Positions 1-50,883 of a DNA stretch of 50,883 nucleotides are shown piece by piece. The stretch lies in the NCBI GenBank assembly GCA_026395915.1, contig JAPLXU010000017.1, positions 3,023-53,905 on the forward strand. Reading direction: 5' to 3'. Position 1 is the stretch's first letter. The number at the start of each line of letters is the position of its first letter. The position numbers and the translations under genes are program-made. The DNA comes from Candidatus Nomurabacteria bacterium (GTDB taxonomy: Bacteria > Patescibacteriota > Minisyncoccia > Phycocordibacterales > UBA9973). Under the pieces are notes generated by a model. The model saw only the letters and a program-made list of their open reading frames with translations, was not told the DNA's origin and did no database searches.

Positions 1-1130
<1,130 letters not shown>

Positions 1131-1300
1131 CAATTTGAAAAATGTCTTCCATCACTTCGGTGATGGGGATTAAAATCCCAAGCACTCTCTGAGTGTTTGG
1201 GATGTGAGTCGGTATTGCACGCCTCAATTGAGCGCGCAATGGACAATGATAGAATGTCCTAAAAACTATTTGACATGAGGCAAAGACCCGAGGTTAAAAG

Positions 1301-1339
1301 CCCGCCTGCATCAGCTATGCTGAAAGCATTGCGGGCAGG
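1301..1339 (-). repeat. Palindromic element family A1 (PARNAS-type), 39 bp, intergenic
   Basis: Reverse complement cctgcccgcaatgctttcagcatagctgatgcaggcggg, near-identical to the secA copy. Confidence 0.9.
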
Positions 1340-1370
1340 AACGAAACAAAATAAAGAACAGCAAAAACTA

Positions 1371-1402
1371 AAAAAACATCACACGCAAGTGTGGTGTTTT
1401 TT
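1371..1402 (+). terminator. Intrinsic terminator downstream of 16S
   Basis: aaaaaacatcacac-gcaa-gtgtggtgtttttt hairpin with U tract. Confidence 0.7.
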
Positions 1403-1464
1403 GTTTTGACAAAAATTATTTTTTGATATATCTTGTGGAAGACAGTCAATTGCACAAAAGTTTT

Positions 1465-1614
1465 ATGGAACAAAAAAAAGAACAGTCCTGTCCTTCTGAA
1501 GAGCAGTATAAGCACCATCGTCTGGTCTTTCGGAGCTGGGAACCCAAATCTAAGCCCGAAGAACCAGATGACGATGGGAGGATTCTGGCCCTCCAACAGC
1601 AATATGCCAGTTAA
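1465..1614 (+). CDS. Possible small hypothetical protein (49 aa)
   Basis: ORF between a TTGACA promoter-like site (1406) and a hairpin terminator (about 1616-1660); no recognisable motif. Confidence 0.3.
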   Translation: MEQKKEQSCPSEEQYKHHRLVFRSWEPKSKPEEPDDDGRILALQQQYAS

Positions 1615-1728
1615 GTCAGGCCGTGTGTCACCCTCGAGGTGCTCACGGCCGATTTTTATTTATACCATTTTACAAAAGAGATTTTTGTGTTTGTGCGACA
1701 CTCATTACTGTGATAATATGTAACCATT

Positions 1729-2031
1729 ATGAATACATATCAGAAAGGTTCTGTCCGCACAATAATCTTTAAGGATAATGATGTGTGGGTTGGTGTTGCC
1801 TTAGAGTTTAATATTGTTGAAACTGGAGACGATCCTCGAGAAGTTTTTCTCATGCTTGATGAAGCCATTCGTGGATATGTTATTTCTGCCAAGAAATCAA
1901 AAATTCGCCCGAGTATTCTAAATCAAGTTTCCGATAAAGAATACGAAGATCTTTGGAAAAACTTAAATTCTCCCAAGCCAGTAAAATCCCCGTATCAAAT
2001 TTATAGTTTTGGGGAAAGAATAATTTCGTAA
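1729..2031 (+). CDS. hicB: HicB-like antitoxin (short, no obvious DNA-binding domain)
   Basis: WVGVALEFNIVETGDDPREVFLMLDEAIRGY resembles the HicB partial RNase H fold; adjacent to hicA. Confidence 0.7.
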   Translation: MNTYQKGSVRTIIFKDNDVWVGVALEFNIVETGDDPREVFLMLDEAIRGYVISAKKSKIRPSILNQVSDKEYEDLWKNLNSPKPVKSPYQIYSFGERIIS

Positions 2032-2036
2032 AAAAT

Positions 2037-2267
2037 ATGCCTCGCGGAATTAATAATTGGAGTTTTGCGGATGTAAAAAGATTTCTTTCCGATTATAATT
2101 TCAGATTAAGTCATGTCGAGGGCAGTCACTATTTTTATGTTGGTTCGGTTAAAGGAAGAGTACATCAAATTTGTGTGCCATTTCATAGCAATAAAGCAAT
2201 ACATCCAAAAACGATGAAAAGCATAATTAATCAGTCTGGAATTGAGATCAAAGAGTGGATTAAGTAA
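2037..2267 (+). CDS. hicA: HicA family mRNA interferase toxin
   Basis: GSH motif, VPFH, TMKSIINQSGI; 76 aa. Confidence 0.85.
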   Translation: MPRGINNWSFADVKRFLSDYNFRLSHVEGSHYFYVGSVKGRVHQICVPFHSNKAIHPKTMKSIINQSGIEIKEWIK

Positions 2268-2274
2268 AAATAAT

Positions 2275-4050
2275 GTGAATAAAGAATTTTTGGAAATAAT
2301 AAATGGATTTAAACGCACTTTGCGACTCATGGAAAAACCAGAGAAAACTGCTTTAGTTTTCGCGTCTTTCCTTATGCTCATTACTGGAGTTCTCACTAAC
2401 CTACCTGCTGTTATTTTAGGGCGTTTGGTGGATAAAATTGTCGGGGTAGAAAATTTTGATGTGAGTATTGCGGTTCCGTTTATTGCTTTAATAATCGGTA
2501 TAATTCTCATACGCGAAGTGCTAACTGTTGTAAGAAAATATTTTGTTGAAAATGTGGCGACACAAACTGATAAAAAACAGACAGTAAATGTCATTGAGCA
2601 TTTGCTTAAAACAGATATTGCAAATATTAATCAACAGCAAATCGGGTCGCTCCACGGAAGAATTTTTAGATCAATCCAAGGAATGATAAAAATTATCAAA
2701 CTCGGATTTCTCGATTTTTTTCCGGTTTTCTTCAGTGGACTAGCCGCAATTGCTATCGCACTAACTCAAAAACCATTACTGGCTAGCGTAATGGTTTTGG
2801 TAATTCCAGTTGGACTTTTCATCATTGTGTGGCAAGTTTCCTCGCAGAAAGGAATACGAGTGACTTTATTGCGAGGAAAAGAAAAAATCGACGGAGCAGT
2901 CGTTGAGATGCTTGGTGGTATAGAAACAGTGCGAGCATTGAATACTGAAAATAAAGAAGTGGCGAAAGTTGAAGAAGTTGCCGAAGCAATGAGAAAAAAA
3001 GAAATTAGGCATCATATTTTTATGGCGTTGTTTGATTCCGGAAAATATCTCAATGAGGCATTTTTCTATGTCATAGTAATTTCTCTTTCAATTTTTCTCG
3101 CGGCACAAGGAATAATCACAAAAGGCGACATTCTTGTTTATTCTATTCTGTTTTTGAGTATCACAGGACCATTGCGTGAAATTCATAGAATACTCGATGA
3201 AGCTCATGAAAGTTCAATTAGGGTAAATGACTTATATGATTTGCTCGATCAACCGAGAGATGTTTCTTTCCAAGCGAATGACAAAGAAAGATTTGCCTCA
3301 AACAACGCCAACGCAATAGAGATAAACAAACTATCTTTCAAATATGAAAATTCGCTAGTCTTGCAAGATATCAATTTCGTTATAAAGAACGGAGAGAAAA
3401 TCGGCATAGCTGGTGCGTCTGGTTGCGGTAAATCTACGCTCATAAAAATTCTATTACGATTAGTGCATGGCTATTCTGGAAACGTAGAGATTTTTGGCAA
3501 GAATTTGAATACCGTAAGCAGAGAAGAAATTGCGGATTGTATTGCATATGTGCCACAAAAGACACATATATTTTCGGGTTCTATAAAAGACAATATTGTT
3601 TATGGTTGCGAACGAGAGAATATCACAGATGAAGAAGTTATCAGAGCCGCAAAACTGGCGAATTTATATGAAGAGATAAAAAATTCACTCGGAGGATTAT
3701 CGGGCAGGGTCGCCGAGAATGGAAATAACTTGAGCGGTGGACAGAAACAGCGACTCGCTATTGCGCGACTGATATTAAAATCACCAGAACTATTGATACT
3801 TGATGAGGCGGCTTCTGCCCTAGATAATACGAACGAAATCAAAATTCAAAGAAACATTGAGCAATTGTTCAAAGATAAGACGACCATAACAATTGCTCAC
3901 CGACTGACGACGCTCAAAAACACTGATAGGATTTTTGTTTTTGAACGAGGCAGGATAGTCCAAGAAGGAACCTTTGACGGCCTCACCAACCAAAAAGGTC
4001 TCTTCCAAGATTTTTTAAGACAGAAAGAACCTGAGACTTTTTATTTGTAA
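2275..4050 (+). CDS. ABC exporter, fused TMD-NBD (MsbA/multidrug type); start uncertain (2242-2329)
   Basis: Multiple TM segments, Walker A GASGCGKST, LSGGQKQR, Walker B LLILDE, IAHRL. Confidence 0.92.
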   Translation: MNKEFLEIINGFKRTLRLMEKPEKTALVFASFLMLITGVLTNLPAVILGRLVDKIVGVENFDVSIAVPFIALIIGIILIREVLTVVRKYFVENVATQTDKKQTVNVIEHLLKTDIANINQQQIGSLHGRIFRSIQGMIKIIKLGFLDFFPVFFSGLAAIAIALTQKPLLASVMVLVIPVGLFIIVWQVSSQKGIRVTLLRGKEKIDGAVVEMLGGIETVRALNTENKEVAKVEEVAEAMRKKEIRHHIFMALFDSGKYLNEAFFYVIVISLSIFLAAQGIITKGDILVYSILFLSITGPLREIHRILDEAHESSIRVNDLYDLLDQPRDVSFQANDKERFASNNANAIEINKLSFKYENSLVLQDINFVIKNGEKIGIAGASGCGKSTLIKILLRLVHGYSGNVEIFGKNLNTVSREEIADCIAYVPQKTHIFSGSIKDNIVYGCERENITDEEVIRAAKLANLYEEIKNSLGGLSGRVAENGNNLSGGQKQRLAIARLILKSPELLILDEAASALDNTNEIKIQRNIEQLFKDKTTITIAHRLTTLKNTDRIFVFERGRIVQEGTFDGLTNQKGLFQDFLRQKEPETFYL

Positions 4051-4067
4051 ATTTGTATAATAAGACA

Positions 4068-4976
4068 ATGGCTAAAAAACAAATTGGAGTAATCAGAGGC
4101 GGGACGGGGGAGCATTATGCTTCGTCGCTCAAACGTGGCGGGGAAATTATTTCTCACATTTTTGAAAATCTACAAGACAAGTATAGAGTGGTTGATATTT
4201 TGATTGACAAGAAAGGCGTTTGGCATTTGGGTGGTGTGCCGATAGTTCCTGCTGACTTGATGAGCAAAGTTGATCTTGTTTGGAATATTTCCGATTCATC
4301 TTTATCTGCGACTCTTGATAGTTTATCTATTCCAAACATCAGCCACAATTCTTTTTCTTCTGCCTTTGTGAACAGTAAAGAAATGTTACGAGAACATATT
4401 AAACAAGTAGGTATTTCTATGCCGAAGTCCATCGTTTTGCCAGTCTACCAAAAAGATTTTGACGGCCCCCGTGAAAGATATAGCATAAAAAAAGCAAAAG
4501 AAATCCATGAAAAATTTTCAGCGCCGTGGATTGTGAAATCTTTTACTCTGGACTCCAATATGGCGGTGCATTTGGCGAAAACTTTTAATGAGTTAGTGGC
4601 TGGGATAGAAGATGGCGTGAAGCACGGAAAGAGTATTTTAATAGAAGAATTTATCACAGGGAAAGTGGCTTCGATGCATTCAGTGTCACATTTTCGTGGC
4701 AAGGAGACTTATGTCTTTCCGCCCGTAAGCGTCTTCGGCAACATTTCTTCTCTCGAAAAAGAAGAATTAACCAATCTCGCAAGAAATTTGCACAATCATC
4801 TCGGCGCCAAATATTATTTGAAATCAGATTTTGTTTTGAATAAAAATGGCAGAGTTTATTTTCTCGATTTTGATTTGATGCCAAATTTGAAATCGCATTC
4901 GCATTTTTCACAAGCCTGCGAGTCTGTTGGCGCAAAAATGTATCATGTGGTAGAACATATTATAGAAAATGCGTGA
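4068..4976 (+). CDS. ddl: D-Ala-D-Ala ligase family ATP-grasp protein, degenerate
   Basis: IGVIRGGTGEHYASSLKRG N-terminus, PWIVK, ILIEEFITG; several catalytic motifs altered. Confidence 0.7.
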   Translation: MAKKQIGVIRGGTGEHYASSLKRGGEIISHIFENLQDKYRVVDILIDKKGVWHLGGVPIVPADLMSKVDLVWNISDSSLSATLDSLSIPNISHNSFSSAFVNSKEMLREHIKQVGISMPKSIVLPVYQKDFDGPRERYSIKKAKEIHEKFSAPWIVKSFTLDSNMAVHLAKTFNELVAGIEDGVKHGKSILIEEFITGKVASMHSVSHFRGKETYVFPPVSVFGNISSLEKEELTNLARNLHNHLGAKYYLKSDFVLNKNGRVYFLDFDLMPNLKSHSHFSQACESVGAKMYHVVEHIIENA

Positions 4977-4982
4977 TAGTTA

Positions 4983-5055
4983 GGGCCGTTAGCTCACTTG
5001 GTAGAGCGCGCGCATGGCATGTGCGAGGTAACCGGTTCGATCCCGGTACGGTCCA
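4983..5055 (+). tRNA. tRNA-Ala(GGC)
   Basis: Cloverleaf, anticodon arm cgcgc-atGGCat-gtgcg, G3:U70 pair, GTTCGA T-loop. Confidence 0.95.
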
Positions 5056-5058
5056 CAA

Positions 5059-5130
5059 GCATCTTTAGCTCAGTGGTAGAGCGTCCCGTTCACATCGGGA
5101 AGGTCGTAAGTTCGATCCTTACAAGATGCA
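5059..5130 (+). tRNA. tRNA-Val(CAC)
   Basis: Anticodon arm tcccg-ttCACat-cggga; acceptor GCATCTT/AAGATGC. Confidence 0.95.
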
Positions 5131-5154
5131 CCCCCAAAGTTAGGTAAAAAATTT

Positions 5155-5228
5155 GGGCCTATAGTAAAGTGGTATTACACTACATTCGCATTGTAGGGGC
5201 GCGAGTCCGATTCTCGCTAGGTCCACCA
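5155..5228 (+). tRNA. tRNA-Ala(CGC)
   Basis: Anticodon arm ctaca-ttCGCat-tgtag, G3:U70, encoded CCA; T-loop reads TCCGA. Confidence 0.9.
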
Positions 5229-5278
5229 TTTATTAAATATCCATATTTTGTTAATATGAAATTTAAGGGCATGTGGCG

Positions 5279-5317
5279 CCCGCCCGCCATCGCTTCGCTC
5301 AGGCGAAAGCGGGCGGG
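5279..5317 (-). repeat. Palindromic element family A2, 39 bp
   Basis: Reverse complement matches 18086-18124 (1 mismatch); termini as in family A1. Confidence 0.9.
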
Positions 5318-5334
5318 GAATTGGTATATAATTT

Positions 5335-5421
5335 GCCGAAGTGGCGTAATTGGTAAACGCGCTGCGTTCAGGACGCAGTGAGGGTAACCTCGTAAGGGTT
5401 CAACTCCCTTCTTCGGCACCA
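5335..5421 (+). tRNA. tRNA-Leu(CAG)
   Basis: Anticodon arm ctgcg-ttCAGga-cgcag, long variable arm, CCA. Confidence 0.95.
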
Positions 5422-5422
5422 C

Positions 5423-5493
5423 CGGGCCGTAGTATACCGGTAGTACGCATCCTTCGGGAGGATGTAGATTGGGTTCGATTCCCAACGGCCCGA
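5423..5493 (+). tRNA. tRNA-Pro(CGG)
   Basis: Anticodon arm catcc-ttCGGga-ggatg; acceptor CGGGCCG/CGGCCCG. Confidence 0.95.
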
Positions 5494-5531
5494 CATTGCT
5501 TTAGCTTATTGATTGATTTATAATACGGAGT

Positions 5532-5903
5532 ATGAAAAAGGTTGTAAAAAATACAAATAAAAAAGACGAAAAAATGAATCGATATTTAGGCGCGCTTAAT
5601 GAAATACACGGTGAGACTCTTAAAGGGATTAGAGAAGGTTCTATTGTTGTGAATAGAAAACTTGATAAAATTACAGAGACTTTGTCGGAGCATACGAAAA
5701 TTTTAGATAAACACACAGAGATTTTATCTGAACATACAAAAAAGCTTGATTCGCACACAGAAATGATTGGAACTTTGATGGTTGACATGACCATAGTCAA
5801 AGAAGACCTTTCTGTGATAAAAAGCGACTTAAAAAAGAAAGTTGATTATGATGAATTTCAATCTTTAGTTAAAAGAGTTCAAAAAATAGAAGCGAAGATA
5901 TAA
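5532..5903 (+). CDS. Hypothetical coiled-coil protein with heptad repeats
   Basis: EHTKILD/KHTEILS/EHTKKLD/SHTEMIG heptads; TTGCTT-17-TATAAT promoter 7 nt before ATG. Confidence 0.8.
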   Translation: MKKVVKNTNKKDEKMNRYLGALNEIHGETLKGIREGSIVVNRKLDKITETLSEHTKILDKHTEILSEHTKKLDSHTEMIGTLMVDMTIVKEDLSVIKSDLKKKVDYDEFQSLVKRVQKIEAKI

Positions 5904-5957
5904 AAATGATTTTAATAATTAAAAAAACACATGTTAAAAACTTTAAATAAAAATTCA

Positions 5958-5971
5958 AGAGAGAGAGAGAG
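5958..5971 (+). repeat. (AG)7 simple sequence repeat
   Basis: Read directly; lies in a short ORF from ATG 5931 that is out of frame with the 6007 ORF. Confidence 0.9.
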
Positions 5972-6006
5972 TAGCATCCAACTTTTTAAGTTTTACAAAA
6001 ATTTTC

Positions 6007-6834
6007 ATGGATAAAGTACTAAAAAATACTTTAGTTTTTGTTTTTATGTTTGGTTTTTTTGTACCAACTTTTTCTCTTGCCTCTAACACCAACGGCACCA
6101 TAGATTCGACTTTTCGCTATGCTTGGGGAGAAAATATTGGTTTTGTTGATTTTGGTTCATCCGCCGGAAATGTTCATATCACAGATTCTGCGATTTCCGG
6201 TTCTTTCTATGGAGAAAATATCGGCTGGATAGATCTTTCTACAATCACAAATAATAATGAAGGCGTATTGTCCGGTTACGCTTGGGGAGAGAATGTTGGC
6301 TGGGTAGATTTTAGTAAGGTTACCATTGGTTCAGATGGTGTTTTTTCTGGTTCTGCTTATAATGGAAACGTTGGTTGGATAACTTTTGGCGCAGGCGATA
6401 ATAAAGTAGTTACAGATTGGCGGCCATTAAGCGCTCGTCCAAGACGCCATGGAGGAGGACGGCCAATAATTATTCCTTTACCAGCTACTCCTCCAACAAT
6501 TTCCATTCCATCTGCAACACCAACTGTTCCTGTCATTCCACCAATTATAATTCCAACCACCCCGCCTTCAGCTCCCCTCCTTAATGACGCGGGTGGTAAT
6601 TTCTGCAGTTTCTGCATTCCAACTTTCAATAATGGAAGCAAAGGTGAACCAGTCAAAGAGTTGCAGATATTCTTGAATAAAGCGTTGAAGTCAAATTTGG
6701 CAGTTGATGGAAAATTAGGTCCGAAAACATTTGCCGTAATCAAGAAATGGCAAAAAGCTAACGGTCTAAAAGCTGATGGTTTTGTCGGCCCAGCCACAAA
6801 AGCAAAAATGAATTTTGTTATTATTAATAAATAA
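6007..6834 (+). CDS. Secreted protein: YAWGENxGWxDF repeats, Pro-rich linker, C-terminal peptidoglycan-binding domain
   Basis: Signal peptide, four GENIGW-like repeats, PG_binding_1-like VKELQIFLN..VDGKLGPKT..WQKANGLKADGFVGPAT. Confidence 0.85.
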   Translation: MDKVLKNTLVFVFMFGFFVPTFSLASNTNGTIDSTFRYAWGENIGFVDFGSSAGNVHITDSAISGSFYGENIGWIDLSTITNNNEGVLSGYAWGENVGWVDFSKVTIGSDGVFSGSAYNGNVGWITFGAGDNKVVTDWRPLSARPRRHGGGRPIIIPLPATPPTISIPSATPTVPVIPPIIIPTTPPSAPLLNDAGGNFCSFCIPTFNNGSKGEPVKELQIFLNKALKSNLAVDGKLGPKTFAVIKKWQKANGLKADGFVGPATKAKMNFVIINK

Positions 6835-6848
6835 AAAAATATATAATT

Positions 6849-7955
6849 ATGAAAAAAATATTTTTAACTGTATCTTATCTTTTAGTCACTATTTTAGTCG
6901 GAGTCACAGTCGTTTATGCGGGCAATCTTACTCCACCCGGACCAGTCGCAAATACAATGTATAGCTTGACTGATATATTCAACCTGTCAGCAGGCACGAC
7001 TACGACATTAGGAACTGGGGTCATACCCACGACACCTGCTTCAATTGTCGCAACTGGTAAAACTTTAACAGAAGTCTATGATGCCATATCCGCCCAGCTT
7101 GGTATTTTATCTGCTGGTAAAATTGCTAAAAACATTTCTGCTTTCGGGTTTACTGGCGCTCTTTACGGAGATGTTGATGCTTCTAAAGTTCTTACTTCGG
7201 CCACATATGCGGGTACTATGGCAGATAAGACAGGATTAAATGTTGCCTCTACTGCTCAATCTCAAGCAGGTGGCGTAAATTACTTTACGGCGGCTCAAGG
7301 TTATTATGATGGCACAGCGAAAGTTTCTGCCACAGACGCGCAGATTGTGGCTCTTAATTCTAGTTTAGTCACTGGCAACATAAAAAGTGGCGCGACTATT
7401 TTCGGAGTTGCAGGAAGCGTCAGCGGAGGTTCTTCTGCCGGTTTTTTAAAAACTAATCAAACTATATGCTACGACACAGCAGGTAGTGTCGTAGCCTGCG
7501 CAGGCACTGGTCAAGATGGAGAACTGTTAAAAGGCACAGCCCGCTCTTATACTGACAACAATGATGGCACTATTACAGACAATTCTACTGGTCTTGTCTG
7601 GCAAAAATGCTCAAAAGGTTTAAGTGGCACCATTTGTGAGACTGGTTCAGCTGTAACTGCGACTTGGGCGGATGCGCTTACCTATTGCAATGCTAATACT
7701 GCTACTCTTCCCGGTAGTGGTTGGCGTTTGCCGAATGTCTATGAGCTTTACAGTCTGGTCGATTTCGGAGTCGCGAGCGCTCCATTTATCAATACCAATA
7801 CAACTGCGTTTCCCGCTACAGTGAGTGCCAACTACTGGTCATCTACTTGTCGGCCTGCTAACTTCACGTACGCCATGCTCGTGAACTTCAACAACGGCTT
7901 CACGAACGGCTACACTAAGACCAATATCCTCTATGTTCGCTGTGTCCGAGGATAA
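6849..7955 (+). CDS. DGR target protein: secreted, DUF1566/Lcl C-type lectin-fold C-terminus
   Basis: Signal peptide; YTDNNDGTITDNSTGLVWQK, WRLPNVYEL, YWSST..YVRCVR; VR at the 3' end. Confidence 0.93.
   Translation: MKKIFLTVSYLLVTILVGVTVVYAGNLTPPGPVANTMYSLTDIFNLSAGTTTTLGTGVIPTTPASIVATGKTLTEVYDAISAQLGILSAGKIAKNISAFGFTGALYGDVDASKVLTSATYAGTMADKTGLNVASTAQSQAGGVNYFTAAQGYYDGTAKVSATDAQIVALNSSLVTGNIKSGATIFGVAGSVSGGSSAGFLKTNQTICYDTAGSVVACAGTGQDGELLKGTARSYTDNNDGTITDNSTGLVWQKCSKGLSGTICETGSAVTATWADALTYCNANTATLPGSGWRLPNVYELYSLVDFGVASAPFINTNTTAFPATVSANYWSSTCRPANFTYAMLVNFNNGFTNGYTKTNILYVRCVRG
7807..7950 (+). repeat. DGR variable repeat (VR)
   Basis: Ungapped alignment to 8515-8658 (offset 708), 17 mismatches. 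Confidence 0.97.
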
Positions 7956-8000
7956 TTTGGTTATTTGGGTATTTGTTCATTTTGCATTTTTTTAAATCCA

Positions 8001-8360
8001 ATGGCTCAATATTCTCATCTTCCTATATATAACACTGCATTTATTCTGCTTCGCGAAATGTATGAGCGGGTGCCGAAGTTTGGAAAACAATACAAATATT
8101 TATTGGGAGAAAAAATTATCGGAGCGAATATTGAAATTATCCGTCTAATTCTCGAGACGAATAATACTCGCGATGCGGTCAAGAGAAAAATTCTGCTTGA
8201 GCATCTAGTTTGGAATTCCGAGTCGATTATTATTTTCTTACGGATAGCGAATGAACTAAAGCAATTAGGAGGGGAAAAAAGTTATCTTTATCTTCTTGAA
8301 AAAACGGTAGCTCTTTCAAAACAAGCTGAGGGCTGGAGGAAAAGCGTTTCTAGAATTTAG
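8001..8360 (+). CDS. avd: DGR accessory variability determinant (Avd, four-helix bundle)
   Basis: HLPIY..FGKQYKYLLGEKI..LRIANEL..LSKQAEGW pattern; lies between target and TR. Confidence 0.88.
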   Translation: MAQYSHLPIYNTAFILLREMYERVPKFGKQYKYLLGEKIIGANIEIIRLILETNNTRDAVKRKILLEHLVWNSESIIIFLRIANELKQLGGEKSYLYLLEKTVALSKQAEGWRKSVSRI

Positions 8361-8514
8361 AAATGTGTCCCCAGAATTTATGATCCGCAGGATTATAAAG
8401 CGAGGGTTTGGGAATTCAGTTTCCGCTCTTTGTTGTCTTTTGAGTTTAATTTCAGAAAAAAAAGATAACAGAGGATAAAAGTACTCGATGGTCACGGACA
8501 GTCGGAAACTTCTT

Positions 8515-8658
8515 CGTTTCCCGCTACAGTGAGTAACAACTACTGGTCATCTACTTCACGACCTGCTAACTTCACGAACGCCATGAACGTGAACTTCAAC
8601 AACGGCAACACGAACAACAACAATAAGACCAATAGCAACTATGTTCGCTGTGTCCGAG
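8515..8658 (+). ncRNA. DGR template repeat (TR)
   Basis: AAC-rich copy of VR with 15 in-frame AAY codons; between avd and RT. Confidence 0.97.
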
Positions 8659-8697
8659 CACTCCCGCCTCCAGTCCCCAGTCTGTTTTATATTTCTT

Positions 8698-9800
8698 ATG
8701 TCAACTATCTTTACATTAGAAAAGCTCTATAAGGCATATAAGGAATGCCAAAAAGGCAAGAAAAACACAATTAACGCACTTTGTTTTGAAGTGGAACGGG
8801 AGAAAAATTTAATACTGCTTCTCAATGAGCTTCAAAGTGGAACATACGAGATATCGCGTTCTGTTTATTTTATTGTTACGAATCCGACTGCCCGTGAGAT
8901 ATTTGCCGCTGATTTCCGCGACCGGATAGTGCATCATCTTTTATGCAATGAAATTCAAAATATATTTGAAGCGGATTTTATTTCTGACTCATATGCAAAC
9001 AGAAAGAGAAAAGGTACGCATAAAGCTGTAGCGCAACTTCAAAAATATACTAGAGAAGCAAAGAGCAAAACAAAGAATGGATACTATCTTAAGCTTGATG
9101 TAGAGAGTTTTTTTTGTTCGATCAATAGAGAAATTCTGTATTCTATTGTTGAGAAAAAGATTAGAGATTGTTCACAACCTGTCGGGGGGGGGCTTCGAAG
9201 GAAATGAATTTAATACAGTGGCGAAGTGAGACGCTCTCCCTTGCAAAAAAAATAATTTTTCACGACCCGACGAAAAATTATTTTTATAAAGGTGATCCAA
9301 AGAAAAAAGCTCTTATTCCTCCTCATAAATCACTTTTTTGCGTCAAAAATAAAGGCTTACCGATTGGCAATCTCACTAGTCAGTTCTTTGCAAATGTGTA
9401 TCTCAATGAGCTCGATCATTTTGTGATTGACACCCTTGGCATTGAAAGATATATCAGATATGTTGACGATTTTGTTATAGTTCACGAAGACAAGAATCGG
9501 TTAACATCTGTTACGAAATCTATAGACATCTTTTTGAAAGAGATACTCGGTTTACGAATTCATCCTAAGAAAATATATCTTCAAGAGATTTACAAAGGCA
9601 TTGATTTTTTGGGCTATTTTATCAAACCCTCTCATATATTAGTTCGGCAGAGAGTAGTTCGGAGGTTTAAAAATCGTTTATATCAAAATATTGACGAAGA
9701 AGGATTTTTACTAGTTTCTAACATTCCAATGATACAGTCTTATCTAGGACATTTTGGACATGCAAATACTTTTAATCTGAAGAAGAAATTGGCAAGATAG
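8698..9800 (+). pseudogene. DGR reverse transcriptase, frameshifted at G9 tract 9184-9192 (possibly phase-variable; 367 aa if G10)
   Basis: N-half REIFAADFRDRIVHH, KGTHKA, YYLKLDVESFF; C-half GLPIGNLTSQFFAN, YIRYVDDF, GIDFLGY; the two frames overlap across the G tract. Confidence 0.93.
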
Positions 9801-9931
9801 AACATCTTTAGACTCTTTTATGGTATATTTAAGTAGTAAGGATTGTTTTTATCTGTAGCGGGTGGTCGCACTCACATAGGCACATATGTTGGAGTTTCGC
9901 CATCACCCGCTTCAAATGGAAATAATTTCTC

Positions 9932-9970
9932 ACCCAGCACCAAAACTCTGTTTTGGTGCTGGGTTTGTTT
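9932..9970 (+). terminator. Intrinsic terminator
   Basis: 15-bp perfect stem acccagcaccaaaac-tct-gttttggtgctgggt then T-rich tail. Confidence 0.8.
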
Positions 9971-9986
9971 GTGCTAGTATATATTT

Positions 9987-12554
9987 ATGTCTATTTTTAG
10001 CAAAGTTTTCGGCGACGAAAGCTCAAAATTCATTAAAAATGTGGCTGAAACGGTGGCCAAGATAAACGCTTTTGAAGCGGATATTTCGAAGTTGGCAGAT
10101 GAAGACTTTCCAAAGAAAACGAAGGAGCTCAAGGAAAGGCTAGGCAAGGGAGAGACATTGGACGACATTTTGCCTGAAGCTTTTGCTCTCGTTCGCGAAG
10201 CTATGAAACGCACGGATGGTATTCGTCTTTTTGATGTGCAGATGATCGGAGCGATAGCTTTACACAGAGGTCATATTGCGGAGATGAGAACCGGAGAAGG
10301 AAAAACGATGGTTGCTGTTCCTTCGGCATACTTGAACGCGCTTGAGGGTGGCGGGGTGCACATAGTTACCGTAAATGATTATTTGTCTCGCATCGGCGCC
10401 GTCTTGATGGGACAAGTTTATAATTTTTTGGGTTTGAGTGTTGGAGTCATAAATTCCAACAATGTTTCATATTTATATGATGCTACTCACAAAGAAGAAG
10501 ATCCCGAGCGCGACAAAGTGGGAGAATTTAAAATTGTCTATGATTTCTTGAAACCGTCTTCTCGAAGACAGTCGTATCAAGCGGATATCACTTATGGCAC
10601 CAATCACGAATATGGATTTGACTATCTGCGAGACAATTTAGCTACGAGTCTCGATGGTCTTGTGCAGAGAGGTCATCACTACGCCATTGTCGACGAGGTA
10701 GACTCTATTTTGATCGACGAAGCGCGTACTCCACTCATTATTTCTTCCGCGGCTGGTGACTCCGAAGATTTTTACGTTAAGTTTTATCAGATCGCTAAAC
10801 AATTAAAACGAGATACGGATTATGAAGTTGATGAAAAACTGAGAGCGATATCTTTGACTGACGCTGGCATCACCAAGGCTGAAACTCTTCTCGGCATCCA
10901 AAATATTTACACGGAAAAGGGCATAAAATATGTGCACCACTTGGAGACAGCCGTAAAAGCGCAAGCCATTTTTGAAAAAGACAAAGACTATGTCGTGAAA
11001 GAAGGCGAAGTCATCATCGTAGATCCTTTTACCGGACGTCTCCAGCCGGGTAGGCGTTGGTCCGAGGGCATCCATCAAGCGATTGAAGCGAAAGAAGGCG
11101 TGAAAATCGAAAAAGAAACTCGTTCGTCTGGTTCGATTACTTTCCAGAATTATTTCAGATTTTACAAAAAGCTTTCCGGCATGACGGGCACGGCGGAAAC
11201 TTCTGCTGAAGAATTTTTAAAAGTTTACGGATTAGACGTCATCGTGATTCCGACGAATCGTCCCGTCGTCCGCATAGACCACAACGATTTGATTTTCCAA
11301 ACAGAGAAAGGGAAATTTGAAGCCATTGCAAAAAAAGTCAAAGAGCTGAACACGAAAGGCGTGCCGGTTTTGATAGGCACCATTTCCATAGAAAAAAACG
11401 AGCTTCTTTCCGCATATCTAAAGCAAGAAGGCGTGCCTCATGTTATTTTGAACGCAAAAAATCATGAAAAAGAAGGTGAAATTATCGCTCAGGCCGGCAA
11501 ACGTGATGCGGTAACTATAGCCACGAACATGGCTGGACGCGGAATCGATATCAAGCTCGGTGGCAATCCTATCGTCAAATCTGAATACGAATTCGTGAAA
11601 GGCGCTGGCGGACTTTTTGTCTTGGGCACGGAACGTCATGAAGCGAGAAGAATCGACAACCAGCTTCGAGGCCGTTCCGGCAGACAAGGCGATCCGGGCG
11701 AGACTCAATTTTATGTTTCGCTCGAAGATGACTTGATGCGCGTATTCGGTTCAGAAAAAATAAAAACGATGATGGGACGTTTCGGCATACCGGAAGATCA
11801 GCCGATCGAAAATCGTTTCATTGGTAGGACTCTCGAAGGAGCGCAAGCCAAAATAGAGGGCTTTCATTTTGATGCCAGAAAAAACACTCTCGAATATGAC
11901 GATGTGATGAATCATCAACGCAAAATTATTTACGAGCGAAGGCAAAAGATGTTGAGAGCGGACAAAAATGAGATAGAAGAGTTGCTCAAAAATGTGACAG
12001 AAGGAAAAGAAGGCGCGGACAAGATCGTTGAAGAAAAAAGAAAGAAATTGGGCGAGGAAGCATTTTTGGAAGTCATTCGTCGCATTGCTCTCTACACTAC
12101 CGATACGCTTTGGATGGAACATTTGGAGGCGATGGATTATCTGCGCGGTTCAGTAAATTTGCGAGCATACGGACAACGCGAGCCGATTGTTGAATATAAA
12201 AAAGACGGACTCATGATGTTTAAAGAAATGGAAGAAACTTTCAAAGAGCAAGTTTTTTCTTTGATCGGTACTATTACAGAACCAGCTAAAGCGGAAGACA
12301 ATGCTCCCAAGCAGACTTTGGTAGTAAGTCAAGCAGAATCTTCCGAGCTCGACGAAGAAAAAGAGGCATCTCCACAAATAGGAGACATGAAACCTGCCCG
12401 CAATGCTTCAGGCATAGCTGATGCAGGCGGGGATATTGGCCGTAATGACCCCTGTCCATGCGGAGCAATTAATCCAGCCACTGGCGAAGTCTACAAATAT
12501 AAAAAATGCGGTTTGATAAATGCTCCCCAACATCGAAAGTCGTTGATAAATTAA
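9987..12554 (+). CDS. secA: Preprotein translocase subunit SecA
   Basis: MRTGEGKT, IVDEVDSILIDEARTPLIIS, TIATNMAGRG, QLRGRSGRQGDPG, GRNDPCPCG. Confidence 0.99.
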   Translation: MSIFSKVFGDESSKFIKNVAETVAKINAFEADISKLADEDFPKKTKELKERLGKGETLDDILPEAFALVREAMKRTDGIRLFDVQMIGAIALHRGHIAEMRTGEGKTMVAVPSAYLNALEGGGVHIVTVNDYLSRIGAVLMGQVYNFLGLSVGVINSNNVSYLYDATHKEEDPERDKVGEFKIVYDFLKPSSRRQSYQADITYGTNHEYGFDYLRDNLATSLDGLVQRGHHYAIVDEVDSILIDEARTPLIISSAAGDSEDFYVKFYQIAKQLKRDTDYEVDEKLRAISLTDAGITKAETLLGIQNIYTEKGIKYVHHLETAVKAQAIFEKDKDYVVKEGEVIIVDPFTGRLQPGRRWSEGIHQAIEAKEGVKIEKETRSSGSITFQNYFRFYKKLSGMTGTAETSAEEFLKVYGLDVIVIPTNRPVVRIDHNDLIFQTEKGKFEAIAKKVKELNTKGVPVLIGTISIEKNELLSAYLKQEGVPHVILNAKNHEKEGEIIAQAGKRDAVTIATNMAGRGIDIKLGGNPIVKSEYEFVKGAGGLFVLGTERHEARRIDNQLRGRSGRQGDPGETQFYVSLEDDLMRVFGSEKIKTMMGRFGIPEDQPIENRFIGRTLEGAQAKIEGFHFDARKNTLEYDDVMNHQRKIIYERRQKMLRADKNEIEELLKNVTEGKEGADKIVEEKRKKLGEEAFLEVIRRIALYTTDTLWMEHLEAMDYLRGSVNLRAYGQREPIVEYKKDGLMMFKEMEETFKEQVFSLIGTITEPAKAEDNAPKQTLVVSQAESSELDEEKEASPQIGDMKPARNASGIADAGGDIGRNDPCPCGAINPATGEVYKYKKCGLINAPQHRKSLIN
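12393..12431 (+). repeat. Family A1 element in frame in secA (PARNASGIADAGG)
   Basis: cctgcccgcaatgcttcaggcatagctgatgcaggcggg, 39 bp. Confidence 0.92.
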
Positions 12555-12558
12555 ATTT

Positions 12559-12882
12559 ATGATTAACATAGAGGATTTCAAAAAAGTAGAAATAAAAATA
12601 GGTAAAGTAATATCTGCAGAAAAGATACCTGAGGGAGACAAGCTTTTGAAATTAATTTTTGACATGGGTGGAGAACAAAGACAGGTCATGTCTGGCATTG
12701 CGGAATTTTATAGCGACCCATCAATATTGGTGGGTAAGGAAATGCCGGTAGTAGTGAATATTGAACCCCGCAAACTTAAAGGTTATGAAAGCCAGGGTAT
12801 GATAATGGCAGCTGATGTCGATGGTCGTCCTGTTTTATTATACCCAGAGACTGAAGTTGCTCCCGGAAGTATTGTAAAATAG
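12559..12882 (+). CDS. tRNA-binding OB-fold protein (Trbp111/CsaA/MetRS C-terminal-like)
   Basis: IEDFKKVEIKIGKV, DKLLKL, RQVMSGI, ESQGMIMA. Confidence 0.92.
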   Translation: MINIEDFKKVEIKIGKVISAEKIPEGDKLLKLIFDMGGEQRQVMSGIAEFYSDPSILVGKEMPVVVNIEPRKLKGYESQGMIMAADVDGRPVLLYPETEVAPGSIVK

Positions 12883-12936
12883 AGTTATGAAAAAGATTGT
12901 TTTTTAATGATCTAATGTGTAAGATTGTTAAATTTT

Positions 12937-13194
12937 ATGGGAAGTACAAATAATATAAAAATAGGTAAATATAAACATTTCAAAGGAGATATTATGGAAG
13001 TGATTGGTGTGGGGTTGCACAGTGAAACTCTTGAAGAATTTGTTTTATACAAACATATTACTGGAAAACGCGCAGGAGAATCGAATTATTGGGTCAGGCC
13101 GTTGAAAATGTTTTTGGAAAAAGTCGAAGTCGATGGCCACGCCGAAGGACGGGCAAGTAAAAAAGTTTCAAGGTTTGAATATATAGGACAGTAA
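12937..13194 (+). CDS. DUF1653 family protein
   Basis: GKYKHFKG, HSETLEEFVLYK, WVRPLKMFLE, RFEY. Confidence 0.9.
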   Translation: MGSTNNIKIGKYKHFKGDIMEVIGVGLHSETLEEFVLYKHITGKRAGESNYWVRPLKMFLEKVEVDGHAEGRASKKVSRFEYIGQ

Positions 13195-13231
13195 AATATG
13201 AAAAAACTTTTGGCATTTTCAATACACCGTT

Positions 13232-13564
13232 ATGATTTTTAAAATATTACAAATTCGAAAAATGGCTAATGAGGTAAGGGAAAATCCTGGCAAATTTGCG
13301 GGCGGGAAAATAGGAGAGATGTTTTTGGGTGTGCTGTTTATGCCATCTTTGATTTCTTTTATTATCGTATGCGGTTTTTTCATTTTGGGTTTTACCACTT
13401 TCCTTGGCGGTCCTTATGGCTTTTTCAAATTTCTTTTCGTGATATTTTTCCTAGGCATTTTGTGCGTGGTGTATTTTATAAGAAAAATTTATAGATTCAT
13501 TAAATCCATAACAGAAAATGCGGTAAATGATACTATCAAAGTAAAATCAAGAATCGTTGAATAA
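13232..13564 (+). CDS. Hypothetical membrane protein (2 TM)
   Basis: 110-aa ORF with two hydrophobic segments. Confidence 0.7.
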   Translation: MIFKILQIRKMANEVRENPGKFAGGKIGEMFLGVLFMPSLISFIIVCGFFILGFTTFLGGPYGFFKFLFVIFFLGILCVVYFIRKIYRFIKSITENAVNDTIKVKSRIVE

Positions 13565-13613
13565 TATGTTCAAAGCGGTAATTTTTGATTTGAATATGTT
13601 AAAATAAGAAAAA

Positions 13614-14891
13614 ATGAAAAACTTAAAGAAAAAAATTAAAACGATTTACTGGTGGGCTTTATCTTTTGTTGCTCGTTATTATTATGGAAATCCGTCTAGG
13701 AAATTAAAAGTCGTAGGAGTTACTGGCACGAGCGGGAAGACCACGACAGCCACGTTGCTTTATAAGATCTCGACCGAGCTTGGTTACAAAACCGGATTGA
13801 TAGGCACTGTGGAAAATATCATTGTAAAAGAAGAAGAAGTAGCAAAGATGACCACTCCGGATTCTTTGACTCTCACAAAACTTTTTAATAAGATGAGCAA
13901 CGCAGGTTGCGAGTATGTTTTTATGGAAGTGTCTTCCCACGCCATAGATCAAAACCGTGTTCGAGGTATAAATTTTGTCGGCGGAGTTTTCACCAACTTA
14001 TCTCAAGATCATTTTGATTATCACAAAAATTTTGAGAATTATTTTCAAGCAAAGAAAAAATTTTTCAAGATGCTGTCAAAAAAAGCTTTTGCTCTCTCGA
14101 ATATCGATGACAAATACGGTGAAAAAATGCTCGAAGGTATAAAAGCTAGAAAGTTTTCTTATGGATTTGAAAAGCCAGAGGTCAGACCTATGGGAATCTC
14201 CCATAGGTCTGACCTCTGGGCAGATTTTCATGGAGAAATAAAAAAAATGGATTTCGATGGTCTAGAAATGACTTTTAACGATATCACCATCAAGACCAAA
14301 CTTTTGGGAAAGTTTAACGCATATAATTTGCTCGCGATTTGGAGCGCATGTTCGCTTCTCGGTTTTGATATGGAAAAAGTAAACACGATTTTGGAAAACA
14401 TCGAGCCACCGCGAGGAAGGTTTGAACATTTTACTTCGAAAAGCGGAGTGCTTGTGATAGTGGATTATGCTCACAAACCGGACGCTCTCGAAAAAATATT
14501 TTCAGCAATCAAAGAAGTAATCGGAGGAAAAGGAAAATTAATTTCTGTTTTCGGTTGCGGTGGCGATCGAGACCCGTTCAAGCGTCCCATTATGGGAAAA
14601 ATCGGGGCTGTCAATTCCGATATCGCAATTTTCACTTCAGACAATCCGCGAAGCGAAAATCCGGAGAAAATTATCGAGCAAATGAAAACCAGTCTATCCG
14701 TCGATGATCTTAAAAAAATAAAAACCATTCCAAACAGACGCGAAGCTATTTTGGAAGCGATTAAACTAGTGCAAAAAGGAGATATAATTCTTTGCGCTGG
14801 TAAGGGTCACGAAGATTATCAGGAAATCAAAGGCGTGAAGCATCACTTTGACGATATGGAAGAATTCAAAAAAGCTTATGCGGAATTATAA
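13614..14891 (+). CDS. murE: UDP-MurNAc-tripeptide synthetase MurE
   Basis: VTGTSGKTT, MTTPD, MEVSSHA, VDYAHKPD, FGCGGDRD, SDNPRSE (DNPR suggests meso-DAP), AGKGHE. Confidence 0.97.
   Translation: MKNLKKKIKTIYWWALSFVARYYYGNPSRKLKVVGVTGTSGKTTTATLLYKISTELGYKTGLIGTVENIIVKEEEVAKMTTPDSLTLTKLFNKMSNAGCEYVFMEVSSHAIDQNRVRGINFVGGVFTNLSQDHFDYHKNFENYFQAKKKFFKMLSKKAFALSNIDDKYGEKMLEGIKARKFSYGFEKPEVRPMGISHRSDLWADFHGEIKKMDFDGLEMTFNDITIKTKLLGKFNAYNLLAIWSACSLLGFDMEKVNTILENIEPPRGRFEHFTSKSGVLVIVDYAHKPDALEKIFSAIKEVIGGKGKLISVFGCGGDRDPFKRPIMGKIGAVNSDIAIFTSDNPRSENPEKIIEQMKTSLSVDDLKKIKTIPNRREAILEAIKLVQKGDIILCAGKGHEDYQEIKGVKHHFDDMEEFKKAYAEL
14175..14219. repeat. 45-bp palindrome in frame in murE (21-bp arms)
   Basis: ccagaggtcagacctatggga-atc-tcccataggtctgacctctgg. 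Confidence 0.92.
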
Positions 14892-16215
14892 AGAATTTTT
14901 TAAGGGTAAAAAAATCACAGTTATGGGGCTGGGGATTTTAGGGCGGGGATTGGGATACACAAAATTTTTAGCGGAATGCGGAGCCGATTTGATCGTGACT
15001 GACCTGAAGACCAAAGAGCAATTAGCAACATCAATAAAAGTTTTAGGAAAACACAAAAACATAAAATTTGTTTTGGGCGAACATAGACTGGAAGATTTCG
15101 GAAATAGGGATATGGTGATAAAAGCGGCTGGCGTGCCTCTCGATTCTGTATACATTGCCGAGGCAAGAAAAAATAGCATCCCGATTGAGATGGATGTTTC
15201 TCTTTTTGCAAAATTAATGCAGGAGGTGATGATCGTCGGCGTTACAGGGACGAGAGGAAAATCTATGACCACTGCTCTCATTTATGAAATTCTAAAAACT
15301 AACGAAAAATTTTTAAAGAAAAAAGTCCATATCGGTGGAAACGTCCGCGGAGTAGCTACACTTCCTCTTCTTAAGAAAGCAAAAGCCGGAGATATTTTGG
15401 TTTGCGAACTTGATTCTTGGCAATTGCAAGGCTTTGGCGAGGCGAAAATTTCTCCACATATTTCTGTCTTTACTTCTTTTATGCCTGATCATATGAATTA
15501 TTATAAAAATGACATGAAAGCTTATTTTAACGACAAAGCAAATATTTTTAGAAATCAGCACAGCGCAGATTTTTTGATAATTCGTCCTCCTATGGAAGAA
15601 TTCATTAATAAGGATGATACGAAAGGGACACTTCTCGTAGCAAATAAAAACAATGTGAAAGATTGGAAGTTTCTCGTCCCCGGAGAACATCAAAGAGAAA
15701 ATCTAGCTTGTGCCGTTGTTGTGGCTGAAACGCTTGGCATACCAAAAGATAAAATTAAAAAAGCTGTAGAAAAATTTAAAGGATTGGAAGGCAGATTGCA
15801 ATATGTGAAAACGATAAAAGGCGTGAAAATATATAATGACAACAACGCCACAACTCCGGAGGCCACTGTCGCGGGGATTGAAGCGCTGAAAGACGACAAA
15901 AGGAAAAACATAATTTTAATTTGTGGCGGGTCGAATAAAAATCTGCCTTTGGATAGTTTTGTAAAAGTTGTGAATGAGTATTGCAAAGCTATCGTGATGA
16001 TACCGGGCAGTGGCACAGATAAGCTTTCTAGTTTCGAGTTGAAAATTGTAAGTCATAAAGTTGAAAGTCTGAAAGAAGCATTAAAAACCGCGTTAGGTCT
16101 TGCCTCACGTGGAGATATTGTTATGTTTTCTCCAGCCTTTGCGTCTTTTAGAATGTTCAACAACGAGTACGAGAGGAATGATTTGTTTATGAAAATAGTT
16201 AAGAAATTAAAATAA
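14878..16215 (+). CDS. murD: UDP-MurNAc-L-Ala--D-Glu ligase MurD
   Basis: VMGLGILGRG, VTGTRGKSMT, ELDSWQL, DHMNYY, IYNDNNAT, FSPAFAS. Confidence 0.95.
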   Translation: MRNYKEFFKGKKITVMGLGILGRGLGYTKFLAECGADLIVTDLKTKEQLATSIKVLGKHKNIKFVLGEHRLEDFGNRDMVIKAAGVPLDSVYIAEARKNSIPIEMDVSLFAKLMQEVMIVGVTGTRGKSMTTALIYEILKTNEKFLKKKVHIGGNVRGVATLPLLKKAKAGDILVCELDSWQLQGFGEAKISPHISVFTSFMPDHMNYYKNDMKAYFNDKANIFRNQHSADFLIIRPPMEEFINKDDTKGTLLVANKNNVKDWKFLVPGEHQRENLACAVVVAETLGIPKDKIKKAVEKFKGLEGRLQYVKTIKGVKIYNDNNATTPEATVAGIEALKDDKRKNIILICGGSNKNLPLDSFVKVVNEYCKAIVMIPGSGTDKLSSFELKIVSHKVESLKEALKTALGLASRGDIVMFSPAFASFRMFNNEYERNDLFMKIVKKLK

Positions 16216-16216
16216 G

Positions 16217-16693
16217 ATGAATTTTAGACAGAAAATTAAAAAAACTTTTTATTTTTTCCGAAATCCTATTTATAAATTATATTGTTTTATATTTAGGCCA
16301 AAATCATTAGGAGTAAAAACAGTGGTTGAAAATAATGACGGGAAAATTCTTATGGTTCGAATTAGTTATGCTCACAGAAAATGGACCTTTCCGGGTGGTG
16401 GCGTAAAACGCAAAGAATCATTTGAGGAAGCAGCAATAAGAGAGCTAGAAGAAGAAGTTGGAATAAAAACGCAGCACTTAATTGAGATGGGTGGATATAT
16501 CTCAGATAGAAATTTTAAGAAAAATATTGTAAAATGCTTTTACCTTAAAGTAGATTCTTCTTTTGTGAGGATTGATAATTTTGAAATTTCTGAATTAATT
16601 TGGTGCAATCCAGGAGAACTTCCAGAAGGTAATTCTTTTTCTGTGCCTGAGATATTGGAGATCTATAAAAATTTTAAATCAAAAACAATATGA
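16217..16693 (+). CDS. NUDIX hydrolase
   Basis: Nudix box GGGVKRKESFEEAAIRELEEEVG. Confidence 0.92.
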   Translation: MNFRQKIKKTFYFFRNPIYKLYCFIFRPKSLGVKTVVENNDGKILMVRISYAHRKWTFPGGGVKRKESFEEAAIRELEEEVGIKTQHLIEMGGYISDRNFKKNIVKCFYLKVDSSFVRIDNFEISELIWCNPGELPEGNSFSVPEILEIYKNFKSKTI

Positions 16694-17979
16694 ATATAGA
16701 CTTATTAAAAATTAACACTTCGAAAATACTCAGTGCAAGAAAAATATTTTTCATCGGTATTGGCGGGATTGGGATTTCTGCTTTGGCAAAGATGGCTCTT
16801 TCGCGCGGGATGGAAGTTTCTGGCGTAAACGACGAAGAAGGGAAGACCATAGACTCGCTCAAAGAACTCGGCGTGAGTGTGATAATGTCAAAGACCGTCT
16901 TTGACATACCGGAGGCGGATTTATATGTTTACAGCGATGCGTGGCTTTATCGCGGACCGGAAATTTTAGAAAAAGCAAAAAAAACTGGCAAACCGGTTAT
17001 GAGTTATTTCGAGGCGTTGGGCATTTTCGCAAAGGAGTACAAAGTCATAGCGATTGCTGGCACTCACGGAAAGACGACAACGACAGCAATGGTGGCAGAA
17101 GTTTTAATAGACGCAGGATTAGATCCGACGGTCATAGTTGGTTCGTTCGTTAAAAAATTTGATTCCAATTTTCGCGCTGGAAAAGGAGAATATCTGGTAG
17201 TTGAGGCAGACGAATATAATCGGCATTTTTTAAATTTTCATCCGTTTATTGCAGTCGTGACAAACATCGAAGCAGATCATTTGGATTGTTATAAAGACCT
17301 GGCGGACATAAAAGATGCATTTAATAAATTTATTTCACAAAGCGAGAATAAAGTTTTGGACTATACGAAATATTTGGATAAGGTGCCGAAATTATCAGTA
17401 CCCGGTGAGCACAACAGGATGAATGCGGTGGCTACGCTCGCTGTGGCAGACATTTTGAATATCAACGAAGAAGTCGCTCAAAAATCCTTAGCAGAATTTT
17501 CTGGCACTTGGCGCCGGCTTGAGAAAAAAGGAAAAACGAAAGAGGGGACTATTGTCTATGACGATTATGCTCATCATCCGACGGAAATCAAGGCGAGCTT
17601 GCAAGCTCTCCGAGAACTTTACTCGAAAGGTGGATATAATATTACTGTTTTATTCCAACCGCATCTTTACAGCCGTACGAAGGCTTTGTTTAATGATTTT
17701 GTGACCTGTTTTGATGATGCTGACAATGTCTTGCTCTTGCCGATATATTTTGCGCGTGAAGCTAAGGACGAGAGTGTTTCAAGTAAAAAATTAGCCGATG
17801 CAATACGCATGCACCGTGGAGAGGCAGTCGCTTTTGATAGTTTTACTGAAGCAGAAGAATGGGTTTCAAAGATGAAACTTGGCCCAAAAGACGTCTTTGT
17901 AACAATGGGGGCTGGTGAAGCCTACAAAGTTGCCGATAAGGTTTTCGGGGCTAAAAATTTGACTTTTGACTCAAAATAG
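16690..17979 (+). CDS. murC: UDP-MurNAc--L-Ala ligase MurC
   Basis: IGIGGIGIS, IAGTHGKTTTT, VEADE, DDYAHHPTEI, FQPHLYSRT, MGAG. Confidence 0.97.
   Translation: MNIDLLKINTSKILSARKIFFIGIGGIGISALAKMALSRGMEVSGVNDEEGKTIDSLKELGVSVIMSKTVFDIPEADLYVYSDAWLYRGPEILEKAKKTGKPVMSYFEALGIFAKEYKVIAIAGTHGKTTTTAMVAEVLIDAGLDPTVIVGSFVKKFDSNFRAGKGEYLVVEADEYNRHFLNFHPFIAVVTNIEADHLDCYKDLADIKDAFNKFISQSENKVLDYTKYLDKVPKLSVPGEHNRMNAVATLAVADILNINEEVAQKSLAEFSGTWRRLEKKGKTKEGTIVYDDYAHHPTEIKASLQALRELYSKGGYNITVLFQPHLYSRTKALFNDFVTCFDDADNVLLLPIYFAREAKDESVSSKKLADAIRMHRGEAVAFDSFTEAEEWVSKMKLGPKDVFVTMGAGEAYKVADKVFGAKNLTFDSK
16885..16907. repeat. REP-like palindrome family C in frame in murC
   Basis: atgtcaaaga-ccg-tctttgacat; 22 of 22 nt identical to the RAYT-flanking copy at 25337-25358. 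Confidence 0.88.
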
Positions 17980-18085
17980 TATAGTATATAGATAACCTTG
18001 TTTTTAGGCTTCCAAGCTTAATAAATAAGGCTTTTTTAGTTTATTGGCGGTTTTAGACTAGAAATATACAGTTACTGAATTGGCA

Positions 18086-18124
18086 CCTGCCCGCTTTCGC
18101 CTGAGCGAAGCGATGGCGGGCGGG
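18086..18124 (+). repeat. Family A2 element, 39 bp, in a 5' leader
   Basis: cctgcccgctttcgcctgagcgaagcgatggcgggcggg. Confidence 0.9.
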
Positions 18125-18142
18125 GAGCAAAACCGCTTTAAT

Positions 18143-18775
18143 ATGGAAAATAGAAAATGGGTGCGATTTGTGGAGTCTTTCGTGGTTTTACCAATTTTAA
18201 CAATATCATCAGTGCCTGTGGGGCCTATCTCACAAGCCGTAGTAGGTGTTGTTAATACTCCATCAATTGTGTCTTTTCAAAAACAAAATAATGAAGCTTC
18301 TGGTTCTTTGGCTGTTAATGATGCCACGGACGAGAAGCTAGAAGCGGAGAAAATCAAAGCGGAAGCTATTGATAGTTATTTCAAGACGCATGGTATGCCA
18401 TTAGAAGGTATGGGCATGAAGATGGTTTTGGAAGCTGAAAAGAACGAAATTGATTGGCGCCTTTTGCCTGCGATATCTGTCAGGGAATCGACGGGTGGTC
18501 AGAATGATTGCAAAAAAGTTAATTTTAACGCTTTTGGTTGGGGTTCATGCAAAATCGGTTTTAAATCAACAGAAGAAGCTATTGAAGTTGTGGCTAAAAA
18601 TTTGGGAGGCAATAATCCAAAAACTGAACATTATTATGACAACAAAACTACAAAGCAAATCTTGCGCGCCTATAATCCACCTTCCGTCGTGTCTCGTTAT
18701 GCCGAGCAGGTGATGAACATCATGGATACTATTGGTAAAGCGGACGAGGTAGTAATTCCTAATACAACCACATAA
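18143..18775 (+). CDS. Membrane-anchored or secreted lysozyme/glucosaminidase-like protein
   Basis: N-terminal hydrophobic segment; LLPAISVRESTGG (putative catalytic Glu), NAFGWG, YNPP..YAEQV. Confidence 0.7.
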   Translation: MENRKWVRFVESFVVLPILTISSVPVGPISQAVVGVVNTPSIVSFQKQNNEASGSLAVNDATDEKLEAEKIKAEAIDSYFKTHGMPLEGMGMKMVLEAEKNEIDWRLLPAISVRESTGGQNDCKKVNFNAFGWGSCKIGFKSTEEAIEVVAKNLGGNNPKTEHYYDNKTTKQILRAYNPPSVVSRYAEQVMNIMDTIGKADEVVIPNTTT

Positions 18776-18815
18776 AAAACGAAAGCAAGGCCTCCGTTTT
18801 TTATGCTGAATACGT

Positions 18816-19673
18816 TTATTTGTCGGTGATGATACTTAATATTATTATTGAAACAAAGGCGACAAGAAATCCAAAAATTTGATGGCGTTTCAATTTTTCT
18901 TTGTTGAAAACTAAACCAAGAAAACTGGCGAAAGCGATATATCCTTCGCTGATACTTGTTGCAATGGCAATCGGAATATAGAGTGTTGCAAAAGAAAACA
19001 TTACCCAGGCTAAATTATCAAAAAAACTCACATTAAAAATCAATCTTTTGTTTTCTTTAAAATCTTTTGCGATCTCTTTTAATCTGGAATTTGAAGCGAG
19101 ATAAACTAAGGCGATAACAGCAATAAAAACGCTAGTAAACCAGTTTATCATCAAAGGACTGATCGTTCTTGAACCGAGCCCAAACATAAAATTAGCTATT
19201 CCCATGCATAGAGTTCCAAAGATGGCATACAATATTCCTTTTTCGAGTTTCATTCCTTTGAAATGGCTGAAAGATTTTGTCGACACAAGGAAGATGCCGA
19301 TCATAGATAAGCCAACCAAAAGAATTTGTAAAAAAGTTAATTTTTCTCTGATTATAAACGTGGACAAAAATATAACCACAATAATTTCAAAAGCATATAT
19401 TGGTTCCACGATGGAAATTTTACCTATTCGCAGAGCTTCAAAGTTGAGCAAGGCCGCGAATAATGTCGCGAGTCCTGCTATTAAGAGCAAGACAAGATAG
19501 TTGCTGAAAGAACTTGCTAATTCGTTATAGACAAAGGGGAACAAAACAATTGCGGCGAATGCGGTTATATAAAATAAAGCAATCCAATCGCCGAATTTTC
19601 TAGCGCTTTTCTGAATAAGAAAATCGCCGAGACCCCAAGAAAATAATGCAGTTAATGCAAAAAGAATACCCAT
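18816..19673 (-). CDS. EamA/DMT family transporter
   Basis: About 10 TM, two EamA repeats (WGLGDF, GKISIVEPI, REKLT, KEKL). Confidence 0.9.
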   Translation of the reverse strand: MGILFALTALFSWGLGDFLIQKSARKFGDWIALFYITAFAAIVLFPFVYNELASSFSNYLVLLLIAGLATLFAALLNFEALRIGKISIVEPIYAFEIIVVIFLSTFIIREKLTFLQILLVGLSMIGIFLVSTKSFSHFKGMKLEKGILYAIFGTLCMGIANFMFGLGSRTISPLMINWFTSVFIAVIALVYLASNSRLKEIAKDFKENKRLIFNVSFFDNLAWVMFSFATLYIPIAIATSISEGYIAFASFLGLVFNKEKLKRHQIFGFLVAFVSIIILSIITDK

Positions 19674-19740
19674 GATTAGAAGTTTATCATGTTAAAACCA
19701 AAAAATCCCGCACTTGATTGGAATTCGTTTTTTTTTGATC

Positions 19741-19770
19741 TTGACTTTACCTGTCGGGGGGGGGTAGACT
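19741..19770 (+). promoter_or_regulatory. Putative sigma70 promoter with a G9 tract in the spacer
   Basis: TTGACT-18 nt (ttacctgtcGGGGGGGGG)-TAGACT upstream of the 19799 ORF. Confidence 0.65.
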
Positions 19771-19798
19771 TAGGGTATTATTATTTAATAAAAAAATT

Positions 19799-20161
19799 AT
19801 GAATTTTGATCAACCGCCAGTTGCAATAAAACAAGAGAAAGGGTTGGATATGAAAAAGATGGGTGCACTTGTTCAATTATCAGGTACTATCAGATTAGAG
19901 GATGGTGGAGAAATTCTTCCTGGTGCTTCTGAAGAAGATAAAAAAACATTTGGAAGTAATAATGGTTTTATTTCTTTTGTAACCGAAGGCGGAGTTCAGT
20001 ATGTTACCAAATATTCTTCTAAAAAGGCATTAGATCTTGAAATCGCTGGTTATAGACGAGCAGGTCTAGGTGTGCCATTCTCCAATGGAGAGAAACCCTC
20101 AGGTAGTAGTCAATTTATTTATAATCAATGGGAAAGAATGGTGCACGAAAAAGCTGACTAG
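19799..20161 (+). CDS. Hypothetical protein
   Basis: 120-aa ORF with its own promoter and a downstream terminator. Confidence 0.75.
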   Translation: MNFDQPPVAIKQEKGLDMKKMGALVQLSGTIRLEDGGEILPGASEEDKKTFGSNNGFISFVTEGGVQYVTKYSSKKALDLEIAGYRRAGLGVPFSNGEKPSGSSQFIYNQWERMVHEKAD

Positions 20162-20217
20162 AAAAACTGCAATTTAAAAGCTACCTTTGAAACTAAATAG
20201 GATCGTTCTTACAAAAT

Positions 20218-20252
20218 AACAAAAAATCCCGCTCAGTGCGGGATTTTTTGTT
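20218..20252. terminator. Bidirectional intrinsic terminator
   Basis: aacaaaaaatcccgc-tcagt-gcgggattttttgtt between convergent genes. Confidence 0.85.
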
Positions 20253-20259
20253 ATTTTTT

Positions 20260-21354
20260 TTATTCCAGATAAATCAAAGTCATCTTCTGATCTTTTGGTT
20301 CGAAGAGGGTAATTTGAAAATTGTAATTCTTTCCAAGTTCCAGCTTCTCGCGCAATTTGGATTCAGAAGGGAAAGTGGAATTGTGAACAAGTCCCGCCAC
20401 GCCTTCCTTGATGGAAACTAGCGCGCCGTGCTTGTTGTATTTAATGACAACTCCTTTAATGATATCTCCCTTTTTCAATTTGCCTTCAAATTCTTTCCAA
20501 GGATTTTCCTTGAGAGCTTTGATAGAGAGCGAAATCTTGCCGTCTTTTATTTCGATAACTCTGGCGCGGATTTTATCTCCGATTTTGAACATCGAGCGAG
20601 GATTTTCTACAAGTCCCCAATCGAGTTCGGAAATGTGCACCAGGCCTTCGAGACCGTCTTCCAATTTGATAAACACTCCGAAATCAACCAATCCAGCAAC
20701 TGTGCAATCCAAATCTTCTCCGACATGATACTTACTCAAAATCTCTTTCTTCTCTTCGGGATTATTGTCTTTCTCAGAGAAGATCAATTTGCCTTCTTTT
20801 GGCAAAGTCGAAATAATCATCACGGAAATTTGCTGTCCGACAAATTTTTTAAGCTCTTTTAAAATTTTATCCTTATCAGAATCCAACACGCGAGGGTAGT
20901 GGTCAGCTTTGAGTTGGGACGCAGGCAAGAAACCTTGTATGCCTTGCCATTCCAAAATCAACCCTCCTTTGTTCGCGTCTTTTATTTCCAAACTCATTAC
21001 TGTCTTTTCTTTTATTGCTTTCTCAGCCTCACTCCAAATAAGCGCTTGCTTGGCTTCTTTGAGCGAAAGTTCTATATAACCATCTTCGTTTTCTTTTTCA
21101 ACAACTTTTGCCTTGATGATATCGCCGGGACTTATTTTTTTTATAATGTCCTTAGCATTGATAAATTCGCGACCGTAAATAATACCTGCTCCGTATGGCG
21201 CGAGGTCGACATAAACTGACGATTTTTCGACGCTAATAACTGCGCCTTCCACGAGGGCGTCAACTTCTGGCTTATTCACACTACGAGACATGATGGAACT
21301 TAAGATCGGATTTTCATCCACAACTATTACTGGTACTTCCTTTTTTTTAATCAT
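20260..21354 (-). CDS. rpsA: 30S ribosomal protein S1 (short form, about 4 S1 domains)
   Basis: S1 repeats: IELSLK, NKGGL..QGFLPASQL, DFGVFIKL..EGLVHISEL, KISLSIK; start may be 21384. Confidence 0.92.
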   Translation of the reverse strand: MIKKKEVPVIVVDENPILSSIMSRSVNKPEVDALVEGAVISVEKSSVYVDLAPYGAGIIYGREFINAKDIIKKISPGDIIKAKVVEKENEDGYIELSLKEAKQALIWSEAEKAIKEKTVMSLEIKDANKGGLILEWQGIQGFLPASQLKADHYPRVLDSDKDKILKELKKFVGQQISVMIISTLPKEGKLIFSEKDNNPEEKKEILSKYHVGEDLDCTVAGLVDFGVFIKLEDGLEGLVHISELDWGLVENPRSMFKIGDKIRARVIEIKDGKISLSIKALKENPWKEFEGKLKKGDIIKGVVIKYNKHGALVSIKEGVAGLVHNSTFPSESKLREKLELGKNYNFQITLFEPKDQKMTLIYLE

Positions 21355-21498
21355 AAATGTTTCTAAAATTAAAACATCCGCCATAAAGCGGATATAAGGC
21401 TTAGGTTTTCCGACATAAGGTCGGAAGGTTACCCTAAATCCATGCTTTTAATAAATATTCAACTGAAGTGATATTACTATGAAACGAGACAAAATGCA

Positions 21499-21550
21499 AC
21501 CTCACTTTTTTGTCTCTCTCCAATACTCTAGAGAGGAGTTGGGATGAGGT
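21499..21550. repeat. Degenerate family B element, intergenic
   Basis: acctcac..ctctctcc..tagagagg..gggatgaggt. Confidence 0.55.
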
Positions 21551-21586
21551 GATTTTGAATTAAAAATGTGCTATTATATACATATA

Positions 21587-22231
21587 ATGATAATAACATA
21601 TTTCGGCAAACAATTTTTCAAGATTCAGCAAGGAGAGACGGTTCTCTCTTTTAATCCTGTCAGCAAAAGCTCAAAATCTGGGATAAGCGCTCACTTTGGC
21701 GCGGACATCGCTTTGGTCACTACAAATCATCCCGATTATAATGGCGTGGAGCAACTCTCTCATGGAGACAGAGAACCTTTCGTCATCAATGGTCCGGGAG
21801 ATTATGAAATAAAAGAAATTTTTATCAAAGGTGTTTTGTCGGATGCTCTTATCGGAGACAAAAAACACATCAACACCATTTACATATTTTCAATAGACAA
21901 TATCAATATTGTGTTCCTCGGAGCGCTTTCGAGTTCTGAAATTTCAAAAGAAGCGCTCGAAGCGATAAATAGTCCAGATATTCTTTTTGTTCCGGTTGGC
22001 GGAAAAGGTTCTGCAAACGGCGCGAGTTTGCTTGATGCGAAATCCGCCGCCAAACTAGCATCTTCTTTCGAGCCGAAAATGATCATACCGATGGACTACG
22101 ACGATGCGTCTCTCAAAGCGTTTTTGAAAGAAACTGGAGAGGAAAAAGCCGAAGTGGTAGATAAATTGACTTTGAAATTAAAAGATTTAGAAGGCAAGGA
22201 AGGGGAGGTTGTGGTTTTAAAAGTAACGTAG
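21587..22231 (+). CDS. MBL-fold metallo-hydrolase-like protein (Lactamase_B_3 type)
   Basis: MIITYFG, ADIALVT.NHPDYN, GPGDYEI, DILFVPVGG, EPKMIIPM. Confidence 0.85.
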   Translation: MIITYFGKQFFKIQQGETVLSFNPVSKSSKSGISAHFGADIALVTTNHPDYNGVEQLSHGDREPFVINGPGDYEIKEIFIKGVLSDALIGDKKHINTIYIFSIDNINIVFLGALSSSEISKEALEAINSPDILFVPVGGKGSANGASLLDAKSAAKLASSFEPKMIIPMDYDDASLKAFLKETGEEKAEVVDKLTLKLKDLEGKEGEVVVLKVT

Positions 22232-22257
22232 CAGATAGCGCCTAAAGCCCTATCTGC
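22231..22257. repeat. REP-like palindrome family D
   Basis: gcagatagcgcctaaagccctatctgc, near-identical to the reverse complement of 50629-50655. Confidence 0.85.
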
Positions 22258-22264
22258 AAAATTT

Positions 22265-22498
22265 ATGAAAAGAATCATTCATCATTTAAGAAAACAGCCG
22301 GAAAAAACGAGGAGACACATCTTGCATGTTACTACTGTTGTATTCGGCATTGTTTTAGTTTTGCTTTGGATTTATTCTTTGGGGACGAATCTGACCAGTC
22401 CCGATACGCAAGCGAAAGCGAAAAATGATCTCGAAACTTTTTCCACATTAAAGGCCAATTTAATCGGCGGATATCAAAGCATTTCAGGGTCGCAGTAA
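22265..22498 (+). CDS. Small single-TM hypothetical protein
   Basis: LRKQPEKTRRHIL followed by a TM helix. Confidence 0.75.
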   Translation: MKRIIHHLRKQPEKTRRHILHVTTVVFGIVLVLLWIYSLGTNLTSPDTQAKAKNDLETFSTLKANLIGGYQSISGSQ

Positions 22499-22513
22499 TT
22501 TTAATAATTTTCC

Positions 22514-24979
22514 ATGAAAAAATCTTTAGAAATAAAAGAGGAGAGTGGCGGTATGGATAAAATCCTCGGAGTAGACGTAGTTGCGGAGATGAAGGAATCA
22601 TATTTGGCGTATGCCATGTCGGTTATTACTTCGCGAGCCTTACCGGATGTGCGAGATGGATTAAAGCCCGTTCATCGTCGAATTTTGTTTGCCATGAACG
22701 AAATGGGACTTACTTCTTCGGCACGTTTTCGTAAATCTGCTGCAGTTGTCGGAGATGTGCTTGGAAAATATCACCCGCATGGAGATGTTGCTGTTTATGA
22801 TTCTATGGTGGGTATGGCGCAGGAATTTTCTTATCGTTACCCTTTGATTTTGGGACAAGGAAACTTTGGTTCAATCGATGGAGATAGCGCGGCGGCAATG
22901 CGTTATACCGAAACAAAAATGTCTAAACTTTCTTCTGAACTTTTGCGCGACTTGGAAAAAGAAACAGTTGATTTTCGTCCGAACTATGACCAGACTCGAA
23001 AAGAACCGGTCGTTCTTCCTGCGGCTGTGCCGGCGTTACTTTTGAACGGTACTCTCGGTATTGCTGTCGGTATGGCAACGAATATTCCTCCGCACAATTT
23101 GGCGGAAGTGCTCGACGCCACAAAACACTTAATCGAAAATGAAGACGCAACGACGGAAGACTTGATGCAATTTATCAAAGGTCCGGATTTTCCTACCGGC
23201 GGTATTGCTTATGGATACAAGGATATGCTCCATGCTTATTCCGGAGGCCGTGGCGGAGTGGTGACGAGAGGCGAAGCGGAAATAGTAGAACAAAAAGACG
23301 GTAATTTTTCAATCATCATTACCTCGATTCCGTTTAGAGTAAATAAAGCAAATTTAATAATGTCTATCGCCGAGCTTGTGCAAGAAAAAAAGTTGGAAGG
23401 TATCAAAGGACTACGCGACGAGTCAACTAAAGATATTAGAGTTGTCATTGATTTGAAGCCCAGCGCGCATCCGGAAAAAGTTTTGAATTATATTTATAGA
23501 AACACCCAGCTCGAGTCGAACTTTAACTTTAACATAGTTGCTCTGGTGGACGGCGTACCGCAGACTCTTTCGCTTAAGTCCATTCTGGAACAATTTATTT
23601 TACACAGAAGGGAAGTTGTAAAACGCAGGTCGGCTTATGACTTGCGTCGAGCCGAAGAACGCGAACATATCTTGCTTGGTCTCAAGAAAGCCTTGGATAA
23701 AATAGATCGCGTGATAACTGTTATTCGCGGTTCGAAAGATACACAAGTTGCCAAAGTTAATTTGATGAAAGAATTCAAGTTCTCTGATTTGCAGGCGACG
23801 GCTATATTGGAAATGAAATTAGCAAGACTGGCTGGCCTCGAACGAAAAGCAGTGGAGAACGAATTGGAAGAAAAACAAAAATTCATCAAGGAAATGAAGG
23901 ATATTTTGGCAAATCCAAAAAGAATATTGAAAATTATAGGGGAAGAATTGGCTGAAATCCGCGCAAAATATTCTGATGAACGCCGAACAAAAATCGTCAA
24001 AGGCGGAGTCAAAGAAATTTCCGACGAAGATTTAGTGCCGGAAAAAGAAACGATGCTCGTCTTGACCGCTGGAGGATACGTCAAATGCACCGACCCGGGT
24101 GAATATCGCGCTCAAAAGCGAGGCGGAGTGGGCGTGATCGATCTTGAAACCAAAGAAGAAGATTTTGTAACAATGCTTGTCTCCGGTTCGACGCACAGTA
24201 ATCTGCTCTTCTTTACCAATTTGGGAAAAGTTTATCAGATGAAAATGTACGAAATCCCGGAAGCTCGCCGAGCTACTCGCGGGAAATCAATTATGAATTT
24301 CCTTTCCCTTGGAACGGAAGAAAAAGTCACTTCCATTTTAGCGATGCCAAAAGATATCGACAAGTCTCCGACATCACTCATGCTTGTCACAAAAGGTGGC
24401 ACAGCCAAAAAAATGTCTTCCGAAAGTTTCAAAGATGTGCGCCGAAGTGGCATCATTGCCATCCGTCTCGACAAAGACGATCAGCTTATTTCTGCGTTAA
24501 TTACAGAAAAAAACGATGAGGTCATGATCGCGACAGCTTTTGGTCAATCTATTAGATTCAAAGAATCTGATGTGAGAGAAATGGGCAGGACGGCAGGAGG
24601 CGTGCGTGGCATAAAGTTGAAAAAGAGCGACATGGTTATCAGTGTCGATGTTGTGTCTGGGAGAAGTGGAAAAAAGGAAGGCTCGTTCCTTACAATGAGT
24701 GCTAACGGCTTCGGCAAAAAAACTAATTTGAAAGAATACAAAGTCCAGAAACGAGGTGGGTCAGGCATAAAGACGGCAAAAGTCACTCCAAAAACAGGTT
24801 CGCTTATCGTTGCCAAAGTTTTGACAGGGGAGGAAGAAGAATTGATTGCAATGTCCAAAAAAGGCCAAGTCATCAGGACAGCTCTGAAAGATATTTCTTC
24901 GTTAGGTCGTCAGACACAAGGCGTGACCATAATGCGTTTGAGAGGAGGAGATGGCATAGCATCACTCGCCTGTATTTAA
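22514..24979 (+). CDS. gyrA: DNA gyrase subunit A
   Basis: [31 protein letters not shown], GyrA-box QKRGGVG, C-terminal beta-pinwheel repeats. Confidence 0.99.
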
Positions 24980-24986
24980 TTTTTTT

Positions 24987-25331
24987 ATGTTCAATTTTTT
25001 TAAAAAACAAAAAATACAGGATAAAGATCAGGCAGTATTAAATCAGCTTATTAAATATGGTTCTAATTTATCTAAATTGCATAGTATTGATTTTTTCCTT
25101 TATTTTTCCAACAAAGAAGCTGCAGAGAGGGGGAAAGTAATGATTCAGGAAAGGTTTGCAAATTCCTCAGTTTCTGTAAGTGATTCACAAAAACAAAAAT
25201 TTTTGTGTCTAGTTAATATTTCTATGGTTCCAAACCTTGAAACTATACAGAACGCCAGTACTCAATTTGAAGCCATTACTGCATCTCTTGGTGGAGAATA
25301 CGACGGATGGGAAACAGCAATTGAGAGATAG
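24987..25331 (+). CDS. RraB/DUF695-like protein
   Basis: LSKLHSIDFFLYF..GGEYDGWET. Confidence 0.8.
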   Translation: MFNFFKKQKIQDKDQAVLNQLIKYGSNLSKLHSIDFFLYFSNKEAAERGKVMIQERFANSSVSVSDSQKQKFLCLVNISMVPNLETIQNASTQFEAITASLGGEYDGWETAIER

Positions 25332-25336
25332 TGTAG

Positions 25337-25358
25337 TGTCAAAGACCGTCTTTGACAT
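25337..25358. repeat. REP-like palindrome family C overlapping the RAYT stop codon
   Basis: tgtcaaagaccgtctttgacat, preceded by GTAG (25333-25336). Confidence 0.88.
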
Positions 25359-25965
25359 CGTAAATTAATGTTTGTTTTTTAAAATTGTTAATGTCACCAA
25401 AAGTTCCAATTAATAATTCTTTATTTATTATTGGCAGATTCCTGTCAGAAGCATAGTCATTATAACTGCTCCACAAATATTCGGATGGGTGTTTTACGAT
25501 TTTATCTTTAACAGGGTTCATGTGAATGTAAGCTGATGTCCACATTAGTTGAGGATTATTTTCTATTAAAACAGCTTTAAAACAATCTTGAAAAGCATGT
25601 CCTACACGACCATACTTATTATTTATATATTTTGAATAACTTGAACAGACTCTTGAAATTAGTTTTGAAATTGATATATCGCCACACTGTTCAATTAAAA
25701 AGTGAAAATGATTAGGCATAAGGCAAAAAGCATTAATTTTGAATTTACTTTTTCCTTCAGATTTAATTCTTATCCTGGAATAAGGCATACTCAACAATTT
25801 CTCACCCCTCAATTCTTTCTGATCAAATCCTAAAGCTAAGGCAAGTCTAAATAGGAAAGCTTTATAATCTTGATCATCAAAAAATATTTTTTCTTTATTA
25901 TTACCTCTATTATAAATATGGGCAATTGATCCGGCATTAAATTTTTTGTAGTCTCTATTATTCAT
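25339..25965 (-). CDS. REP-associated tyrosine transposase (RAYT; Y1/HUH, IS200-like TnpA)
   Basis: HIYNRGNNKEKIF, FCLMPNHFHFL (HUH), YIHMNPV (catalytic Tyr), WSSY; flanked by palindromes. Confidence 0.92.
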   Translation of the reverse strand: MNNRDYKKFNAGSIAHIYNRGNNKEKIFFDDQDYKAFLFRLALALGFDQKELRGEKLLSMPYSRIRIKSEGKSKFKINAFCLMPNHFHFLIEQCGDISISKLISRVCSSYSKYINNKYGRVGHAFQDCFKAVLIENNPQLMWTSAYIHMNPVKDKIVKHPSEYLWSSYNDYASDRNLPIINKELLIGTFGDINNFKKQTLIYDVKDGL

Positions 25966-25974
25966 TGTTTTATT

Positions 25975-25997
25975 ATGTCAAAGTGTCTCTTTGACAT
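25975..25997. repeat. REP-like palindrome family C upstream of RAYT
   Basis: atgtcaaag-tgtct-ctttgacat. Confidence 0.88.
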
Positions 25998-26057
25998 CAA
26001 GCGATTTTTGTTAATAACTTTAATGCATGTAATGCAATTTCGTACTATAATATGAGT

Positions 26058-26573
26058 ATGTTCACCGATCCCTTAAAAAATTTGAGAGCTTTCGGAATAA
26101 AGGAAAATGATATTGTTGTGGATTTGGGGGCGGGGACTGGATATTATTCCGTTGTCGCTGGAAAGCTCGCGCCAAAGGGAAAAGTCTACGCGGTTGAGTT
26201 ACAGAAAGATTTTTTAGCGACAATAAAAAATAAAGTAAAAGAAGCTCATCTTACTAATGTCGAATGTCTCTCTGGGAATGTCGAAAAAATCGGCGGTACG
26301 AAAATAGGGGACGGTGTTGCTGATGTGGTAATCGCTTCGAATATACTTTTTCAAGTTGAAGACAAAATCCAATTTATCGAAGAAATAAAAAGAATCTTGA
26401 GGCAAAAAGGCAGAGTTTTATTGATCGATTGGTCAGAATCGCCAATCATAGCGACAAAAAATATGATCCAAAAAAACAAGGCGCGCGAGATGTTTGAAAA
26501 AGAAGGTTTCATTTTACAACGTGAAATTGATGCAGGAACGCATCATTATGGTATGATATTAATTAAGTCATAA
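26058..26573 (+). CDS. Class I SAM-dependent methyltransferase (start 26052 or 26058)
   Basis: VVDLGAGTG motif I, KVYAVE, ILRQKGRVLLIDW. Confidence 0.9.
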   Translation: MFTDPLKNLRAFGIKENDIVVDLGAGTGYYSVVAGKLAPKGKVYAVELQKDFLATIKNKVKEAHLTNVECLSGNVEKIGGTKIGDGVADVVIASNILFQVEDKIQFIEEIKRILRQKGRVLLIDWSESPIIATKNMIQKNKAREMFEKEGFILQREIDAGTHHYGMILIKS

Positions 26574-26582
26574 AGTAAAAAA

Positions 26583-27884
26583 ATGAAAGGAAATTTCCAA
26601 CTTATAATTATAATCGTGTTCATCGCCTTGGCTATTTTTGGCATTTTAGTTTTTTCCGGAGCGATACCAATAGGAAATAATGGCACGCCAGGAAGCTTGG
26701 GCACAGTCGTTTTATGGGGGACAATAAAAGCATCTACAATGGTGCCGATTCTTGAGCAGTTCAATAATGCCAATCCCACTTTTGTCGTGAAATATGTACA
26801 GAAATCGCCGGAGAGTTTTGATCAAGATTTACTTGAAGCGTTAGCAAATGGCGCAGGTCCTGACATGTTTTTCTTGCCGGACAATTTAGCTTTTCATTAC
26901 GCAAATAAAATTGTTTCTATTCCGTACAGCAGTTATCCTCTAGCTTCGTTTAAAAACAATTTCGCCAGCGCAGGGGATGTTTTTCTAACTTCAAAAGGCA
27001 TTTTAGCTTTTCCTTTATCTATTGATCCACTTATGATGTATTACAATCGAAGCATGCTCGATGCGAACGGAATAGTTTCTCCTCCAGTTCTTTGGGACGA
27101 TCTTGTTAACCTTGTGCCGAAACTTACCAAGAAAGACGACTCAAACAAAATAATAAAGAGCGCGGTTGCGCTCGGTCATTTTTCAAATATTACTAATGCT
27201 AAAGATATTTTGGCTGCTCTTTTTATGCAAGCAGGCAATGGAATTATTGCAGAGAGAAACGGAGTTTTCATTTCTGTTCTAAATGGCGATGTTTCTAATC
27301 AAAAATATAATCTTGGTTCAATTTTGAAATTTTATACCGACTTCGCTGATCCAAACAACAAGGATGTGTATTCTTGGAACAAATCATTTCCAAATTCCGA
27401 TGTGGCCTTCTCGGCGGAAAATTTAGCTTTTTATTTTGGTTTTGCGAGCGAACTTAATTCTTTAATCAACAGAAATCCAAATCAAAATTTGGCAGTCGCG
27501 TCCTTTCCTCAAATTAAAGGCGCTAGTTTCAAGTTAACAGACGCTCATGTGACAGGCATAGCCCTTCTTGCTTCTTCTAAAAATTTCAATACGGCTTTTA
27601 CCGCGGCGAGTTTGATGGCGACAGGGAATTTTGCTTCTCAGTTTGTTTTGGCAACTGGTGTGGCGCCTGCGCGCAGAGACTTACTCAAGGTCAAACCAGC
27701 AGACGCATATTCCCCGATTTTTTACGATTCCGCGCTCTATGCGAGAAGTTGGCTTGATCCGTCTGTAGCAGATACTGACAACATTTTTCAAAATATGGTT
27801 GATAAAGTGCTTTCGAACGATATGACTGTTGGTAGCGCGATATCTGATGCGAGTGGCAAGTTGGGATTATTATTGTTACAATAA
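26583..27884 (+). CDS. Extracellular solute-binding protein (family 1, sugar type), membrane-anchored
   Basis: N-terminal TM, LWG, ALANGAGPDMF, FPLSIDPLMMYYNRSML, PPVLWDDL. Confidence 0.85.
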   Translation: MKGNFQLIIIIVFIALAIFGILVFSGAIPIGNNGTPGSLGTVVLWGTIKASTMVPILEQFNNANPTFVVKYVQKSPESFDQDLLEALANGAGPDMFFLPDNLAFHYANKIVSIPYSSYPLASFKNNFASAGDVFLTSKGILAFPLSIDPLMMYYNRSMLDANGIVSPPVLWDDLVNLVPKLTKKDDSNKIIKSAVALGHFSNITNAKDILAALFMQAGNGIIAERNGVFISVLNGDVSNQKYNLGSILKFYTDFADPNNKDVYSWNKSFPNSDVAFSAENLAFYFGFASELNSLINRNPNQNLAVASFPQIKGASFKLTDAHVTGIALLASSKNFNTAFTAASLMATGNFASQFVLATGVAPARRDLLKVKPADAYSPIFYDSALYARSWLDPSVADTDNIFQNMVDKVLSNDMTVGSAISDASGKLGLLLLQ

Positions 27885-27892
27885 AGGACGAT

Positions 27893-28303
27893 ATGAAAAA
27901 AATAATCAAATTCTTAATTCCTGTATTCGTGTTTCTAATACTTATCGCGCCGGTTATTTCTTTTGCACAGGCGGATGTGTGGAAAGGGTTAGTTCCACCT
28001 TGTAGCGTAGATCAAATTACAAAGCAATGTGTTTGGGGGTTTAATGAATTAATGACCCTCATTAACACTGTAATTCATTTCATTCTTTTTTATATGGCTA
28101 TTCCGATTGCCGCGGTGATGTTCGTCTATGCCGGTTTTAAAATGGTAACTTCGGGAGGTAGCGCGGAAGCTAGGGGACAAGCGAAGAATATTTTCACAAA
28201 TGCAGTTCTTGGTCTTGTCATAGCCGCCGCCGCTTGGCTTATTATTAGAACGATATTGTCGATTTTAGGTTTTGATGGGGCTTGGATTGGTTTTACAATT
28301 TGA
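27893..28303 (+). CDS. TrbC/VirB2-like pilin
   Basis: Signal peptide, Cys pair, YAGFKMVTSGG..AKNIFTNAVLGLVI. Confidence 0.8.
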   Translation: MKKIIKFLIPVFVFLILIAPVISFAQADVWKGLVPPCSVDQITKQCVWGFNELMTLINTVIHFILFYMAIPIAAVMFVYAGFKMVTSGGSAEARGQAKNIFTNAVLGLVIAAAAWLIIRTILSILGFDGAWIGFTI

Positions 28304-28317
28304 TGTATAATATAAAA

Positions 28318-28704
28318 ATGACTTTCATAAAGAAAAATTGGTATAAATTTGTTTCGCTATTTTATGTTTTTTCGATGCCTGTGGTTTCTTTTGCACAGAA
28401 TTCAGAGAGCGGTACGCCGTGTGATGTTGCCGGCTCAGGCAAGATCTGTAACCCGTTAAAATCTGGGGTGGTTGATTTTCCGACTTTCTTACAAACTCTT
28501 TTAACGGGTGTACTTAGAATCGGCATACCGATTGTCGCATTGGCTATTATTTACTGCGGTTTTCTTTTTGTGTCAGCGCGTGGCAATTCTGAAAAACTAA
28601 CTAAAGCCAAAGACGCTCTCTTATACACTTTAATCGGCGCGGCGATACTCTTGGGGTCGTGGGCTATCGCGACAATGATATCAGGCACAGTCTTAGCATT
28701 ATGA
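28318..28704 (+). CDS. TrbC/VirB2-like pilin
   Basis: ICNPL, IIYCGFLFVSARGNSEKLTKAKDALLYTLIG. Confidence 0.82.
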   Translation: MTFIKKNWYKFVSLFYVFSMPVVSFAQNSESGTPCDVAGSGKICNPLKSGVVDFPTFLQTLLTGVLRIGIPIVALAIIYCGFLFVSARGNSEKLTKAKDALLYTLIGAAILLGSWAIATMISGTVLAL

Positions 28705-29108
28705 TTAAATTAAATAAAATAAAATATTTCCTGTTTTCTGTTGTGTTATTTTCTTTTACAATTATACCTACTGCGTTTGCTCTCAATTATACTCCTACCC
28801 AAGTAACTACGGTTGGTTGTTTAGCTATTGATAGTAATTCGAAATTTCAAGACGTTTTGATTTACGCCACCTGTATCATAAACAAGTCAGTTATTCCTCT
28901 CATTTTTGCTCTAGCCGTGGCGTTGTTTGTCTGGGGAGTAGTGCAATATGTCATAAATAGCGATGAAGAGGCAAAAAAAGAAAAGGGCAGGCAGTTTATG
29001 ATCTGGGGGATTATTGCTTTGGCGGTAATGGTTTCAGTTTGGGGATTGGTAAATATTTTAGGGAATACTTTTGGCATAGAAAAAACTATTCCACAAGTTA
29101 AGCCATAG
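28701..29108 (+). CDS. TrbC/VirB2-like pilin
   Basis: FVWGVVQYV..KKEKGRQFMIWGIIALAVMVSVWGLV. Confidence 0.8.
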   Translation: MIKLNKIKYFLFSVVLFSFTIIPTAFALNYTPTQVTTVGCLAIDSNSKFQDVLIYATCIINKSVIPLIFALAVALFVWGVVQYVINSDEEAKKEKGRQFMIWGIIALAVMVSVWGLVNILGNTFGIEKTIPQVKP

Positions 29109-29154
29109 TTGTTTTATTTTGTTCATGATATAATTAAAAGATATTATTATTTAA

Positions 29155-29190
29155 CCTGCCCGCAATGCTTTGCATAGCGATGTAGGCGGG
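29155..29190 (+). repeat. Family A1 element, 36 bp, intergenic
   Basis: cctgcccgcaatgctttgcatagcgatgtaggcggg. Confidence 0.9.
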
Positions 29191-29234
29191 GGTCGGAGAT
29201 TATTAGTTAGATTATTAGTTAAACGTTTACAAAA

Positions 29235-29633
29235 ATGAAAAATAAATTAATTGTTTTGTCGGGTTTTGTTTTAGGTCTTTCGCCAGTTGTGGCATTAGCG
29301 CAAGTCGGGACCGTTGGTGCTACTTCTAATAACTGTGATATTGGTGTAAATGGAACATTGCTTGGAGTATTGTGCAAAATAGGACAGATTCTTAATGCTG
29401 TTGTTCCAGTTTTGATAGCGCTTGGGATAGTCTATTTCGTCTGGGGTGTCATTTCTTATGTAATTGGAACCGATGAAGAAACAAAGAAATCAGCCAGAGA
29501 GAAAATGGTTTATGGAATTATTGGTTTAGCTGTTATTGTCGCTGTTTGGGGACTTGTGAGAATTTTGACAAACACATTTCAAGTTAATAACACTGGACAA
29601 GTAACGCTTCCTACTATTCCGATTGTTCAATAA
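29235..29633 (+). CDS. TrbC/VirB2-like pilin
   Basis: Signal peptide; FVWGVISYV..AREKMVYGIIGLAVIVAVWGLV. Confidence 0.82.
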   Translation: MKNKLIVLSGFVLGLSPVVALAQVGTVGATSNNCDIGVNGTLLGVLCKIGQILNAVVPVLIALGIVYFVWGVISYVIGTDEETKKSAREKMVYGIIGLAVIVAVWGLVRILTNTFQVNNTGQVTLPTIPIVQ

Positions 29634-29645
29634 TTTAAGATTATT

Positions 29646-29720
29646 ATGGATCCCGTTAGAAGTCTACTTTCGGGAACCATTTTTAGAGATTATTAGTTAT
29701 TAACTTCTAACGGGATGGAT
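29646..29720. repeat. Small inverted-repeat element flanked by an ATGGAT direct repeat
   Basis: atcccgttagaagt (29650-29663) / acttctaacgggat (29703-29716); ATGGAT at 29646 and 29715. Confidence 0.75.
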
Positions 29721-30047
29721 TTACTTTCTACCAAAGTAGCCTATGCGACGAGTACAAACTTGAACCAGTTTATAACAAATGTTGATAGCATGATTATAAA
29801 CCCGCTCATAATATTTCTTTTCGCTTTGGCGTTGGTGTATTTTCTTTACGGCTTATTTGAGTTCATCGCTAACGGCGCAAATGACGAGAAAAAAACAACA
29901 GGGAAGAGCCATATGCTTTGGGGGATAGTCGGACTTACCATAATGATGGGGGTTTGGGCTATTTTAGGGATTATCTTGAATACTCTAAACATACAAGATC
30001 AGATAAAGCCTGAACAAGGAGAAGTTAATCTGCCTTCGCCTAAATAA
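29715..30047 (+). CDS. TrbC/VirB2-like pilin
   Basis: FLYGLFEFI..KTTGKSHMLWGIVGLTIMMGVWAI. Confidence 0.8.
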   Translation: MDLLSTKVAYATSTNLNQFITNVDSMIINPLIIFLFALALVYFLYGLFEFIANGANDEKKTTGKSHMLWGIVGLTIMMGVWAILGIILNTLNIQDQIKPEQGEVNLPSPK

Positions 30048-30072
30048 GGAAATAAAATTCTGAAAAAATATA

Positions 30073-30107
30073 AAGAGGGCGTTTCGTTGTTAACGAAACG
30101 CCCTCTT
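30073..30107. terminator. Hairpin between convergent genes (likely terminator)
   Basis: aagagggcgtttcgtt-gtt-aacgaaacgccctctt. Confidence 0.75.
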
Positions 30108-30136
30108 GCGTGGCCAGCGCGATTACGGCCATTTGT

Positions 30137-30985
30137 TCATTTTTGAATTGTTACCACTTTATATACCTGCACCCGAAATCTTGGGAGCAGGGGATCCAAA
30201 GAGACAAACTTTGTCTCCCCAGACCGCATAGATGAAGGGGCATGAAAATCTTCCCCTTGTCCTTCCCGGTCGACAATCTGATCGCCGGGGTAGATAATTC
30301 GTAGAGGATGATCTCCCCAGATTATCTTGAACCTGTAGTCAATGATTGTGCTACAGGGTGTTTTTCCTTCGTACATGAGCTCGAGAGCTTCGGCTGTCGT
30401 TGCCGAACTTGCCGAAGTTGATCCCGTTGGCACCGAGTTCGTCGGTGCGGGTTCGGGTGGACCGAAAGCGCCATGCCATATCAATAAGACAGGGCCTCCT
30501 ATAGTCCCATGCTTCTTGAGGTATTTGGTGCTGATTTCCTCCCGATTTGGCAAGGTTTTGGCGTAGGTTGGAAATCCTAACTGTACAGTCAGGACTAAGA
30601 AGGCAATTGCCAAAACGATTCCTATTGTCAACCAACGATTTCCTTTCACCGACACGTAGGCTAATCCGGCTGAGAATAAGATGGCGATAGCATTCCATGC
30701 TAACGACAACTTTTCTGGGCGATGGGGGATAAGCAGTCCTTCTAGGATGCTTCCGAGGAGCATTAAGACAAGGAATATTGCTACTCCCATGCTTGCTTTT
30801 ACTAGAATCTCCATAACTCCCCAAAAGCTCTTGACTCCATCGTCTCCAATGTTTTTCTTCACTATAACGGCAAAGAAAACCGCGAGGATTAATGTTAGTA
30901 CTGCCAGCAATCCCCTAACTGGTAGTCCTATTGTCAGCAAGACAGCAAGTATGATGATCGAGATGATCGCGCCAATTTTTTTCAT
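30137..30985 (-). CDS. Hypothetical multi-pass membrane protein
   Basis: 282-aa ORF, about 5 TM then a soluble domain. Confidence 0.75.
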   Translation of the reverse strand: MKKIGAIISIIILAVLLTIGLPVRGLLAVLTLILAVFFAVIVKKNIGDDGVKSFWGVMEILVKASMGVAIFLVLMLLGSILEGLLIPHRPEKLSLAWNAIAILFSAGLAYVSVKGNRWLTIGIVLAIAFLVLTVQLGFPTYAKTLPNREEISTKYLKKHGTIGGPVLLIWHGAFGPPEPAPTNSVPTGSTSASSATTAEALELMYEGKTPCSTIIDYRFKIIWGDHPLRIIYPGDQIVDREGQGEDFHAPSSMRSGETKFVSLDPLLPRFRVQVYKVVTIQK

Positions 30986-31001
30986 ATCTGTTGTTCCTTT
31001 C

Positions 31002-31667
31002 TTATGCGAGTTTGCTTCTGAACAGTGTTTTCAGCAAGATTTCGCCGATCTCGACTACAAGGTCCCATTTTGCGAACTCCCAGAAACCTAGTTTCGCATG
31101 TGGAGCCGAAGTACTTGCACTTTCAGCATGTGCAGTTACTTCAGGAGCTTTACGGCGACGTTCTTCGACAGCTTCATCATGGTGTTTCCTGATTAGATCT
31201 TGGATCTTCTTGATTACGTTCTTGAATTCATCTGCAAACGCAAACCAGAAGAATCCAAAAGTTAAGAATGCCATGAAGAATGATTCTTTCCACCAGAACC
31301 AGCTTATCCTGTTAGGATTTTTTTCTGATTCCAACCAGCCGATGATTTTCTTGACGACTGATTCACCGATGGTGATTGTGCTAAGGAACTTCCTGATCGA
31401 TTCCATCAGCCAATCTGGTATCCATGATGTCCATAGGGGCGGTCCCCAATTGAACAGAGCAATCACACATGTGACCGCTGTGCTCGCTAGCAAGACAAAC
31501 CACCAGTTGTTTTCGTTCCAGTAGGCCTTTCTGGCCCTTTTCCCTCGCCACCATGCGGTGAGGGCGATGGCTATCGCTCCCACCACGAGACACACAATTA
31601 GCCATATTGTGGAGGCAAGAAGGGTGTGTTGTCCCTTCTCAATCCATTGAAGAAAAGTTCGATTCAT
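31002..31667 (-). CDS. Hypothetical Trp-rich membrane protein
   Basis: 221-aa ORF, about 3 TM, downstream of a consensus promoter. Confidence 0.72.
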   Translation of the reverse strand: MNRTFLQWIEKGQHTLLASTIWLIVCLVVGAIAIALTAWWRGKRARKAYWNENNWWFVLLASTAVTCVIALFNWGPPLWTSWIPDWLMESIRKFLSTITIGESVVKKIIGWLESEKNPNRISWFWWKESFFMAFLTFGFFWFAFADEFKNVIKKIQDLIRKHHDEAVEERRRKAPEVTAHAESASTSAPHAKLGFWEFAKWDLVVEIGEILLKTLFRSKLA

Positions 31668-31840
31668 ATTTTCTTTCTTTCTCTTTGTGCTCCGACCTAG
31701 GGTCGGAGCGGGTTGTTGTTATTTACGTTAAATGTTTTGAGCGAACGGGTCGCCCGCTAAAAAGCCAAAGCCATTTTCAGCTACTTGGCGGGCAAACCAT
31801 TCACATTTAACCTTGTTTTCAAAGATCAGTTTACCGCCGT

Positions 31841-31869
31841 AGTATATCATGAAACAAAATAAAAGTCAA
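31841..31869 (-). promoter_or_regulatory. Sigma70 promoter TTGACT-17-TATACT (extended -10)
   Basis: Consensus match on the minus strand, followed by a boxA-like motif and a structured leader. Confidence 0.75.
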
Positions 31870-31961
31870 CATTGATTTAATATCATACTTGATAGATAAT
31901 CAATGCATAACTATGAAAAAGACCCTTATGCAGATACGTCTGCATCGGGGGCTTTTTCTTT

Positions 31962-32444
31962 TTAGTGTGTTTTTGAAAATTTATGATAATGCTCGTTTAA
32001 AAAAGTTATTTCTATATTTTTATTTCTTAATAAGATTGAACACTTGTTCTCATCCGGTGCTAGAATGCAGTTCATTGATTTATTTTCTTCTAAAAATTTT
32101 ACTAAACAACCGAAATCTCCATCGCCCGTGATTAAGATACAGGAAGTGAATGCTTTGGTGTAAAAATCTGAAACCGTTTTCAATACAAGTTCTGCATCAC
32201 AATTACCTTTAATTGTTCCACCAACAGAAACAGTTTGTTTAAAAACCAAAATGAAACCGCATTCTTGTAGGTATTCGTAAAATTTCACTCTTTCTGGAAC
32301 AAGTCCAATGAATAAATATATATTTTGCGGATTATATTTTTGGCGCAACCATCCTCTAAATTTTTTATAGTCTATTTCAAATCCAAGCTCTTTGGCTCCA
32401 CGGTATAGATTATTTCCATCAATATATATGTTTACTTTATTCAT
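31962..32444 (-). CDS. NYN domain (LabA/DUF88, PIN-like) protein
   Basis: YIDGNNL, KGNCDAEL, LITGDGDF. Confidence 0.9.
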   Translation of the reverse strand: MNKVNIYIDGNNLYRGAKELGFEIDYKKFRGWLRQKYNPQNIYLFIGLVPERVKFYEYLQECGFILVFKQTVSVGGTIKGNCDAELVLKTVSDFYTKAFTSCILITGDGDFGCLVKFLEENKSMNCILAPDENKCSILLRNKNIEITFLNEHYHKFSKTH

Positions 32445-32510
32445 GTAGATTATTTTATCATAAAATTTGCAAATGGAGGTATCAGAAATGAAAAATAGTT
32501 TTAAATCATA

Positions 32511-32547
32511 AGCAAAAAAGCCTCCCGAGATGGGAGGCTTTTTTGCT
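32511..32547. terminator. Intrinsic terminator
   Basis: agcaaaaaagcctccc-gagat-gggaggcttttttgct. Confidence 0.85.
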
Positions 32548-32560
32548 GTGTTTTTTATGA

Positions 32561-33043
32561 TTAGGCGTGTTTCAGTGGAGTTGAATTATATTTTTCATTA
32601 CCGCCATAGACCCTTCTCACCAAAATAACTATTATCAAAATAATTATTGCGACAAAGATCCATTGTATCAGGCTGTTGGGCAAGAAACTGTTTGAGCCGA
32701 ATATGGCGTTTGCCGCGAGATTGTTGTTATTTTCGTTTGCTTTAGAGACTTCTCCACTCATGGTGACATTAGAAGTTTTTTTTACGCTTGCATTGGAATT
32801 ATTTGTGCTCGTATTAGAATTGTTAGAACTTTGGTTGGTTGGATTTATAACTGGTGTTGGATTATTTGTTACTGGTTGGCTATAGGCATTATTATAAACA
32901 GTGTTGCAACCGCCTTCACTACAAGAAGTAGAATTATAACTATTATAACCATAACTTTGGGTAGGAGACATAATCATCAAAGAAGCTGAAACAGCCAATA
33001 TTCCTAAATTGAAAATTATTGATTTTGTGTTTATTTTATTCAT
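32561..33043 (-). CDS. Hypothetical exported Ser/Asn/Thr-rich protein with C-terminal TM anchor
   Basis: Signal peptide, low-complexity linker, NLAANAIFG..FLPNSLIQW then TM; TTGACA-17-TATACT 8 nt before ATG. Confidence 0.8.
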   Translation of the reverse strand: MNKINTKSIIFNLGILAVSASLMIMSPTQSYGYNSYNSTSCSEGGCNTVYNNAYSQPVTNNPTPVINPTNQSSNNSNTSTNNSNASVKKTSNVTMSGEVSKANENNNNLAANAIFGSNSFLPNSLIQWIFVAIIILIIVILVRRVYGGNEKYNSTPLKHA

Positions 33044-33179
33044 ACAGTTAGAGTATATCATATTCATATATAAATGTCAAGCAAAACGGCGCCTCTGCAT
33101 GGTTAGCAAGAAGGCGCCGTAAAGATTGATGTTTTTCAGCGGACTTTATTGTAGGAGCCACCGATTTTCCTTCTCCTCG

Positions 33180-33695
33180 TTACCACGAGGAGACAACGAC
33201 ATTCTGACCGCCCGGCCCGTTGTGAACGTTACTGGTACCTCCAGGGATGGAGGAAATGGTGTTTCCTCCGCCTGGGCCGTTATTATGACCCCAGCCGTAG
33301 CCACCACCTCCTTGGACGGAGATAGTGTTCACTCCACCCGGCCCGTTATTGTAGTAACTCCCATTTCCATAATAGTTGGTGTTACCACTGAAAAGGGAAG
33401 CCAGAAACCCTTTTCCTCCAATTTCTTTGGAGACAGCGGCGTCCCTGGCGCCGTTTAACTGTTGAATCTTAATATCCTTGTTTACGGCGGGGCCTGTCTG
33501 GGTCACCTGACCGGCCATAATGTTTGTTTTCCCATCGACGATATTCGTCATCGTTGTCGTCGTCACTGCCAGCTCTCCTGGTTTAAAGGGAAGAGATAAG
33601 TCTTTGTGGGCATAGTTCCCACTGTTCATGGCGACGCAGCCGGAGCTAACCACGATGACCAAACTGAGACCGACGATGTTGATTATATTTTTCAT
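33180..33695 (-). CDS. Hypothetical lipoprotein with Gly/Asn-rich C-terminus
   Basis: Lipobox-like VSSGC; three (N/H)NGPGG repeats. Confidence 0.72.
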   Translation of the reverse strand: MKNIINIVGLSLVIVVSSGCVAMNSGNYAHKDLSLPFKPGELAVTTTTMTNIVDGKTNIMAGQVTQTGPAVNKDIKIQQLNGARDAAVSKEIGGKGFLASLFSGNTNYYGNGSYYNNGPGGVNTISVQGGGGYGWGHNNGPGGGNTISSIPGGTSNVHNGPGGQNVVVSSW

Positions 33696-33823
33696 TATAT
33701 TTCTTGTGTTAGATTTTATGTTTTTCTGCAGGCAGTAGCCAAAAGATTTAGCTATTATCTGCAAAAAAACAAAAACAACAAAAGAATAATTTTGAAAGAA
33801 CAATATACTAACTTACTGGGTAT

Positions 33824-33852
33824 AGTATAGCATATTGGAGTCTTATTGTCAA
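33824..33852 (-). promoter_or_regulatory. Sigma70 promoter TTGACA-17-TATACT
   Basis: Near-perfect consensus; boxA-like GTTCTTTCAAAA at 33790-33801. Confidence 0.75.
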
Positions 33853-33912
33853 GCTCAATTTAAGCCCATAAAATATAGGTATTTTTTACATACTTTTTAG
33901 CGTTTTTTTATG

Positions 33913-33994
33913 TGGGCGAGGAGGGATTTGAACCCTCAAGTCTTGCGACATCAGTTCCTAAGACTGACGCGTATACCAATTCCGCCACTCGCCC
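33913..33994 (-). tRNA. tRNA-Leu(TAG)
   Basis: Anticodon arm tcagt-ctTAGga-actga, long variable arm. Confidence 0.95.
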
Positions 33995-34029
33995 AAAATA
34001 TATTTTGACTAGATTTTGCCTAGTCTATG

Positions 34030-34113
34030 TGCCCGAGGTGGGAATCGAACCCACATGACCTTGCGGTCGGGAAATTTTAAGTCTCCTGCGGCTACCAATT
34101 ACGCCACTCGGGC
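34030..34113 (-). tRNA. tRNA-Leu(TAA)
   Basis: Anticodon arm ggaga-ctTAAaa-tttcc, long variable arm. Confidence 0.95.
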
Positions 34114-34160
34114 AAGGCACGCACAAGTTAAAAAGTTTACAAAACAAACTTTTTAACTTG

Positions 34161-34233
34161 TGCGCCCAGCAGGGATCGAACCTGCGACATTCTCCTTAAG
34201 AGGGAGCTACTCTACCAGCTGAGTTATGGGCGC
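34161..34233 (-). tRNA. tRNA-Lys(CTT)
   Basis: Anticodon arm ctcc-ctCTTaa-ggag; acceptor GCGCCCA/TGGGCGC. Confidence 0.93.
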
Positions 34234-34256
34234 ATATTTTGTTTTCAAATACTCTG

Positions 34257-34328
34257 AGGCGTGGGTGGGAATCGAACCCACGCATGTCGGTTTTGCAGAC
34301 CGAAGCGTTACCACTTCGCCACCACGCC
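34257..34328 (-). tRNA. tRNA-Cys(GCA)
   Basis: Anticodon arm tcggt-ctGCAaa-accga; U73 discriminator. Confidence 0.95.
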
Positions 34329-34339
34329 ATTCTTTCATC

Positions 34340-34660
34340 CTAACTATTTCGAAGCAATTCGTCAATTTTTTGTCTGTGCTTTTCTCCGAGGTCGATCGCT
34401 ATATCGACAAAGGGAATATTTTTTGTAGTCATAGTCTTTTTCAAGAATTCTCGCAATTCTCCTCGCTTTCTTTTGGCGAATTCTAGGGCTGGTTTTTCTT
34501 TTTCGGTAGGGAATACAGTTATGAATATTGTTGCCTTTTTCAAGTCGGGCGAACAAGTTGCCGAAGTCACAGTGATGAGTGAAGTTCCGTTATTTTCTCG
34601 CTCCAAAAATTCCGCAGTTGCTTCTTTGAGATAGTTCGCTACTTTTTCTTTTCTTTCCAT
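34340..34660 (-). CDS. rbfA: Ribosome-binding factor A
   Basis: ITVT..SPDLKKATIFIT, IPFVDIAID; follows infB. Confidence 0.9.
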   Translation of the reverse strand: MERKEKVANYLKEATAEFLERENNGTSLITVTSATCSPDLKKATIFITVFPTEKEKPALEFAKRKRGELREFLKKTMTTKNIPFVDIAIDLGEKHRQKIDELLRNS

Positions 34661-34666
34661 GTTTTT

Positions 34667-36202
34667 TTATTTTTGCGCTATTGAAAATAATTCTATAATG
34701 TCGCCCGGCGCGATTTCTATTTTCGACTCGATCATCATGCCGAATTCTGATCCATCTTCGACGATGCCGGTTTTCGCTTTATTCTTTTCCAAGTTCACGA
34801 TTTTTCCGCGTCCGATTTCGAATTCTCTGCGCATAATTTTCACTGTTCCATTTAAGAGCATTTGTCCTTCAGTAACCTTACCGCCTATTATCTGGCGCTC
34901 TTTGGTTCGACTGAAAGCTCTGATGATTTTTGCGCGACCGGTCGTTTCTATCGTCTCGATTCTAGGTCTTCTGTTTTCCATTTGCTCTTCGAGCCACTCT
35001 TTCATTTTATAAATGACGTCGAAAAACGAAATCGTGATTTCTCTTTTTAGAGCAATTTCTGTCGCGTTCCTGTCCGCTTTTACATTAAATCCGATGATTA
35101 TCACATCTTTGCTGTCGGACATATTCTTTATATCTGATTCTGAAATTGTCCCTACTCCTTTTCCGATAATTTTGAACTCAGCATTATCTATTTCACCCTT
35201 GCTTTTTATTTTAGTTATTTCTTTTTCAATGGCTTCCAAGGATCCGGCAACATCTGCTTTGAGCAATATTGGGATTATTTTTTTCTCTGAGTTTTTCTCT
35301 GGATTTTTTGTTTTGGGAGCCGAGCTCCCAAAGTTTGGGAGCTCGGCTCCCAAAATCTTTGCATACTCTTCCGCGCCCTTTCTATTTTTAAAAGATTTAA
35401 ATTCTGATCCCAATTTCGGCATTTTATCGAAACCGCAAAGGCGAACAGGGGAGGAAGGTCGCGCGCTGTTTATCATTTCTCCTTTGAAATTTTGAATTAT
35501 GCGTGTGGAAGTCATAGCATCTCCGGCAACAACGAACATTTTTTTCTGAAGCTCTCCGTTTTTGATAATTAAAGTCGCCTGAATTCCACATTTTGAATCA
35601 AGGTTTGCTTCTATCACGAAACCTGAAGCGTTTTCTTCTGCGTTTCCGGTGAAGTTTTCCATTTCAGCTAAAATCAAAATGAGCGATAGGAGGTTGTCTA
35701 CACCAGCGCCGGTCTTTGCAGAAATTTCCACGCATGGAATCTTGCCTCCATAATTTTCCAGATAGATTTCGTTTTCCGCAAGTTCTTGTTTCGTCTTTTC
35801 GATATTTGCGTTTGGTTTATCTATTTTATTTATTGCGACGATGGAAGGCAATTTCATTTCGTTGATTGTTTTCCATGCCTCGATTGTTTGTGGCTTCACG
35901 CCATCTTCAGCTGAGACTATCAAAATAGCGATGTCAGCGATCAAAGCTCCACGTTCGCGCATTTTTGAAAAAGCTTCGTGTCCGGGTGTATCCAGAAAAG
36001 TAATTTTTCTTTCTTTTCCTTCTTCATCTTTATGTAAGACTTCGTAAGCAGAAATACATTGGGTGATACCTCCAGCTTCACACTCAGCCACATTTGTTTT
36101 TCGAATGTAATCTAAAAGCGTTGATTTTCCGTGATCAATGTGTCCCACGACCACTACGACTGGTGGTCTCGATATTGTTTTGTTATTTTTATTTTCTTGC
36201 AT
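34667..36202 (-). CDS. infB: Translation initiation factor IF-2 (short, lacks N-terminal domains)
   Basis: RPPVVVVVGHIDHGKSTLLD, EAGGITQ, FLDTPGHEAF, NKID, KADVAGSLEAI. Confidence 0.98.
   Translation of the reverse strand: MQENKNNKTISRPPVVVVVGHIDHGKSTLLDYIRKTNVAECEAGGITQCISAYEVLHKDEEGKERKITFLDTPGHEAFSKMRERGALIADIAILIVSAEDGVKPQTIEAWKTINEMKLPSIVAINKIDKPNANIEKTKQELAENEIYLENYGGKIPCVEISAKTGAGVDNLLSLILILAEMENFTGNAEENASGFVIEANLDSKCGIQATLIIKNGELQKKMFVVAGDAMTSTRIIQNFKGEMINSARPSSPVRLCGFDKMPKLGSEFKSFKNRKGAEEYAKILGAELPNFGSSAPKTKNPEKNSEKKIIPILLKADVAGSLEAIEKEITKIKSKGEIDNAEFKIIGKGVGTISESDIKNMSDSKDVIIIGFNVKADRNATEIALKREITISFFDVIYKMKEWLEEQMENRRPRIETIETTGRAKIIRAFSRTKERQIIGGKVTEGQMLLNGTVKIMRREFEIGRGKIVNLEKNKAKTGIVEDGSEFGMMIESKIEIAPGDIIELFSIAQK
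35311..35355. repeat. 45-bp palindrome in frame in infB (22-bp arms)
   Basis: ttttgggagccgagctcccaaa-g-tttgggagctcggctcccaaaa. Confidence 0.92.
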
Positions 36203-36238
36203 TTTGTTTTATAACTTTCCACTTTATGAACTTTTTAA

Positions 36239-36709
36239 CTATCTAACTTCCGCTTTTCGCAGTGCTTCTTTTTCTTCTGCGCTCAATTCGTATTCTGATT
36301 TGTTATTTTTTATAGGCTTGGCAAATATGCTCATTCGTTCGCGGGAGTATAAACTTGAAAATACAACGCCATCGCCTTCCTCATTCAACATTCCAATAGC
36401 GAAACTCTGGTTACTGCCTTGATCAGGGAAAGGATTGAAACGAATAGTCTCGAGTCCGCGTATACTTTTTTTTAATTTTGCATTTATAACTGTAATGTCT
36501 TTTTGTGTGTCGTCTTTCGCTTTTCTCAAATTAGCAATATCTCGTTCAAGATTTACTATTGTGTCTTCCAAATCTTTTGCCTTTTTACCGAGAAAGAATC
36601 TCTTTAGACGCTTTTCTGTGGTAATAATCCAAACAGCGCCGACTATAATAGCGATTAATGTGAAAACAAAAAAAGCTAATAAAAAAATACCGTCGAGCTT
36701 TATATTCAT
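36239..36709 (-). CDS. DUF4446 family protein
   Basis: N-terminal TM, coiled coil, RFNPFPDQGSNQSFAI, YELSAEEKEAL. Confidence 0.88.
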   Translation of the reverse strand: MNIKLDGIFLLAFFVFTLIAIIVGAVWIITTEKRLKRFFLGKKAKDLEDTIVNLERDIANLRKAKDDTQKDITVINAKLKKSIRGLETIRFNPFPDQGSNQSFAIGMLNEEGDGVVFSSLYSRERMSIFAKPIKNNKSEYELSAEEKEALRKAEVR

Positions 36710-36733
36710 ATTTAGATAATATATACTATTTTT

Positions 36734-38113
36734 ATGCCTAAATCAAATGGCCGTTCAATAAAAAAGACAAGAAAAATATACTTGGATTACGCATCAAGCG
36801 CTCTTTCTCAAACTGCAAACCCGGGAGCGATACATGAATTGGGAGTGAAGGAAAAAAATAAACTTGAAAGCGCAAGGGCAACTGTAGCAAAAATTTTGAA
36901 TGCGCAGAATGCAGAAATTATTTTTACATCAGGCGCGACGGAGAGTAACAATCTGGCAATTTTGGGGTTGGTGTATGCGGGACAAGAGCAAGGTTTTCTC
37001 AGGTCCTCGGTTCTCCGGGTCCCTTCCCCGGCCAGACCTTTCAAAAATCTTGCTCTTGTCCCGCATATCGTGACGACAAACATTGAACATGCGTCTGTGT
37101 TGGAAACCTGCAAGCATTTAGAAAAAATGAAACAAGCGGAAGTAACTTATGTGCCAGTGGAAGAAAACGGAATTGTCGATGTGAAGAAAATAAAAAAAGC
37201 TCTGAAACTAAACACAGTTCTAGTTTCTGTCATGTATGCAAACAACGAAATCGGCACGATACAACCTATACGAGAGATTGCGAAGGAAATTCGACATTGG
37301 AGAAAAACACACCTCACCCGCTTTCAGCACCCTCTCCTTGGTAAGGAGAGGGTCGGGGTGAGGTTCCCTTTTTTCCACACCGACGCCACGCAAGCGGTGA
37401 ATTATTTGCCGATAAGTGTTCCACAACTTGGTGTTGATCTGATGTCTATGAACAGCGCAAAAATTTATGGACCGAAAGGTATTGGAGCTTTGTATGTGAA
37501 AAAGAATACGCCGATAGGAAAAATTATGTTCGGCGGAGATCAAGAGTTCGGTTTGCGACCAGGAACAGAAAACGTGGCTCTGGCTGTCGAATTTGCTAAG
37601 ACACTTCAAACTGTTGAAAAAATAAAAGAACAAGAAGTGAAAAGATTAGCCAAACTCCGGGATTATTTTTTTGAAAAAATTTTAGAAAATACTAAAAACT
37701 TTGCTATCGCGGAAAGTTTAGTAAATTTTGAAATAATTTTGAATGGTGACCAGAAAAATAGATTGCCAAACAATGTAAACATCACTATTCCAAACATTCC
37801 GAGCGATCTTTTGGTAATAGAGTTATCAGCGAAGGGGATAATGGCCTCGGCAAAAAGTGCTTGCAAATCCGGAGATGGTAAGGCTTCGCATGTCATCGAA
37901 GCGATTCGGCATGGAGCAAAACCTGCCCGCAATGCTTCAGGCATAGCTGATGCCCGCCCGCATGACTCGCAACAGCGTGTCGGGCAAGCAGGCGGGGAGG
38001 AAGACGGGTCTTTGAGATTTTCTTTGGGTAGAGAAACAACTAAATCAGACATTGATTACACCGTAAAAGCTTTGTCAGAAATTTTGGCTAAATTAAAAAA
38101 GTGGTATGATTAA
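36734..38113 (+). CDS. iscS: Cysteine desulfurase (IscS/NifS-like) carrying three palindromic insertions
   Basis: IYLDYAS, IIFTSGATESNN, IEHASV, NNEIGTIQP, HTDATQA, KIYGPKG, SAC, LRFSLG. Confidence 0.9.
   Translation: MPKSNGRSIKKTRKIYLDYASSALSQTANPGAIHELGVKEKNKLESARATVAKILNAQNAEIIFTSGATESNNLAILGLVYAGQEQGFLRSSVLRVPSPARPFKNLALVPHIVTTNIEHASVLETCKHLEKMKQAEVTYVPVEENGIVDVKKIKKALKLNTVLVSVMYANNEIGTIQPIREIAKEIRHWRKTHLTRFQHPLLGKERVGVRFPFFHTDATQAVNYLPISVPQLGVDLMSMNSAKIYGPKGIGALYVKKNTPIGKIMFGGDQEFGLRPGTENVALAVEFAKTLQTVEKIKEQEVKRLAKLRDYFFEKILENTKNFAIAESLVNFEIILNGDQKNRLPNNVNITIPNIPSDLLVIELSAKGIMASAKSACKSGDGKASHVIEAIRHGAKPARNASGIADARPHDSQQRVGQAGGEEDGSLRFSLGRETTKSDIDYTVKALSEILAKLKKWYD
36974..37067. repeat. 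Long hairpin insertion in iscS (19-bp perfect outer arms)
   Basis: tatgcgggacaagagcaag / cttgctcttgtcccgcata. Confidence 0.85.
37311..37364. repeat. Family B element in frame in iscS, 54 bp
   Basis: acctcaccc..accctctcctt-ggt-aaggagagggt-c-ggggtgaggt. Confidence 0.85.
37922..37996 (+). repeat. Family A1 element with nested 36-bp insert, in frame in iscS (75 bp)
   Basis: First 32 nt and last 7 nt identical to the secA copy; extra sequence at 37954-37989. Confidence 0.88.
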
Positions 38114-38151
38114 AAATTTTGACTTAATCAAAAAAGTGATATAATCAAAGT

Positions 38152-38979
38152 ATGGACATCAAAGATCTAAATAAATCACAGCTTATATTGTTGGCGGTAT
38201 TGCTTTCTTTTATTACATCTATTGCTACAGGCATAACAACAGTGACCTTGATGCAACAAGCGCCGACGTCTTTTACTGCGCCTATCAATCGAGTTGTCCA
38301 ACAAACGATTGAAAAAATCCAGCAAGTGGAAGGCAAGACGATCACGCAGACCGTGGTTGTAAAGGAAGAAGATTTGGTGGTGGACGCTATCGCCAAAAAT
38401 CAATCAGCAGTATTTGCCATAACCAAAGAAACGCAGGATGCAGACGGGAAAACAATCGAGGTTTCTGCCGGACGAGGATTCGTTATTTCCACTGATGGCA
38501 TAGTGGTTGCTGATGCGAATTTGGTTCCGGATAAAGGAATTTATTATGTAAAAAATGACAGTGGAAAGTTCAAGGCGGATTTTGTTCTGACGGACAAGGG
38601 AGGATTTTCATTTTTTAAAATAGGAGATGCTGTTGACGGCAAAAGCAAGGTAGCTTTCACTGTGCCTGCCTTTGGTGATTTGAATAAGATGAAAACAGGA
38701 CAGAAAATTATAGTTTTAGGAAATTCTATCATCTCTTCTATTTTTGAAGGTGATAAAAATGTTAATATTTCTGTTACAAAATCAAATGCAGGCGGTTTGG
38801 TTCTTAATCTAGACGGGGAAGCTTTGGGAATTGCGCTTTATAGCGATACAACGAATTTTGTTTCAATTGACGACATAAAAAGTGCCTTGAAACTTTATTT
38901 AAACCCCGCGACGAACTTGCCAGGAGCTCCAGTTCTTGCGCCGACTTCCGTCACGCCATCTTCGCCTGCTACGCCGTAA
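38152..38979 (+). CDS. Membrane-anchored trypsin/HtrA-like protein with degenerate catalytic residues
   Basis: SAGRGFVISTDGIVVADANLV, NAGGLVLNLDGEALGI. Confidence 0.78.
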   Translation: MDIKDLNKSQLILLAVLLSFITSIATGITTVTLMQQAPTSFTAPINRVVQQTIEKIQQVEGKTITQTVVVKEEDLVVDAIAKNQSAVFAITKETQDADGKTIEVSAGRGFVISTDGIVVADANLVPDKGIYYVKNDSGKFKADFVLTDKGGFSFFKIGDAVDGKSKVAFTVPAFGDLNKMKTGQKIIVLGNSIISSIFEGDKNVNISVTKSNAGGLVLNLDGEALGIALYSDTTNFVSIDDIKSALKLYLNPATNLPGAPVLAPTSVTPSSPATP

Positions 38980-39036
38980 AAACTTTGATTTTCTCAGCTT
39001 CACAAACTTTTCACTTTATAACTTTAAAACTTATTT

Positions 39037-41760
39037 ATGCCACCACTGAATAAATTCACAACCAAATCAAAGGATGCGATTAAAAAGGCTCACGAGCTTG
39101 CTATTGAACGTGGAATCAATCACGTTTCAGCTTTACACTTACTTGCGGCGCTCCTATTGCAAGACGAGAGCATGGTCAATTCTATTTTGGATAAGTTGGA
39201 AATCGACACGATGCTCCTAACTGATTCTGTTTTGGAAATGATTGAACTTCCGGAGAGTCGTAGCACTATTTCTCCTTCTTACCAGATTTATCTCAATCCT
39301 GACTTGGCGCAAGTTATTGAGTTGTCTGCTAAATTGGCTGAATCAATGAAAGATGATTTTGTTTCAACGGAACATCTTTTTATCGCGATCTTGGAAGTCA
39401 CGAGCGAGGCGCGAGAAGTTTTGGCGCGATTTCGAATTCACAAAGATTCTGTCATGAAAGTTTTGGAAGAATTACGAAGTCAAAATATCACTGACGTGAC
39501 AGAGCCAAAGAAATTCAAACTGCTTTTGAAATACACGCGCAATCTGACCAAGCTGGCGAAAGAAGATAAACTTGATCCGGTAATTGGTAGGGATAATGAG
39601 ATAACACGCATCATGCAGATACTTTCTCGTCGAACAAAAAATAATCCGATTTTAATCGGCGAAGCCGGCACAGGAAAGACCGCGGTCGTGGAAGGCTTGG
39701 CGCAGATGATTGTGAAAAATAACGTTCCTGAATCTCTAAAAGACAAAGAACTTGTCTCCCTCGACCTTGGGCTTTTGGTGGCTGGCACGAAATATCGCGG
39801 AGAATTCGAAGAGAGATTGAAAGGCATCATGAAAGAAATCGAGCGATCGGATGGAAAAGTTATTCTCTTTATCGATGAGATTCACACGATAGTCGGGGCT
39901 GGAGGCGCAGAAGGCACTATGGATGCTTCAAATATGTTGAAGCCAGCGTTGTCGAGAGGAGAGTTGCGAGCTATCGGCGCGACGACTTTGCGTGAATATC
40001 AAAAACATATTGAAAAAGATCCTGCCTTGGCTAGACGTTTTCAACCTGTCTATATCGATGAGCCGAGTGTGGAAGACGCTATTGCTATTCTCCGTGGTTT
40101 GAAAGAAAAATACGAGCTTTTTCATGGCATTCGAATCACTGATGACGCTATCATTTCCGCTGTTAATCTTTCTGCTCGATACATTGCCAACAGATTTTTG
40201 CCGGACAAAGCAGTGGACTTGATAGATGAAGCTTCTTCTTCACTTAAGATAATGCTAGAGAACAAACCGCCTGTTTTGGAAGACGCTCATCGGAAAATAA
40301 TGCGTTTGGAAATCGAAAAAGAAGCTCTTAAAAAAGAAACTGGAAGTTTGAATCTAAACGAAGAAAAAGACAAAGAAGAAAAAGAAAAGACGAAGGAAAA
40401 AAATGTTGAAATAAAAAATAGACTTAAAGAAGTGGATAATGAGATAGGCAATCTACGCGAAAAGACCAAAGAGCTCGAGTTGAAGTGGCAGAATGAAAAA
40501 ACGATTGTGGTTGAGATCCGCGCTATTAAAAAAGATCTCGAAAGTTTGCGTTTGGAAGCAGAGAATGCCGAAATGAAGGCGGATCTTTCTCTTGCGGCGG
40601 AAATACGTTATGGAAAAATGCCTACCCTGAAAAAAGAACTTGAGGTAAAACTTTTACGTTTGAAAAAATTGCAAAAATCCCGTCGAATATTGAAAGAAGA
40701 AATCACAGCTGAAGATATCGCCGAGGTTGTGGCTCGCTGGACGGGCATACCGCTTACAAAGATGCTCGAGGAAGAACGAGCAAAATTGGAAATGATGGAA
40801 GTCGAACTAAAAAAGCGAGTCGTCGGTCAAGACGATGCCATCAAAAGAGTTGCGGATGTTATAAGACGTTCTCGGGCAGGAATAGGAGATCCGAACAGGC
40901 CTATTGGTTCTTTCATATTTTTGGGTCCATCTGGGGTCGGCAAGACAGAGCTTACGAAAGCGCTCGGGCAGTTTATGTTTAACGACGATAAGGCCATTAT
41001 TCGCGTGGACATGTCTGAATATATGGAAAAACATTCTGTCTCGAAACTTATCGGCTCTCCGCCGGGATATGTCGGTTATGATGAAGCCGGCCAGCTGACT
41101 GAATCCGTTCGTCACAGGCCTTACGCAGTGATACTTTTTGACGAGATTGAGAAAGCCCATCCGGAAGTTTTCAATATGCTTCTCTCGGTTATTGACGAAG
41201 GGAGATTGACTGACGGAAAAGGCAGAGTGGTGAATTTTAAAAACACAATCATCATTCTCACCAGCAACATCGGTTCGCAATTTGTGGAAAAGATGGAATC
41301 AATCGGATTTTCCAATAATTCTAAAAGAGAAGATTACAGCAATATGAAAGAAAAAGTTTTAGGAGCGTTGAAAGACAATTTCCGCCCAGAGTTTTTGAAT
41401 CGCCTTGATGAGATCGTCGTCTTTGATGTTTTATCTGAAGATGCAATCAGAGAGATAGTGAATTTGCGAATCAAAGTTGTCGTGGATCGCTTGATGGCAA
41501 AAGGTATCAGTTTTGAAATTTCTAACGAAGCCTTGTCATATCTTGCGAAAGAAGGTTACGATCCGCATTTTGGCGCGCGTCCACTAAATCGTTTGATTCA
41601 AAATAAAATACTGAATCCTGTTGCGTCATACATAATTGGAAATGGGGTGAAAAGAGGGGACACAGTTGTTGTTTCTGTAAAAGGCGCGGAACTTCTAATT
41701 GAAACCAAAAAAGGAAAAATAAAAAGCTCGATTCGAGTTCAAGCCAAATCCGAGGTATAA
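39037..41760 (+). CDS. clpB: ATP-dependent chaperone ClpB
   Basis: Clp_N repeats, [14 protein letters not shown], long coiled-coil M domain, [13 protein letters not shown]. Confidence 0.96.
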
Positions 41761-41772
41761 TATTTTTTATTG

Positions 41773-41855
41773 TGCGTCGGGTAGGATTCGAACCTACGCA
41801 GCCCGAAGGCGATTGATTTACAGTCAATTGCGATTGACCACTCCGCCACCGACGC
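41773..41855 (-). tRNA. tRNA-Tyr(GTA)
   Basis: Anticodon arm attga-ctGTAaa-tcaat, long variable arm. Confidence 0.95.
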
Positions 41856-41962
41856 ATACGCACAAAATAGCATAAAAAAAACTTTTTCGCATCTTTTTGT
41901 TTCAAGAGTAATCTGTGTCACTTCATAAAAATTTCATTTCAAGACATTATGATAAAACCGTC

Positions 41963-42490
41963 ATGAAAAGATTCGTTTTATCAATGTCTGTAATAGTTTC
42001 TTTTGGGTTTTATGTCATTTGGCAGAAACCGGGCAGTTTGGCTGGCAGTCTCACAACACCAGCGCCAGTTGCTGTTGCTAGCACCCCAAAAAAAGTTTCT
42101 AAGCCAAAACAGGTCGCAACTGTTCCTCCTGTTCCTGCTCCTGCCACAAACAATCCGTCGCCTCAGCCACCACCTGTTATTCCTCCTGCACCAAAAAAAA
42201 CAGGAATATATAACGATGGTGAATATGTTGGATCTGTCGCAGATGCGTATTATGGAAATGTGCAAGTGAAGGCGATAATCACAAATGGCAAACTTTCTGA
42301 TGTTTTATTTTTAGACTATCCGCAAGATAGAAATAACTCCATTCGTATCAATTCGCGAGCGTTGCCGATTTTGAGACAAGAAGCTATCACAGCGCAAAGC
42401 GCGAATGTCGATGGCGTTTCCGGAGCTTCTACTACCAGCCCAGCTTTTTCGGAATCCTTGGCATACGCCTTAAATCAAGCGAGAGCATAA
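41963..42490 (+). CDS. Membrane-anchored FMN-binding (flavinylated) protein
   Basis: TM, Pro-rich linker, YNDGEYVGS..YGNVQV, VDGVSGASTTS flavinylation motif. Confidence 0.9.
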   Translation: MKRFVLSMSVIVSFGFYVIWQKPGSLAGSLTTPAPVAVASTPKKVSKPKQVATVPPVPAPATNNPSPQPPPVIPPAPKKTGIYNDGEYVGSVADAYYGNVQVKAIITNGKLSDVLFLDYPQDRNNSIRINSRALPILRQEAITAQSANVDGVSGASTTSPAFSESLAYALNQARA

Positions 42491-42494
42491 AAAT

Positions 42495-43232
42495 ATGAAG
42501 GAACAAAGAATCATAATGGGAATGCCGGTCGTCATAGAAATTGTTGATTCGAGCGCTTCAACAGAAATATTTGAAGAAATTTTTAGTTATTTAATTTCCG
42601 TGGATGAAAGATTTAGCACGTATAAAAAAGACAGTGAAATAACTTTATATAATGAAGGAAAAATCGCTGAAGAAAATTTAAGCGACGAGATGAAGAAAGT
42701 TTTCAGGCTTTCAGAAGAAACAAAAAAAATCACAGGTAACTATTTTGATATTTCATATCAAGGAAAAATTGACCCTTCCGGTCTCGTGAAAGGCTGGGCG
42801 ATCTATAACTCGGCACTTATCTTGCGAAAGAAAGGATTCAAAAATTTTTATGTGGAAATCGCTGGAGATATTGAGGTTGCTGGGTTGAACAAAGAAGGAA
42901 AAAAATGGGCTATCGGAATTCGCAATCCGTTTAATAAAAAAGAAAATGTGAAAGTGGTTTATTTGAGCGACCGTGGCATAGCTACTTCAGGTTTGTACGA
43001 AAGAGGGGAACATATTTACAATCCAAAAGAAAAAAAATCTGTCACGGAGATTGCCAGCTTGACGGTGATTGGGAAAAATATTTATGAAGCGGACAGATTC
43101 GCGACTGCTTGTTTCGCTATGGGCAAGAAGGGGATATATTTTTTAGAAAAGATGCCGGGTTTGGAAGGATATATGATCGATAATGACAAGATAGCGACAT
43201 TTACAACCGGGTTTGAAGAATATGCAATATAA
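42495..43232 (+). CDS. apbE: FAD:protein FMN transferase ApbE
   Basis: IMGM, FSTYKKDSEI, DPSGLVKGW, IATSG.YERG.HI, ADRFATA. Confidence 0.93.
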   Translation: MKEQRIIMGMPVVIEIVDSSASTEIFEEIFSYLISVDERFSTYKKDSEITLYNEGKIAEENLSDEMKKVFRLSEETKKITGNYFDISYQGKIDPSGLVKGWAIYNSALILRKKGFKNFYVEIAGDIEVAGLNKEGKKWAIGIRNPFNKKENVKVVYLSDRGIATSGLYERGEHIYNPKEKKSVTEIASLTVIGKNIYEADRFATACFAMGKKGIYFLEKMPGLEGYMIDNDKIATFTTGFEEYAI

Positions 43233-43237
43233 ATTAA

Positions 43238-44758
43238 ATGATTAAATTTATCGATAATTTTTTAAATAGGACGACGATGTATAGGGTGGTGTTGTACTAC
43301 TTGATGGCTCTTTGGCTGATAGCTTTGATATTCAGTTTCTTTCATTTTTTGCCTTACTCATCAATTGCAATGATAATCTCGCTTATTATTCTTCTTGCCG
43401 TTTCTTACGCGACGAATTATATTTTTTCTTTCATTTTTAAAGTTCCCGCCAATGTCGAATCTATTTATATTTCAGTTTTTATTTTGGCTTTGATTATTAC
43501 TCCTGCCGTCATTTCTTCTGAATATATTTTTCTAGGCTGGGCGGGGATCTTGGCGATGGCTTCAAAATATATTTTTGCGATTAAGCATAAACACATTTTT
43601 AACCCAGTTGCATTTTCTGTGGCTGTGACAGCTTTTTTCATCAATCAAACGGCGAGTTGGTGGGTGGGGACATTTGCGCTTACGCCATTTGTCCTTTTGG
43701 GTGGGCTTATGATTATTCGAAAAATCAAAAGAAAGGATTTAGCTTTAAGTTTTTTTATAACCGCTCTTTTTACCATTCTCGCTTTTACTTTTTTTGCTGG
43801 CGGAAACATGCTTAACACTTTAAGCGAGGCGTTATTTTTCTCACCGCTTTTATTTTTCACTTTTATCATGATTACAGAACCGCTCACTACTCCGCCTTCA
43901 AAAGTTTTACGAATTTTTTACGGAGTATTGGTCGGATTTTTGTTTGCGCCACAAGTTCACTTCGGAACATTTTATCTGACGCCGGAGCTCGCCTTGCTGT
44001 TCGGAAACGTTTTTTCATATTTAGTTAGTCCGAAAAAAAGATTGACCCTGAAACTAAAACAAGCTGTTCAAATTGCTTCTGATGCGGCTGAATTTATTTT
44101 TTCTTCTGATTCTCCGCTTAATTTCAAGCCGGGGCAATATTTGGAGTGGACTTTGGGACATGAAAAATCGGATAGTCGTGGCAATCGACGCTATTTTACT
44201 ATCGCTTCTTCTCCGACTGAAAAAGATTTGCGTCTCGGCGTGAAGTTTTATCCAGAAGGAAGCAGTTTCAAAAAGGCATTATTAGATATGAAAGAAGGTG
44301 ACACAGTTATAGCTTCACAACTTGCCGGAGATTTTGTCTTGCCAAGAAACAGAGAAAAAAAATTAGTTTTTATTGCCGGCGGTATCGGCATTACTCCTTT
44401 TCGAAGCATGATTAAATATTTGATCGATATGAAACAAAGAAGGGACGTTGTTTTGATTTATGCCAACAAAAGAAAAATTGATGTCGCGTACAAAGACCTC
44501 TTGAATTCTGCGTCTAGGATTTTGGGTATGAAAATTATTCACGTGATTACTGATCAAAAAAATATGAGCATGCAGCCGGCTCTGCGGACAGGGCGTGTCG
44601 ACGAGAGAGTGATTCTGGAGGAAATAAAAGATTGGAAAGAAAGAACTTTTTATATTTCTGGTCCTCCGTCGATGGTAGAAAATACAGAAAAAGTGATTAA
44701 AAATTTAGGCTTGGGTAGAAGCCAAATCAAAACCGACTTTTTCCCCGGATTTGCGTAA
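43238..44758 (+). CDS. RnfD/NqrB-like membrane domain fused to FNR-type FAD/NAD-binding oxidoreductase
   Basis: KHIFNP, MITEPLTTP; FKPGQY, RRYFTIASSP, FIAGGIGITPF, YISGPP. Confidence 0.9.
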   Translation: MIKFIDNFLNRTTMYRVVLYYLMALWLIALIFSFFHFLPYSSIAMIISLIILLAVSYATNYIFSFIFKVPANVESIYISVFILALIITPAVISSEYIFLGWAGILAMASKYIFAIKHKHIFNPVAFSVAVTAFFINQTASWWVGTFALTPFVLLGGLMIIRKIKRKDLALSFFITALFTILAFTFFAGGNMLNTLSEALFFSPLLFFTFIMITEPLTTPPSKVLRIFYGVLVGFLFAPQVHFGTFYLTPELALLFGNVFSYLVSPKKRLTLKLKQAVQIASDAAEFIFSSDSPLNFKPGQYLEWTLGHEKSDSRGNRRYFTIASSPTEKDLRLGVKFYPEGSSFKKALLDMKEGDTVIASQLAGDFVLPRNREKKLVFIAGGIGITPFRSMIKYLIDMKQRRDVVLIYANKRKIDVAYKDLLNSASRILGMKIIHVITDQKNMSMQPALRTGRVDERVILEEIKDWKERTFYISGPPSMVENTEKVIKNLGLGRSQIKTDFFPGFA

Positions 44759-44858
44759 TGCGTTAGGTCTTGCCTTGCGCAAGAAAATTTTTGACAAAAA
44801 AATATTAAGATGTAATCTAAATAAAGAATAGTAAAAACAAACAAAACTTAATAAGATC

Positions 44859-45320
44859 ATGGAAAGAATCATCGTTTCTGAAAATGGATGCGGGGTGGTG
44901 GCTGTGCTAGAAGCACCTAAAACAAGGCTTCTTCAGCTAGTTATCACCGCAAAGGTTGGCGGCACAAAAAAAGTGCTTGTCAAAAATGGGACCCCATTTC
45001 CAATCTCGATCGAGTGTGTTCCCACTCATGAAGTGGATATGTGGGTTGAAGATGTGGCCAATGCTGTGGACAGAGAGTTGAGTCACGATGTAGGTTTTAA
45101 CATTATGTTTATCTGCGAGAGTACTCCTTTACTCAGAAACTATCGCAGGAGGACGACGGAGGTCTTTGTCTACACAGCAGACTTTCCGTCGGAAAATATC
45201 GGAACTATCGCTCCTGGAGCATATTCGTTTAACTGGGTTGACGCTGAACAGGTCTCCAATTTGCTCTTTGCTGAAAAAGAGGACAGGGCAACTCTTCTTC
45301 TTGCGCTATCGCCCGACTGA
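44859..45320 (+). CDS. Hypothetical protein
   Basis: 153-aa ORF with upstream TTGACA and a downstream hairpin/U tract. Confidence 0.65.
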   Translation: MERIIVSENGCGVVAVLEAPKTRLLQLVITAKVGGTKKVLVKNGTPFPISIECVPTHEVDMWVEDVANAVDRELSHDVGFNIMFICESTPLLRNYRRRTTEVFVYTADFPSENIGTIAPGAYSFNWVDAEQVSNLLFAEKEDRATLLLALSPD

Positions 45321-45489
45321 ATCCGCTCGACGGGGGGAAGAACTCGTCGCAGCGGGTTTTTCTTTTATATTTTATTTTTAACGGATTATTTCCACCATTT
45401 GAGCCATTGTCTGCTAGTGCCTGCAAGGCAAGACCTGGCAATTTTAAGCTTCATGAAGATTTCACTTTTTGGTGGTATTATAGAAATAT

Positions 45490-46164
45490 ATGAAAATATT
45501 AGTTGTTGAAGATAACAAGAAGTTGGCGGAGAATTTGAAACAGGGACTTATGCAGGAAGGCTATGCTGTGGACGTAATAGAAGACGGACTTATCGCGGAG
45601 CGTCGTATTTTGTTCAATCGCGATGAATACGATCTTGTGATTTTAGACAGGATGCTTCCGGGGAAAGATGGGGTTTTGATTTGCGACAGTTGGCGAGAAA
45701 ATGGCGTTGTGGTTCCTATCTTAATGTTGACAGCGCTAGGCACGACAGATGACAAGGTGGTGGGGCTTGATTCCGGAGCGGATGATTATTTGGCGAAGCC
45801 ATTTGCTTTCAAAGAACTACTCGCTCGCATTCACGCTTTGCTCAGGCGCCCGAAACAAACTTTTCCTGATATACTTACTTCTGGCAACATCAGCATCAAC
45901 ACCACGAGCAGGACAGTGACTTTCAAAAGCAAACCCGTTTCACTCACGCTCAAGGAATTCATGGTGTTAGAATACATGATGCGCCATCCGAACAAAGTAG
46001 TGACTCGGGATGAACTTTATTCTCACGCATGGGACTTTGCGGATTCGTCATTTAGCAACACTGTCGATGTGCATATAAAAAATCTGAGAAAGAAAATTCA
46101 TGATAATGCAAAAATTATACAAACAATTCGCGGAGTCGGTTACAAAATGGAAAATAAGTCATAA
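45490..46164 (+). CDS. OmpR-family response regulator
   Basis: KILVVED, DRMLPG, GADDYLAKPF, VDVHIKNLRKK, TIRGVGY. Confidence 0.96.
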   Translation: MKILVVEDNKKLAENLKQGLMQEGYAVDVIEDGLIAERRILFNRDEYDLVILDRMLPGKDGVLICDSWRENGVVVPILMLTALGTTDDKVVGLDSGADDYLAKPFAFKELLARIHALLRRPKQTFPDILTSGNISINTTSRTVTFKSKPVSLTLKEFMVLEYMMRHPNKVVTRDELYSHAWDFADSSFSNTVDVHIKNLRKKIHDNAKIIQTIRGVGYKMENKS

Positions 46165-47131
46165 GGCTGACGAGTTTTTCATAGCGCGTCTCAGACTTAC
46201 TTTTTTTTATTTTATCACAGCGGTTGTGATTTTGGGTGGCGCCAGTTTCGCTCTTTACAATACAATTCTTTCTAATTTTTCTCAATCAATTTCAGAAAAT
46301 ATTTTTTTGGATCCGAATGTTTCGCAAGCGATTATAGACAGAGCTCAAGACATACTTCTTAATCGTTTTTTGACGATAGATGCTGTAATAGTTTTTTTTA
46401 TTGTCGTCTTGGGTTTCTTTCTAACAAATAAGACGCTGAAGCCGATCAAACTAAATATGCAGAAACAGAAAAGATTTATTGCAGACGCTTCACACGAACT
46501 TCGCACTCCAATTGCTGTGGTCATTTCAGGTTTGGAAGTGAATCTCAGCAACAAAAAATTGGATCTTACTTCAGCCAAGAAAACACTTGAAGACACCTTG
46601 GAAGAAATGAAGGAATTTTCAAAACTTGCCAACAGCTTGCTTGATATTTCAAAGTATGACACGCCGATACAAATAGCTCGAGAGCCCATCGTTATCAATG
46701 AATTGATAAAATCCATCGTGGAGAAAGAAAAGAGTCTGGCTCAAGTCAAACAAATAAAAATTGAGGCAAAGATAGAATCATCGGCGGTAGTAAATGTAAA
46801 TAAAATAGAATTAACTCGGGTGTTTTTCAATATTTTAGACAATGCAATCAAATATACTCCTCAGAATGGGATTGTCACAGTGTCAGACAAAATCGATTCA
46901 AATAAATACACGCTCTCCGTTAGTGACAATGGTCCCGGTATTCCAAAAGATATTTTGAGTAAAATTTTTGAGCCGTTTTTTAGAGGCGACTTGTCTCGAA
47001 GCACGGAAGGCGCTGGGCTTGGGCTTACGCTTTCAAAAAAAATCATTGAAAATCATGATGGAACTATATTCATAAAAAGCCAAGTGGGTAAAGGCACGAA
47101 TGTGATTATTTGTTTGCCTATCTCTTCATAA
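46100..47131 (+). CDS. Sensor histidine kinase (start may be 46106)
   Basis: 2 TM, H-box ASHELRTP, NILDNAIKY, DNGPGI, GAGLGL. Confidence 0.95.
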   Translation: MIMQKLYKQFAESVTKWKISHKADEFFIARLRLTFFYFITAVVILGGASFALYNTILSNFSQSISENIFLDPNVSQAIIDRAQDILLNRFLTIDAVIVFFIVVLGFFLTNKTLKPIKLNMQKQKRFIADASHELRTPIAVVISGLEVNLSNKKLDLTSAKKTLEDTLEEMKEFSKLANSLLDISKYDTPIQIAREPIVINELIKSIVEKEKSLAQVKQIKIEAKIESSAVVNVNKIELTRVFFNILDNAIKYTPQNGIVTVSDKIDSNKYTLSVSDNGPGIPKDILSKIFEPFFRGDLSRSTEGAGLGLTLSKKIIENHDGTIFIKSQVGKGTNVIICLPISS

Positions 47132-47239
47132 TGAATTCATTCAATAAAGATACTCTTTAAATATACATATGGTCATATGTATAAGCATTATAAATAATTA
47201 ATTTCCAAGTTTATTAATTTAATTAAAATAAAAAATCAT

Positions 47240-47653
47240 ATGAAATATAAAAAACAAATAGCCACAGGTGCGTTAGCAATATCATTATTAGTCGGAGGCT
47301 CGAATGTTTTTGCCTCGACTCCTCAAGATTTGGGAATAAAAAATATTCAATCGATTTATCAGAAACAAAATAAAGATAACAAGAATCAAAAAGCTAAAAG
47401 TAATTTAAAAAACAATGTAGTTGGGACAGTTGGGGCTATAAATGGTTCAGGTTTTACAGTCGAGGTTAAAAATAAGAAGACAAAAATCACGTCGTCAACG
47501 GATATTAGCACGAATGCTTTAACCAAATATAGCAAGAATGGGGTAAAGGTAACATTGTCTGATTTGGCAGGGGGGCAGAAGGTGATTGTCGTCGGAACTC
47601 TCGATAAAACAACAAATATTTTGACGGCGAAGACAGTGAAAATAGTCAAATAA
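47240..47653 (+). CDS. Secreted protein, DUF5666-like OB-fold
   Basis: Signal peptide; VGTVGAINGSGFTV..LSDLAGGQKVIVVG..LTAKTV. Confidence 0.7.
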   Translation: MKYKKQIATGALAISLLVGGSNVFASTPQDLGIKNIQSIYQKQNKDNKNQKAKSNLKNNVVGTVGAINGSGFTVEVKNKKTKITSSTDISTNALTKYSKNGVKVTLSDLAGGQKVIVVGTLDKTTNILTAKTVKIVK

Positions 47654-47746
47654 ATAAAAAGCTTTACTTTGTTTCCTTGTTATGTTATTATCTATATAGC
47701 TTTCAAAAAAGCCTAATGTTCTCTGGGGCTTTTTTGTTTGATATTT

Positions 47747-49597
47747 ATGGAAATACGAAATATAGCAATAATAGCTCACGTTGACCACGGCAAAACCACT
47801 TTGACGGACGCCTTGATGAAGCAAAATGGCGGATTCCAAGATGAAGGATTATCTATGGATTCGAATGCTCTAGAAAAAGAGCGTGGTATTACTATTTACG
47901 CAAAAAACACTTCTATCTATTACAAGGATACGAAGATAAATATCGTTGATACTCCCGGTCACGCGGATTTCGGTTCGGAAGTGGAACGCGTTTTGCGCGC
48001 AGTCGACTGTGTGCTTCTTCTGGTTGACGCTGTCGAAGGACCGATGCCTCAGACTAGATTTGTCTTGAAAAAATCCTTAGAGCTCGGGCTCAAGCCCATT
48101 GTCGTTATAAATAAAATAGACAAGCCGGCGTCTGAACCGCACCGGGTACATAACGAGATACTAGATTTGTTTTTTGAATTGGGAGCAGATGACGAACAAG
48201 CGAATTTTGAAACAGTTTATGCAATCGGACGCGAGGGGAAAGCTTTTAAAAATTTAGGCGACAAATCGGAAAATCTTTCTCCGCTTCTTGATGTGATCTT
48301 GGAAAAAGTTTCACCAGCTTCCACAGACCAAGGCGGAAAAATGTCCGCGCAAGTTTTTAATTTGGGTTATGACAATTTTTTGGGCAGAATGGCAGTTGCG
48401 AGAATTTATTCTGGAAAAATGTTGTCCGGAAGTTCTATTTTTGTGAAAGGTGAAAACGGTATACGAAAAGGAAAAATAGCCCAGCTCTTTTCTTTTGAAG
48501 GCATAGACAGAAAAGAAGTGGATTACGCCACCTCCGGCGATATTGTGCTCCTCGCTGGAATTCCTGACATCTATATTGGAGAAACATTGTGCGAAGACGA
48601 AAGTGTGGAACCTCTGCCTCACATTGCAATTGACGAGCCGACCTTATCTCTTAATTTTTTGGTGAATGATTCTCCATTTGCTGGCAAAGAAGGGAAGTTC
48701 GTTACCTCGAGACAGCTCAAAGAGAGGTTGGAAAAAGAACTCGAAGTGAATGTCGGACTGAAAGTTGATTTTTCTCCTGCCCGCAATGCTTCGCATAGCG
48801 ATGCAGGCAGGCCGGACCAAGGCGACAAGAAATCCGGTCCGAGCTTTTTCAAAGTGTATGGAAGAGGCGAATTACACCTCGCGATACTTCTCGAATACAT
48901 GCGTCGAGAAGGATTTGAAATGCAAGTCTCCCAGCCGGAAGTTATCATCAAAGAAAAAGACGGAGTGAAGACAGAACCTTACGAAGAGCTTGTGATTGAT
49001 GTTCCAATGGAAGCGAGCGGTGGCGTTATAGAAAAGATCGGCAAGCGTCGTGGCATTATGAAGGATATGGTGGAAAAACAAGGTATAGCGAGAATCGTTT
49101 TTGACATACCGACACGCGGGCTTTTGGGTTACCGCGGAGAATTCATCGTTGATACCAAAGGCGAAGGCATAATGAGTTCGAGAGTTACAGGCTTCAGAGA
49201 ATACGCAGGAGAAATAAAAAAACGTGAGTATGGTTCGATGACTTCCATGGTTTCTGGCAAGGCAGTAGCCTTCGCGCTTGCAAATTTACAGGAACGTGGT
49301 ATTCTGTACGTAGGGCATGGGACGGAGGTTTATGAAGGTATGGTTGTCGGTAATGTTTTGAAGGGAGACGACATGTCGGTGAATCCCACAAAAGGGAAAC
49401 AACTTACGAACATGCGAGCTTCTGGCACCGACGAGGCTATAGTTCTCAATCCAGTTTTTGCCCTGAATATCGAACGAGGTCTCGAGGTTATGAATGAAGA
49501 TGAGTATCTTGAAATTACTCCGAAGTCAGTCAGGCTTCGCAAGAAGTATCTAACGGAACTGGATAGGAAAAAATATTTTACAAGCCTTAACAAATAA
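47747..49597 (+). CDS. typA: Translational GTPase TypA/BipA
   Basis: IRNIAIIAHVDHGKTTL, ERGITI, DTPGHADFGSEVER, GRGELHL, KQLTNMRASG. Confidence 0.98.
   Translation: MEIRNIAIIAHVDHGKTTLTDALMKQNGGFQDEGLSMDSNALEKERGITIYAKNTSIYYKDTKINIVDTPGHADFGSEVERVLRAVDCVLLLVDAVEGPMPQTRFVLKKSLELGLKPIVVINKIDKPASEPHRVHNEILDLFFELGADDEQANFETVYAIGREGKAFKNLGDKSENLSPLLDVILEKVSPASTDQGGKMSAQVFNLGYDNFLGRMAVARIYSGKMLSGSSIFVKGENGIRKGKIAQLFSFEGIDRKEVDYATSGDIVLLAGIPDIYIGETLCEDESVEPLPHIAIDEPTLSLNFLVNDSPFAGKEGKFVTSRQLKERLEKELEVNVGLKVDFSPARNASHSDAGRPDQGDKKSGPSFFKVYGRGELHLAILLEYMRREGFEMQVSQPEVIIKEKDGVKTEPYEELVIDVPMEASGGVIEKIGKRRGIMKDMVEKQGIARIVFDIPTRGLLGYRGEFIVDTKGEGIMSSRVTGFREYAGEIKKREYGSMTSMVSGKAVAFALANLQERGILYVGHGTEVYEGMVVGNVLKGDDMSVNPTKGKQLTNMRASGTDEAIVLNPVFALNIERGLEVMNEDEYLEITPKSVRLRKKYLTELDRKKYFTSLNK
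48776..48811 (+). repeat. Family A1 element in frame in typA (PARNASHSDAGR), 36 bp
   Basis: cctgcccgcaatgcttcgcatagcgatgcaggcagg. Confidence 0.92.
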
Positions 49598-49599
49598 TC

Positions 49600-50628
49600 A
49601 TGTCAACAATATCTTTCAAACCAAAAAAAATCACTAAAAAAATAACTTCGGAGCTTTCTCCGCGCACTTCGGACGTGATTATGAATCGTTTCGGTTTAAC
49701 AATAGACGGAGAGAAAAAAACTCTTGAAGAGATCGGCGAGAAATATGGCATTACGAGGGAGCGTGTTCGTCAAATCGAAGAAGCGTCCCTGAATTCCATT
49801 AAAAAGTCTAGCGCGTATCAGGCGGAGCAAGCGGTCTTTGAAGAGCTAAAGCAGTTGTTGCGCAAACTTGGATCAATTGTCGCTGAACACGAACTTCTGC
49901 CTTTCATTTCCGACGACAAAGAAACACAAAATCATATCAACTTTTTTTTAACGCTTGGAGACGCTTTCAAAAAACATCGCGAAGATGAGCATTTTCATAT
50001 TCGTTGGAGCGTTGATGATGGCATAACTGAGAAAGTGCACGATTCTCTAAAGAAACTTTACACTAGCCTAAACGACGAAGATCTCGTGCCGGAAACAGAA
50101 ATGATTAAAAAGTTTCTTGATTATTTGAAAGATGTGTCTGAAGAATACAAAAGCGAAGAAATGGTTCGAAGGTGGCTTTCTATGTCAAAGACTGTCGCTA
50201 AAAACCCTCTAGGTGAATGGGGCAAGGCTTCGTCTCCGAATATCAGAACTCGCGGAGTGAAGGACTATGCCTTCCTCGTCATGAGACGTCACGGTTCCCC
50301 GATGCATTTCAGAGAGGTTGCCGATTCCATTTCCAAAACTTTCAATAAGAAAATTCACTATGCTACTTGCCACAATGAGCTTATTAAAGATCCTCGATTC
50401 GTTTTGGTTGGCAGAGGAATGTACGCTCTTTCAGAATGGGGCTACAAGAAAGGTATTGCCAGGGAAGTCATTGCCGACATACTGAAACGCGAAGGTCCGC
50501 TTTCAAAAGAAGACATAATCGAGAAAGTTAACAAAGAAAGATATTTCAAAAAGAACACTATTTTGGTCAATCTTGCCAACTTAAAGTATTTCAAAAAGAA
50601 CAAAAGTGGACTTTACGCTTTAGTTTAA
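49600..50628 (+). CDS. Sigma70 region-4 HTH plus HARE-HTH (RpoE-like) protein
   Basis: RFGL..TLEEIGEKYGITRERVRQIE; PMHFREV..HNELIKDPRFVLVGRGMYAL. Confidence 0.85.
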   Translation: MSTISFKPKKITKKITSELSPRTSDVIMNRFGLTIDGEKKTLEEIGEKYGITRERVRQIEEASLNSIKKSSAYQAEQAVFEELKQLLRKLGSIVAEHELLPFISDDKETQNHINFFLTLGDAFKKHREDEHFHIRWSVDDGITEKVHDSLKKLYTSLNDEDLVPETEMIKKFLDYLKDVSEEYKSEEMVRRWLSMSKTVAKNPLGEWGKASSPNIRTRGVKDYAFLVMRRHGSPMHFREVADSISKTFNKKIHYATCHNELIKDPRFVLVGRGMYALSEWGYKKGIAREVIADILKREGPLSKEDIIEKVNKERYFKKNTILVNLANLKYFKKNKSGLYALV

Positions 50629-50655
50629 GCAGATAGCGCTTTAGGCGCTATCTGT
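50629..50655. repeat. REP-like palindrome family D upstream of a RAYT fragment
   Basis: gcagatagcgc-tttag-gcgctatctgt. Confidence 0.85.
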
Positions 50656-50669
50656 GGTATACTTTTCTA

Positions 50670-50750
50670 GTGAGAAAACAGCCTCTTGTCACAGGAGAAT
50701 ATTATCATATATACAATCGTGGGGTAGACAAACGAGACATTCTGGCATAA
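50670..50750 (+). pseudogene. Truncated N-terminus of a second RAYT transposase
   Basis: GTG start, MRKQPLVTGEYYHIYNRGVDKRDILA*; HIYNRG matches the RAYT at 25339-25965. Confidence 0.8.
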
Positions 50751-50883
50751 GGTACATTTTCCGTGGCTTAAATTGACCATTCCAACATTGTGGTATATGG
50801 CTAAAAGTGCTAACTTTTAACTATGAATTTAAAAAAACAACAAAATATGCAGTAAATGCGGTTCAAGTGAAGTAATTAAAAGA

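Follow-up and report, generated by a model that had tools for sequence, protein, structure and literature searches.

The window, by which we mean the whole stretch of 50,883 nucleotides analysed here (Candidatus Nomurabacteria bacterium, GCA_026395915.1, JAPLXU010000017.1:3023-53905), contains genes for SecA, an IscS-like desulfurase and TypA/BipA, the identities of which were confirmed by Pfam matches to SecA_DEAD (E 7.9e-115), to Aminotran_5 (E 1.7e-49) and to both GTP_EFTU (E 9.7e-53) and BipA_C (E 3.8e-39), respectively. The first-pass annotation had reported seven copies of a 36/39-nt element in this DNA, three of them inside these genes, and all seven were found where it had placed them:

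1301-1339, minus strand: family A copy of 39 nt, TTTCAGC variant, either non-coding or the last 7 codons of a 95-aa ORF
5279-5317, minus strand: hairpin of the sister family A2, 39 nt, between tRNA-Ala (5155-5228) and tRNA-Leu (5335-5421)
12393-12431, plus strand: family A copy of 39 nt in secA, in frame, reads PARNASGIADAGG
18086-18124, plus strand: A2 hairpin of 39 nt at the 5' edge of ORF 18080-18775, coding status ambiguous
29155-29190, plus strand: intergenic family A copy of 36 nt between two T4SS-pilin-like ORFs, with a TAA stop directly 5'
37922-37996, plus strand: composite copy of 75 nt in the IscS-like gene, consisting of a family A 39-mer and a nested 36-nt element
37953-37988, plus strand: the nested family C element, 36 nt, CCCGCCCGCATGACTCGC...GGGCAAG, read as RPHDSQQRVGQ
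48776-48811, plus strand: family A copy of 36 nt in frame in TypA/BipA, reads PARNASHSDAGR

The copies in SecA, the IscS-like desulfurase and TypA have a common strand and frame, and judging from the open frames they would be translated as a loop of 12-13 residues in these unrelated proteins. The SecA copy is located in a variable linker, just ahead of the C-terminal CPCG zinc-finger motif, and the copy in typA is an exact 36-nt insertion with TCT on one side and CCG on the other. In the IscS-like gene, the family A 39-mer is broken after GATG by the family C element, and its open frame reads as 25 extra residues (aa 397-421), PARNASGIADA(RPHDSQQRVGQ)AGG, in the frame of the host gene. When the nested insert is removed, the remaining 39-mer is identical to the secA copy, and the same nesting site recurs in two other family A variants (including evidence from the locus L105). 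The 95-aa ORF (1315-1602) that overlaps the copy at 1301-1339 is unsupported and has no Pfam match, while the ORF at 18080-18775 has a weak match to Glucosaminidase.

The proposal of a single family of seven holds for the copies referred to here as family A; the other two, which are in opposite orientations and are the only A2 copies genome-wide, belong to a sister family that has the termini alone in common with family A. By eye, the flank of the A2 copy at 5279-5317 resembles a diverged duplicate of the 5' part of tRNA-Leu. Likewise, the claim that the element is 36 or 39 nt long even when intergenic was borne out within the window, but variants of 35, 37 and 38 nt were identified elsewhere, at ORF ends or between genes.

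In total, 29 complete copies of family A were identified in this genome. The 15-nt left arm (allowing at most 1 mismatch) has 28 matches in the 812-kb genome, as compared to 0 for the reversed control, and the repeat is thus not due to chance. Family A was found in 8 of 18 genomes of the same genus and then in 23 of 40, with 1 to 24 matches per genome, and is polymorphic between species of one genus. None of 12 genomes belonging to different families of the order had a match.

We also compared the host genes to their orthologs, since a peptide that was an ancestral segment of each protein family would, by the terms of the first-pass annotation, refute its reading. The insert is present in 0 of 29 TypA and 0 of 29 IscS orthologs from the genus, and in 0 of the 27 SecA ortholog rows that cover the region concerned. 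At the DNA level, the gap is exactly 36 nt in 8/8 TypA orthologs and exactly 75 nt in 7/7 IscS orthologs, with no duplicated flank in either gene. The reverse comparison gave the same picture, in that, of the 14 copies from other species that were aligned, 8 oppose an exact gap of 12 or 13 codons in this genome. Other species carry the element in the same gene at a different site (TypA of G046, IscS of G011). These alignments rule out an ancestral peptide in TypA and IscS and show that the family A copies are lineage-specific insertions. No target-site duplication was found at the typA and iscS junctions, nor at clean filled/empty pairs from other species, and no conserved target motif was found directly 5' of the copies, the flanks being ATG, AAG, ACT, TAT, GGA, TCT, AAA and others. 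The flanks display a mere tendency to be A-rich on the 5' side and G or GA on the 3' side.

Read support for the copies, on which the first-pass annotation had made its claim depend, was obtained from contigs of public sequencing runs: run X2, which may be the source sample, spans both typA junctions, and run X8 spans the left one. An assembly artefact is ruled out by these junctions and by the occurrence of the element in many independent assemblies. No run contig bridges the typA site without the element, although contigs cannot show that an empty allele is absent.

The coding copies are strongly biased in their orientation and phase. In this genome, 24 of the 29 complete copies lie within an open frame of 100 or more codons and are read in its sense frame 0, and 0 are internal to such a frame in another phase. 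With a stricter rule that demands 30 or more open codons both upstream and downstream of the copy, sense frame 0 is used in 14/14 cases in this genome, 18/22 in the genus and 32/40 at distant low-GC loci. Because stops are lacking from 5 of the 6 frames in the 36-mer and from 3 of the 6 in the 39-mer, the bias is not explained by stop avoidance alone. Read in frame 0, the element encodes a hydrophilic peptide that begins with Pro and ends with Gly-Gly (PARNAS..AGG), while its other readings are hydrophobic, Cys-rich or contain stops. As for the variants that are not a multiple of three in length (35, 37 and 38 nt), 16 of the 20 counted have no frame open on both sides, and the 38-nt variants, as well as some of 39 nt, contain an in-frame stop and terminate ORFs.

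Orientation also follows GC skew in 22 of the 24 coding copies. The two exceptions, which run against the local skew, are still oriented with their gene, and the non-coding copies, of which there are 5, are split 3 to 2, so that replication strand as the sole cause of orientation is unsupported, albeit on small numbers. We infer that selection has caused the frame bias, with some contribution from replication strand still conceivable. Insertions would then land in any phase and orientation, and within genes only those in sense-strand frame 0 would survive, their Pro...Gly-Gly peptide being of a kind that would fit surface loops or linkers.

Family A folds into an imperfect hairpin, the 5' arm of which has a 5-nt bulge. 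The z-scores for DNA folding range from -1.6 to -4.9, and single copies are predicted to form RNA hairpins of -16 to -22.5 kcal/mol. Among 44 distinct 36-mers, the stem pair 16-26 is UA in 21, AU in 12, GC in 3 and GU in 3, with a covariation score that was reached by 0 of 500 shuffles. The inner stem thus covaries, and the peptide varies (S/T/A, D/V/A) while the stem pairing stays. The change from 36 to 39 nt amounts to one extra stem base pair plus one further base, and therefore both the hairpin and the reading frame are kept, which suggests that the coding copies themselves seed new copies. In a structural model of the IscS-like protein (mean pLDDT 76), the insert (residues 397-421) lies within a coil (395-423) with pLDDT below 50 and with confident elements on either side, and is hence predicted to be disordered, in keeping with an insert that the protein tolerates; the TypA model (mean pLDDT 56) was too poor to locate the loop.

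A functional module under selection that has been recruited repeatedly, whether for its peptide (a tag or a loop) or for a hairpin that modulates the translation or decay of the mRNA, would fit the strict use of one strand and frame and the stability of the RNA hairpins, and stop-bearing variants at the 3' ends of ORFs could act on the transcript through their hairpin. We nevertheless consider such a module very improbable, given that the insertion sites are not conserved between sister species, the element resides in unrelated proteins, the peptide is altered at every position where the stem covaries, intergenic copies occur in both orientations and the insert in IscS is predicted to be disordered.

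The distribution of the element extends far beyond the genus. A scan of public genomes recovered at least 121 stretches with family A, at loci with a GC content of 0.27 to 0.63. According to their titles, 80 of these include 45 from CPR, 20 from PVC, 9 from Gammaproteobacteria/Pseudomonadales, 2 from Bdellovibrionales and 1 from Woesearchaeota, along with 3 for which the title names no taxon. The titles are partly unreliable, as the DNA of two loci labelled "Saccharibacteria" is that of loci in a genome from the genus of the window, and for the claim that phyla are crossed we therefore rely on the PVC loci of high GC content. Many CPR classes and high-GC PVC genomes contain copies that are nearly identical, and whole 36-mers, including the interior, are identical between genomes of 33% and about 60% GC. 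At the sequence level, near-identical copies are thus present in distant phyla. A search of the full-text literature retrieved no description of such elements in CPR.

Several families of small repeats resemble family A in part. In the reduced genome of Rickettsia, RPE palindromes are reportedly inserted in frame into many genes that are unrelated to each other and probably functional. Such an insert lengthens the protein by a peptide segment and encodes no transposase, and RPE-1 is about 100-150 bp long. Family A is similar in that it is an in-frame palindromic insert in unrelated ORFs that stay open, with no transposase within, but it is much smaller (36 or 39 nt), is without the CGTC tag seen in RPE-4 and RPE-6, is found in CPR/PVC and not in Rickettsiales, with near-identical copies that cross phyla, and uses one reading frame almost exclusively. 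Very short dispersed mobile repeats that nest in one another and occur inside genes are also reported from cyanobacteria; family A shares their shortness, nesting and intragenic position and would differ from them in sequence, host range and termini. Unlike MITEs, family A has no target-site duplication, and unlike palindromic elements derived from IS200/IS605, it has no conserved tetra- or pentanucleotide target directly 5'.

Family A falls in the size range of REP/REPIN elements, being an imperfect palindrome within 20-40 nt. According to Di Nocera et al. (2013; PMC3733652), REPs with GTAG or CGTC tags are palindromes of 20-40 bp, some of them intragenic, with the verrucomicrobium Opitutus terrae having the largest number of intragenic copies of the GTAG type; for the CGTC type, no transposase was known. 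In contrast to these repeats, neither GTAG nor CGTC is present at any of the 58 ends of the 29 copies, and family A is mostly intragenic in this genome (24/29) and occurs as single units rather than dimers. We consider it likely that family A is a miniature, non-autonomous hairpin element of REP/RPE-like character, a member of neither family (RPE being compared by description), that is inserted precisely and without target duplication at numerous sites in this CPR genome of Nomurabacteria type.

As to the means of propagation, REP-type hairpins could be mobilised on single-stranded DNA by a genomic Y1 tyrosine transposase (IS200/RAYT-like). There are 8 matches to PF01797 in this genome, in ORFs of 189-234 aa, one of which lies in the window (25339-25965, minus strand), and the clean junctions in typA and iscS fit the peel-and-paste mode of Y1 transposition, which uses hairpins and leaves no target duplication (PMC11893778). 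However, family A flanks 0 of the 8 Y1 genes, and thus no RAYT (Y1) gene, within 300 nt on each side. Of these genes, 7 are flanked by another hairpin (picked by eye), which is AT-richer and about 21-25 nt long, and these hairpins are low-copy, with 1-9 places each at up to 3 mismatches. The 0/58 count for GTAG and the lack of a conserved 5' target tetranucleotide also speak against Y1, which we regard as quite improbable, and a link to RAYT is ruled against by the unrelated, low-copy hairpins beside the Y1 genes.

The first-pass annotation had proposed, as a check, to look for an autonomous element that shares these termini, and one candidate was identified, in other genomes only: a small GIY-YIG gene with the hairpin on its 5' side. 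The commonest recurrent neighbour in 123 family A loci is an ORF of about 80 aa of this type, which was identified at 8 loci and within 67 nt of the hairpin at 7 of them. PF01541 is the sole Pfam assignment of these ORFs (E 1e-12 to 1e-15), all NCBIfam matches were below the cut-offs, and UPF0213 proteins are the nearest relatives of solved structure by sequence (1zg2, E 1.2e-5). Within the genus, 3 of 3 homologs with about 70% or more identity to the query from locus L268 adjoin family A, as compared to 0 of 27 more distant homologs, most of which have their own hairpin or inverted repeats. Phylum-wide, about 15 of 18 homolog loci consist of a tRNA fragment, a hairpin with termini of the same type, the GIY-YIG gene and an intact tRNA, the hairpin being placed to one side of the gene, within a duplicated 5' fragment of the tRNA.

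Against a role in mobilisation, GIY-YIG nucleases hydrolyse DNA and are not known to have strand-transfer activity. The nearest parallel is the Ssn family, in which, according to Chenal et al. (2025; PMC11893778), a small single-domain GIY-YIG gene lies beside its cognate SRM/NTS hairpin, many orphan hairpins are dispersed, and different nuclease clades pair with different hairpins; it is cleavage, not transposition, that is demonstrated there. The dispersed orphan copies and the pairing of clade and hairpin have counterparts in family A, and so does, in other genomes but not in this one, the small GIY-YIG gene that adjoins a hairpin. On the other hand, the degenerate SRM motif given in PMC11893778 matches 0 of 29 family A copies with 10-nt flanks, and SRM flanks the gene on both sides while the family A hairpin is on one side, in the tRNA 5' fragment. 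A word search of the 10 supplementary files of that article found no CPR names.

By analogy with Ssn nucleases and SRM hairpins, family A may be mobilised in trans by the putative nuclease of about 80 aa, a tentative proposal to which we give somewhat less than an even chance. Mobilisation would act on single-stranded DNA at hairpin loops, and we infer that a nested copy always occupies either a loop or bulge within another hairpin or, in fragments of tRNA genes, the region of the D arm or anticodon arm. The source of the enzyme would probably be a single-domain gene that elsewhere has the hairpin directly upstream. In this genome (95.65% complete, 28 left-arm matches), no homolog of the small GIY-YIG protein was found, and the only match to PF01541 is an open frame of 407 aa. 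With no such gene in this assembly, the copies in the window would be orphans that either are relics or owe their mobilisation to an outside source.

The absence of a close homolog from the copy-richest genomes, namely this one and G007 (100% complete, 6 contigs, 24 matches), in which the only GIY-YIG homologs are 47-50% identical to the L268 query and far from the copies, counts against this proposal and would fit spread with no dedicated enzyme. The hairpins would then be propagated by host replication and repair (template switching at hairpins, uptake of foreign DNA), with the small GIY-YIG genes as secondary parasites or antagonists that home beside them. Such genes are indeed located beside hairpins and inverted repeats of many kinds, or within them, and according to PMC11893778 Neisseria Ssn cuts incoming single-stranded DNA and does not move repeats. 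This is nonetheless unlikely in our assessment, as 36-mers identical at 33% and about 60% GC are hard to keep without sequence-specific propagation, and the nuclease clade pairs specifically with the hairpin family (3/3 close versus 0/27 distant homologs).

Returning to mobilisation in trans, a broader and more doubtful extension is that the CCYGCCNGC...GCNGGCRGG hairpins, family A and its sisters, form the dispersed half, with a length divisible by three, of an undescribed minimal mobile system, the other half of which would be the gene for a GIY-YIG single-stranded DNA nuclease of about 80 aa inside duplicated tRNA fragments. The hairpins of such a system would enter single-stranded loops without target duplication and cross phyla (CPR, PVC and others), and they would persist in essential genes of gene-dense genomes by virtue of a harmless Pro...Gly-Gly loop. 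If the link to GIY-YIG is true, it would provide a route for the spread of REP/RPE-type repeats that lack a transposase, and new sequence-specific single-stranded DNA nucleases alongside the Ssn family.

Whatever the enzyme, family A, which in this ultra-small bacterium is lodged in essential genes, looks like a very small selfish element that is also present in distant bacterial groups. In streamlined genomes with almost no intergenic space, coding sequence is a possible niche for such an element, and it would be reached through a length of just 12-13 codons and a reading that yields a benign loop. The inserts enlarge and diversify housekeeping proteins in CPR, may mislead alignments and phylogenies, and break metagenome assemblies. 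The typA stretch is listed in no public run recorded as RNA, and the contigs of the RNA run X18 match the element itself only, in other contexts, which is uninformative on typA expression. The Logan contigs break off inside the element.

The seven copies of the 36/39-nt element proposed in the first-pass annotation were recovered both by direct reading and by a regular-expression scan, with the same set obtained each way:

1301-1339: A1 (PARNAS) copy, 39 nt
5279-5317: A2 copy, 39 nt
12393-12431: A1 copy in secA, 39 nt
18086-18124: A2 copy, 39 nt
29155-29190: A1 copy, 36 nt
37922-37996: A1 composite copy in iscS, 75 nt
48776-48811: A1 copy in typA, 36 nt

The composite consists of the same 39-mer as in secA, into which a 36-nt element from another family (37953-37988) is inserted after GATG. 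The grouping of A1 and A2 into a single family holds for the shared termini, beyond which they have nothing in common; the two A2 copies are the only ones in the genome. According to Pfam, the host genes code for SecA, a class-V aminotransferase of the IscS/NifS type and TypA/BipA, and an example of a predicted junction peptide is VDFSPARNASHSDAGRPDQGDK. A search of the 812-kb genome with the 15-nt left arm, allowing at most one mismatch, yielded 28 matches, as compared to none for the reversed control. In the IscS-like gene, a second 12-aa insert specific to this protein, GFLRSSVLRVPS (aa 87-98, window about 36992-37040), is derived from another repeat family, GGTCCTCGGTTCTCCGGG...CCCCGGCCAGACC, which has 7 copies in the genome; together with the 75-nt composite, this makes three repeat insertions in one gene.

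The typA copy is supported by contigs of public sequencing runs. Both typA junctions were present in contigs from public run X2, which is possibly the source sample, and the left junction was also present in run X8. Logan contigs from four runs (X2, X8, X9, X18) break inside the element at 48776-48809, where the summed depths in the element bin were about 1,700-3,800 as compared to roughly 4-12 in the covered side bins, indicating a high abundance of the repeat in the community. Contigs from an RNA library contained the element in other contexts.

We aligned each of the three host proteins to 29 sequences from the same genus. The 12-residue segment in TypA and the 25-residue segment in IscS were absent from all 29 orthologues in each case, and the insert in SecA, which is located in a hypervariable linker directly before the C-terminal CPCG zinc-finger motif, was absent from all 27 rows that span this region. 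In the DNA alignments, the gap was exactly 36 nt between TCT and CCN in 8/8 TypA orthologues and exactly 75 nt between AAA and GAN in 7/7 IscS orthologues. The absence of the segment from every TypA and IscS orthologue, along with the exact gaps, rules out an ancestral peptide and identifies the segment as an insertion without an ancestral counterpart. No duplicated flank was seen at the typA or iscS junctions in the DNA alignments of orthologues, and this absence of a target duplication rules out a classical MITE.

We also aligned open-frame copies from other species of the genus to this genome. For 8 of the 14 aligned copies, this genome is shorter by exactly 12 or 13 codons at the site; the rest lie in variable loops. 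Insertion sites within the same gene differ between species, as seen for TypA in genome G046 and for IscS in genome G011, and four IscS orthologues (loci L081, L082, L084, L097) have other additional residues in the very loop that is interrupted here. Two loops of this genome (contig C11, 15970-16338; contig C1, 3454-3816) contain a repeat-encoded insert, SPQPSPERRG..., where PARNAS is found in genomes G007 or G013. As judged from these sequences, which element occupies a given protein loop can vary with the species. In a predicted structure of IscS (mean pLDDT 76), residues 397-421 are modeled as a coil with pLDDT <50, flanked by confident secondary-structure elements; the TypA model was of too poor quality to be used.

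In total, 29 complete family A copies were identified in the genome (31 left-arm matches, of which 2 lack the right arm). Of these, 24 lie in sense frame 0 within open frames of 100 codons or more; they include one 38-nt copy whose own sequence supplies the stop and a few close to ORF ends. The other 5 are intergenic or located at gene ends, and no copy lies inside an ORF in a frame other than sense 0. We then applied a stricter rule to other species as well, excluding high-GC loci, which are uninformative for this purpose because of chance open frames.

Frames open across non-composite family A copies, with at least 30 open codons required on each side.
Set; copies; sense frame 0 open; only another frame open; none open on both sides
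This genome; 23; 14; 0; 9
Eight other species of the genus; 54; 18; 4; 32
Distant loci with GC <0.47; 89; 32; 8; 49

Avoidance of stop codons alone is insufficient to explain the bias, since no stop occurs in 5/6 frames of the 36-mer or in 3/6 of the 39-mer. Variants of non-3n length (35, 37, 38 nt) are mostly non-coding, without a frame open on both sides in 16 of the 20 counted, and the 38-nt and some of the 39-nt variants contain an in-frame TAG or TAA that terminates the ORF. Sub-variants with the inner stem AAAGC-ATA-GCTTT (38, 39 nt) make up the final codons of ORFs, including the stop, in this genome (C1, 30182-30219) and at loci L110, L111, L139 and L222. The orientation matches the local GC skew in 22 of the 24 coding copies, but both exceptions still follow their gene and the five non-coding copies show a 3 to 2 split, from which we infer that the frame bias is mainly due to selection on the encoded insert. 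The insertion and frame data thus bear out the first-pass annotation, in that a dispersed 36/39-nt element is indeed read in one frame of three unrelated proteins.

Each copy folds into an imperfect hairpin, both as DNA (z-scores of -1.6 to -4.9) and as RNA. In the 36-mer, positions 1-6 pair with 31-36, 12-14 with 28-30 and 16-19 with 23-26, leaving an ATA loop and a 5-nt bulge on the 5' arm, while the 39-mer has one additional stem base pair and one further T, by which pairing and reading frame are both kept. Among 44 distinct 36-mers, the pair 16-26 is UA in 21, AU in 12, GC in 3 and GU in 3. Standard pairs occupied 94.4% of 572 cells, as compared to 30-50% with partners slid by 1-3 columns, and the covariation score was reached by none of 500 shuffles, although the search pattern had fixed the arms here, leaving variation possible in the inner stem alone. 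Covariation changes the encoded residues (S/T/A and D/V/A), so the conserved feature is the nucleic-acid structure rather than the peptide. Other elements are nested at two fixed places: family B or a 33-nt relative after TCG/ACG in the apical loop (three A variants), and family C after GATG in the 3' bulge (three A variants: the window, C6 30332, and L105 in G007). More nestings are present in phylum-wide loci.

Within the genus, the element was found in 8/18 genomes in a first draw and in 23/40 in a second, with 1 to 24 matches each, and in 0/12 genomes from other families of the order. A public scan with one genome per species identified at least 121 stretches; read from their titles, the 80 titled rows comprised 45 CPR of many classes, 20 Verrucomicrobia/Kiritimatiellia/Lentisphaerae (PVC), 9 Gammaproteobacteria or Pseudomonadales by title, 2 Bdellovibrionales, 1 Woesearchaeota and 3 unnamed. 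The GC content of the loci ranges from 0.27 to 0.63, and identical whole 36-mers occur in loci of about 33% and about 60% GC. Since some taxon titles are unreliable, only the spread from CPR to PVC is a secure part of the cross-phylum claim. For example, DNA titled "Saccharibacteria" (L192, L197) is the same as that of a genome in the window's own genus (L282, L007), for which other titles give Nomurabacteria. Two contigs in a viral collection also contained the element.

Family A behaves like the Rickettsia RPEs and intragenic REPs (PMC3733652). There is also a resemblance to the Ssn/SRM system, in which a dispersed hairpin is paired with a small GIY-YIG nuclease (PMC11893778). None of the 29 copies matches the SRM motif as given there, and none of the 58 ends has a GTAG or CGTC tag, which places family A outside the sequence definitions of those families. 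Our literature searches, including a word search of the supplementary files of PMC11893778, gave no account of elements of this kind in CPR. Family A is a variant of the known class of in-frame palindromic repeats that combines an unusually small size with strict codon phasing and a wide host range.

Eight genes for Y1 transposases were identified in the 0.8-Mb genome, one of them in the window:

25339-25965, minus strand: Y1_Tnp ORF (IS200/RAYT-like), 208 aa

For seven of the eight, a distinct flanking hairpin of about 21-25 nt was picked out by eye, found at only 1-9 places in the genome each, and none is flanked by family A. A search for an autonomous element with the same termini, as suggested in the first-pass annotation, produced a candidate in other genomes only. 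The most common neighboring ORF in 123 loci from the public scans codes for a single-domain GIY-YIG protein of about 80 aa (8 loci, PF01541 E-values of 1e-12 to 1e-15), located within 67 nt of the hairpin in 7/8 loci, and its best solved relative is the UPF0213 protein 1zg2 (E 1.2e-5). The recurrent order is a 5' tRNA fragment, the hairpin, the rest of the tRNA fragment, the GIY-YIG ORF and an intact tRNA. At L280, L281, L282, L268, L196, L184, L219, L315 and others, the gene is bordered on one side by the intact tRNA gene and on the other by a duplicated 5' tRNA fragment that a GC-rich hairpin interrupts.

Homologs to the small GIY-YIG gene, 1 to 7 per genome, were found in 35 of 41 genomes of the genus. 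All three with about 70% identity or more abut family A, as compared to none at 27 loci with more distant homologs. Most of these loci have a hairpin or inverted repeats of their own, among them an A2-like hairpin with the gene between its two parts. In the phylum, 16 of 401 genomes had a match at E 1e-24 or better; the layout of tRNA, hairpin, gene and tRNA was seen in about 15 of 18 loci, with hairpin termini CCYGCCNGC...GCNGGCRGG, and exact family A at one (L315). In other clades, the nuclease gene is located inside inverted repeats such as CCCGTTAGAGAT...ATCTCTAACGGG.

The small nuclease is a plausible candidate for a mobilizing partner. As a resident mobilizer it is disfavored, since no homolog was found in this genome and no close one in G007, which has 24 matches to the element, and the GIY-YIG fold is not known to catalyze strand transfer. 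In the tRNA-Leu beginning at 5335, positions 1-12 and 13-21 resemble, by eye, the flanks GGGCATGTGGCG and GAATTGGTA of the A2 hairpin (window 5267-5334). Apart from the missing nuclease ORF, the site is thus arranged like a GIY-YIG cassette and may be a remnant of one.

Follow-up and report, generated by a model that had tools for sequence, protein, structure and literature searches.

The window, a 50,883-nt stretch of DNA from a tiny freshwater bacterium, carries a genuine diversity-generating retroelement (DGR) in the chromosome, with the order target-avd-TR-RT, in which the reading frame of the reverse transcriptase (RT) is broken at a run of nine G residues (G9). To the reading that this DGR is held OFF by a slipped-strand repeat, probably in a reversible manner, we give about even chances.

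Anatomy of the cassette

The cassette is housed in a 4.4-kb block flanked by a tRNA cluster and secA. It follows the order target (Lcl_C/DUF1566), Avd, TR, RT, with all components on the plus strand and a gap of 39 nt between TR and RT. The following features were delineated:

6849..7955, plus strand: target gene, 368 aa, with an N-terminal hydrophobic helix, a poorly modelled middle and a C-terminal Lcl_C/DUF1566 domain that contains VR
7807..7950, plus strand: VR, making up the final 48 codons of the target gene, a 144-bp ungapped match to TR
7931..7950, plus strand: IMH-like 3' end of VR, a perfect 20-base match to the TR end, beyond which the copies diverge
7965..8360, plus strand: Avd-like accessory gene, likely start at the ATG at 8001
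8515..8658, plus strand: TR, with 47 A and 15 in-frame AAY codons
8698..9207, plus strand: N-terminal part of RT, frame 1, RVT_1 positions 10-91, ending at the TGA at 9205-9207 past the G run
9168..9800, plus strand: C-terminal part of RT, frame 0, RVT_1 positions 111-203, with IGNLTSQ, YVDD and the thumb
9184..9192, plus strand: G9 homopolymer where the RT frame breaks; conserved RT blocks flank the variable loop in which it lies
9932..9964, plus strand: terminator-like hairpin, a 15-bp stem and a T run, ending the cassette before secA

The identification of the locus as a DGR, made in a first-pass annotation from the letters alone, is borne out by the A-specific differences between VR and TR, the RT with SQ and YVDD (closest structure, 8ub7_A), the Avd-like gene and the lectin-fold target. 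The chromosomal setting without phage genes also held, as none of the 21 ORFs around the DGR belongs to a phage family. On the other hand, the element had been described as complete, which it is not, since the RT frame is broken at G9 in real DNA.

Alignment confirmed that VR and TR match without gaps over exactly 144 bp with 17 mismatches, 15 of which are at TR adenines, and that the identity ends at both borders of this match. Given the A share of TR (47 of 144 bases), at least 15 of 17 mismatches would fall on A by chance with a probability of 7e-7 (hypergeometric). The two non-A mismatches are TR C8557/VR G7849 and TR G8635/VR T7927. At position 7849, where the window has G, the contigs of all four public sequencing runs have C, i.e., the TR letter, and the VR/TR pair in these contigs shows 16 mismatches, 15 of them at A. 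The earlier count of 15 AAY codons in TR, read in the frame of the target, was reproduced (13 AAC and 2 AAT), and 11 codons differ within the repeat. Neither a GC-rich inverted repeat nor a stable fold was found downstream of VR; such an inverted repeat is present in only 34% of DGRs according to the excerpted text of Wu 2018 (PMC5758913).

The VR of the main contig is identical in 4/4 runs (contigs, not reads). In one X1 contig, 7793 is connected to 7928 by a stretch of unidentified letters, at a depth of 8.4 versus 27. The genome-wide search with TR for remote VRs, proposed in the first-pass annotation, found none. The regions C8:417-556 (74%) and C3:52504-52582 (81%) were considered as remote VRs and rejected as paralogous Lcl_C genes matching TR; these matches are not A-specific (18/40 and 22/62 at A, respectively), and the genes are therefore not current targets.

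In the target protein, Pfam Lcl_C was matched by residues 240-367 (2.1e-29), and the AlphaFold model has a pLDDT of 85-98 for residues ~205-368. The top Foldseek PDB match was 8q4e_A, the C-terminal domain of Legionella Lcl (E 5.9e-5, TM 0.69), and C-type lectin-like proteins ranked after it. As modelled, the C-terminus of the target has a C-type-lectin fold, a variation-tolerant class. Its N-terminus resembles a signal or anchor helix, in agreement with the earlier description of the target as a secreted or surface-type protein.

The Avd-like gene matched Pfam bAvd at 6.5e-9 (36.7 bits, under the 40-bit cut-off) and NCBIfam DivGenRetAVD at 1.1e-4, under the curated cut-off, while an HMM built from the Avd of relatives matched it at 4e-13. 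No PDB sequence match was found for the Avd-like protein.

The reverse transcriptase and its G run

Missed in the first reading was the fact that the RT is made up of two ORFs in different frames, 8641-9207 and 9168-9800. The start at 8698 agrees with the starts of homologues, and each half aligns collinearly, at 67-72% identity, with RTs of 361-398 aa that have no interruption. The frame change is the sole lesion of the RT, with no second one in either half, and G10 or G7 at 9184-9192 would merge the gene into one frame of ~367 aa. The best PDB match of the RT was 8ub7_A, a 328-aa chain named 'Reverse transcriptase' (1.8e-19), which we take to be the Bordetella phage enzyme; a group II maturase matched at 8e-9. 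Both SQ (in IGNLTSQ) and YVDD are found in the C-terminal ORF, and an SQ dipeptide in motif 4 together with YxDD are the marks of DGR-clade RTs given in excerpts of Schillinger et al. 2012 (PMC3521204).

An assembly slip does not account for G9, which occurs without gaps in independent contigs of all four public runs, from three studies, each contig spanning 7559-9639 or more. The runs date from 2022-2025; two of them may represent the source sample, and X7 and X8 are not so marked. Parts of 6467-7400 are thinly or not covered in the X2, X7 and X8 contigs, and such holes in cover prove nothing. The contigs are unbroken at the RT G9, yet broken in 3/4 runs at another G9 of the genome, located in a promoter-like site. 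No length variation was seen at the RT run, which is G9 in 4/4 runs at the level of contigs, which drop rare variants. A pattern scan of metagenome contigs for other run lengths, with the flanks of the run and 5-14 free bases, yielded 0 matches, and among 5.8 billion proteins there was no in-frame allele of the RT on record, the closest full-length protein being 74% identical.

Simple repeats in the genome and in relatives

Runs of G or C of at least 8 are rare, with five in the 812-kb genome. One of them is the RT G9 at 9184-9192, another lies at codons 5-7 of avd in the second DGR of the genome, and a third is in the spacer of the promoter-like site (TTGACT-18-TAGACT). In the family, 91 of 201 genomes are without a run of 9, and in three genomes (G127, G132 and G140) the sole run of at least 9 in the whole genome adjoins RT. 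The second DGR, on contig C4, has an intact 333-aa RT (L006 1348-2349) and its own repeat pair; it shows the TR-(avd)-RT order typical of such elements, avd being reversed. Over the C-half, the RTs of the two DGRs are only ~44% identical, and TR and avd are arranged differently in the two cassettes.

At the same loop, the RT of relative L123 (67% identical in the N-half) carries G10 in frame and is 361 aa long. No VR/TR pair was found in the 4.8 kb of L123, whose contig stops 1.2 kb before RT. Of 17 distinct relatives with the same architecture, only one has a long run of G in the loop. The family survey comprised 111 RT loci and 99 Avd-like ORFs. A poly-C of 7-13 was found at the start of 59 of the 99 Avd-like ORFs; an ATG lies upstream in frame in 16 of them and another start codon in 3, while 40 are out of frame, and dinucleotide repeats occupy the avd start in 8 more loci. 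The avd runs are in frame in about one third of cases, and unselected length would give the same. In two other RTs, the split falls precisely at a dinucleotide repeat of the corresponding loop, (GA)10 in L019 and (GA)6 in L025, and RT-internal repeats are out of frame in 3/3 cases, the window included. In three more of the 111 loci, the RT is broken with no repeat involved: L117 has a frameshift, and L080 and L088 have stops. RT homologues were detected in 80 of 200 family genomes; among 400 other genomes of the order, RTs of this type were limited to 9 (E<=1e-35).

In the slipped-strand reading, reverse transcription of TR RNA would introduce errors at adenines, and the resulting cDNA would replace VR at the 3' end of the surface-exposed target, the present VR having presumably been written by past activity of the DGR. 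Today, the element would be genetically OFF, with G9, in a variable loop at the RT surface, putting the catalytic half of RT (motifs 3-7 and the thumb) in the other frame, and slipped-strand mispairing at replication, adding one G or removing two, would yield a full RT. Because a one-G gain or a two-G loss restores the RT, the run is read as a hypermutable on/off switch, through the length of which hypermutation itself would be phase-variable. A VR identical in 4/4 runs is what an OFF element predicts. As in contingency loci, an in-ORF homopolymer sets the frame, such runs are rarer elsewhere, and the same site has another length in L123. We infer a useful rate of slippage, an active G10 form and selection that maintains the run.

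In a wider sense, with slightly less than even confidence, we propose that targeted hypermutation itself may be under stochastic, heritable on/off control in these ultrasmall bacteria, via hypermutable G/C or dinucleotide repeats in DGR enzymes (RT here, Avd in most relatives). With the run out of frame, a lineage could freeze a useful VR, and a slip of one base could start diversification again at a later time. The usual view of DGRs is that of mutators which are always on and restrained by nothing but their expression; this arrangement, if true, would be a second-order contingency switch. Repeat switching of RT or Avd would explain the many inactive-looking environmental DGRs with clean VR/TR pairs, as well as how a cell avoids overwriting a working VR. 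It would also call for caution in annotation, as a homopolymer-split RT in such genomes is not necessarily an error or a dead gene. In the DGR papers covered by the literature search, no published account of repeat-switched DGR enzymes was found.

Other readings of the broken frame and known systems

The main rival to a switch is recent plain inactivation, according to which a one-base deletion at the mutation-prone G run killed the RT, so that decay is beginning and the run has no switch role. This is possible, though we consider it rather unlikely. It agrees with G9 and a single fixed VR in 4/4 runs, and with the finding of no in-frame allele. All three RT-internal repeats are out of frame, and the G run could be a mere mutational hot spot where the gene died; the L117, L080 and L088 RTs, moreover, broke without any repeat. 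There is also a precedent: in the excerpted text of Schillinger et al. 2012 (PMC3521204), DGR RTs cut by a frameshift, a nonsense mutation or an IS, with VR/TR differences still A-only, are read as very recently inactivated. Against simple decay, however, stand the freedom of both RT halves from a second lesion, the single non-A VR/TR difference that is left with 7849 as in the runs, and the in-frame state of the same run in the 67%-identical relative L123. Furthermore, long G/C runs are almost absent genome-wide, yet recurrent in DGR accessory genes.

Long homopolymers are known slippage sites, and the DNA could also stay G9 while some full-length RT, giving constitutively low DGR activity, arises through RNA polymerase slippage or through ribosomes shifting by -1 on G GGG GGG. 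The two RT frames would indeed be joined by a -1 shift, or by a single G added to the mRNA. Such recoding is nevertheless improbable in view of the identical VR in 4/4 runs and the lack of a stimulatory RNA structure after the run: the fold of 9193-9270 has a z of +0.75, and 160/200 shuffles fold equally well.

It is very unlikely that the RT works in two pieces, made separately and assembled, or that the intact RT on C4 serves TR in trans. The first RT half ends in a TGA that shares bases with an ATG at 9204 (ATGA, 9204-9207), as separate translation would suit, but this Met is not conserved in the loops of homologues. Help in trans, for which the intact 333-aa enzyme would be at hand, is opposed by the low identity of the two RTs and the different TR and avd arrangement. 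Least probable of all is a sequencing or assembly error that hides a true G10 and a whole RT: homopolymers are error-prone and the window is at odds with all four runs at 7849, but these very runs have G9 without gaps.

Several known systems can be set beside this DGR. Gene order and strand are shared with the DGR of Bordetella phage BPP-1 (mtd-avd-TR-brt), i.e., architecture B1 of Wu et al. 2018 (PMC5758913), as are the adenine-specific VR/TR differences and a target of C-type-lectin fold. Unlike in BPP-1, the element is chromosomal and not in a phage, its target is of the Lcl_C/DUF1566 class and not Mtd, no GC-rich inverted repeat follows VR, the TR-RT gap is only 39 nt, and the RT is broken at G9. 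The same target class (category 'd' of Wu 2018, DUF1566/CLec2), a surface-exposed protein whose C-terminus is diversified, is found in LdtA of the Legionella pneumophila DGR, and Legionella also provides the closest solved fold, the Lcl C-terminal domain 8q4e. Here, by contrast, the phylum is Patescibacteria, judging from the names of homologues, and the predicted N-terminal element is a signal or anchor helix and not a lipoprotein signal. The host group is that of the Patescibacteria (CPR) DGRs (the CPR set of Wu 2018 and clade 2 of Roux 2021, PMC8144416); in the CPR set of Wu 2018, B3 order accounts for 90%, whereas the present cassette is B1, not the usual order there.

With the inactivated DGRs of Schillinger et al. 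2012 (PMC3521204, Fig. 4C legend), the element shares an RT frameshift and an almost A-only VR/TR pair. In contrast to those DGRs as excerpted, the break here is in a long G run that is in frame in a relative and is part of a repeat pattern seen family-wide in DGR accessory genes. The poly-G/C contingency loci of Neisseria, Campylobacter and Haemophilus (e.g., lgt genes, PMC2192423; a Campylobacter review, PMC8355987) likewise have an intragenic G run of at least 8 that sets the frame and is rare elsewhere in the genome. Unlike those loci, the candidate switch described here belongs to an uncultured ultrasmall host, and the gene that it would gate encodes a mutator enzyme and not a surface structure.

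Anatomy of the element and its repeat pair

The diversity-generating retroelement (DGR) of the window has the order target, avd, template repeat (TR) and reverse transcriptase (RT), with the following features:

6849–7955: target ORF, 368 aa: hydrophobic helix at the N-terminus, middle part of low model quality, Lcl_C (DUF1566) domain at the C-terminus (Pfam, 2.1e-29)
7807–7950: variable repeat (VR)
7965–8360: Avd-like ORF, weak match (Pfam bAvd, 6.5e-9; NCBIfam DivGenRetAVD, 1.1e-4; both below cut-off)
8515–8658: TR
8641–9207: ORF in frame 1, N-terminal part of the RT (RVT_1 positions 10–91)
8698: RT start according to the homologue alignment, 39 nt 3' of the TR
9168–9800: ORF in frame 0, C-terminal part of the RT (RVT_1 positions 111–203)
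9184–9192: run of nine Gs (G9), site of the RT frame change
9932–9964: terminator-like hairpin with a 15-bp stem, the cassette's end

The DUF1566/C-type-lectin class proposed for the target by the first-pass annotation is supported by the Lcl_C match and by the AlphaFold model (38 sequences; pLDDT 85–98 over about residues 205–368), which has the C-terminal domain of Legionella Lcl (8q4e_A; E-value, 5.9e-5; TM, 0.69) as its top Foldseek match, followed by C-type lectin-like chains. The Avd-like ORF matches an HMM built from the Avd proteins of relatives at 4e-13. As proposed, the RT is of the DGR type: it carries IGNLTSQ and YVDD, motifs of a type that marks the DGR RT clade according to the accessible text of Schillinger et al. 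2012 (PMC3521204), and its top solved relative is 8ub7_A (328 aa; 1.8e-19), compared to 8e-9 for a group II intron maturase.

The repeat pair also holds. VR and TR align over 144 bp with no gaps and 17 mismatches, 15 of them at TR adenines (P = 7e-7 for at least 15 of 17 by chance, given 47 A in 144 TR bases), while the other two fall on a C (8557) and a G (8635) of the TR. Identity ends at both borders of the ungapped alignment; the last 20 bases of the two repeats are the same, with divergence beyond. In the target's frame, the TR contains the 15 AAY codons reported earlier (13 AAC and 2 AAT), and 11 codons differ between VR and TR. Position 7849 is G in the window (Cys codon) and C in the contigs of all four public sequencing runs compared (Ser codon, the TR letter). 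The G reflects either the assembly or a rare variant; with the letter of the runs, 16 VR/TR differences are left, 15 at A. Sequence and folding analyses revealed neither a GC-rich inverted repeat nor a stable fold 3' of the VR; an inverted repeat after the VR is present in only 34% of DGRs according to the accessible part of Wu et al. 2018 (PMC5758913). The TR also resembles, at 74–81%, the C-termini of two paralogous Lcl_C genes in the same genome (contigs C8:180–557 and C3:52453–52836), with differences that are not A-specific; judging by sequence, these genes may be former or foreign DGR targets.

A second DGR lies outside the window on contig C4 (locus L006, 1348–3500), with an intact minus-strand RT of 333 aa and a reversed Avd-like ORF (2384–2773; DivGenRetAVD, 2.1e-13). 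Most differences between the copies of its repeat pair (105 nt, 2790–2894 and 3286–3390, 82% identity) fall on A in the copy nearer the RT. Patescibacteria DGRs are well known, as in the CPR set of Wu et al. 2018 and clade 2 of Roux et al. 2021 (PMC8144416). The window element adds another DGR to them, one whose B1 order is less common.

The frame break at nine Gs

The element had been annotated as complete, but its RT is split into two ORFs in different frames. With ten or seven Gs at 9184–9192, the RT would be read from 8698 in one frame, about 367 aa long. In alignments, both halves are collinear with unbroken RTs of 361–398 aa (67–72% identity), no further stop or frameshift is present in either half, and G9 sits between two conserved RT blocks, in a loop of varying length and sequence.

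Twelve public runs contain the stretch or part of it. Four of these, which represent three studies and of which two possibly derive from the source sample, were compared as contigs. In each, the contigs span at least 7559–9639 without gaps, 7849 being the sole differing letter; thus, the dominant population of 2022–2025 carries the frame break in its DNA. The VR of this population is identical in the contigs of all four runs. In run X1, one contig (depth 8.4 vs. 27) links 7793 with 7928 across unknown letters; it may represent another VR haplotype or a paralogue. Among 5.8 billion proteins searched, 1594 match the RT N-half at E ≤ 1e-10; no in-frame allele is on record there, the closest full-length protein being 74% identical to the N-half. 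Other run lengths at the site did not turn up in JGI metagenome contigs scanned by pattern.

RT homologues were found in 80 of 200 family genomes, and 111 RT loci (the window, L006 and L014–L122) were surveyed. Six RTs are split: the window's at G9, L019 at exactly (GA)10 and L025 at exactly (GA)6, in the corresponding loop, and three with repeat-free breaks, namely a shift (L117) and in-frame stops (L080, L088). An Avd-like ORF accompanies 99 of the 111 RTs (78 reversed relative to the RT, 6 on the same strand, 15 unclassed), and in 59 of them, at loci within L021–L114, poly-C of 7–13 stands at the 5' end of the reversed avd gene, beside or overlapping the RT start. Of these runs, 16 share the frame of an upstream ATG, 3 that of a GTG or TTG only, and the remaining 40 are not in frame; eight Avd loci without poly-C carry a dinucleotide repeat there, (GA), (GT), (CT) or (CA). 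Directly before the RT, (GA)12–27 is seen in L018/L148, L147 and L149. A nine-base G/C run is missing from 91 of 201 family genomes, and the sole such run of G127, G132 and G140 adjoins the RT. At L123 (the contig of RT homologue P0017), where the RT N-half is 67% identical to the window's, the same loop holds G10 in frame within an intact 361-aa RT; among 17 distinct relatives of the same gene order, L123 alone has a long G run in the loop. In the loop of homologue P0052, GGG is encoded by mixed codons.

Readings of the frame break

We give an even chance to the reading that this is a true DGR, now OFF through a slippery run of nine Gs, which replication slippage to ten would reactivate. Under this reading, diversification of the lectin tip would be episodic, and a VR that works well could be preserved. 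An OFF state is consistent with the VR being fixed in all four runs.

That the RT was simply inactivated, recently, at a mutational hot spot is possible but clearly less probable. It is consistent with the absence of observed run-length variation, and like cases are described in the accessible text of Schillinger et al. 2012. The G9 is nevertheless not read as a mere lesion, because G/C runs of at least eight are very rare in the 812-kb genome (five, the RT's G9 among them) and one more lies in the avd of the second DGR. Transcriptional or ribosomal slippage at the run is unlikely; folding revealed no stimulatory structure 3' of it. A two-piece RT (ATGA overlap, 9204–9207) or an RT supplied by the second DGR (C4) is conceivable, yet unsupported and quite improbable, and an assembly error at the G run, set against the gap-free contigs of four runs, is hardly credible.

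A full-text search, with supplements and Paul et al. 2017 outside its reach, found no published repeat-gated RT or Avd in DGRs, and the word 'homopolymer' is absent from the accessible text of Wu et al. 2018 and Roux et al. 2021.

Genomic setting and other long repeats

The DGR is preceded by genes for an ABC transporter and D-Ala-D-Ala ligase, five tRNA genes (4983–5494), a 123-aa ORF and a PG_binding_1 protein, and followed by secA, Mur ligases and gyrA. None of the 21 neighbouring ORFs matches a phage family, in agreement with the earlier statement that no phage genes are nearby. Of 10 secA loci from the same genus, 3 have a tRNA gene 165–620 nt before secA (tRNA-Pro-cgg in two), and homologues of the 123-aa ORF, PG-binding protein, target, Avd and RT are present in 0 of 13 such loci. 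This comparison thus indicates that the 4.4-kb block 5532–9964 is an insertion in this genome. No window-type RT was found in the same-genus genomes searched, the closest matches (39–44% identity) being at the level of the other DGR type; it occurs in 9 of 400 other genomes of the order.

Two of the other long G/C runs of the genome are:

Contig C4, codons 5–7 of the Avd-like gene of the second DGR: run of eight Cs, in frame
Window 19756–19764: G9 within the spacer (18 nt) of a promoter-like site, TTGACT/TAGACT (19741–19770), between divergent genes

Contigs end or begin exactly at the promoter G9 in three of the four runs, and these breaks may reflect length heterogeneity. The promoter G9 precedes a 120-aa ORF without a known family, and the 7-mer before it is the same as that before the RT G9. 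The last two long C runs (C4:54278–54286 and C11:16169–16176) belong to one GC-rich palindromic element, with one copy between dnaA and rpmH and the other in frame in nusA.

Only five dinucleotide repeats of at least seven units are present in the genome. One is (AG)7 at window 5958–5971, 35 nt 5' of the start codon of the PG_binding_1 gene, which precedes the DGR target. At C7:211–224, C7:34631–34644 and C14:50715–34, (GA)7–10 lies between short inverted arms (TTTAC ... GTAAA), and these sites look like hairpins with a GA-repeat loop.

Follow-up and report, generated by a model that had tools for sequence, protein, structure and literature searches.

Two groups of described systems come closest to the locus reported here. 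In the contingency loci of Campylobacter jejuni, Neisseria and Haemophilus, an intragenic run of at least eight G or C within an AT-rich genome toggles the reading frame by one base; the tracts, which are polymorphic in length and often conserved between strains, gate genes for surface structures. Phase-variable promoters, in which a homopolymer occupies the spacer, are represented by Neisseria porA and opc and by Bordetella fim. Two sources take a tract of at least seven G or C as their working definition (PMC4965091, PMC6321876).

The second group comprises the diversity-generating retroelements (DGRs), with that of Bordetella phage BPP-1 (brt, avd, TR and mtd) as prototype. Its reverse transcriptase (RT) carries the motifs IGxxxSQ and YxDD, an Avd protein is present, the differences between template repeat (TR) and variable region (VR) are adenine-specific, and the VR lies at the 3' end of a target of ligand-binding type. 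The replacement of QGxxxSP by IGxxxSQ, together with YxDD, is the defining motif of DGR-type RTs. No homopolymer control has been described for this prototype.

In the literature searched, no work connects DGRs to homopolymers, to simple sequence repeats or to control by phase variation; what came up on phase variation was of a general nature and did not concern the control of DGR genes. Neither 'homopolymer' nor 'phase' occurs in the consulted part of Wu et al. 2018 (PMC5758913), and according to a recent preprint on Bacteroides DGRs it is still to be discovered which signals and mechanisms control mutagenic retrohoming. An RT-internal tract is a rare placement for a repeat-tract gate, and a gate of this type was not found in print; nor were the poly-G tracts in RTs of CPR DGRs that the preliminary description of this DNA mentioned as already noted.

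A retroelement complete in its parts, with a divided reverse transcriptase

The window, by which we mean the whole 50,883-nucleotide stretch analysed, derives from a freshwater Candidatus Nomurabacteria bacterium. Positions 6849-9800 hold a DGR that is complete by its make-up and is here called DGR1. Its features are as follows, with the evidence for each in brackets.

6849..7955, + strand: target gene of DGR1, 368 aa, its C-terminal domain being of the Lcl_C/DUF1566 type (Pfam Lcl_C, E 2.1e-29)
7804-7950, + strand: VR, at the 3' end of the target gene (alignment to TR)
8001..8360, + strand, that of the RT: avd1, accessory variability determinant (bAvd, DivGenRetAVD and CPR Avd profiles)
8506..8660, + strand: TR of DGR1 (local alignment to VR; blastn against the genome)
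8698..9207, + strand: N-terminal half of the RT, 169 aa (ORF list; RVT_1 profile positions 10-91)
9184..9192, + strand: G9 homopolymer, the site of the frameshift (sequence; contigs of four out of four sequencing runs)
9204..9800, + strand: C-terminal half of the RT, 198 aa from ATG 9204, with the frame open from 9168 (ORF list; RVT_1 positions 111-203)

[quoted passage not shown] The VR differs from the TR at 18 of 147 nt, with TR adenines accounting for 15 of the 18; in a longer local alignment of 155 nt, TR adenines are found at 16 of 22 mismatches. A TR/VR pair of this kind, with a 3'-terminal VR and differences almost only at adenines, indicates that DGR1 was active in the past. The avd1 assignment rests on matches to Pfam bAvd (E 6.5e-9, 36.7 bits, under the 40-bit cut-off), to NCBIfam DivGenRetAVD (E 8.5e-5, likewise under the curated cut-off) and to a CPR Avd profile made in this analysis (E 7e-35), of which avd1 is itself one of the 12 seeds. 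There is no repeat tract at the avd1 start, and avd1, TR and target gene are all intact.

Two paralogous DUF1566-type gene ends elsewhere in the genome resemble the DGR1 TR (contig C8:417-556, 74%; contig C3:52504-52582, 81%). They were rejected as current targets on account of their many non-adenine differences, and may be old or former ones. A G7 hairpin lies some 160 nt past the paralogous gene on C3.

The N-terminal half of the RT starts at ATG 8698 (an alternative ATG is at 8641), a start that fits the M-x-T-I-F-T of its relatives, and stops at the TGA of 9205-9207, five codons past G9. The C-terminal half, in the -1 (= +2) frame relative to the first, contains IGNLTSQ and YVDD. The ATG of this half shares the sequence ATGA (9204-9207) with the N-terminal stop codon and is preceded by AAGGA. 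Both halves match the RVT_1 profile, which is 205 positions long. Among solved structures the C-terminal half is best matched by 8ub7_A ('Reverse transcriptase', E 1.7e-19), a chain that we take to be the RT of phage BPP-1. The enzyme is therefore of the DGR type by its IGxxxSQ and YxDD motifs, and DGR1 resembles the BPP-1 element in RT motifs, Avd, adenine-specific TR/VR pair and 3' VR in a target of ligand-binding type. It differs from BPP-1 in that its RT is frameshifted: the allele present is split at G9 and inactive.

By arithmetic, a G10 allele would encode a fused RT of 367 aa, and reading through as if the tract were G7 (two four-base steps over it) gives 365 residues from 8701 with no other stop. 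The joined reading aligns to 29 relatives over 99-100% of its length with 54-67% identity, and retains all 87 columns that are invariant among the 30 aligned sequences, YVDD and IGNLTSQ included; neither the read-through nor this 30-sequence alignment revealed a second lesion in the 1.1-kb gene. A one-base toggle of frame, in an intragenic G run of at least eight bases in an AT-rich genome and with no other inactivating lesion, is the likeness to the contingency loci of Campylobacter jejuni, Neisseria and Haemophilus. The tract itself is located 1.3 kb from the VR, between motif 2 and the block preceding IGNLTSQ, in columns that are gapped and unconserved among the relatives; the consulted part of Wu et al. 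2018 (PMC5758913) assigns motif 2a to this interval. The preliminary description had claimed that G9 splits the RT into two overlapping frames which G10 or G7 would fuse, that the halves are otherwise sound and that the break falls in a variable linker, and in each of these respects it is borne out.

Long G/C runs and the repair background

As had been remarked in that description, a G9 run is unusual in the window, which contains two of them and neither a G7 nor a G8. The rarity extends to the genome, a scaffolded draft MAG with N's, of 812,327 bases and 39% G+C. Its plus strand holds 14 G6, two G7 and two G9 runs, as well as 19 C6, two C8 and one C9, so that runs of G or C of at least eight number five in 812 kb. 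Two of these five are inside DGR enzyme genes; by our own arithmetic, the probability that two of five long runs should fall by chance within the approximately 3.1 kb of RT and avd genes is about 1.4e-4. GGG is, furthermore, the rarest glycine codon of the genome, at 12% usage.

Profiles for MutS_V (PF00488) and MutL_C (PF08676) found no match in this 95.65%-complete genome, while controls scored in 11 of 14 genomes. A repair background of this permissive kind is what would be looked for at a contingency locus, and Campylobacter is likewise not known to possess MutS or MutL. By analogy with Campylobacter, G/C runs in the present genome should be unstable.

Two of the other long runs, on contigs C4 and C11 (a C9 at C4:54278 and a C8 at C11:16169), belong to a common hairpin element of about 35 nt. 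The copy on C4 adjoins TGTGGATAA, presumably a DnaA-box-like sequence, and precedes an ORF resembling ribosomal protein L34; this neighbourhood may be the replication origin region.

Absence of the tract from related reverse transcriptases

The preliminary description had suggested looking for conservation of the tract in homologous RTs, and none was found. No run of G or C of at least six occurs in any of 112 related RT regions (80 from metagenomes plus family-genome loci, with regions longer than 1600 nt skipped). In another set, of 80 species representatives with 37-58% identity, no run reaches seven, one C6 is present and no RT is split. Taken by cassette type, none of about 165 RT genes from cassettes of the same type has a run of at least seven or is split. 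The comparison is necessarily one with rather distant sequences, the closest relatives being only 58-67% identical: none closer than 67% was found in any collection searched, and the best matches of the read-through RT were at 63% in metagenome contigs and 58% in 200 family genomes. The tract is a lineage-specific one in which no polymorphism was seen, in contrast to the polymorphic and often strain-conserved tracts of Campylobacter, Neisseria and Haemophilus.

Split RTs are themselves infrequent, at four of 270 other RT loci, two of them broken at (GA)n and two without such a repeat at the break. The former two, L197 from the same genus with (GA)10 and L203 with (GA)6, carry their repeats in the same linker between motifs 2 and 3, just ahead of G-I/V-P-I-G-N-L-T-S-Q (L197:1400-1570; L203:1380-1560). 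In each the frame is displaced by a single repeat unit, the avd starts of both loci are free of repeat tracts, and among 190 other RT loci they are the only ones with linker repeats of this kind. The single other RT-internal repeat is an (AT)5 in L227, which is outside the linker and leaves a single frame.

Runs of G8-G12 were also observed near DGRs of the co-oriented type, outside the RT (L193/L305, L359, L360, L313, L316, L350 and L372); at L193 and L305 a G10 closes a hairpin 16 nt upstream of the avd ATG. A role for poly-G as ribosome-binding site of the RT was considered and rejected: it would suit some loci, such as L199 with a run 7 nt before the ATG, but not DGR2, the second DGR of this genome, in which the run is 51 nt upstream.

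Only the out-of-frame allele is seen

The tract was followed in Logan contigs from four sequencing runs (X1, X2, X4 and X8), which come from three studies, are dated 2022-2025, may share one campaign and may include the source sample. All four contain G9 (depth 7.6-11.9, no gaps), and at a threshold of 1% no indel is present at 9184-9192 in their contigs. Tract-length polymorphism is thus absent at contig level, although a minority of G10 is possible in these runs because contigs drop rare variants. The two halves of the RT are recorded separately as called proteins, on four and three contigs respectively, and a fused allele is absent among the best 120 matches from 5.8 billion protein clusters, where the top match has 64% identity.

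The VR is equally uniform: it is identical among the four runs, with contigs unbroken through it, and differs from the window at the single position 7849, where the window has G and all four runs have C, the TR base. Since this is a non-adenine site, the difference is an ordinary substitution or a MAG error. With G9 invariant, the VR static and no fused allele on record, we infer that DGR1 is out of frame, or OFF, in most cells of all the samples, and the static VR fits a long OFF period.

Upstream of the VR, breaks occur at 7559-7580 in the contigs of X2, X4 and X8, and one piece in X1 stops at 7482. All four runs also contain, at substantial depth, a variant contig with the changes 7535 C>T, 7541 C>T and 7550 T>C, which may come from a different strain or from a paralogue of the target gene.

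Two outcomes had been named in the preliminary description as telling against a switch. The first, G10 in all reads, is contradicted by the four runs. The second combined an invariant G9 with decay elsewhere in the gene, and only its first half was found.

Repeat tracts at the avd start of related retroelements

The genome has a second DGR, DGR2, outside the window at 13370-15543 of contig C4 (loci L188 and L189). Its RT frame is intact (336 aa) and its avd is divergent in orientation. The avd2 gene, a bAvd-like ORF (E 4.6e-8), carries a C8 run at codons 5-7, in frame with its ATG. The ORF extends over 189 aa, a consequence of its antisense course across the adenine-rich TR.

Tracts at this position are frequent. 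Of the 23 family cassettes in which avd and RT have opposite orientations (within L195-L218), 12 have C8-C11 at the avd start, one has about ten GGTCC units and ten have a plain ATG. Among 80 Patescibacteria avd relatives (L219-L298, with avd at about 1501), 68 have a run of C7-C14 there (4 C7, 8 C8, 22 C9, 23 C10, 10 C11 and 1 C14). The remaining 12 comprise two with C6 and ten without a C run of at least six, six of the ten having instead GTCA, CCAG or CAAT units or a 7-mer repeat at that place. The C run ends a few bases ahead of the conserved I-L-P-V-L codons. Measured against the nearest open upstream ATG, a noisy assignment, the phases at the 68 loci are 18 ON, 28 at +1 and 21 at -1. Different repeat types at one position, variable in length, are a hallmark of contingency loci, and from these sequences repeat-tract gating appears to be common in CPR DGRs, usually at the avd start.

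A bias of the avd tracts to one OFF phase, such as programmed +1 frameshifting would give, was entertained and dropped: among the 12 family loci with C8 or longer, 8 of 9 OFF tracts shared a phase, but the bias was gone in the 68-locus set.

The avd-start tracts resemble the G9 of DGR1 in being G/C homopolymers within a gene that a DGR needs, in the same bacterial group. They differ from it in being conserved (68 of 80) and in belonging to cassettes with divergent avd and RT, whereas G9 lies in the middle of the RT, in a cassette with co-oriented avd, and is unique among its relatives.

The sequence around G9 and its second copy

The G9 tract forms part of a 16-nt block that is present twice in the genome, both times within the window.

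9177..9192, + strand: ACCTGTC followed by G9, first copy, within the RT (sequence identity)
19749..19764, + strand: ACCTGTC followed by G9, second copy, intergenic, its G9 being 19756-19764

The second copy is flanked by an EamA-type transporter gene (18816-19673, minus strand) and by an orphan gene of 120 aa (19799-20161), for which no family match was found and which has no orthologue in any of 60 genus genomes. It falls in the 18-nt spacer of a promoter-like pair, TTGACT/TAGACT. The spacer-tract promoters of porA, opc and fim therefore find their likeness in this second G9 and not in the RT tract, and the pair itself is at chance level, one having been found against 0.9 expected. In the contigs, X1 and X8 end at the second G9, X4 crosses it and X2 has almost no depth there.

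The flanking heptamer ACCTGTC occurs 56 times on the two strands of the genome, a frequency of about 3e-5 per site. The 16-mer was rejected as a widespread motif, with 105 matches in 596 Gb, a number at or below chance by our own arithmetic; five of the 105 sit exactly at the avd start of unrelated CPR DGRs. Were 17 nt at the tract taken away, an RT linker of 13 residues would be left. The closest relatives have 12-13, and since the lengths then agree the tract may have arrived as a block.

A possible reversible gate, or possibly a dead gene

We propose, tentatively and at a little under an even chance, that the G9 frameshift is a reversible gate on the DGR1 RT. A slipped-strand change in a lineage-specific G tract, either the loss of one base from G10 or the gain of two by G7, would have put the RT out of frame, so that DGR1 is OFF in most of the population in all available samples. 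The G9 would revert often, frequent reversion being expected of a nine-G homopolymer in a length-tolerant linker and in a genome with no detectable MutS or MutL, and would thereby switch hypermutation of the target gene ON and OFF at random. The logic would be that of the avd-start tracts of most related CPR DGRs, the in-frame DGR2 among them. While the tracts of Campylobacter, Neisseria and Haemophilus gate surface-structure genes, the present one would gate a mutator enzyme acting on one target.

In favour of such a gate, the frameshift is the sole lesion, one G restores the frame, and the rare long runs of the genome cluster in DGR enzyme genes. Against it, there is no length variation, the VR is static, no fused allele is recorded and the tract is unconserved; the avd tracts differ in place and in cassette layout; and all three RTs known to have linker repeats, counting L197 and L203, are OFF, which fits decay as well. 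Slipped-strand phase variation, as put forward in the preliminary description, is hence sustained in principle, by the missing MutS and MutL and by the avd tracts, but without variation in tract length, in ON state or in VR to accompany it. A useful rate of slippage, the existence of ON cells and the selective maintenance of the tract would all have to be supposed.

The main rival, which could well be correct even if we think it somewhat doubtful, holds that the RT is a nascent pseudogene: the G run of a glycine-rich linker slipped once, DGR1 is dead, and the gene is bound to decay, with a tract that regulates nothing. It accounts equally well for the invariant G9 and static VR of all four runs and for the lack of the tract in every RT relative of the same cassette type examined, and the lack of any recorded ON allele speaks for it; with DGR2 intact, loss of DGR1 may be tolerated. 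It does less well with the absence of a second lesion in 1.1 kb and with the clustering of long G/C runs in DGR enzyme genes. Every family-invariant residue of the RT is kept, as are avd1, TR and target gene, and three GGG codons in a row plus a further G are an unlikely outcome at 12% GGG usage. A G9 in the absence of MutS and MutL should moreover revert, so that a dead DGR1 requires reversion to go unselected.

An improbable alternative is that recoding yields full-length RT at a low level, through -1 ribosomal frameshifting on G_GGG_GGG or through slippage of RNA polymerase, so that DGR1 is throttled and not OFF. The shift needed is indeed -1, the tract reads in the zero frame as a perfect X_XXY_YYZ heptamer, and no more than five codons separate it from the zero-frame stop. 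Transcriptional slippage is known to rescue homopolymer frameshifts in endosymbionts and IS elements, a precedent for this alternative, but in bacteria it is documented mainly for A/T runs. No convincing stimulator was found (the fold of 9177-9290 has z = -1.7, with 10 of 200 shuffles as good, and pairs the tract itself), the site is unconserved in relatives, and the static VR argues against current activity.

It is very improbable that the halves are translated separately, the second by restart at the ATGA, and assemble into an active split enzyme. The stop/start overlap at 9204-9207, the AAGGA just upstream and the position of the break in a variable linker between conserved blocks are what this would call for. 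The AAGGA is, however, only 1-2 nt from the ATG, splits at four of 270 other RT loci amount to no conserved two-gene form, and the VR is static. Finally, errors are frequent in homopolymers, and the MAG is a draft with N's, but a true G10 misread as G9 is scarcely credible: a single-assembly error is largely excluded by the G9 without gaps in four separately assembled runs of three studies, by the split proteins called on four and three contigs, and by the avd2 C8 assembled in frame.

A wider form of the reversible gate may be stated, which we consider unlikely as a whole. CPR DGRs would be gated by stochastic repeat tracts in either of the essential enzyme genes, with the avd start as the usual site and the RT linker as an occasional one; the combination of DGR1 OFF with DGR2 ON would represent bet-hedging over the timing of hypermutation in each target; and the 16-nt block would spread by copying. 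If this were true, a copied block could install a switch in a new gene in a single step.

Significance for the host

A heritable, reversible and random switch in an enzyme gene would be a simple means of limiting the cost of a DGR in tiny genomes with few regulators. If the G9 of DGR1 is such a switch, the majority of cells would retain a proven target protein while a few explore. The present genome offers two DGRs in opposite states for comparison.

Follow-up and report, generated by a model that had tools for sequence, protein, structure and literature searches.

A palindrome shared by a RAYT-type transposase locus and the murC reading frame in a Nomurabacteria genome

Described transposase-linked and coding palindromes

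Genes for RAYT (TnpA_REP) transposases that are bracketed by REP or REPIN elements are termed REPtrons in the parts of the literature drawn on here (Bertels and Rainey, 2011, PMC3116915; Di Nocera et al., 2013, PMC3733652). The locus analyzed here lies in a stretch of 50,883 nucleotides (the window) from the 812-kb genome of an ultra-small bacterium (Nomurabacteria), and resembles REPtrons in its Y1 HUH protein, which aligns to 4ER8 at HUH and Tyr, in having one, vertically inherited orthologue per genome, in being bracketed by its own palindrome, in the dispersed copies and inverted doublets of that palindrome, and in the presence of several paralogues with their own repeat family each. In contrast to REPtrons, the host belongs to the phylum Patescibacteria (CPR), copies are very few, each unit is very short (21–23 nt), no GT[AG]G foot is conserved, the dispersed copies are mostly intragenic and the 3′ bracket holds the stop codon of the transposase gene. 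No literature joining RAYT or REP with CPR was found, and no CPR term occurs in the sections of Quentin et al. (2018, PMC6006769) used here.

Intragenic REPs as such have already been published (Di Nocera, De Gregorio and Rocco, 2013, PMC3733652). As described there, units and dimers are read in frame within known proteins, among them DNA ligase and tRNA synthetases, are thought to occupy flexible loops, and make up a minority in families that carry GTAG or CGTC tags and are otherwise intergenic. The copies in leuS, ileS and murC, and those of another family in ligA, are comparable to this description, but differ from it in that 4/4 non-flank copies are intragenic, no tag is present, the murC copy is length-neutral, and the loop is filled by variants in many lineages. 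The portions of the TnpA_REP classification used here describe a subclass 2.4 with in-frame REPs within the transposase gene and a median HUH-to-Tyr distance of 88, as well as “double-foot” REPs (Quentin, Siguier, Chandler and Fichant, 2018, PMC6006769). As far as these descriptions go, the present locus is similar in that a REP overlaps the transposase coding sequence without breaking it, and in that its palindrome is symmetrical with matching feet (ATGT...ACAT). However, the HUH-to-Tyr distance is ~58–60 residues here, and the foot is not GT[AG]G/C[TC]AC.

Rickettsia palindromic elements, reportedly described by Ogata and colleagues in 2000 with a length of ~100–150 nt, have to our knowledge no known dedicated transposase; they are also cited by Di Nocera et al. 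(2013). They share with the present family the in-frame translation of palindromic repeats within essential genes, in a genome that is small and host-dependent, whereas the element here is 21–23 nt long and has a cognate RAYT for each family. IS200/IS605 elements combine a Y1 HUH fold with hairpin recognition on single-stranded DNA. The present protein has that fold, and the same recognition logic would apply to it; in contrast to these elements, the hairpin alone is repeated, and the transposase gene does not itself occur as a multi-copy unit.

The transposase gene and its bracketing palindromes

The palindrome described below is probably the cognate REP of a vertically inherited REPtron, namely a RAYT-type Y1 HUH gene bracketed by its own hairpin. 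The gene at 25339–25965 of the window (minus strand, 208 aa) is identified from its sequence as a RAYT-type transposase gene (Pfam Y1_Tnp, 42.4 bits, cut-off 23), with H86-F-H88 as HUH motif and Tyr146 in AYIHMNPV as predicted catalytic residues. The best PDB match is 4ER8 (E. coli TnpA_REP), in which LPEHMH and DYIYINPVK are aligned with H86-F-H88 and Y146 (AYIHMNPVK), respectively. The NCBIfam REP_Tyr_transpos score of 63.2 bits is below the equivalog cut-off of 80, which counts against the REPtron reading, but it far exceeds the IS200 score (16.6 bits, cut-off 55), which counts in its favor. The genus holds 14 orthologues with 60–83% identity, and each of the 61 genus genomes has at most one match at ≥60% identity, so the gene is single-copy and appears to be inherited vertically, with one orthologue per genome. 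RAYT and murC are located on one contig, 5.6–9.2 kb apart, in G003, G006, G007, G008, G017 and G020. The other seven tblastn matches in the source genome are paralogues of 30–34% identity with different flanks; all eight paralogues have HUH and Tyr, and every one is flanked by its own palindrome family, which recurs elsewhere in the genome.

The initial annotation had placed this gene between two palindromes, as can be read directly in the sequence. The 3′ bracket (25337–25358, plus strand, tgtcaaagaccgtctttgacat) has the same letters as the murC copy and does supply the RAYT stop codon, as it covers TGA, the last five codons (VKDGL) and part of the sixth. It begins 6 nt past the stop of an RraB-like gene (24987–25331) that is convergent with RAYT, and an overlap of 15–17 nt with the RAYT stop is common to 10 of the 14 genus orthologues. 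The 5′ bracket (25975–25997, plus strand, atgtcaaagtgtctctttgacat), 10 nt upstream of the start codon, has the stem of the 3′ bracket with another loop (ATGTCAAAG-TGTCT-CTTTGACAT), and this AGACA/TGTCT loop variant also flanks the RAYT genes that are the closest orthologues (L032, L033 and L096–L101).

A TGTCAARG...CYTTGACA palindrome brackets RAYT in 14/14 genus orthologues. The form (A)TGTCAARG-loop-CYTTGACA(T) is found upstream of the start codon at all 15 genus loci, the source genome included, and also at or after the stop codon at 14 of these, L039 having it upstream only and L038 being cut at its 5′ end. Among the 28 named Nomurabacteria and Zambryskibacteria RAYT loci, the palindrome is present on at least one side in 25 and on both sides in 22. 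The loops of the two brackets are inverted relative to each other in L034, L035, L040 and L043, and direct in L032 and L033. The GTAG preceding the 3′ bracket, which the initial annotation had pointed out, is present, but does not stand as a conserved tag: it adjoins one of the six copies in the source genome (the 3′ bracket itself), 0/14 bracket pairs of orthologous RAYT genes and one of the relatives’ 25 non-flank copies (L159), and was dropped as a defining feature. The canonical 5′ GT[AG]G (or CGTC) foot is not kept at family copies either, which counts against a REPtron.

Palindrome copies in murC, leuS and ileS

The exact 22-mer TGTCAAAGACCGTCTTTGACAT occurs twice on the plus strand of the window, at 16886–16907 and 25337–25358, and in 0/100 shuffles, and TGTCAAAG-N5-CTTTGACA was observed three times in the window versus 0.07 expected. 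That the match arose by chance or convergence because the genome is AT-rich, for which the short element length and nothing else speaks, is already refuted by these shuffles and by a reversed-pattern control, which gave no match in any of the 61 genus genomes; the probability of such an origin is close to nil. A genome-wide count added a copy at C7:61662 and compensated variants at C7:61629 and C11:55034, bringing the family to six copies, i.e., the two RAYT flanks and four non-flank copies, all of which are intragenic (one in murC, and three in tRNA-synthetase genes, with two in leuS and one in ileS). Classical REPs reach hundreds of copies, and the low number here (6, with 2–17 in relatives) counts against a REPtron.

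The host gene murC (16690–17979, plus strand, 429 aa; Pfam Mur_ligase, Mur_ligase_M and Mur_ligase_C) is an essential cell-wall gene for UDP-N-acetylmuramate-L-alanine ligase, has orthologues with 68–80% identity, and reads ...GVSVIMSKTVFDIPEADL..., with the palindrome in frame. This copy (16885–16907, plus strand, ATGTCAAAGAC-C-GTCTTTGACAT) has a 10-bp stem in the single-stranded DNA fold (−8.4 kcal/mol, z −5.6) and encodes M66-S-K-T-V-F-D72 together with the first base of I73. The in-frame recurrence reported in the initial annotation (there as MSKTVFDI) is exact over 16886–16907, while the start has to be corrected, since base 16885 is an A that lengthens the stem in murC and the exact repeat begins at 16886. 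In the AlphaFold model of MurC (mean pLDDT 91.8), the REP is predicted to lie between strands E63–66 and E78–81 of the N-terminal domain.

Alignment of MurC orthologues showed that the segment is not a conserved MurC feature, as 5 of the 18 orthologues displayed have an AT-rich, REP-free loop of the FQKNMKE type at this site, and more distant ones have a GQxxE motif. The same loop holds family variants in nine other lineages. The REP swaps the seven-residue FQKNMKE-type inter-strand loop at equal length, such that the loop has nine residues both with the REP (source genome, G017, L180, L185 and L197) and without it (L005, L003, L009, L012 and L016). Simple insertion does not predict this equality, which is therefore counted against the REPtron reading. 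The swap of seven codons would fit transposase-independent copying, by template switching or short-patch gene conversion, from a REP to a loop that resembles it or holds an older REP, with the RAYT as a mere neighbor or beneficiary, and so would the differing variants that occupy one codon position of one loop in different genomes (murC and ileS). However, MurC loops of more than nine residues (L007, L008 and L014) make insertion followed by trimming possible. A single ancestral murC insertion with simple inheritance is unlikely, as G017, with the REP, is the sister of G021, without it (98% SH-aLRT); the G017 palindrome is shifted by one codon, and the tree is otherwise unresolved within the 11-genome clade.

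The ileS copy bears on transposase-independent copying in both directions. Its stem is lengthened by an inverted copy of the left host codons (CCGAACA...TGTTCGG), and the REP-free orthologue L129 also has TGGCCGAAA at the left-flank position, both of which are in favor of such copying, whereas the net gain of ~8 codons over the shortest orthologues indicates that replacement is not general. In leuS, the two copies form an inverted, REPIN-like doublet with a 12-nt spacer (C7:61629–61682), and REPIN-like inverted doublets are also present in the relatives G003, G042, G050 and G006. Intragenic copies show a reading-frame bias, and open frames of ≥240 aa contain 18 of the 25 non-flank copies in G017, G003 and G042. 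Another palindrome family of the source genome sits in ligA, and the other families, with unrelated stems, behave as the murC family does.

With 21–23 nt, the elements are within the 20–40 nt of REPs. The hairpins fold as single-stranded DNA with −7.4 to −8.4 kcal/mol (z −4.7 to −5.6; 0/200 shuffles fold as well), and the variable stem position is complementary at 104/104 distinct sites (75 A-T, 29 G-C, 0 hybrids). The folding and the complementarity would also suit a host function exerted through DNA or RNA, e.g., as protein-binding site, mRNA hairpin or promoter element, in which case the copies would be selected sites rather than selfish ones. Each palindrome arm contains TTGACA, and nucleotides are kept beyond protein need, with TGTCAAGGACCGTCCTTGACA having the same letters at one leuS position in the source genome and in G003 despite an identity of only 65% in the protein around it. 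However, the copies occupy variable loops and linkers in genes that are unrelated to one another, and are missing in many orthologues, the families with unrelated stems behave alike, and at gathering thresholds Rfam yielded rRNA and tRNAs alone across the whole window, with no match at the palindromes. Conservation and complementarity are equally expected where a RAYT must recognize the hairpin, and a host function is considered very unlikely.

Association with the transposase and its meaning

In the 61 genus genomes, at least two family copies are carried by 15/15 genomes with a RAYT orthologue (2–17 each, 104 in total). Of the 46 genomes in which no orthologue was detected, 19 carry any copy (50 in total) and 27 carry none. 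The copies in these 19 genomes, with 11 in G015, count against the REPtron reading. Variants common to the bracket and the dispersed copies are genome-specific: in G017, 8/8 copies are of the ACSGT type, as are its bracket and its murC copy, and G042, G006 and G020 have mainly GGGCATC-type copies, as in their own brackets. A strict rule that bracket and dispersed variants are the same holds for the murC copy of the source genome and for G017, the other genome in which both are readable, but is rejected as a general one, as it fails for G003 leuS and G007 ileS, whose variants differ from their own brackets and are counted against a REPtron. The initial annotation had proposed that the shared palindrome links a transposase directly to a coding palindrome, which is supported by the bracket kept in 14/14 orthologues and the matching pair in G017. 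Neither of the refuting outcomes that it named applies, as further copies are present and the MurC segment is not a conserved one. Transposase-independent copying leaves both the 15/15 versus 19/46 association and the separate bracketed RAYT paralogue of every family unexplained, and is judged unlikely.

Under the favored REPtron reading, the RAYT would recognize the hairpin formed by the element on single-stranded DNA, and its catalytic tyrosine would cut and rejoin beside it, whereby REP units would be copied or re-set elsewhere in the chromosome. Most surviving copies would be in-frame arrivals at sites where a large protein tolerates them, in loops or linkers, ~91% of the 0.8-Mb genome being ORF under crude greedy calls, in which host ORFs below ~180 aa were treated as uncertain. 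The murC copy, read as MSKTVFD between two strands of the N-terminal domain, would be one such survivor. What we infer is that the RAYT mobilizes the element, along with the direction in which copies are made and the chemistry by which they insert. No filled-versus-empty polymorphism was seen in the contigs of four runs (X7–X10), which stem from this very strain, carry the REP and have no inserted or missing letters at the three REPs; this counts against the REPtron reading. A metagenome scan for an empty murC site gave no near-identical strain (best match, 90% protein identity).

A more speculative idea, which we hold only tentatively, is that RAYT-linked REPs of these ultra-compact CPR genomes act as rewritable coding cassettes, in which the resident transposase or hairpin-templated repair overwrites a loop REP with the current variant at constant length. 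If so, a domesticated transposase would drive the concerted evolution of seven-residue segments in essential enzymes, and the covariation of Lys with Phe and of Arg with Leu would result from pairing within the DNA hairpin instead of contacts in the protein.

The locus connects one particular transposase gene with defined codons of essential proteins in a CPR/Patescibacteria lineage, and shows that the repeats persist inside genes where there is almost no intergenic space. With eight enzyme–hairpin pairs in 0.8 Mb, the genome offers a compact test bed for the poorly understood way in which RAYTs select their hairpins and move them, and also for how DNA hairpin constraints shape protein sequence, because S-K-x-x-F-D and S-R-x-x-L-D are matched pairs without exception. 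In genome annotation, the family accounts for a class of unusual loops in CPR housekeeping proteins, which are hypervariable and richer in GC.

The RAYT gene, its bracket and the copy in murC

The RAYT (REP-associated Y1/HUH transposase) ORF at 25339-25965 on the minus strand, which has a Pfam Y1_Tnp match, is bracketed by two copies of its short palindrome (REP), as the initial annotation had described. In the window sequence, the 3' copy tgtcaaagaccgtctttgacat (25337-25358, immediately preceded by GTAG) contains the TGA stop codon of the gene together with the codons VKDGL, and the 5' copy atgtcaaagtgtctctttgacat (25975-25997) ends 10 nt ahead of the RAYT ATG. The identical palindrome claimed for murC was recovered by exact-match search: the 22-mer of the 3' bracket recurs at 16886-16907 on the plus strand, with 0 matches in 100 dinucleotide-preserving shuffles, and the murC ORF (16690-17979, three Mur-ligase Pfam domains) reads through GVSVIMSKTVFDIPEADL. 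The window holds three occurrences of the pattern TGTCAAAG-N5-CTTTGACA, where 0.07 would be expected, and the three window copies fold as ssDNA hairpins at -7.4 to -8.4 kcal/mol, which none of 200 shuffles equals.

The closest solved structure to the RAYT is E. coli TnpA_REP (4ER8, E 0.003), with whose HUH and tyrosine motifs H86-F-H88 and Y146 line up; the NCBIfam RAYT model scores 63.2 bits (equivalog cut-off 80) and the IS200 model 16.6 bits. Relatives of the protein are found in Candidatus Nomurabacteria and remoter ones in Zambryskibacteria. A match of some kind is present in 49 of the 61 genus genomes surveyed, and 15 of these, this one included, carry one orthologue at 60-83% identity, which shares a contig with murC at a distance of 5.6-9.2 kb in six relatives (G003, G006, G007, G008, G017, and G020), and likewise here. 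A palindrome of the form (A)TGTCAARG-loop-CYTTGACA(T) lies 10-25 nt before the RAYT start at 15/15 genus loci (one of which, L038, has a truncated 5' end) and at or shortly past the stop at 14/15, locus L039 having the upstream copy only. At 28 RAYT loci from named species, a set that overlaps with the surveyed genomes, it is present on at least one side in 25 and on both sides in 22, while the three remotest loci (≤49% identity) have other palindromes instead. The bracket stem is kept across genomes and the loop varies between them. The GTAG noted initially before the 3' bracket is indeed present, but it adjoins the palindrome at this locus only among the brackets compared, and is therefore not a tag of this REP family.

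Distribution of the palindromes in the genome and the genus

Perfect hairpins (stem of 8 bp or more, loop of 3-8 nt) number 585 in the assembly (812 kb, 20 contigs), five times more than in its shuffles (108-122), and the 216 maximal hairpins whose stems reach 9 bp or more group into recurring families. Eight RAYT paralogues were found by tblastn, all with HUH and Tyr; each is flanked on either side by a palindrome family of its own, which also has more copies at other places in the genome. In six of the eight, a TATAAT/TATACT-like stretch lies between the upstream palindrome and the start codon, and TTGACA is contained in the arms of the TGTCAAAG family.

The latter family has six copies genome-wide, namely the two brackets, the murC copy, an inverted doublet with a 12-nt spacer in leuS (C7:61629-61682) and one copy in ileS (C11:55034), both of these host genes being confirmed by Pfam. 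A genome-wide count of coding versus intergenic copies, as suggested by the initial annotation, thus places all four non-bracket copies within genes (murC, two in leuS, ileS), in a genome of which 91.5% is covered by crude ORF calls. Of the 25 non-flank copies in three relatives, 18 sit within open frames of 240 aa or more, three in frames of 127-159 aa and four in frames of <90 aa. Other palindrome families lodge in ligA, a purL-like gene, infB and a Pif1 helicase gene.

Several other palindromes are visible in the window. The minus-strand infB gene (34667-36202) holds a 45-nt perfect palindrome at 35311-35355, made of two TTTGGGAGC-NNN-GCTCCCAAA units and translated in frame as LGAELPNFGSSAPK in IF-2; the unit is also found in the Pif1 helicase gene and two further ORFs, and no RAYT flanked by it was seen in the assembly. 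A second 45-nt perfect palindrome, CCAGAGGTCAGACCTATGGGA-ATC-TCCCATAGGTCTGACCTCTGG at 14175-14219, is read in frame as PEVRPMGISHRSDLW by a 425-aa ORF (13614-14891, plus strand) upstream of murD. The palindrome CCCCTCTCCTTATCAAGGAGAGGGG (700-724) lies within the 16S rRNA gene (match 1-1135), which exceeds the Rfam model span by ~76 nt, and hairpins of its type outnumber all others in the genome (59 loose-pattern matches, 36 in crude ORFs). An intergenic copy of CAGATAGCGCTTTAGGCGCTATCTG is located at 50630-50654; this palindrome brackets another RAYT paralogue (C6:299-658) and also occurs in frame in the purL-like gene (C3:21615).

Across the genus, TGTCAARG-N3-7-CYTTGACA is present in 34 of the 61 genomes, and a reversed-pattern control gave 0 matches in all 61. 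Each of the 15 genomes with the RAYT orthologue carries at least two copies (104 in total), and the 46 without a detected orthologue comprise 27 with none and 19 with some (50 in total, 11 of them in G015), tallies that take in one unpublished genome (G076; no orthologue, 0 copies) and are descriptive only, because kin are not independent. Within a genome the copies are largely of one variant, the same as in the bracket (ACSGT in 8/8 for G017, mostly GGGCATC in G042, G006, and G020). A strict rule that the dispersed variant equals the bracket variant does not hold, as the leuS copy of G003 and the ileS copy of G007 are unlike their own brackets.

The palindrome within host proteins

The variable stem position is complementary at 104/104 distinct sites compared (75 A-T, 29 G-C), and hence the encoded peptides always read S-K-x-x-F-D or S-R-x-x-L-D. 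TGA falls in one of the three reading frames, the one that ends the RAYT gene. Single REPs in the long ORFs of relatives use the S[KR]xx[FL]D frame 11 times versus once for CQRxxLT, the other open frame, a bias that points to filtering by protein tolerance; the former frame is also used by 4/4 non-bracket copies here.

In MurC, alignment of orthologues answered the initial concern that the segment might be conserved in relatives lacking this RAYT: REP-free proteins (L005, L003, L009, L012, and L016) have a loop of nine residues, of I-F-Q-K-N-M-K-E-F type, between the strand ...G-x-x-V/I and P-E-A-D. As the loop here, I-M-S-K-T-V-F-D-I, likewise has nine, the element replaces the loop without lengthening it. 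An AlphaFold model built on a 21-sequence alignment has strands 63-66 and 78-81 on either side of residues 66-72 (mean pLDDT 91.8; 93 for both blocks 61-70 and 71-80). In the same loop, G017 and G009 have family variants (that of G017 displaced by one codon), G003 and G001 have other, non-family palindromes, and seven of 20 anchored metagenome relatives have family variants, among which six different centres occur. With the loop columns left out, a MurC tree joins G017 to the REP-free G021 as its sister (98% SH-aLRT), the rest of the 11-genome clade being unresolved; at murC this requires two or more events, or else repeated losses. A longer GC-rich insert, reading LPAGALVEAGA, LPAEALAKEGA or LPAEALAEAE, occupies this loop in L007, L008, and L184 (murC of G008, G005 and a metagenome contig) and looks like a different repeat type in the same hot spot.

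At the ileS site, the shortest orthologues read WPKAEKVN versus WPN-MSRTVLDM-FGSKK here, a net gain of ~8 codons. The same place holds another family variant in G007 and G016, a decayed one in G002 and a different palindrome type in G008 and G003. The stem of the ileS REP is 17 bp long, and in its outer 7 bp the right side mirrors host codons to the left (CCGAACA...TGTTCGG). The leuS REP site is a hypervariable linker of ~10 to 50 residues, and an identical 21-mer is found at the same position in G003, though the protein region is just 65% identical. Both synthetases have further distinctive segments: IleS (C11:51835-55569, 1244 aa) has a His_Phos_1 histidine-phosphatase domain (residues 562-747), and LeuS (C7:59249-62176, 975 aa) has a Pfam NUDIX domain after the editing domain (residues 385-501) and, close to the ELWxxLGEK motif, another additional segment, RTVLKEVSPRTVLK, that is absent from the 29 aligned orthologues.

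Origin of the copies and comparison with known systems

The sequence identity of the copies, the bracket, the association with the RAYT and the intragenic positions are all directly observed. They are best read as a REPtron, that is, a RAYT gene with its own bracket, whose hairpin would have been copied into those loops of large genes that tolerate it. Solely from the established behaviour of TnpA_REP and IS200/IS605 enzymes, we infer that the RAYT itself may do the copying. Copying by template switching or short-patch conversion is unlikely, yet this alternative stays alive because plain insertion foresees neither the equal-length replacement in murC nor the extended ileS stem with its right flank mirroring left host codons. 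That the hairpin serves a host function is highly improbable; this proposal has no specific support, and no Rfam family matches the palindrome region.

The REPtron reading has precedents, since REPs inside genes, including those for tRNA synthetases and DNA ligase, and REPtrons with several RAYTs per genome are among the cases described by Di Nocera et al. (2013; PMC3733652), and in-frame REPs within RAYT genes and "double-foot" REPs are among those of Quentin et al. (2018; PMC6006769), in the consulted main text of which no CPR term occurs. Literature searches that paired CPR names with RAYT or "repetitive extragenic palindromic" brought up nothing relevant, and a search for "in-frame palindromic insertion" in CPR found nothing. 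The REPs described here are unusual in that their units are very short, their copies very few and mostly intragenic, and the GTAG foot absent, as well as in the occupation of a recurrent loop without length change. Because intragenic REPs and multi-RAYT REPtrons have already been described, and the CPR searches were empty, the system is a well-documented example of the known REP/RAYT kind in a new lineage, rather than a new kind of system.
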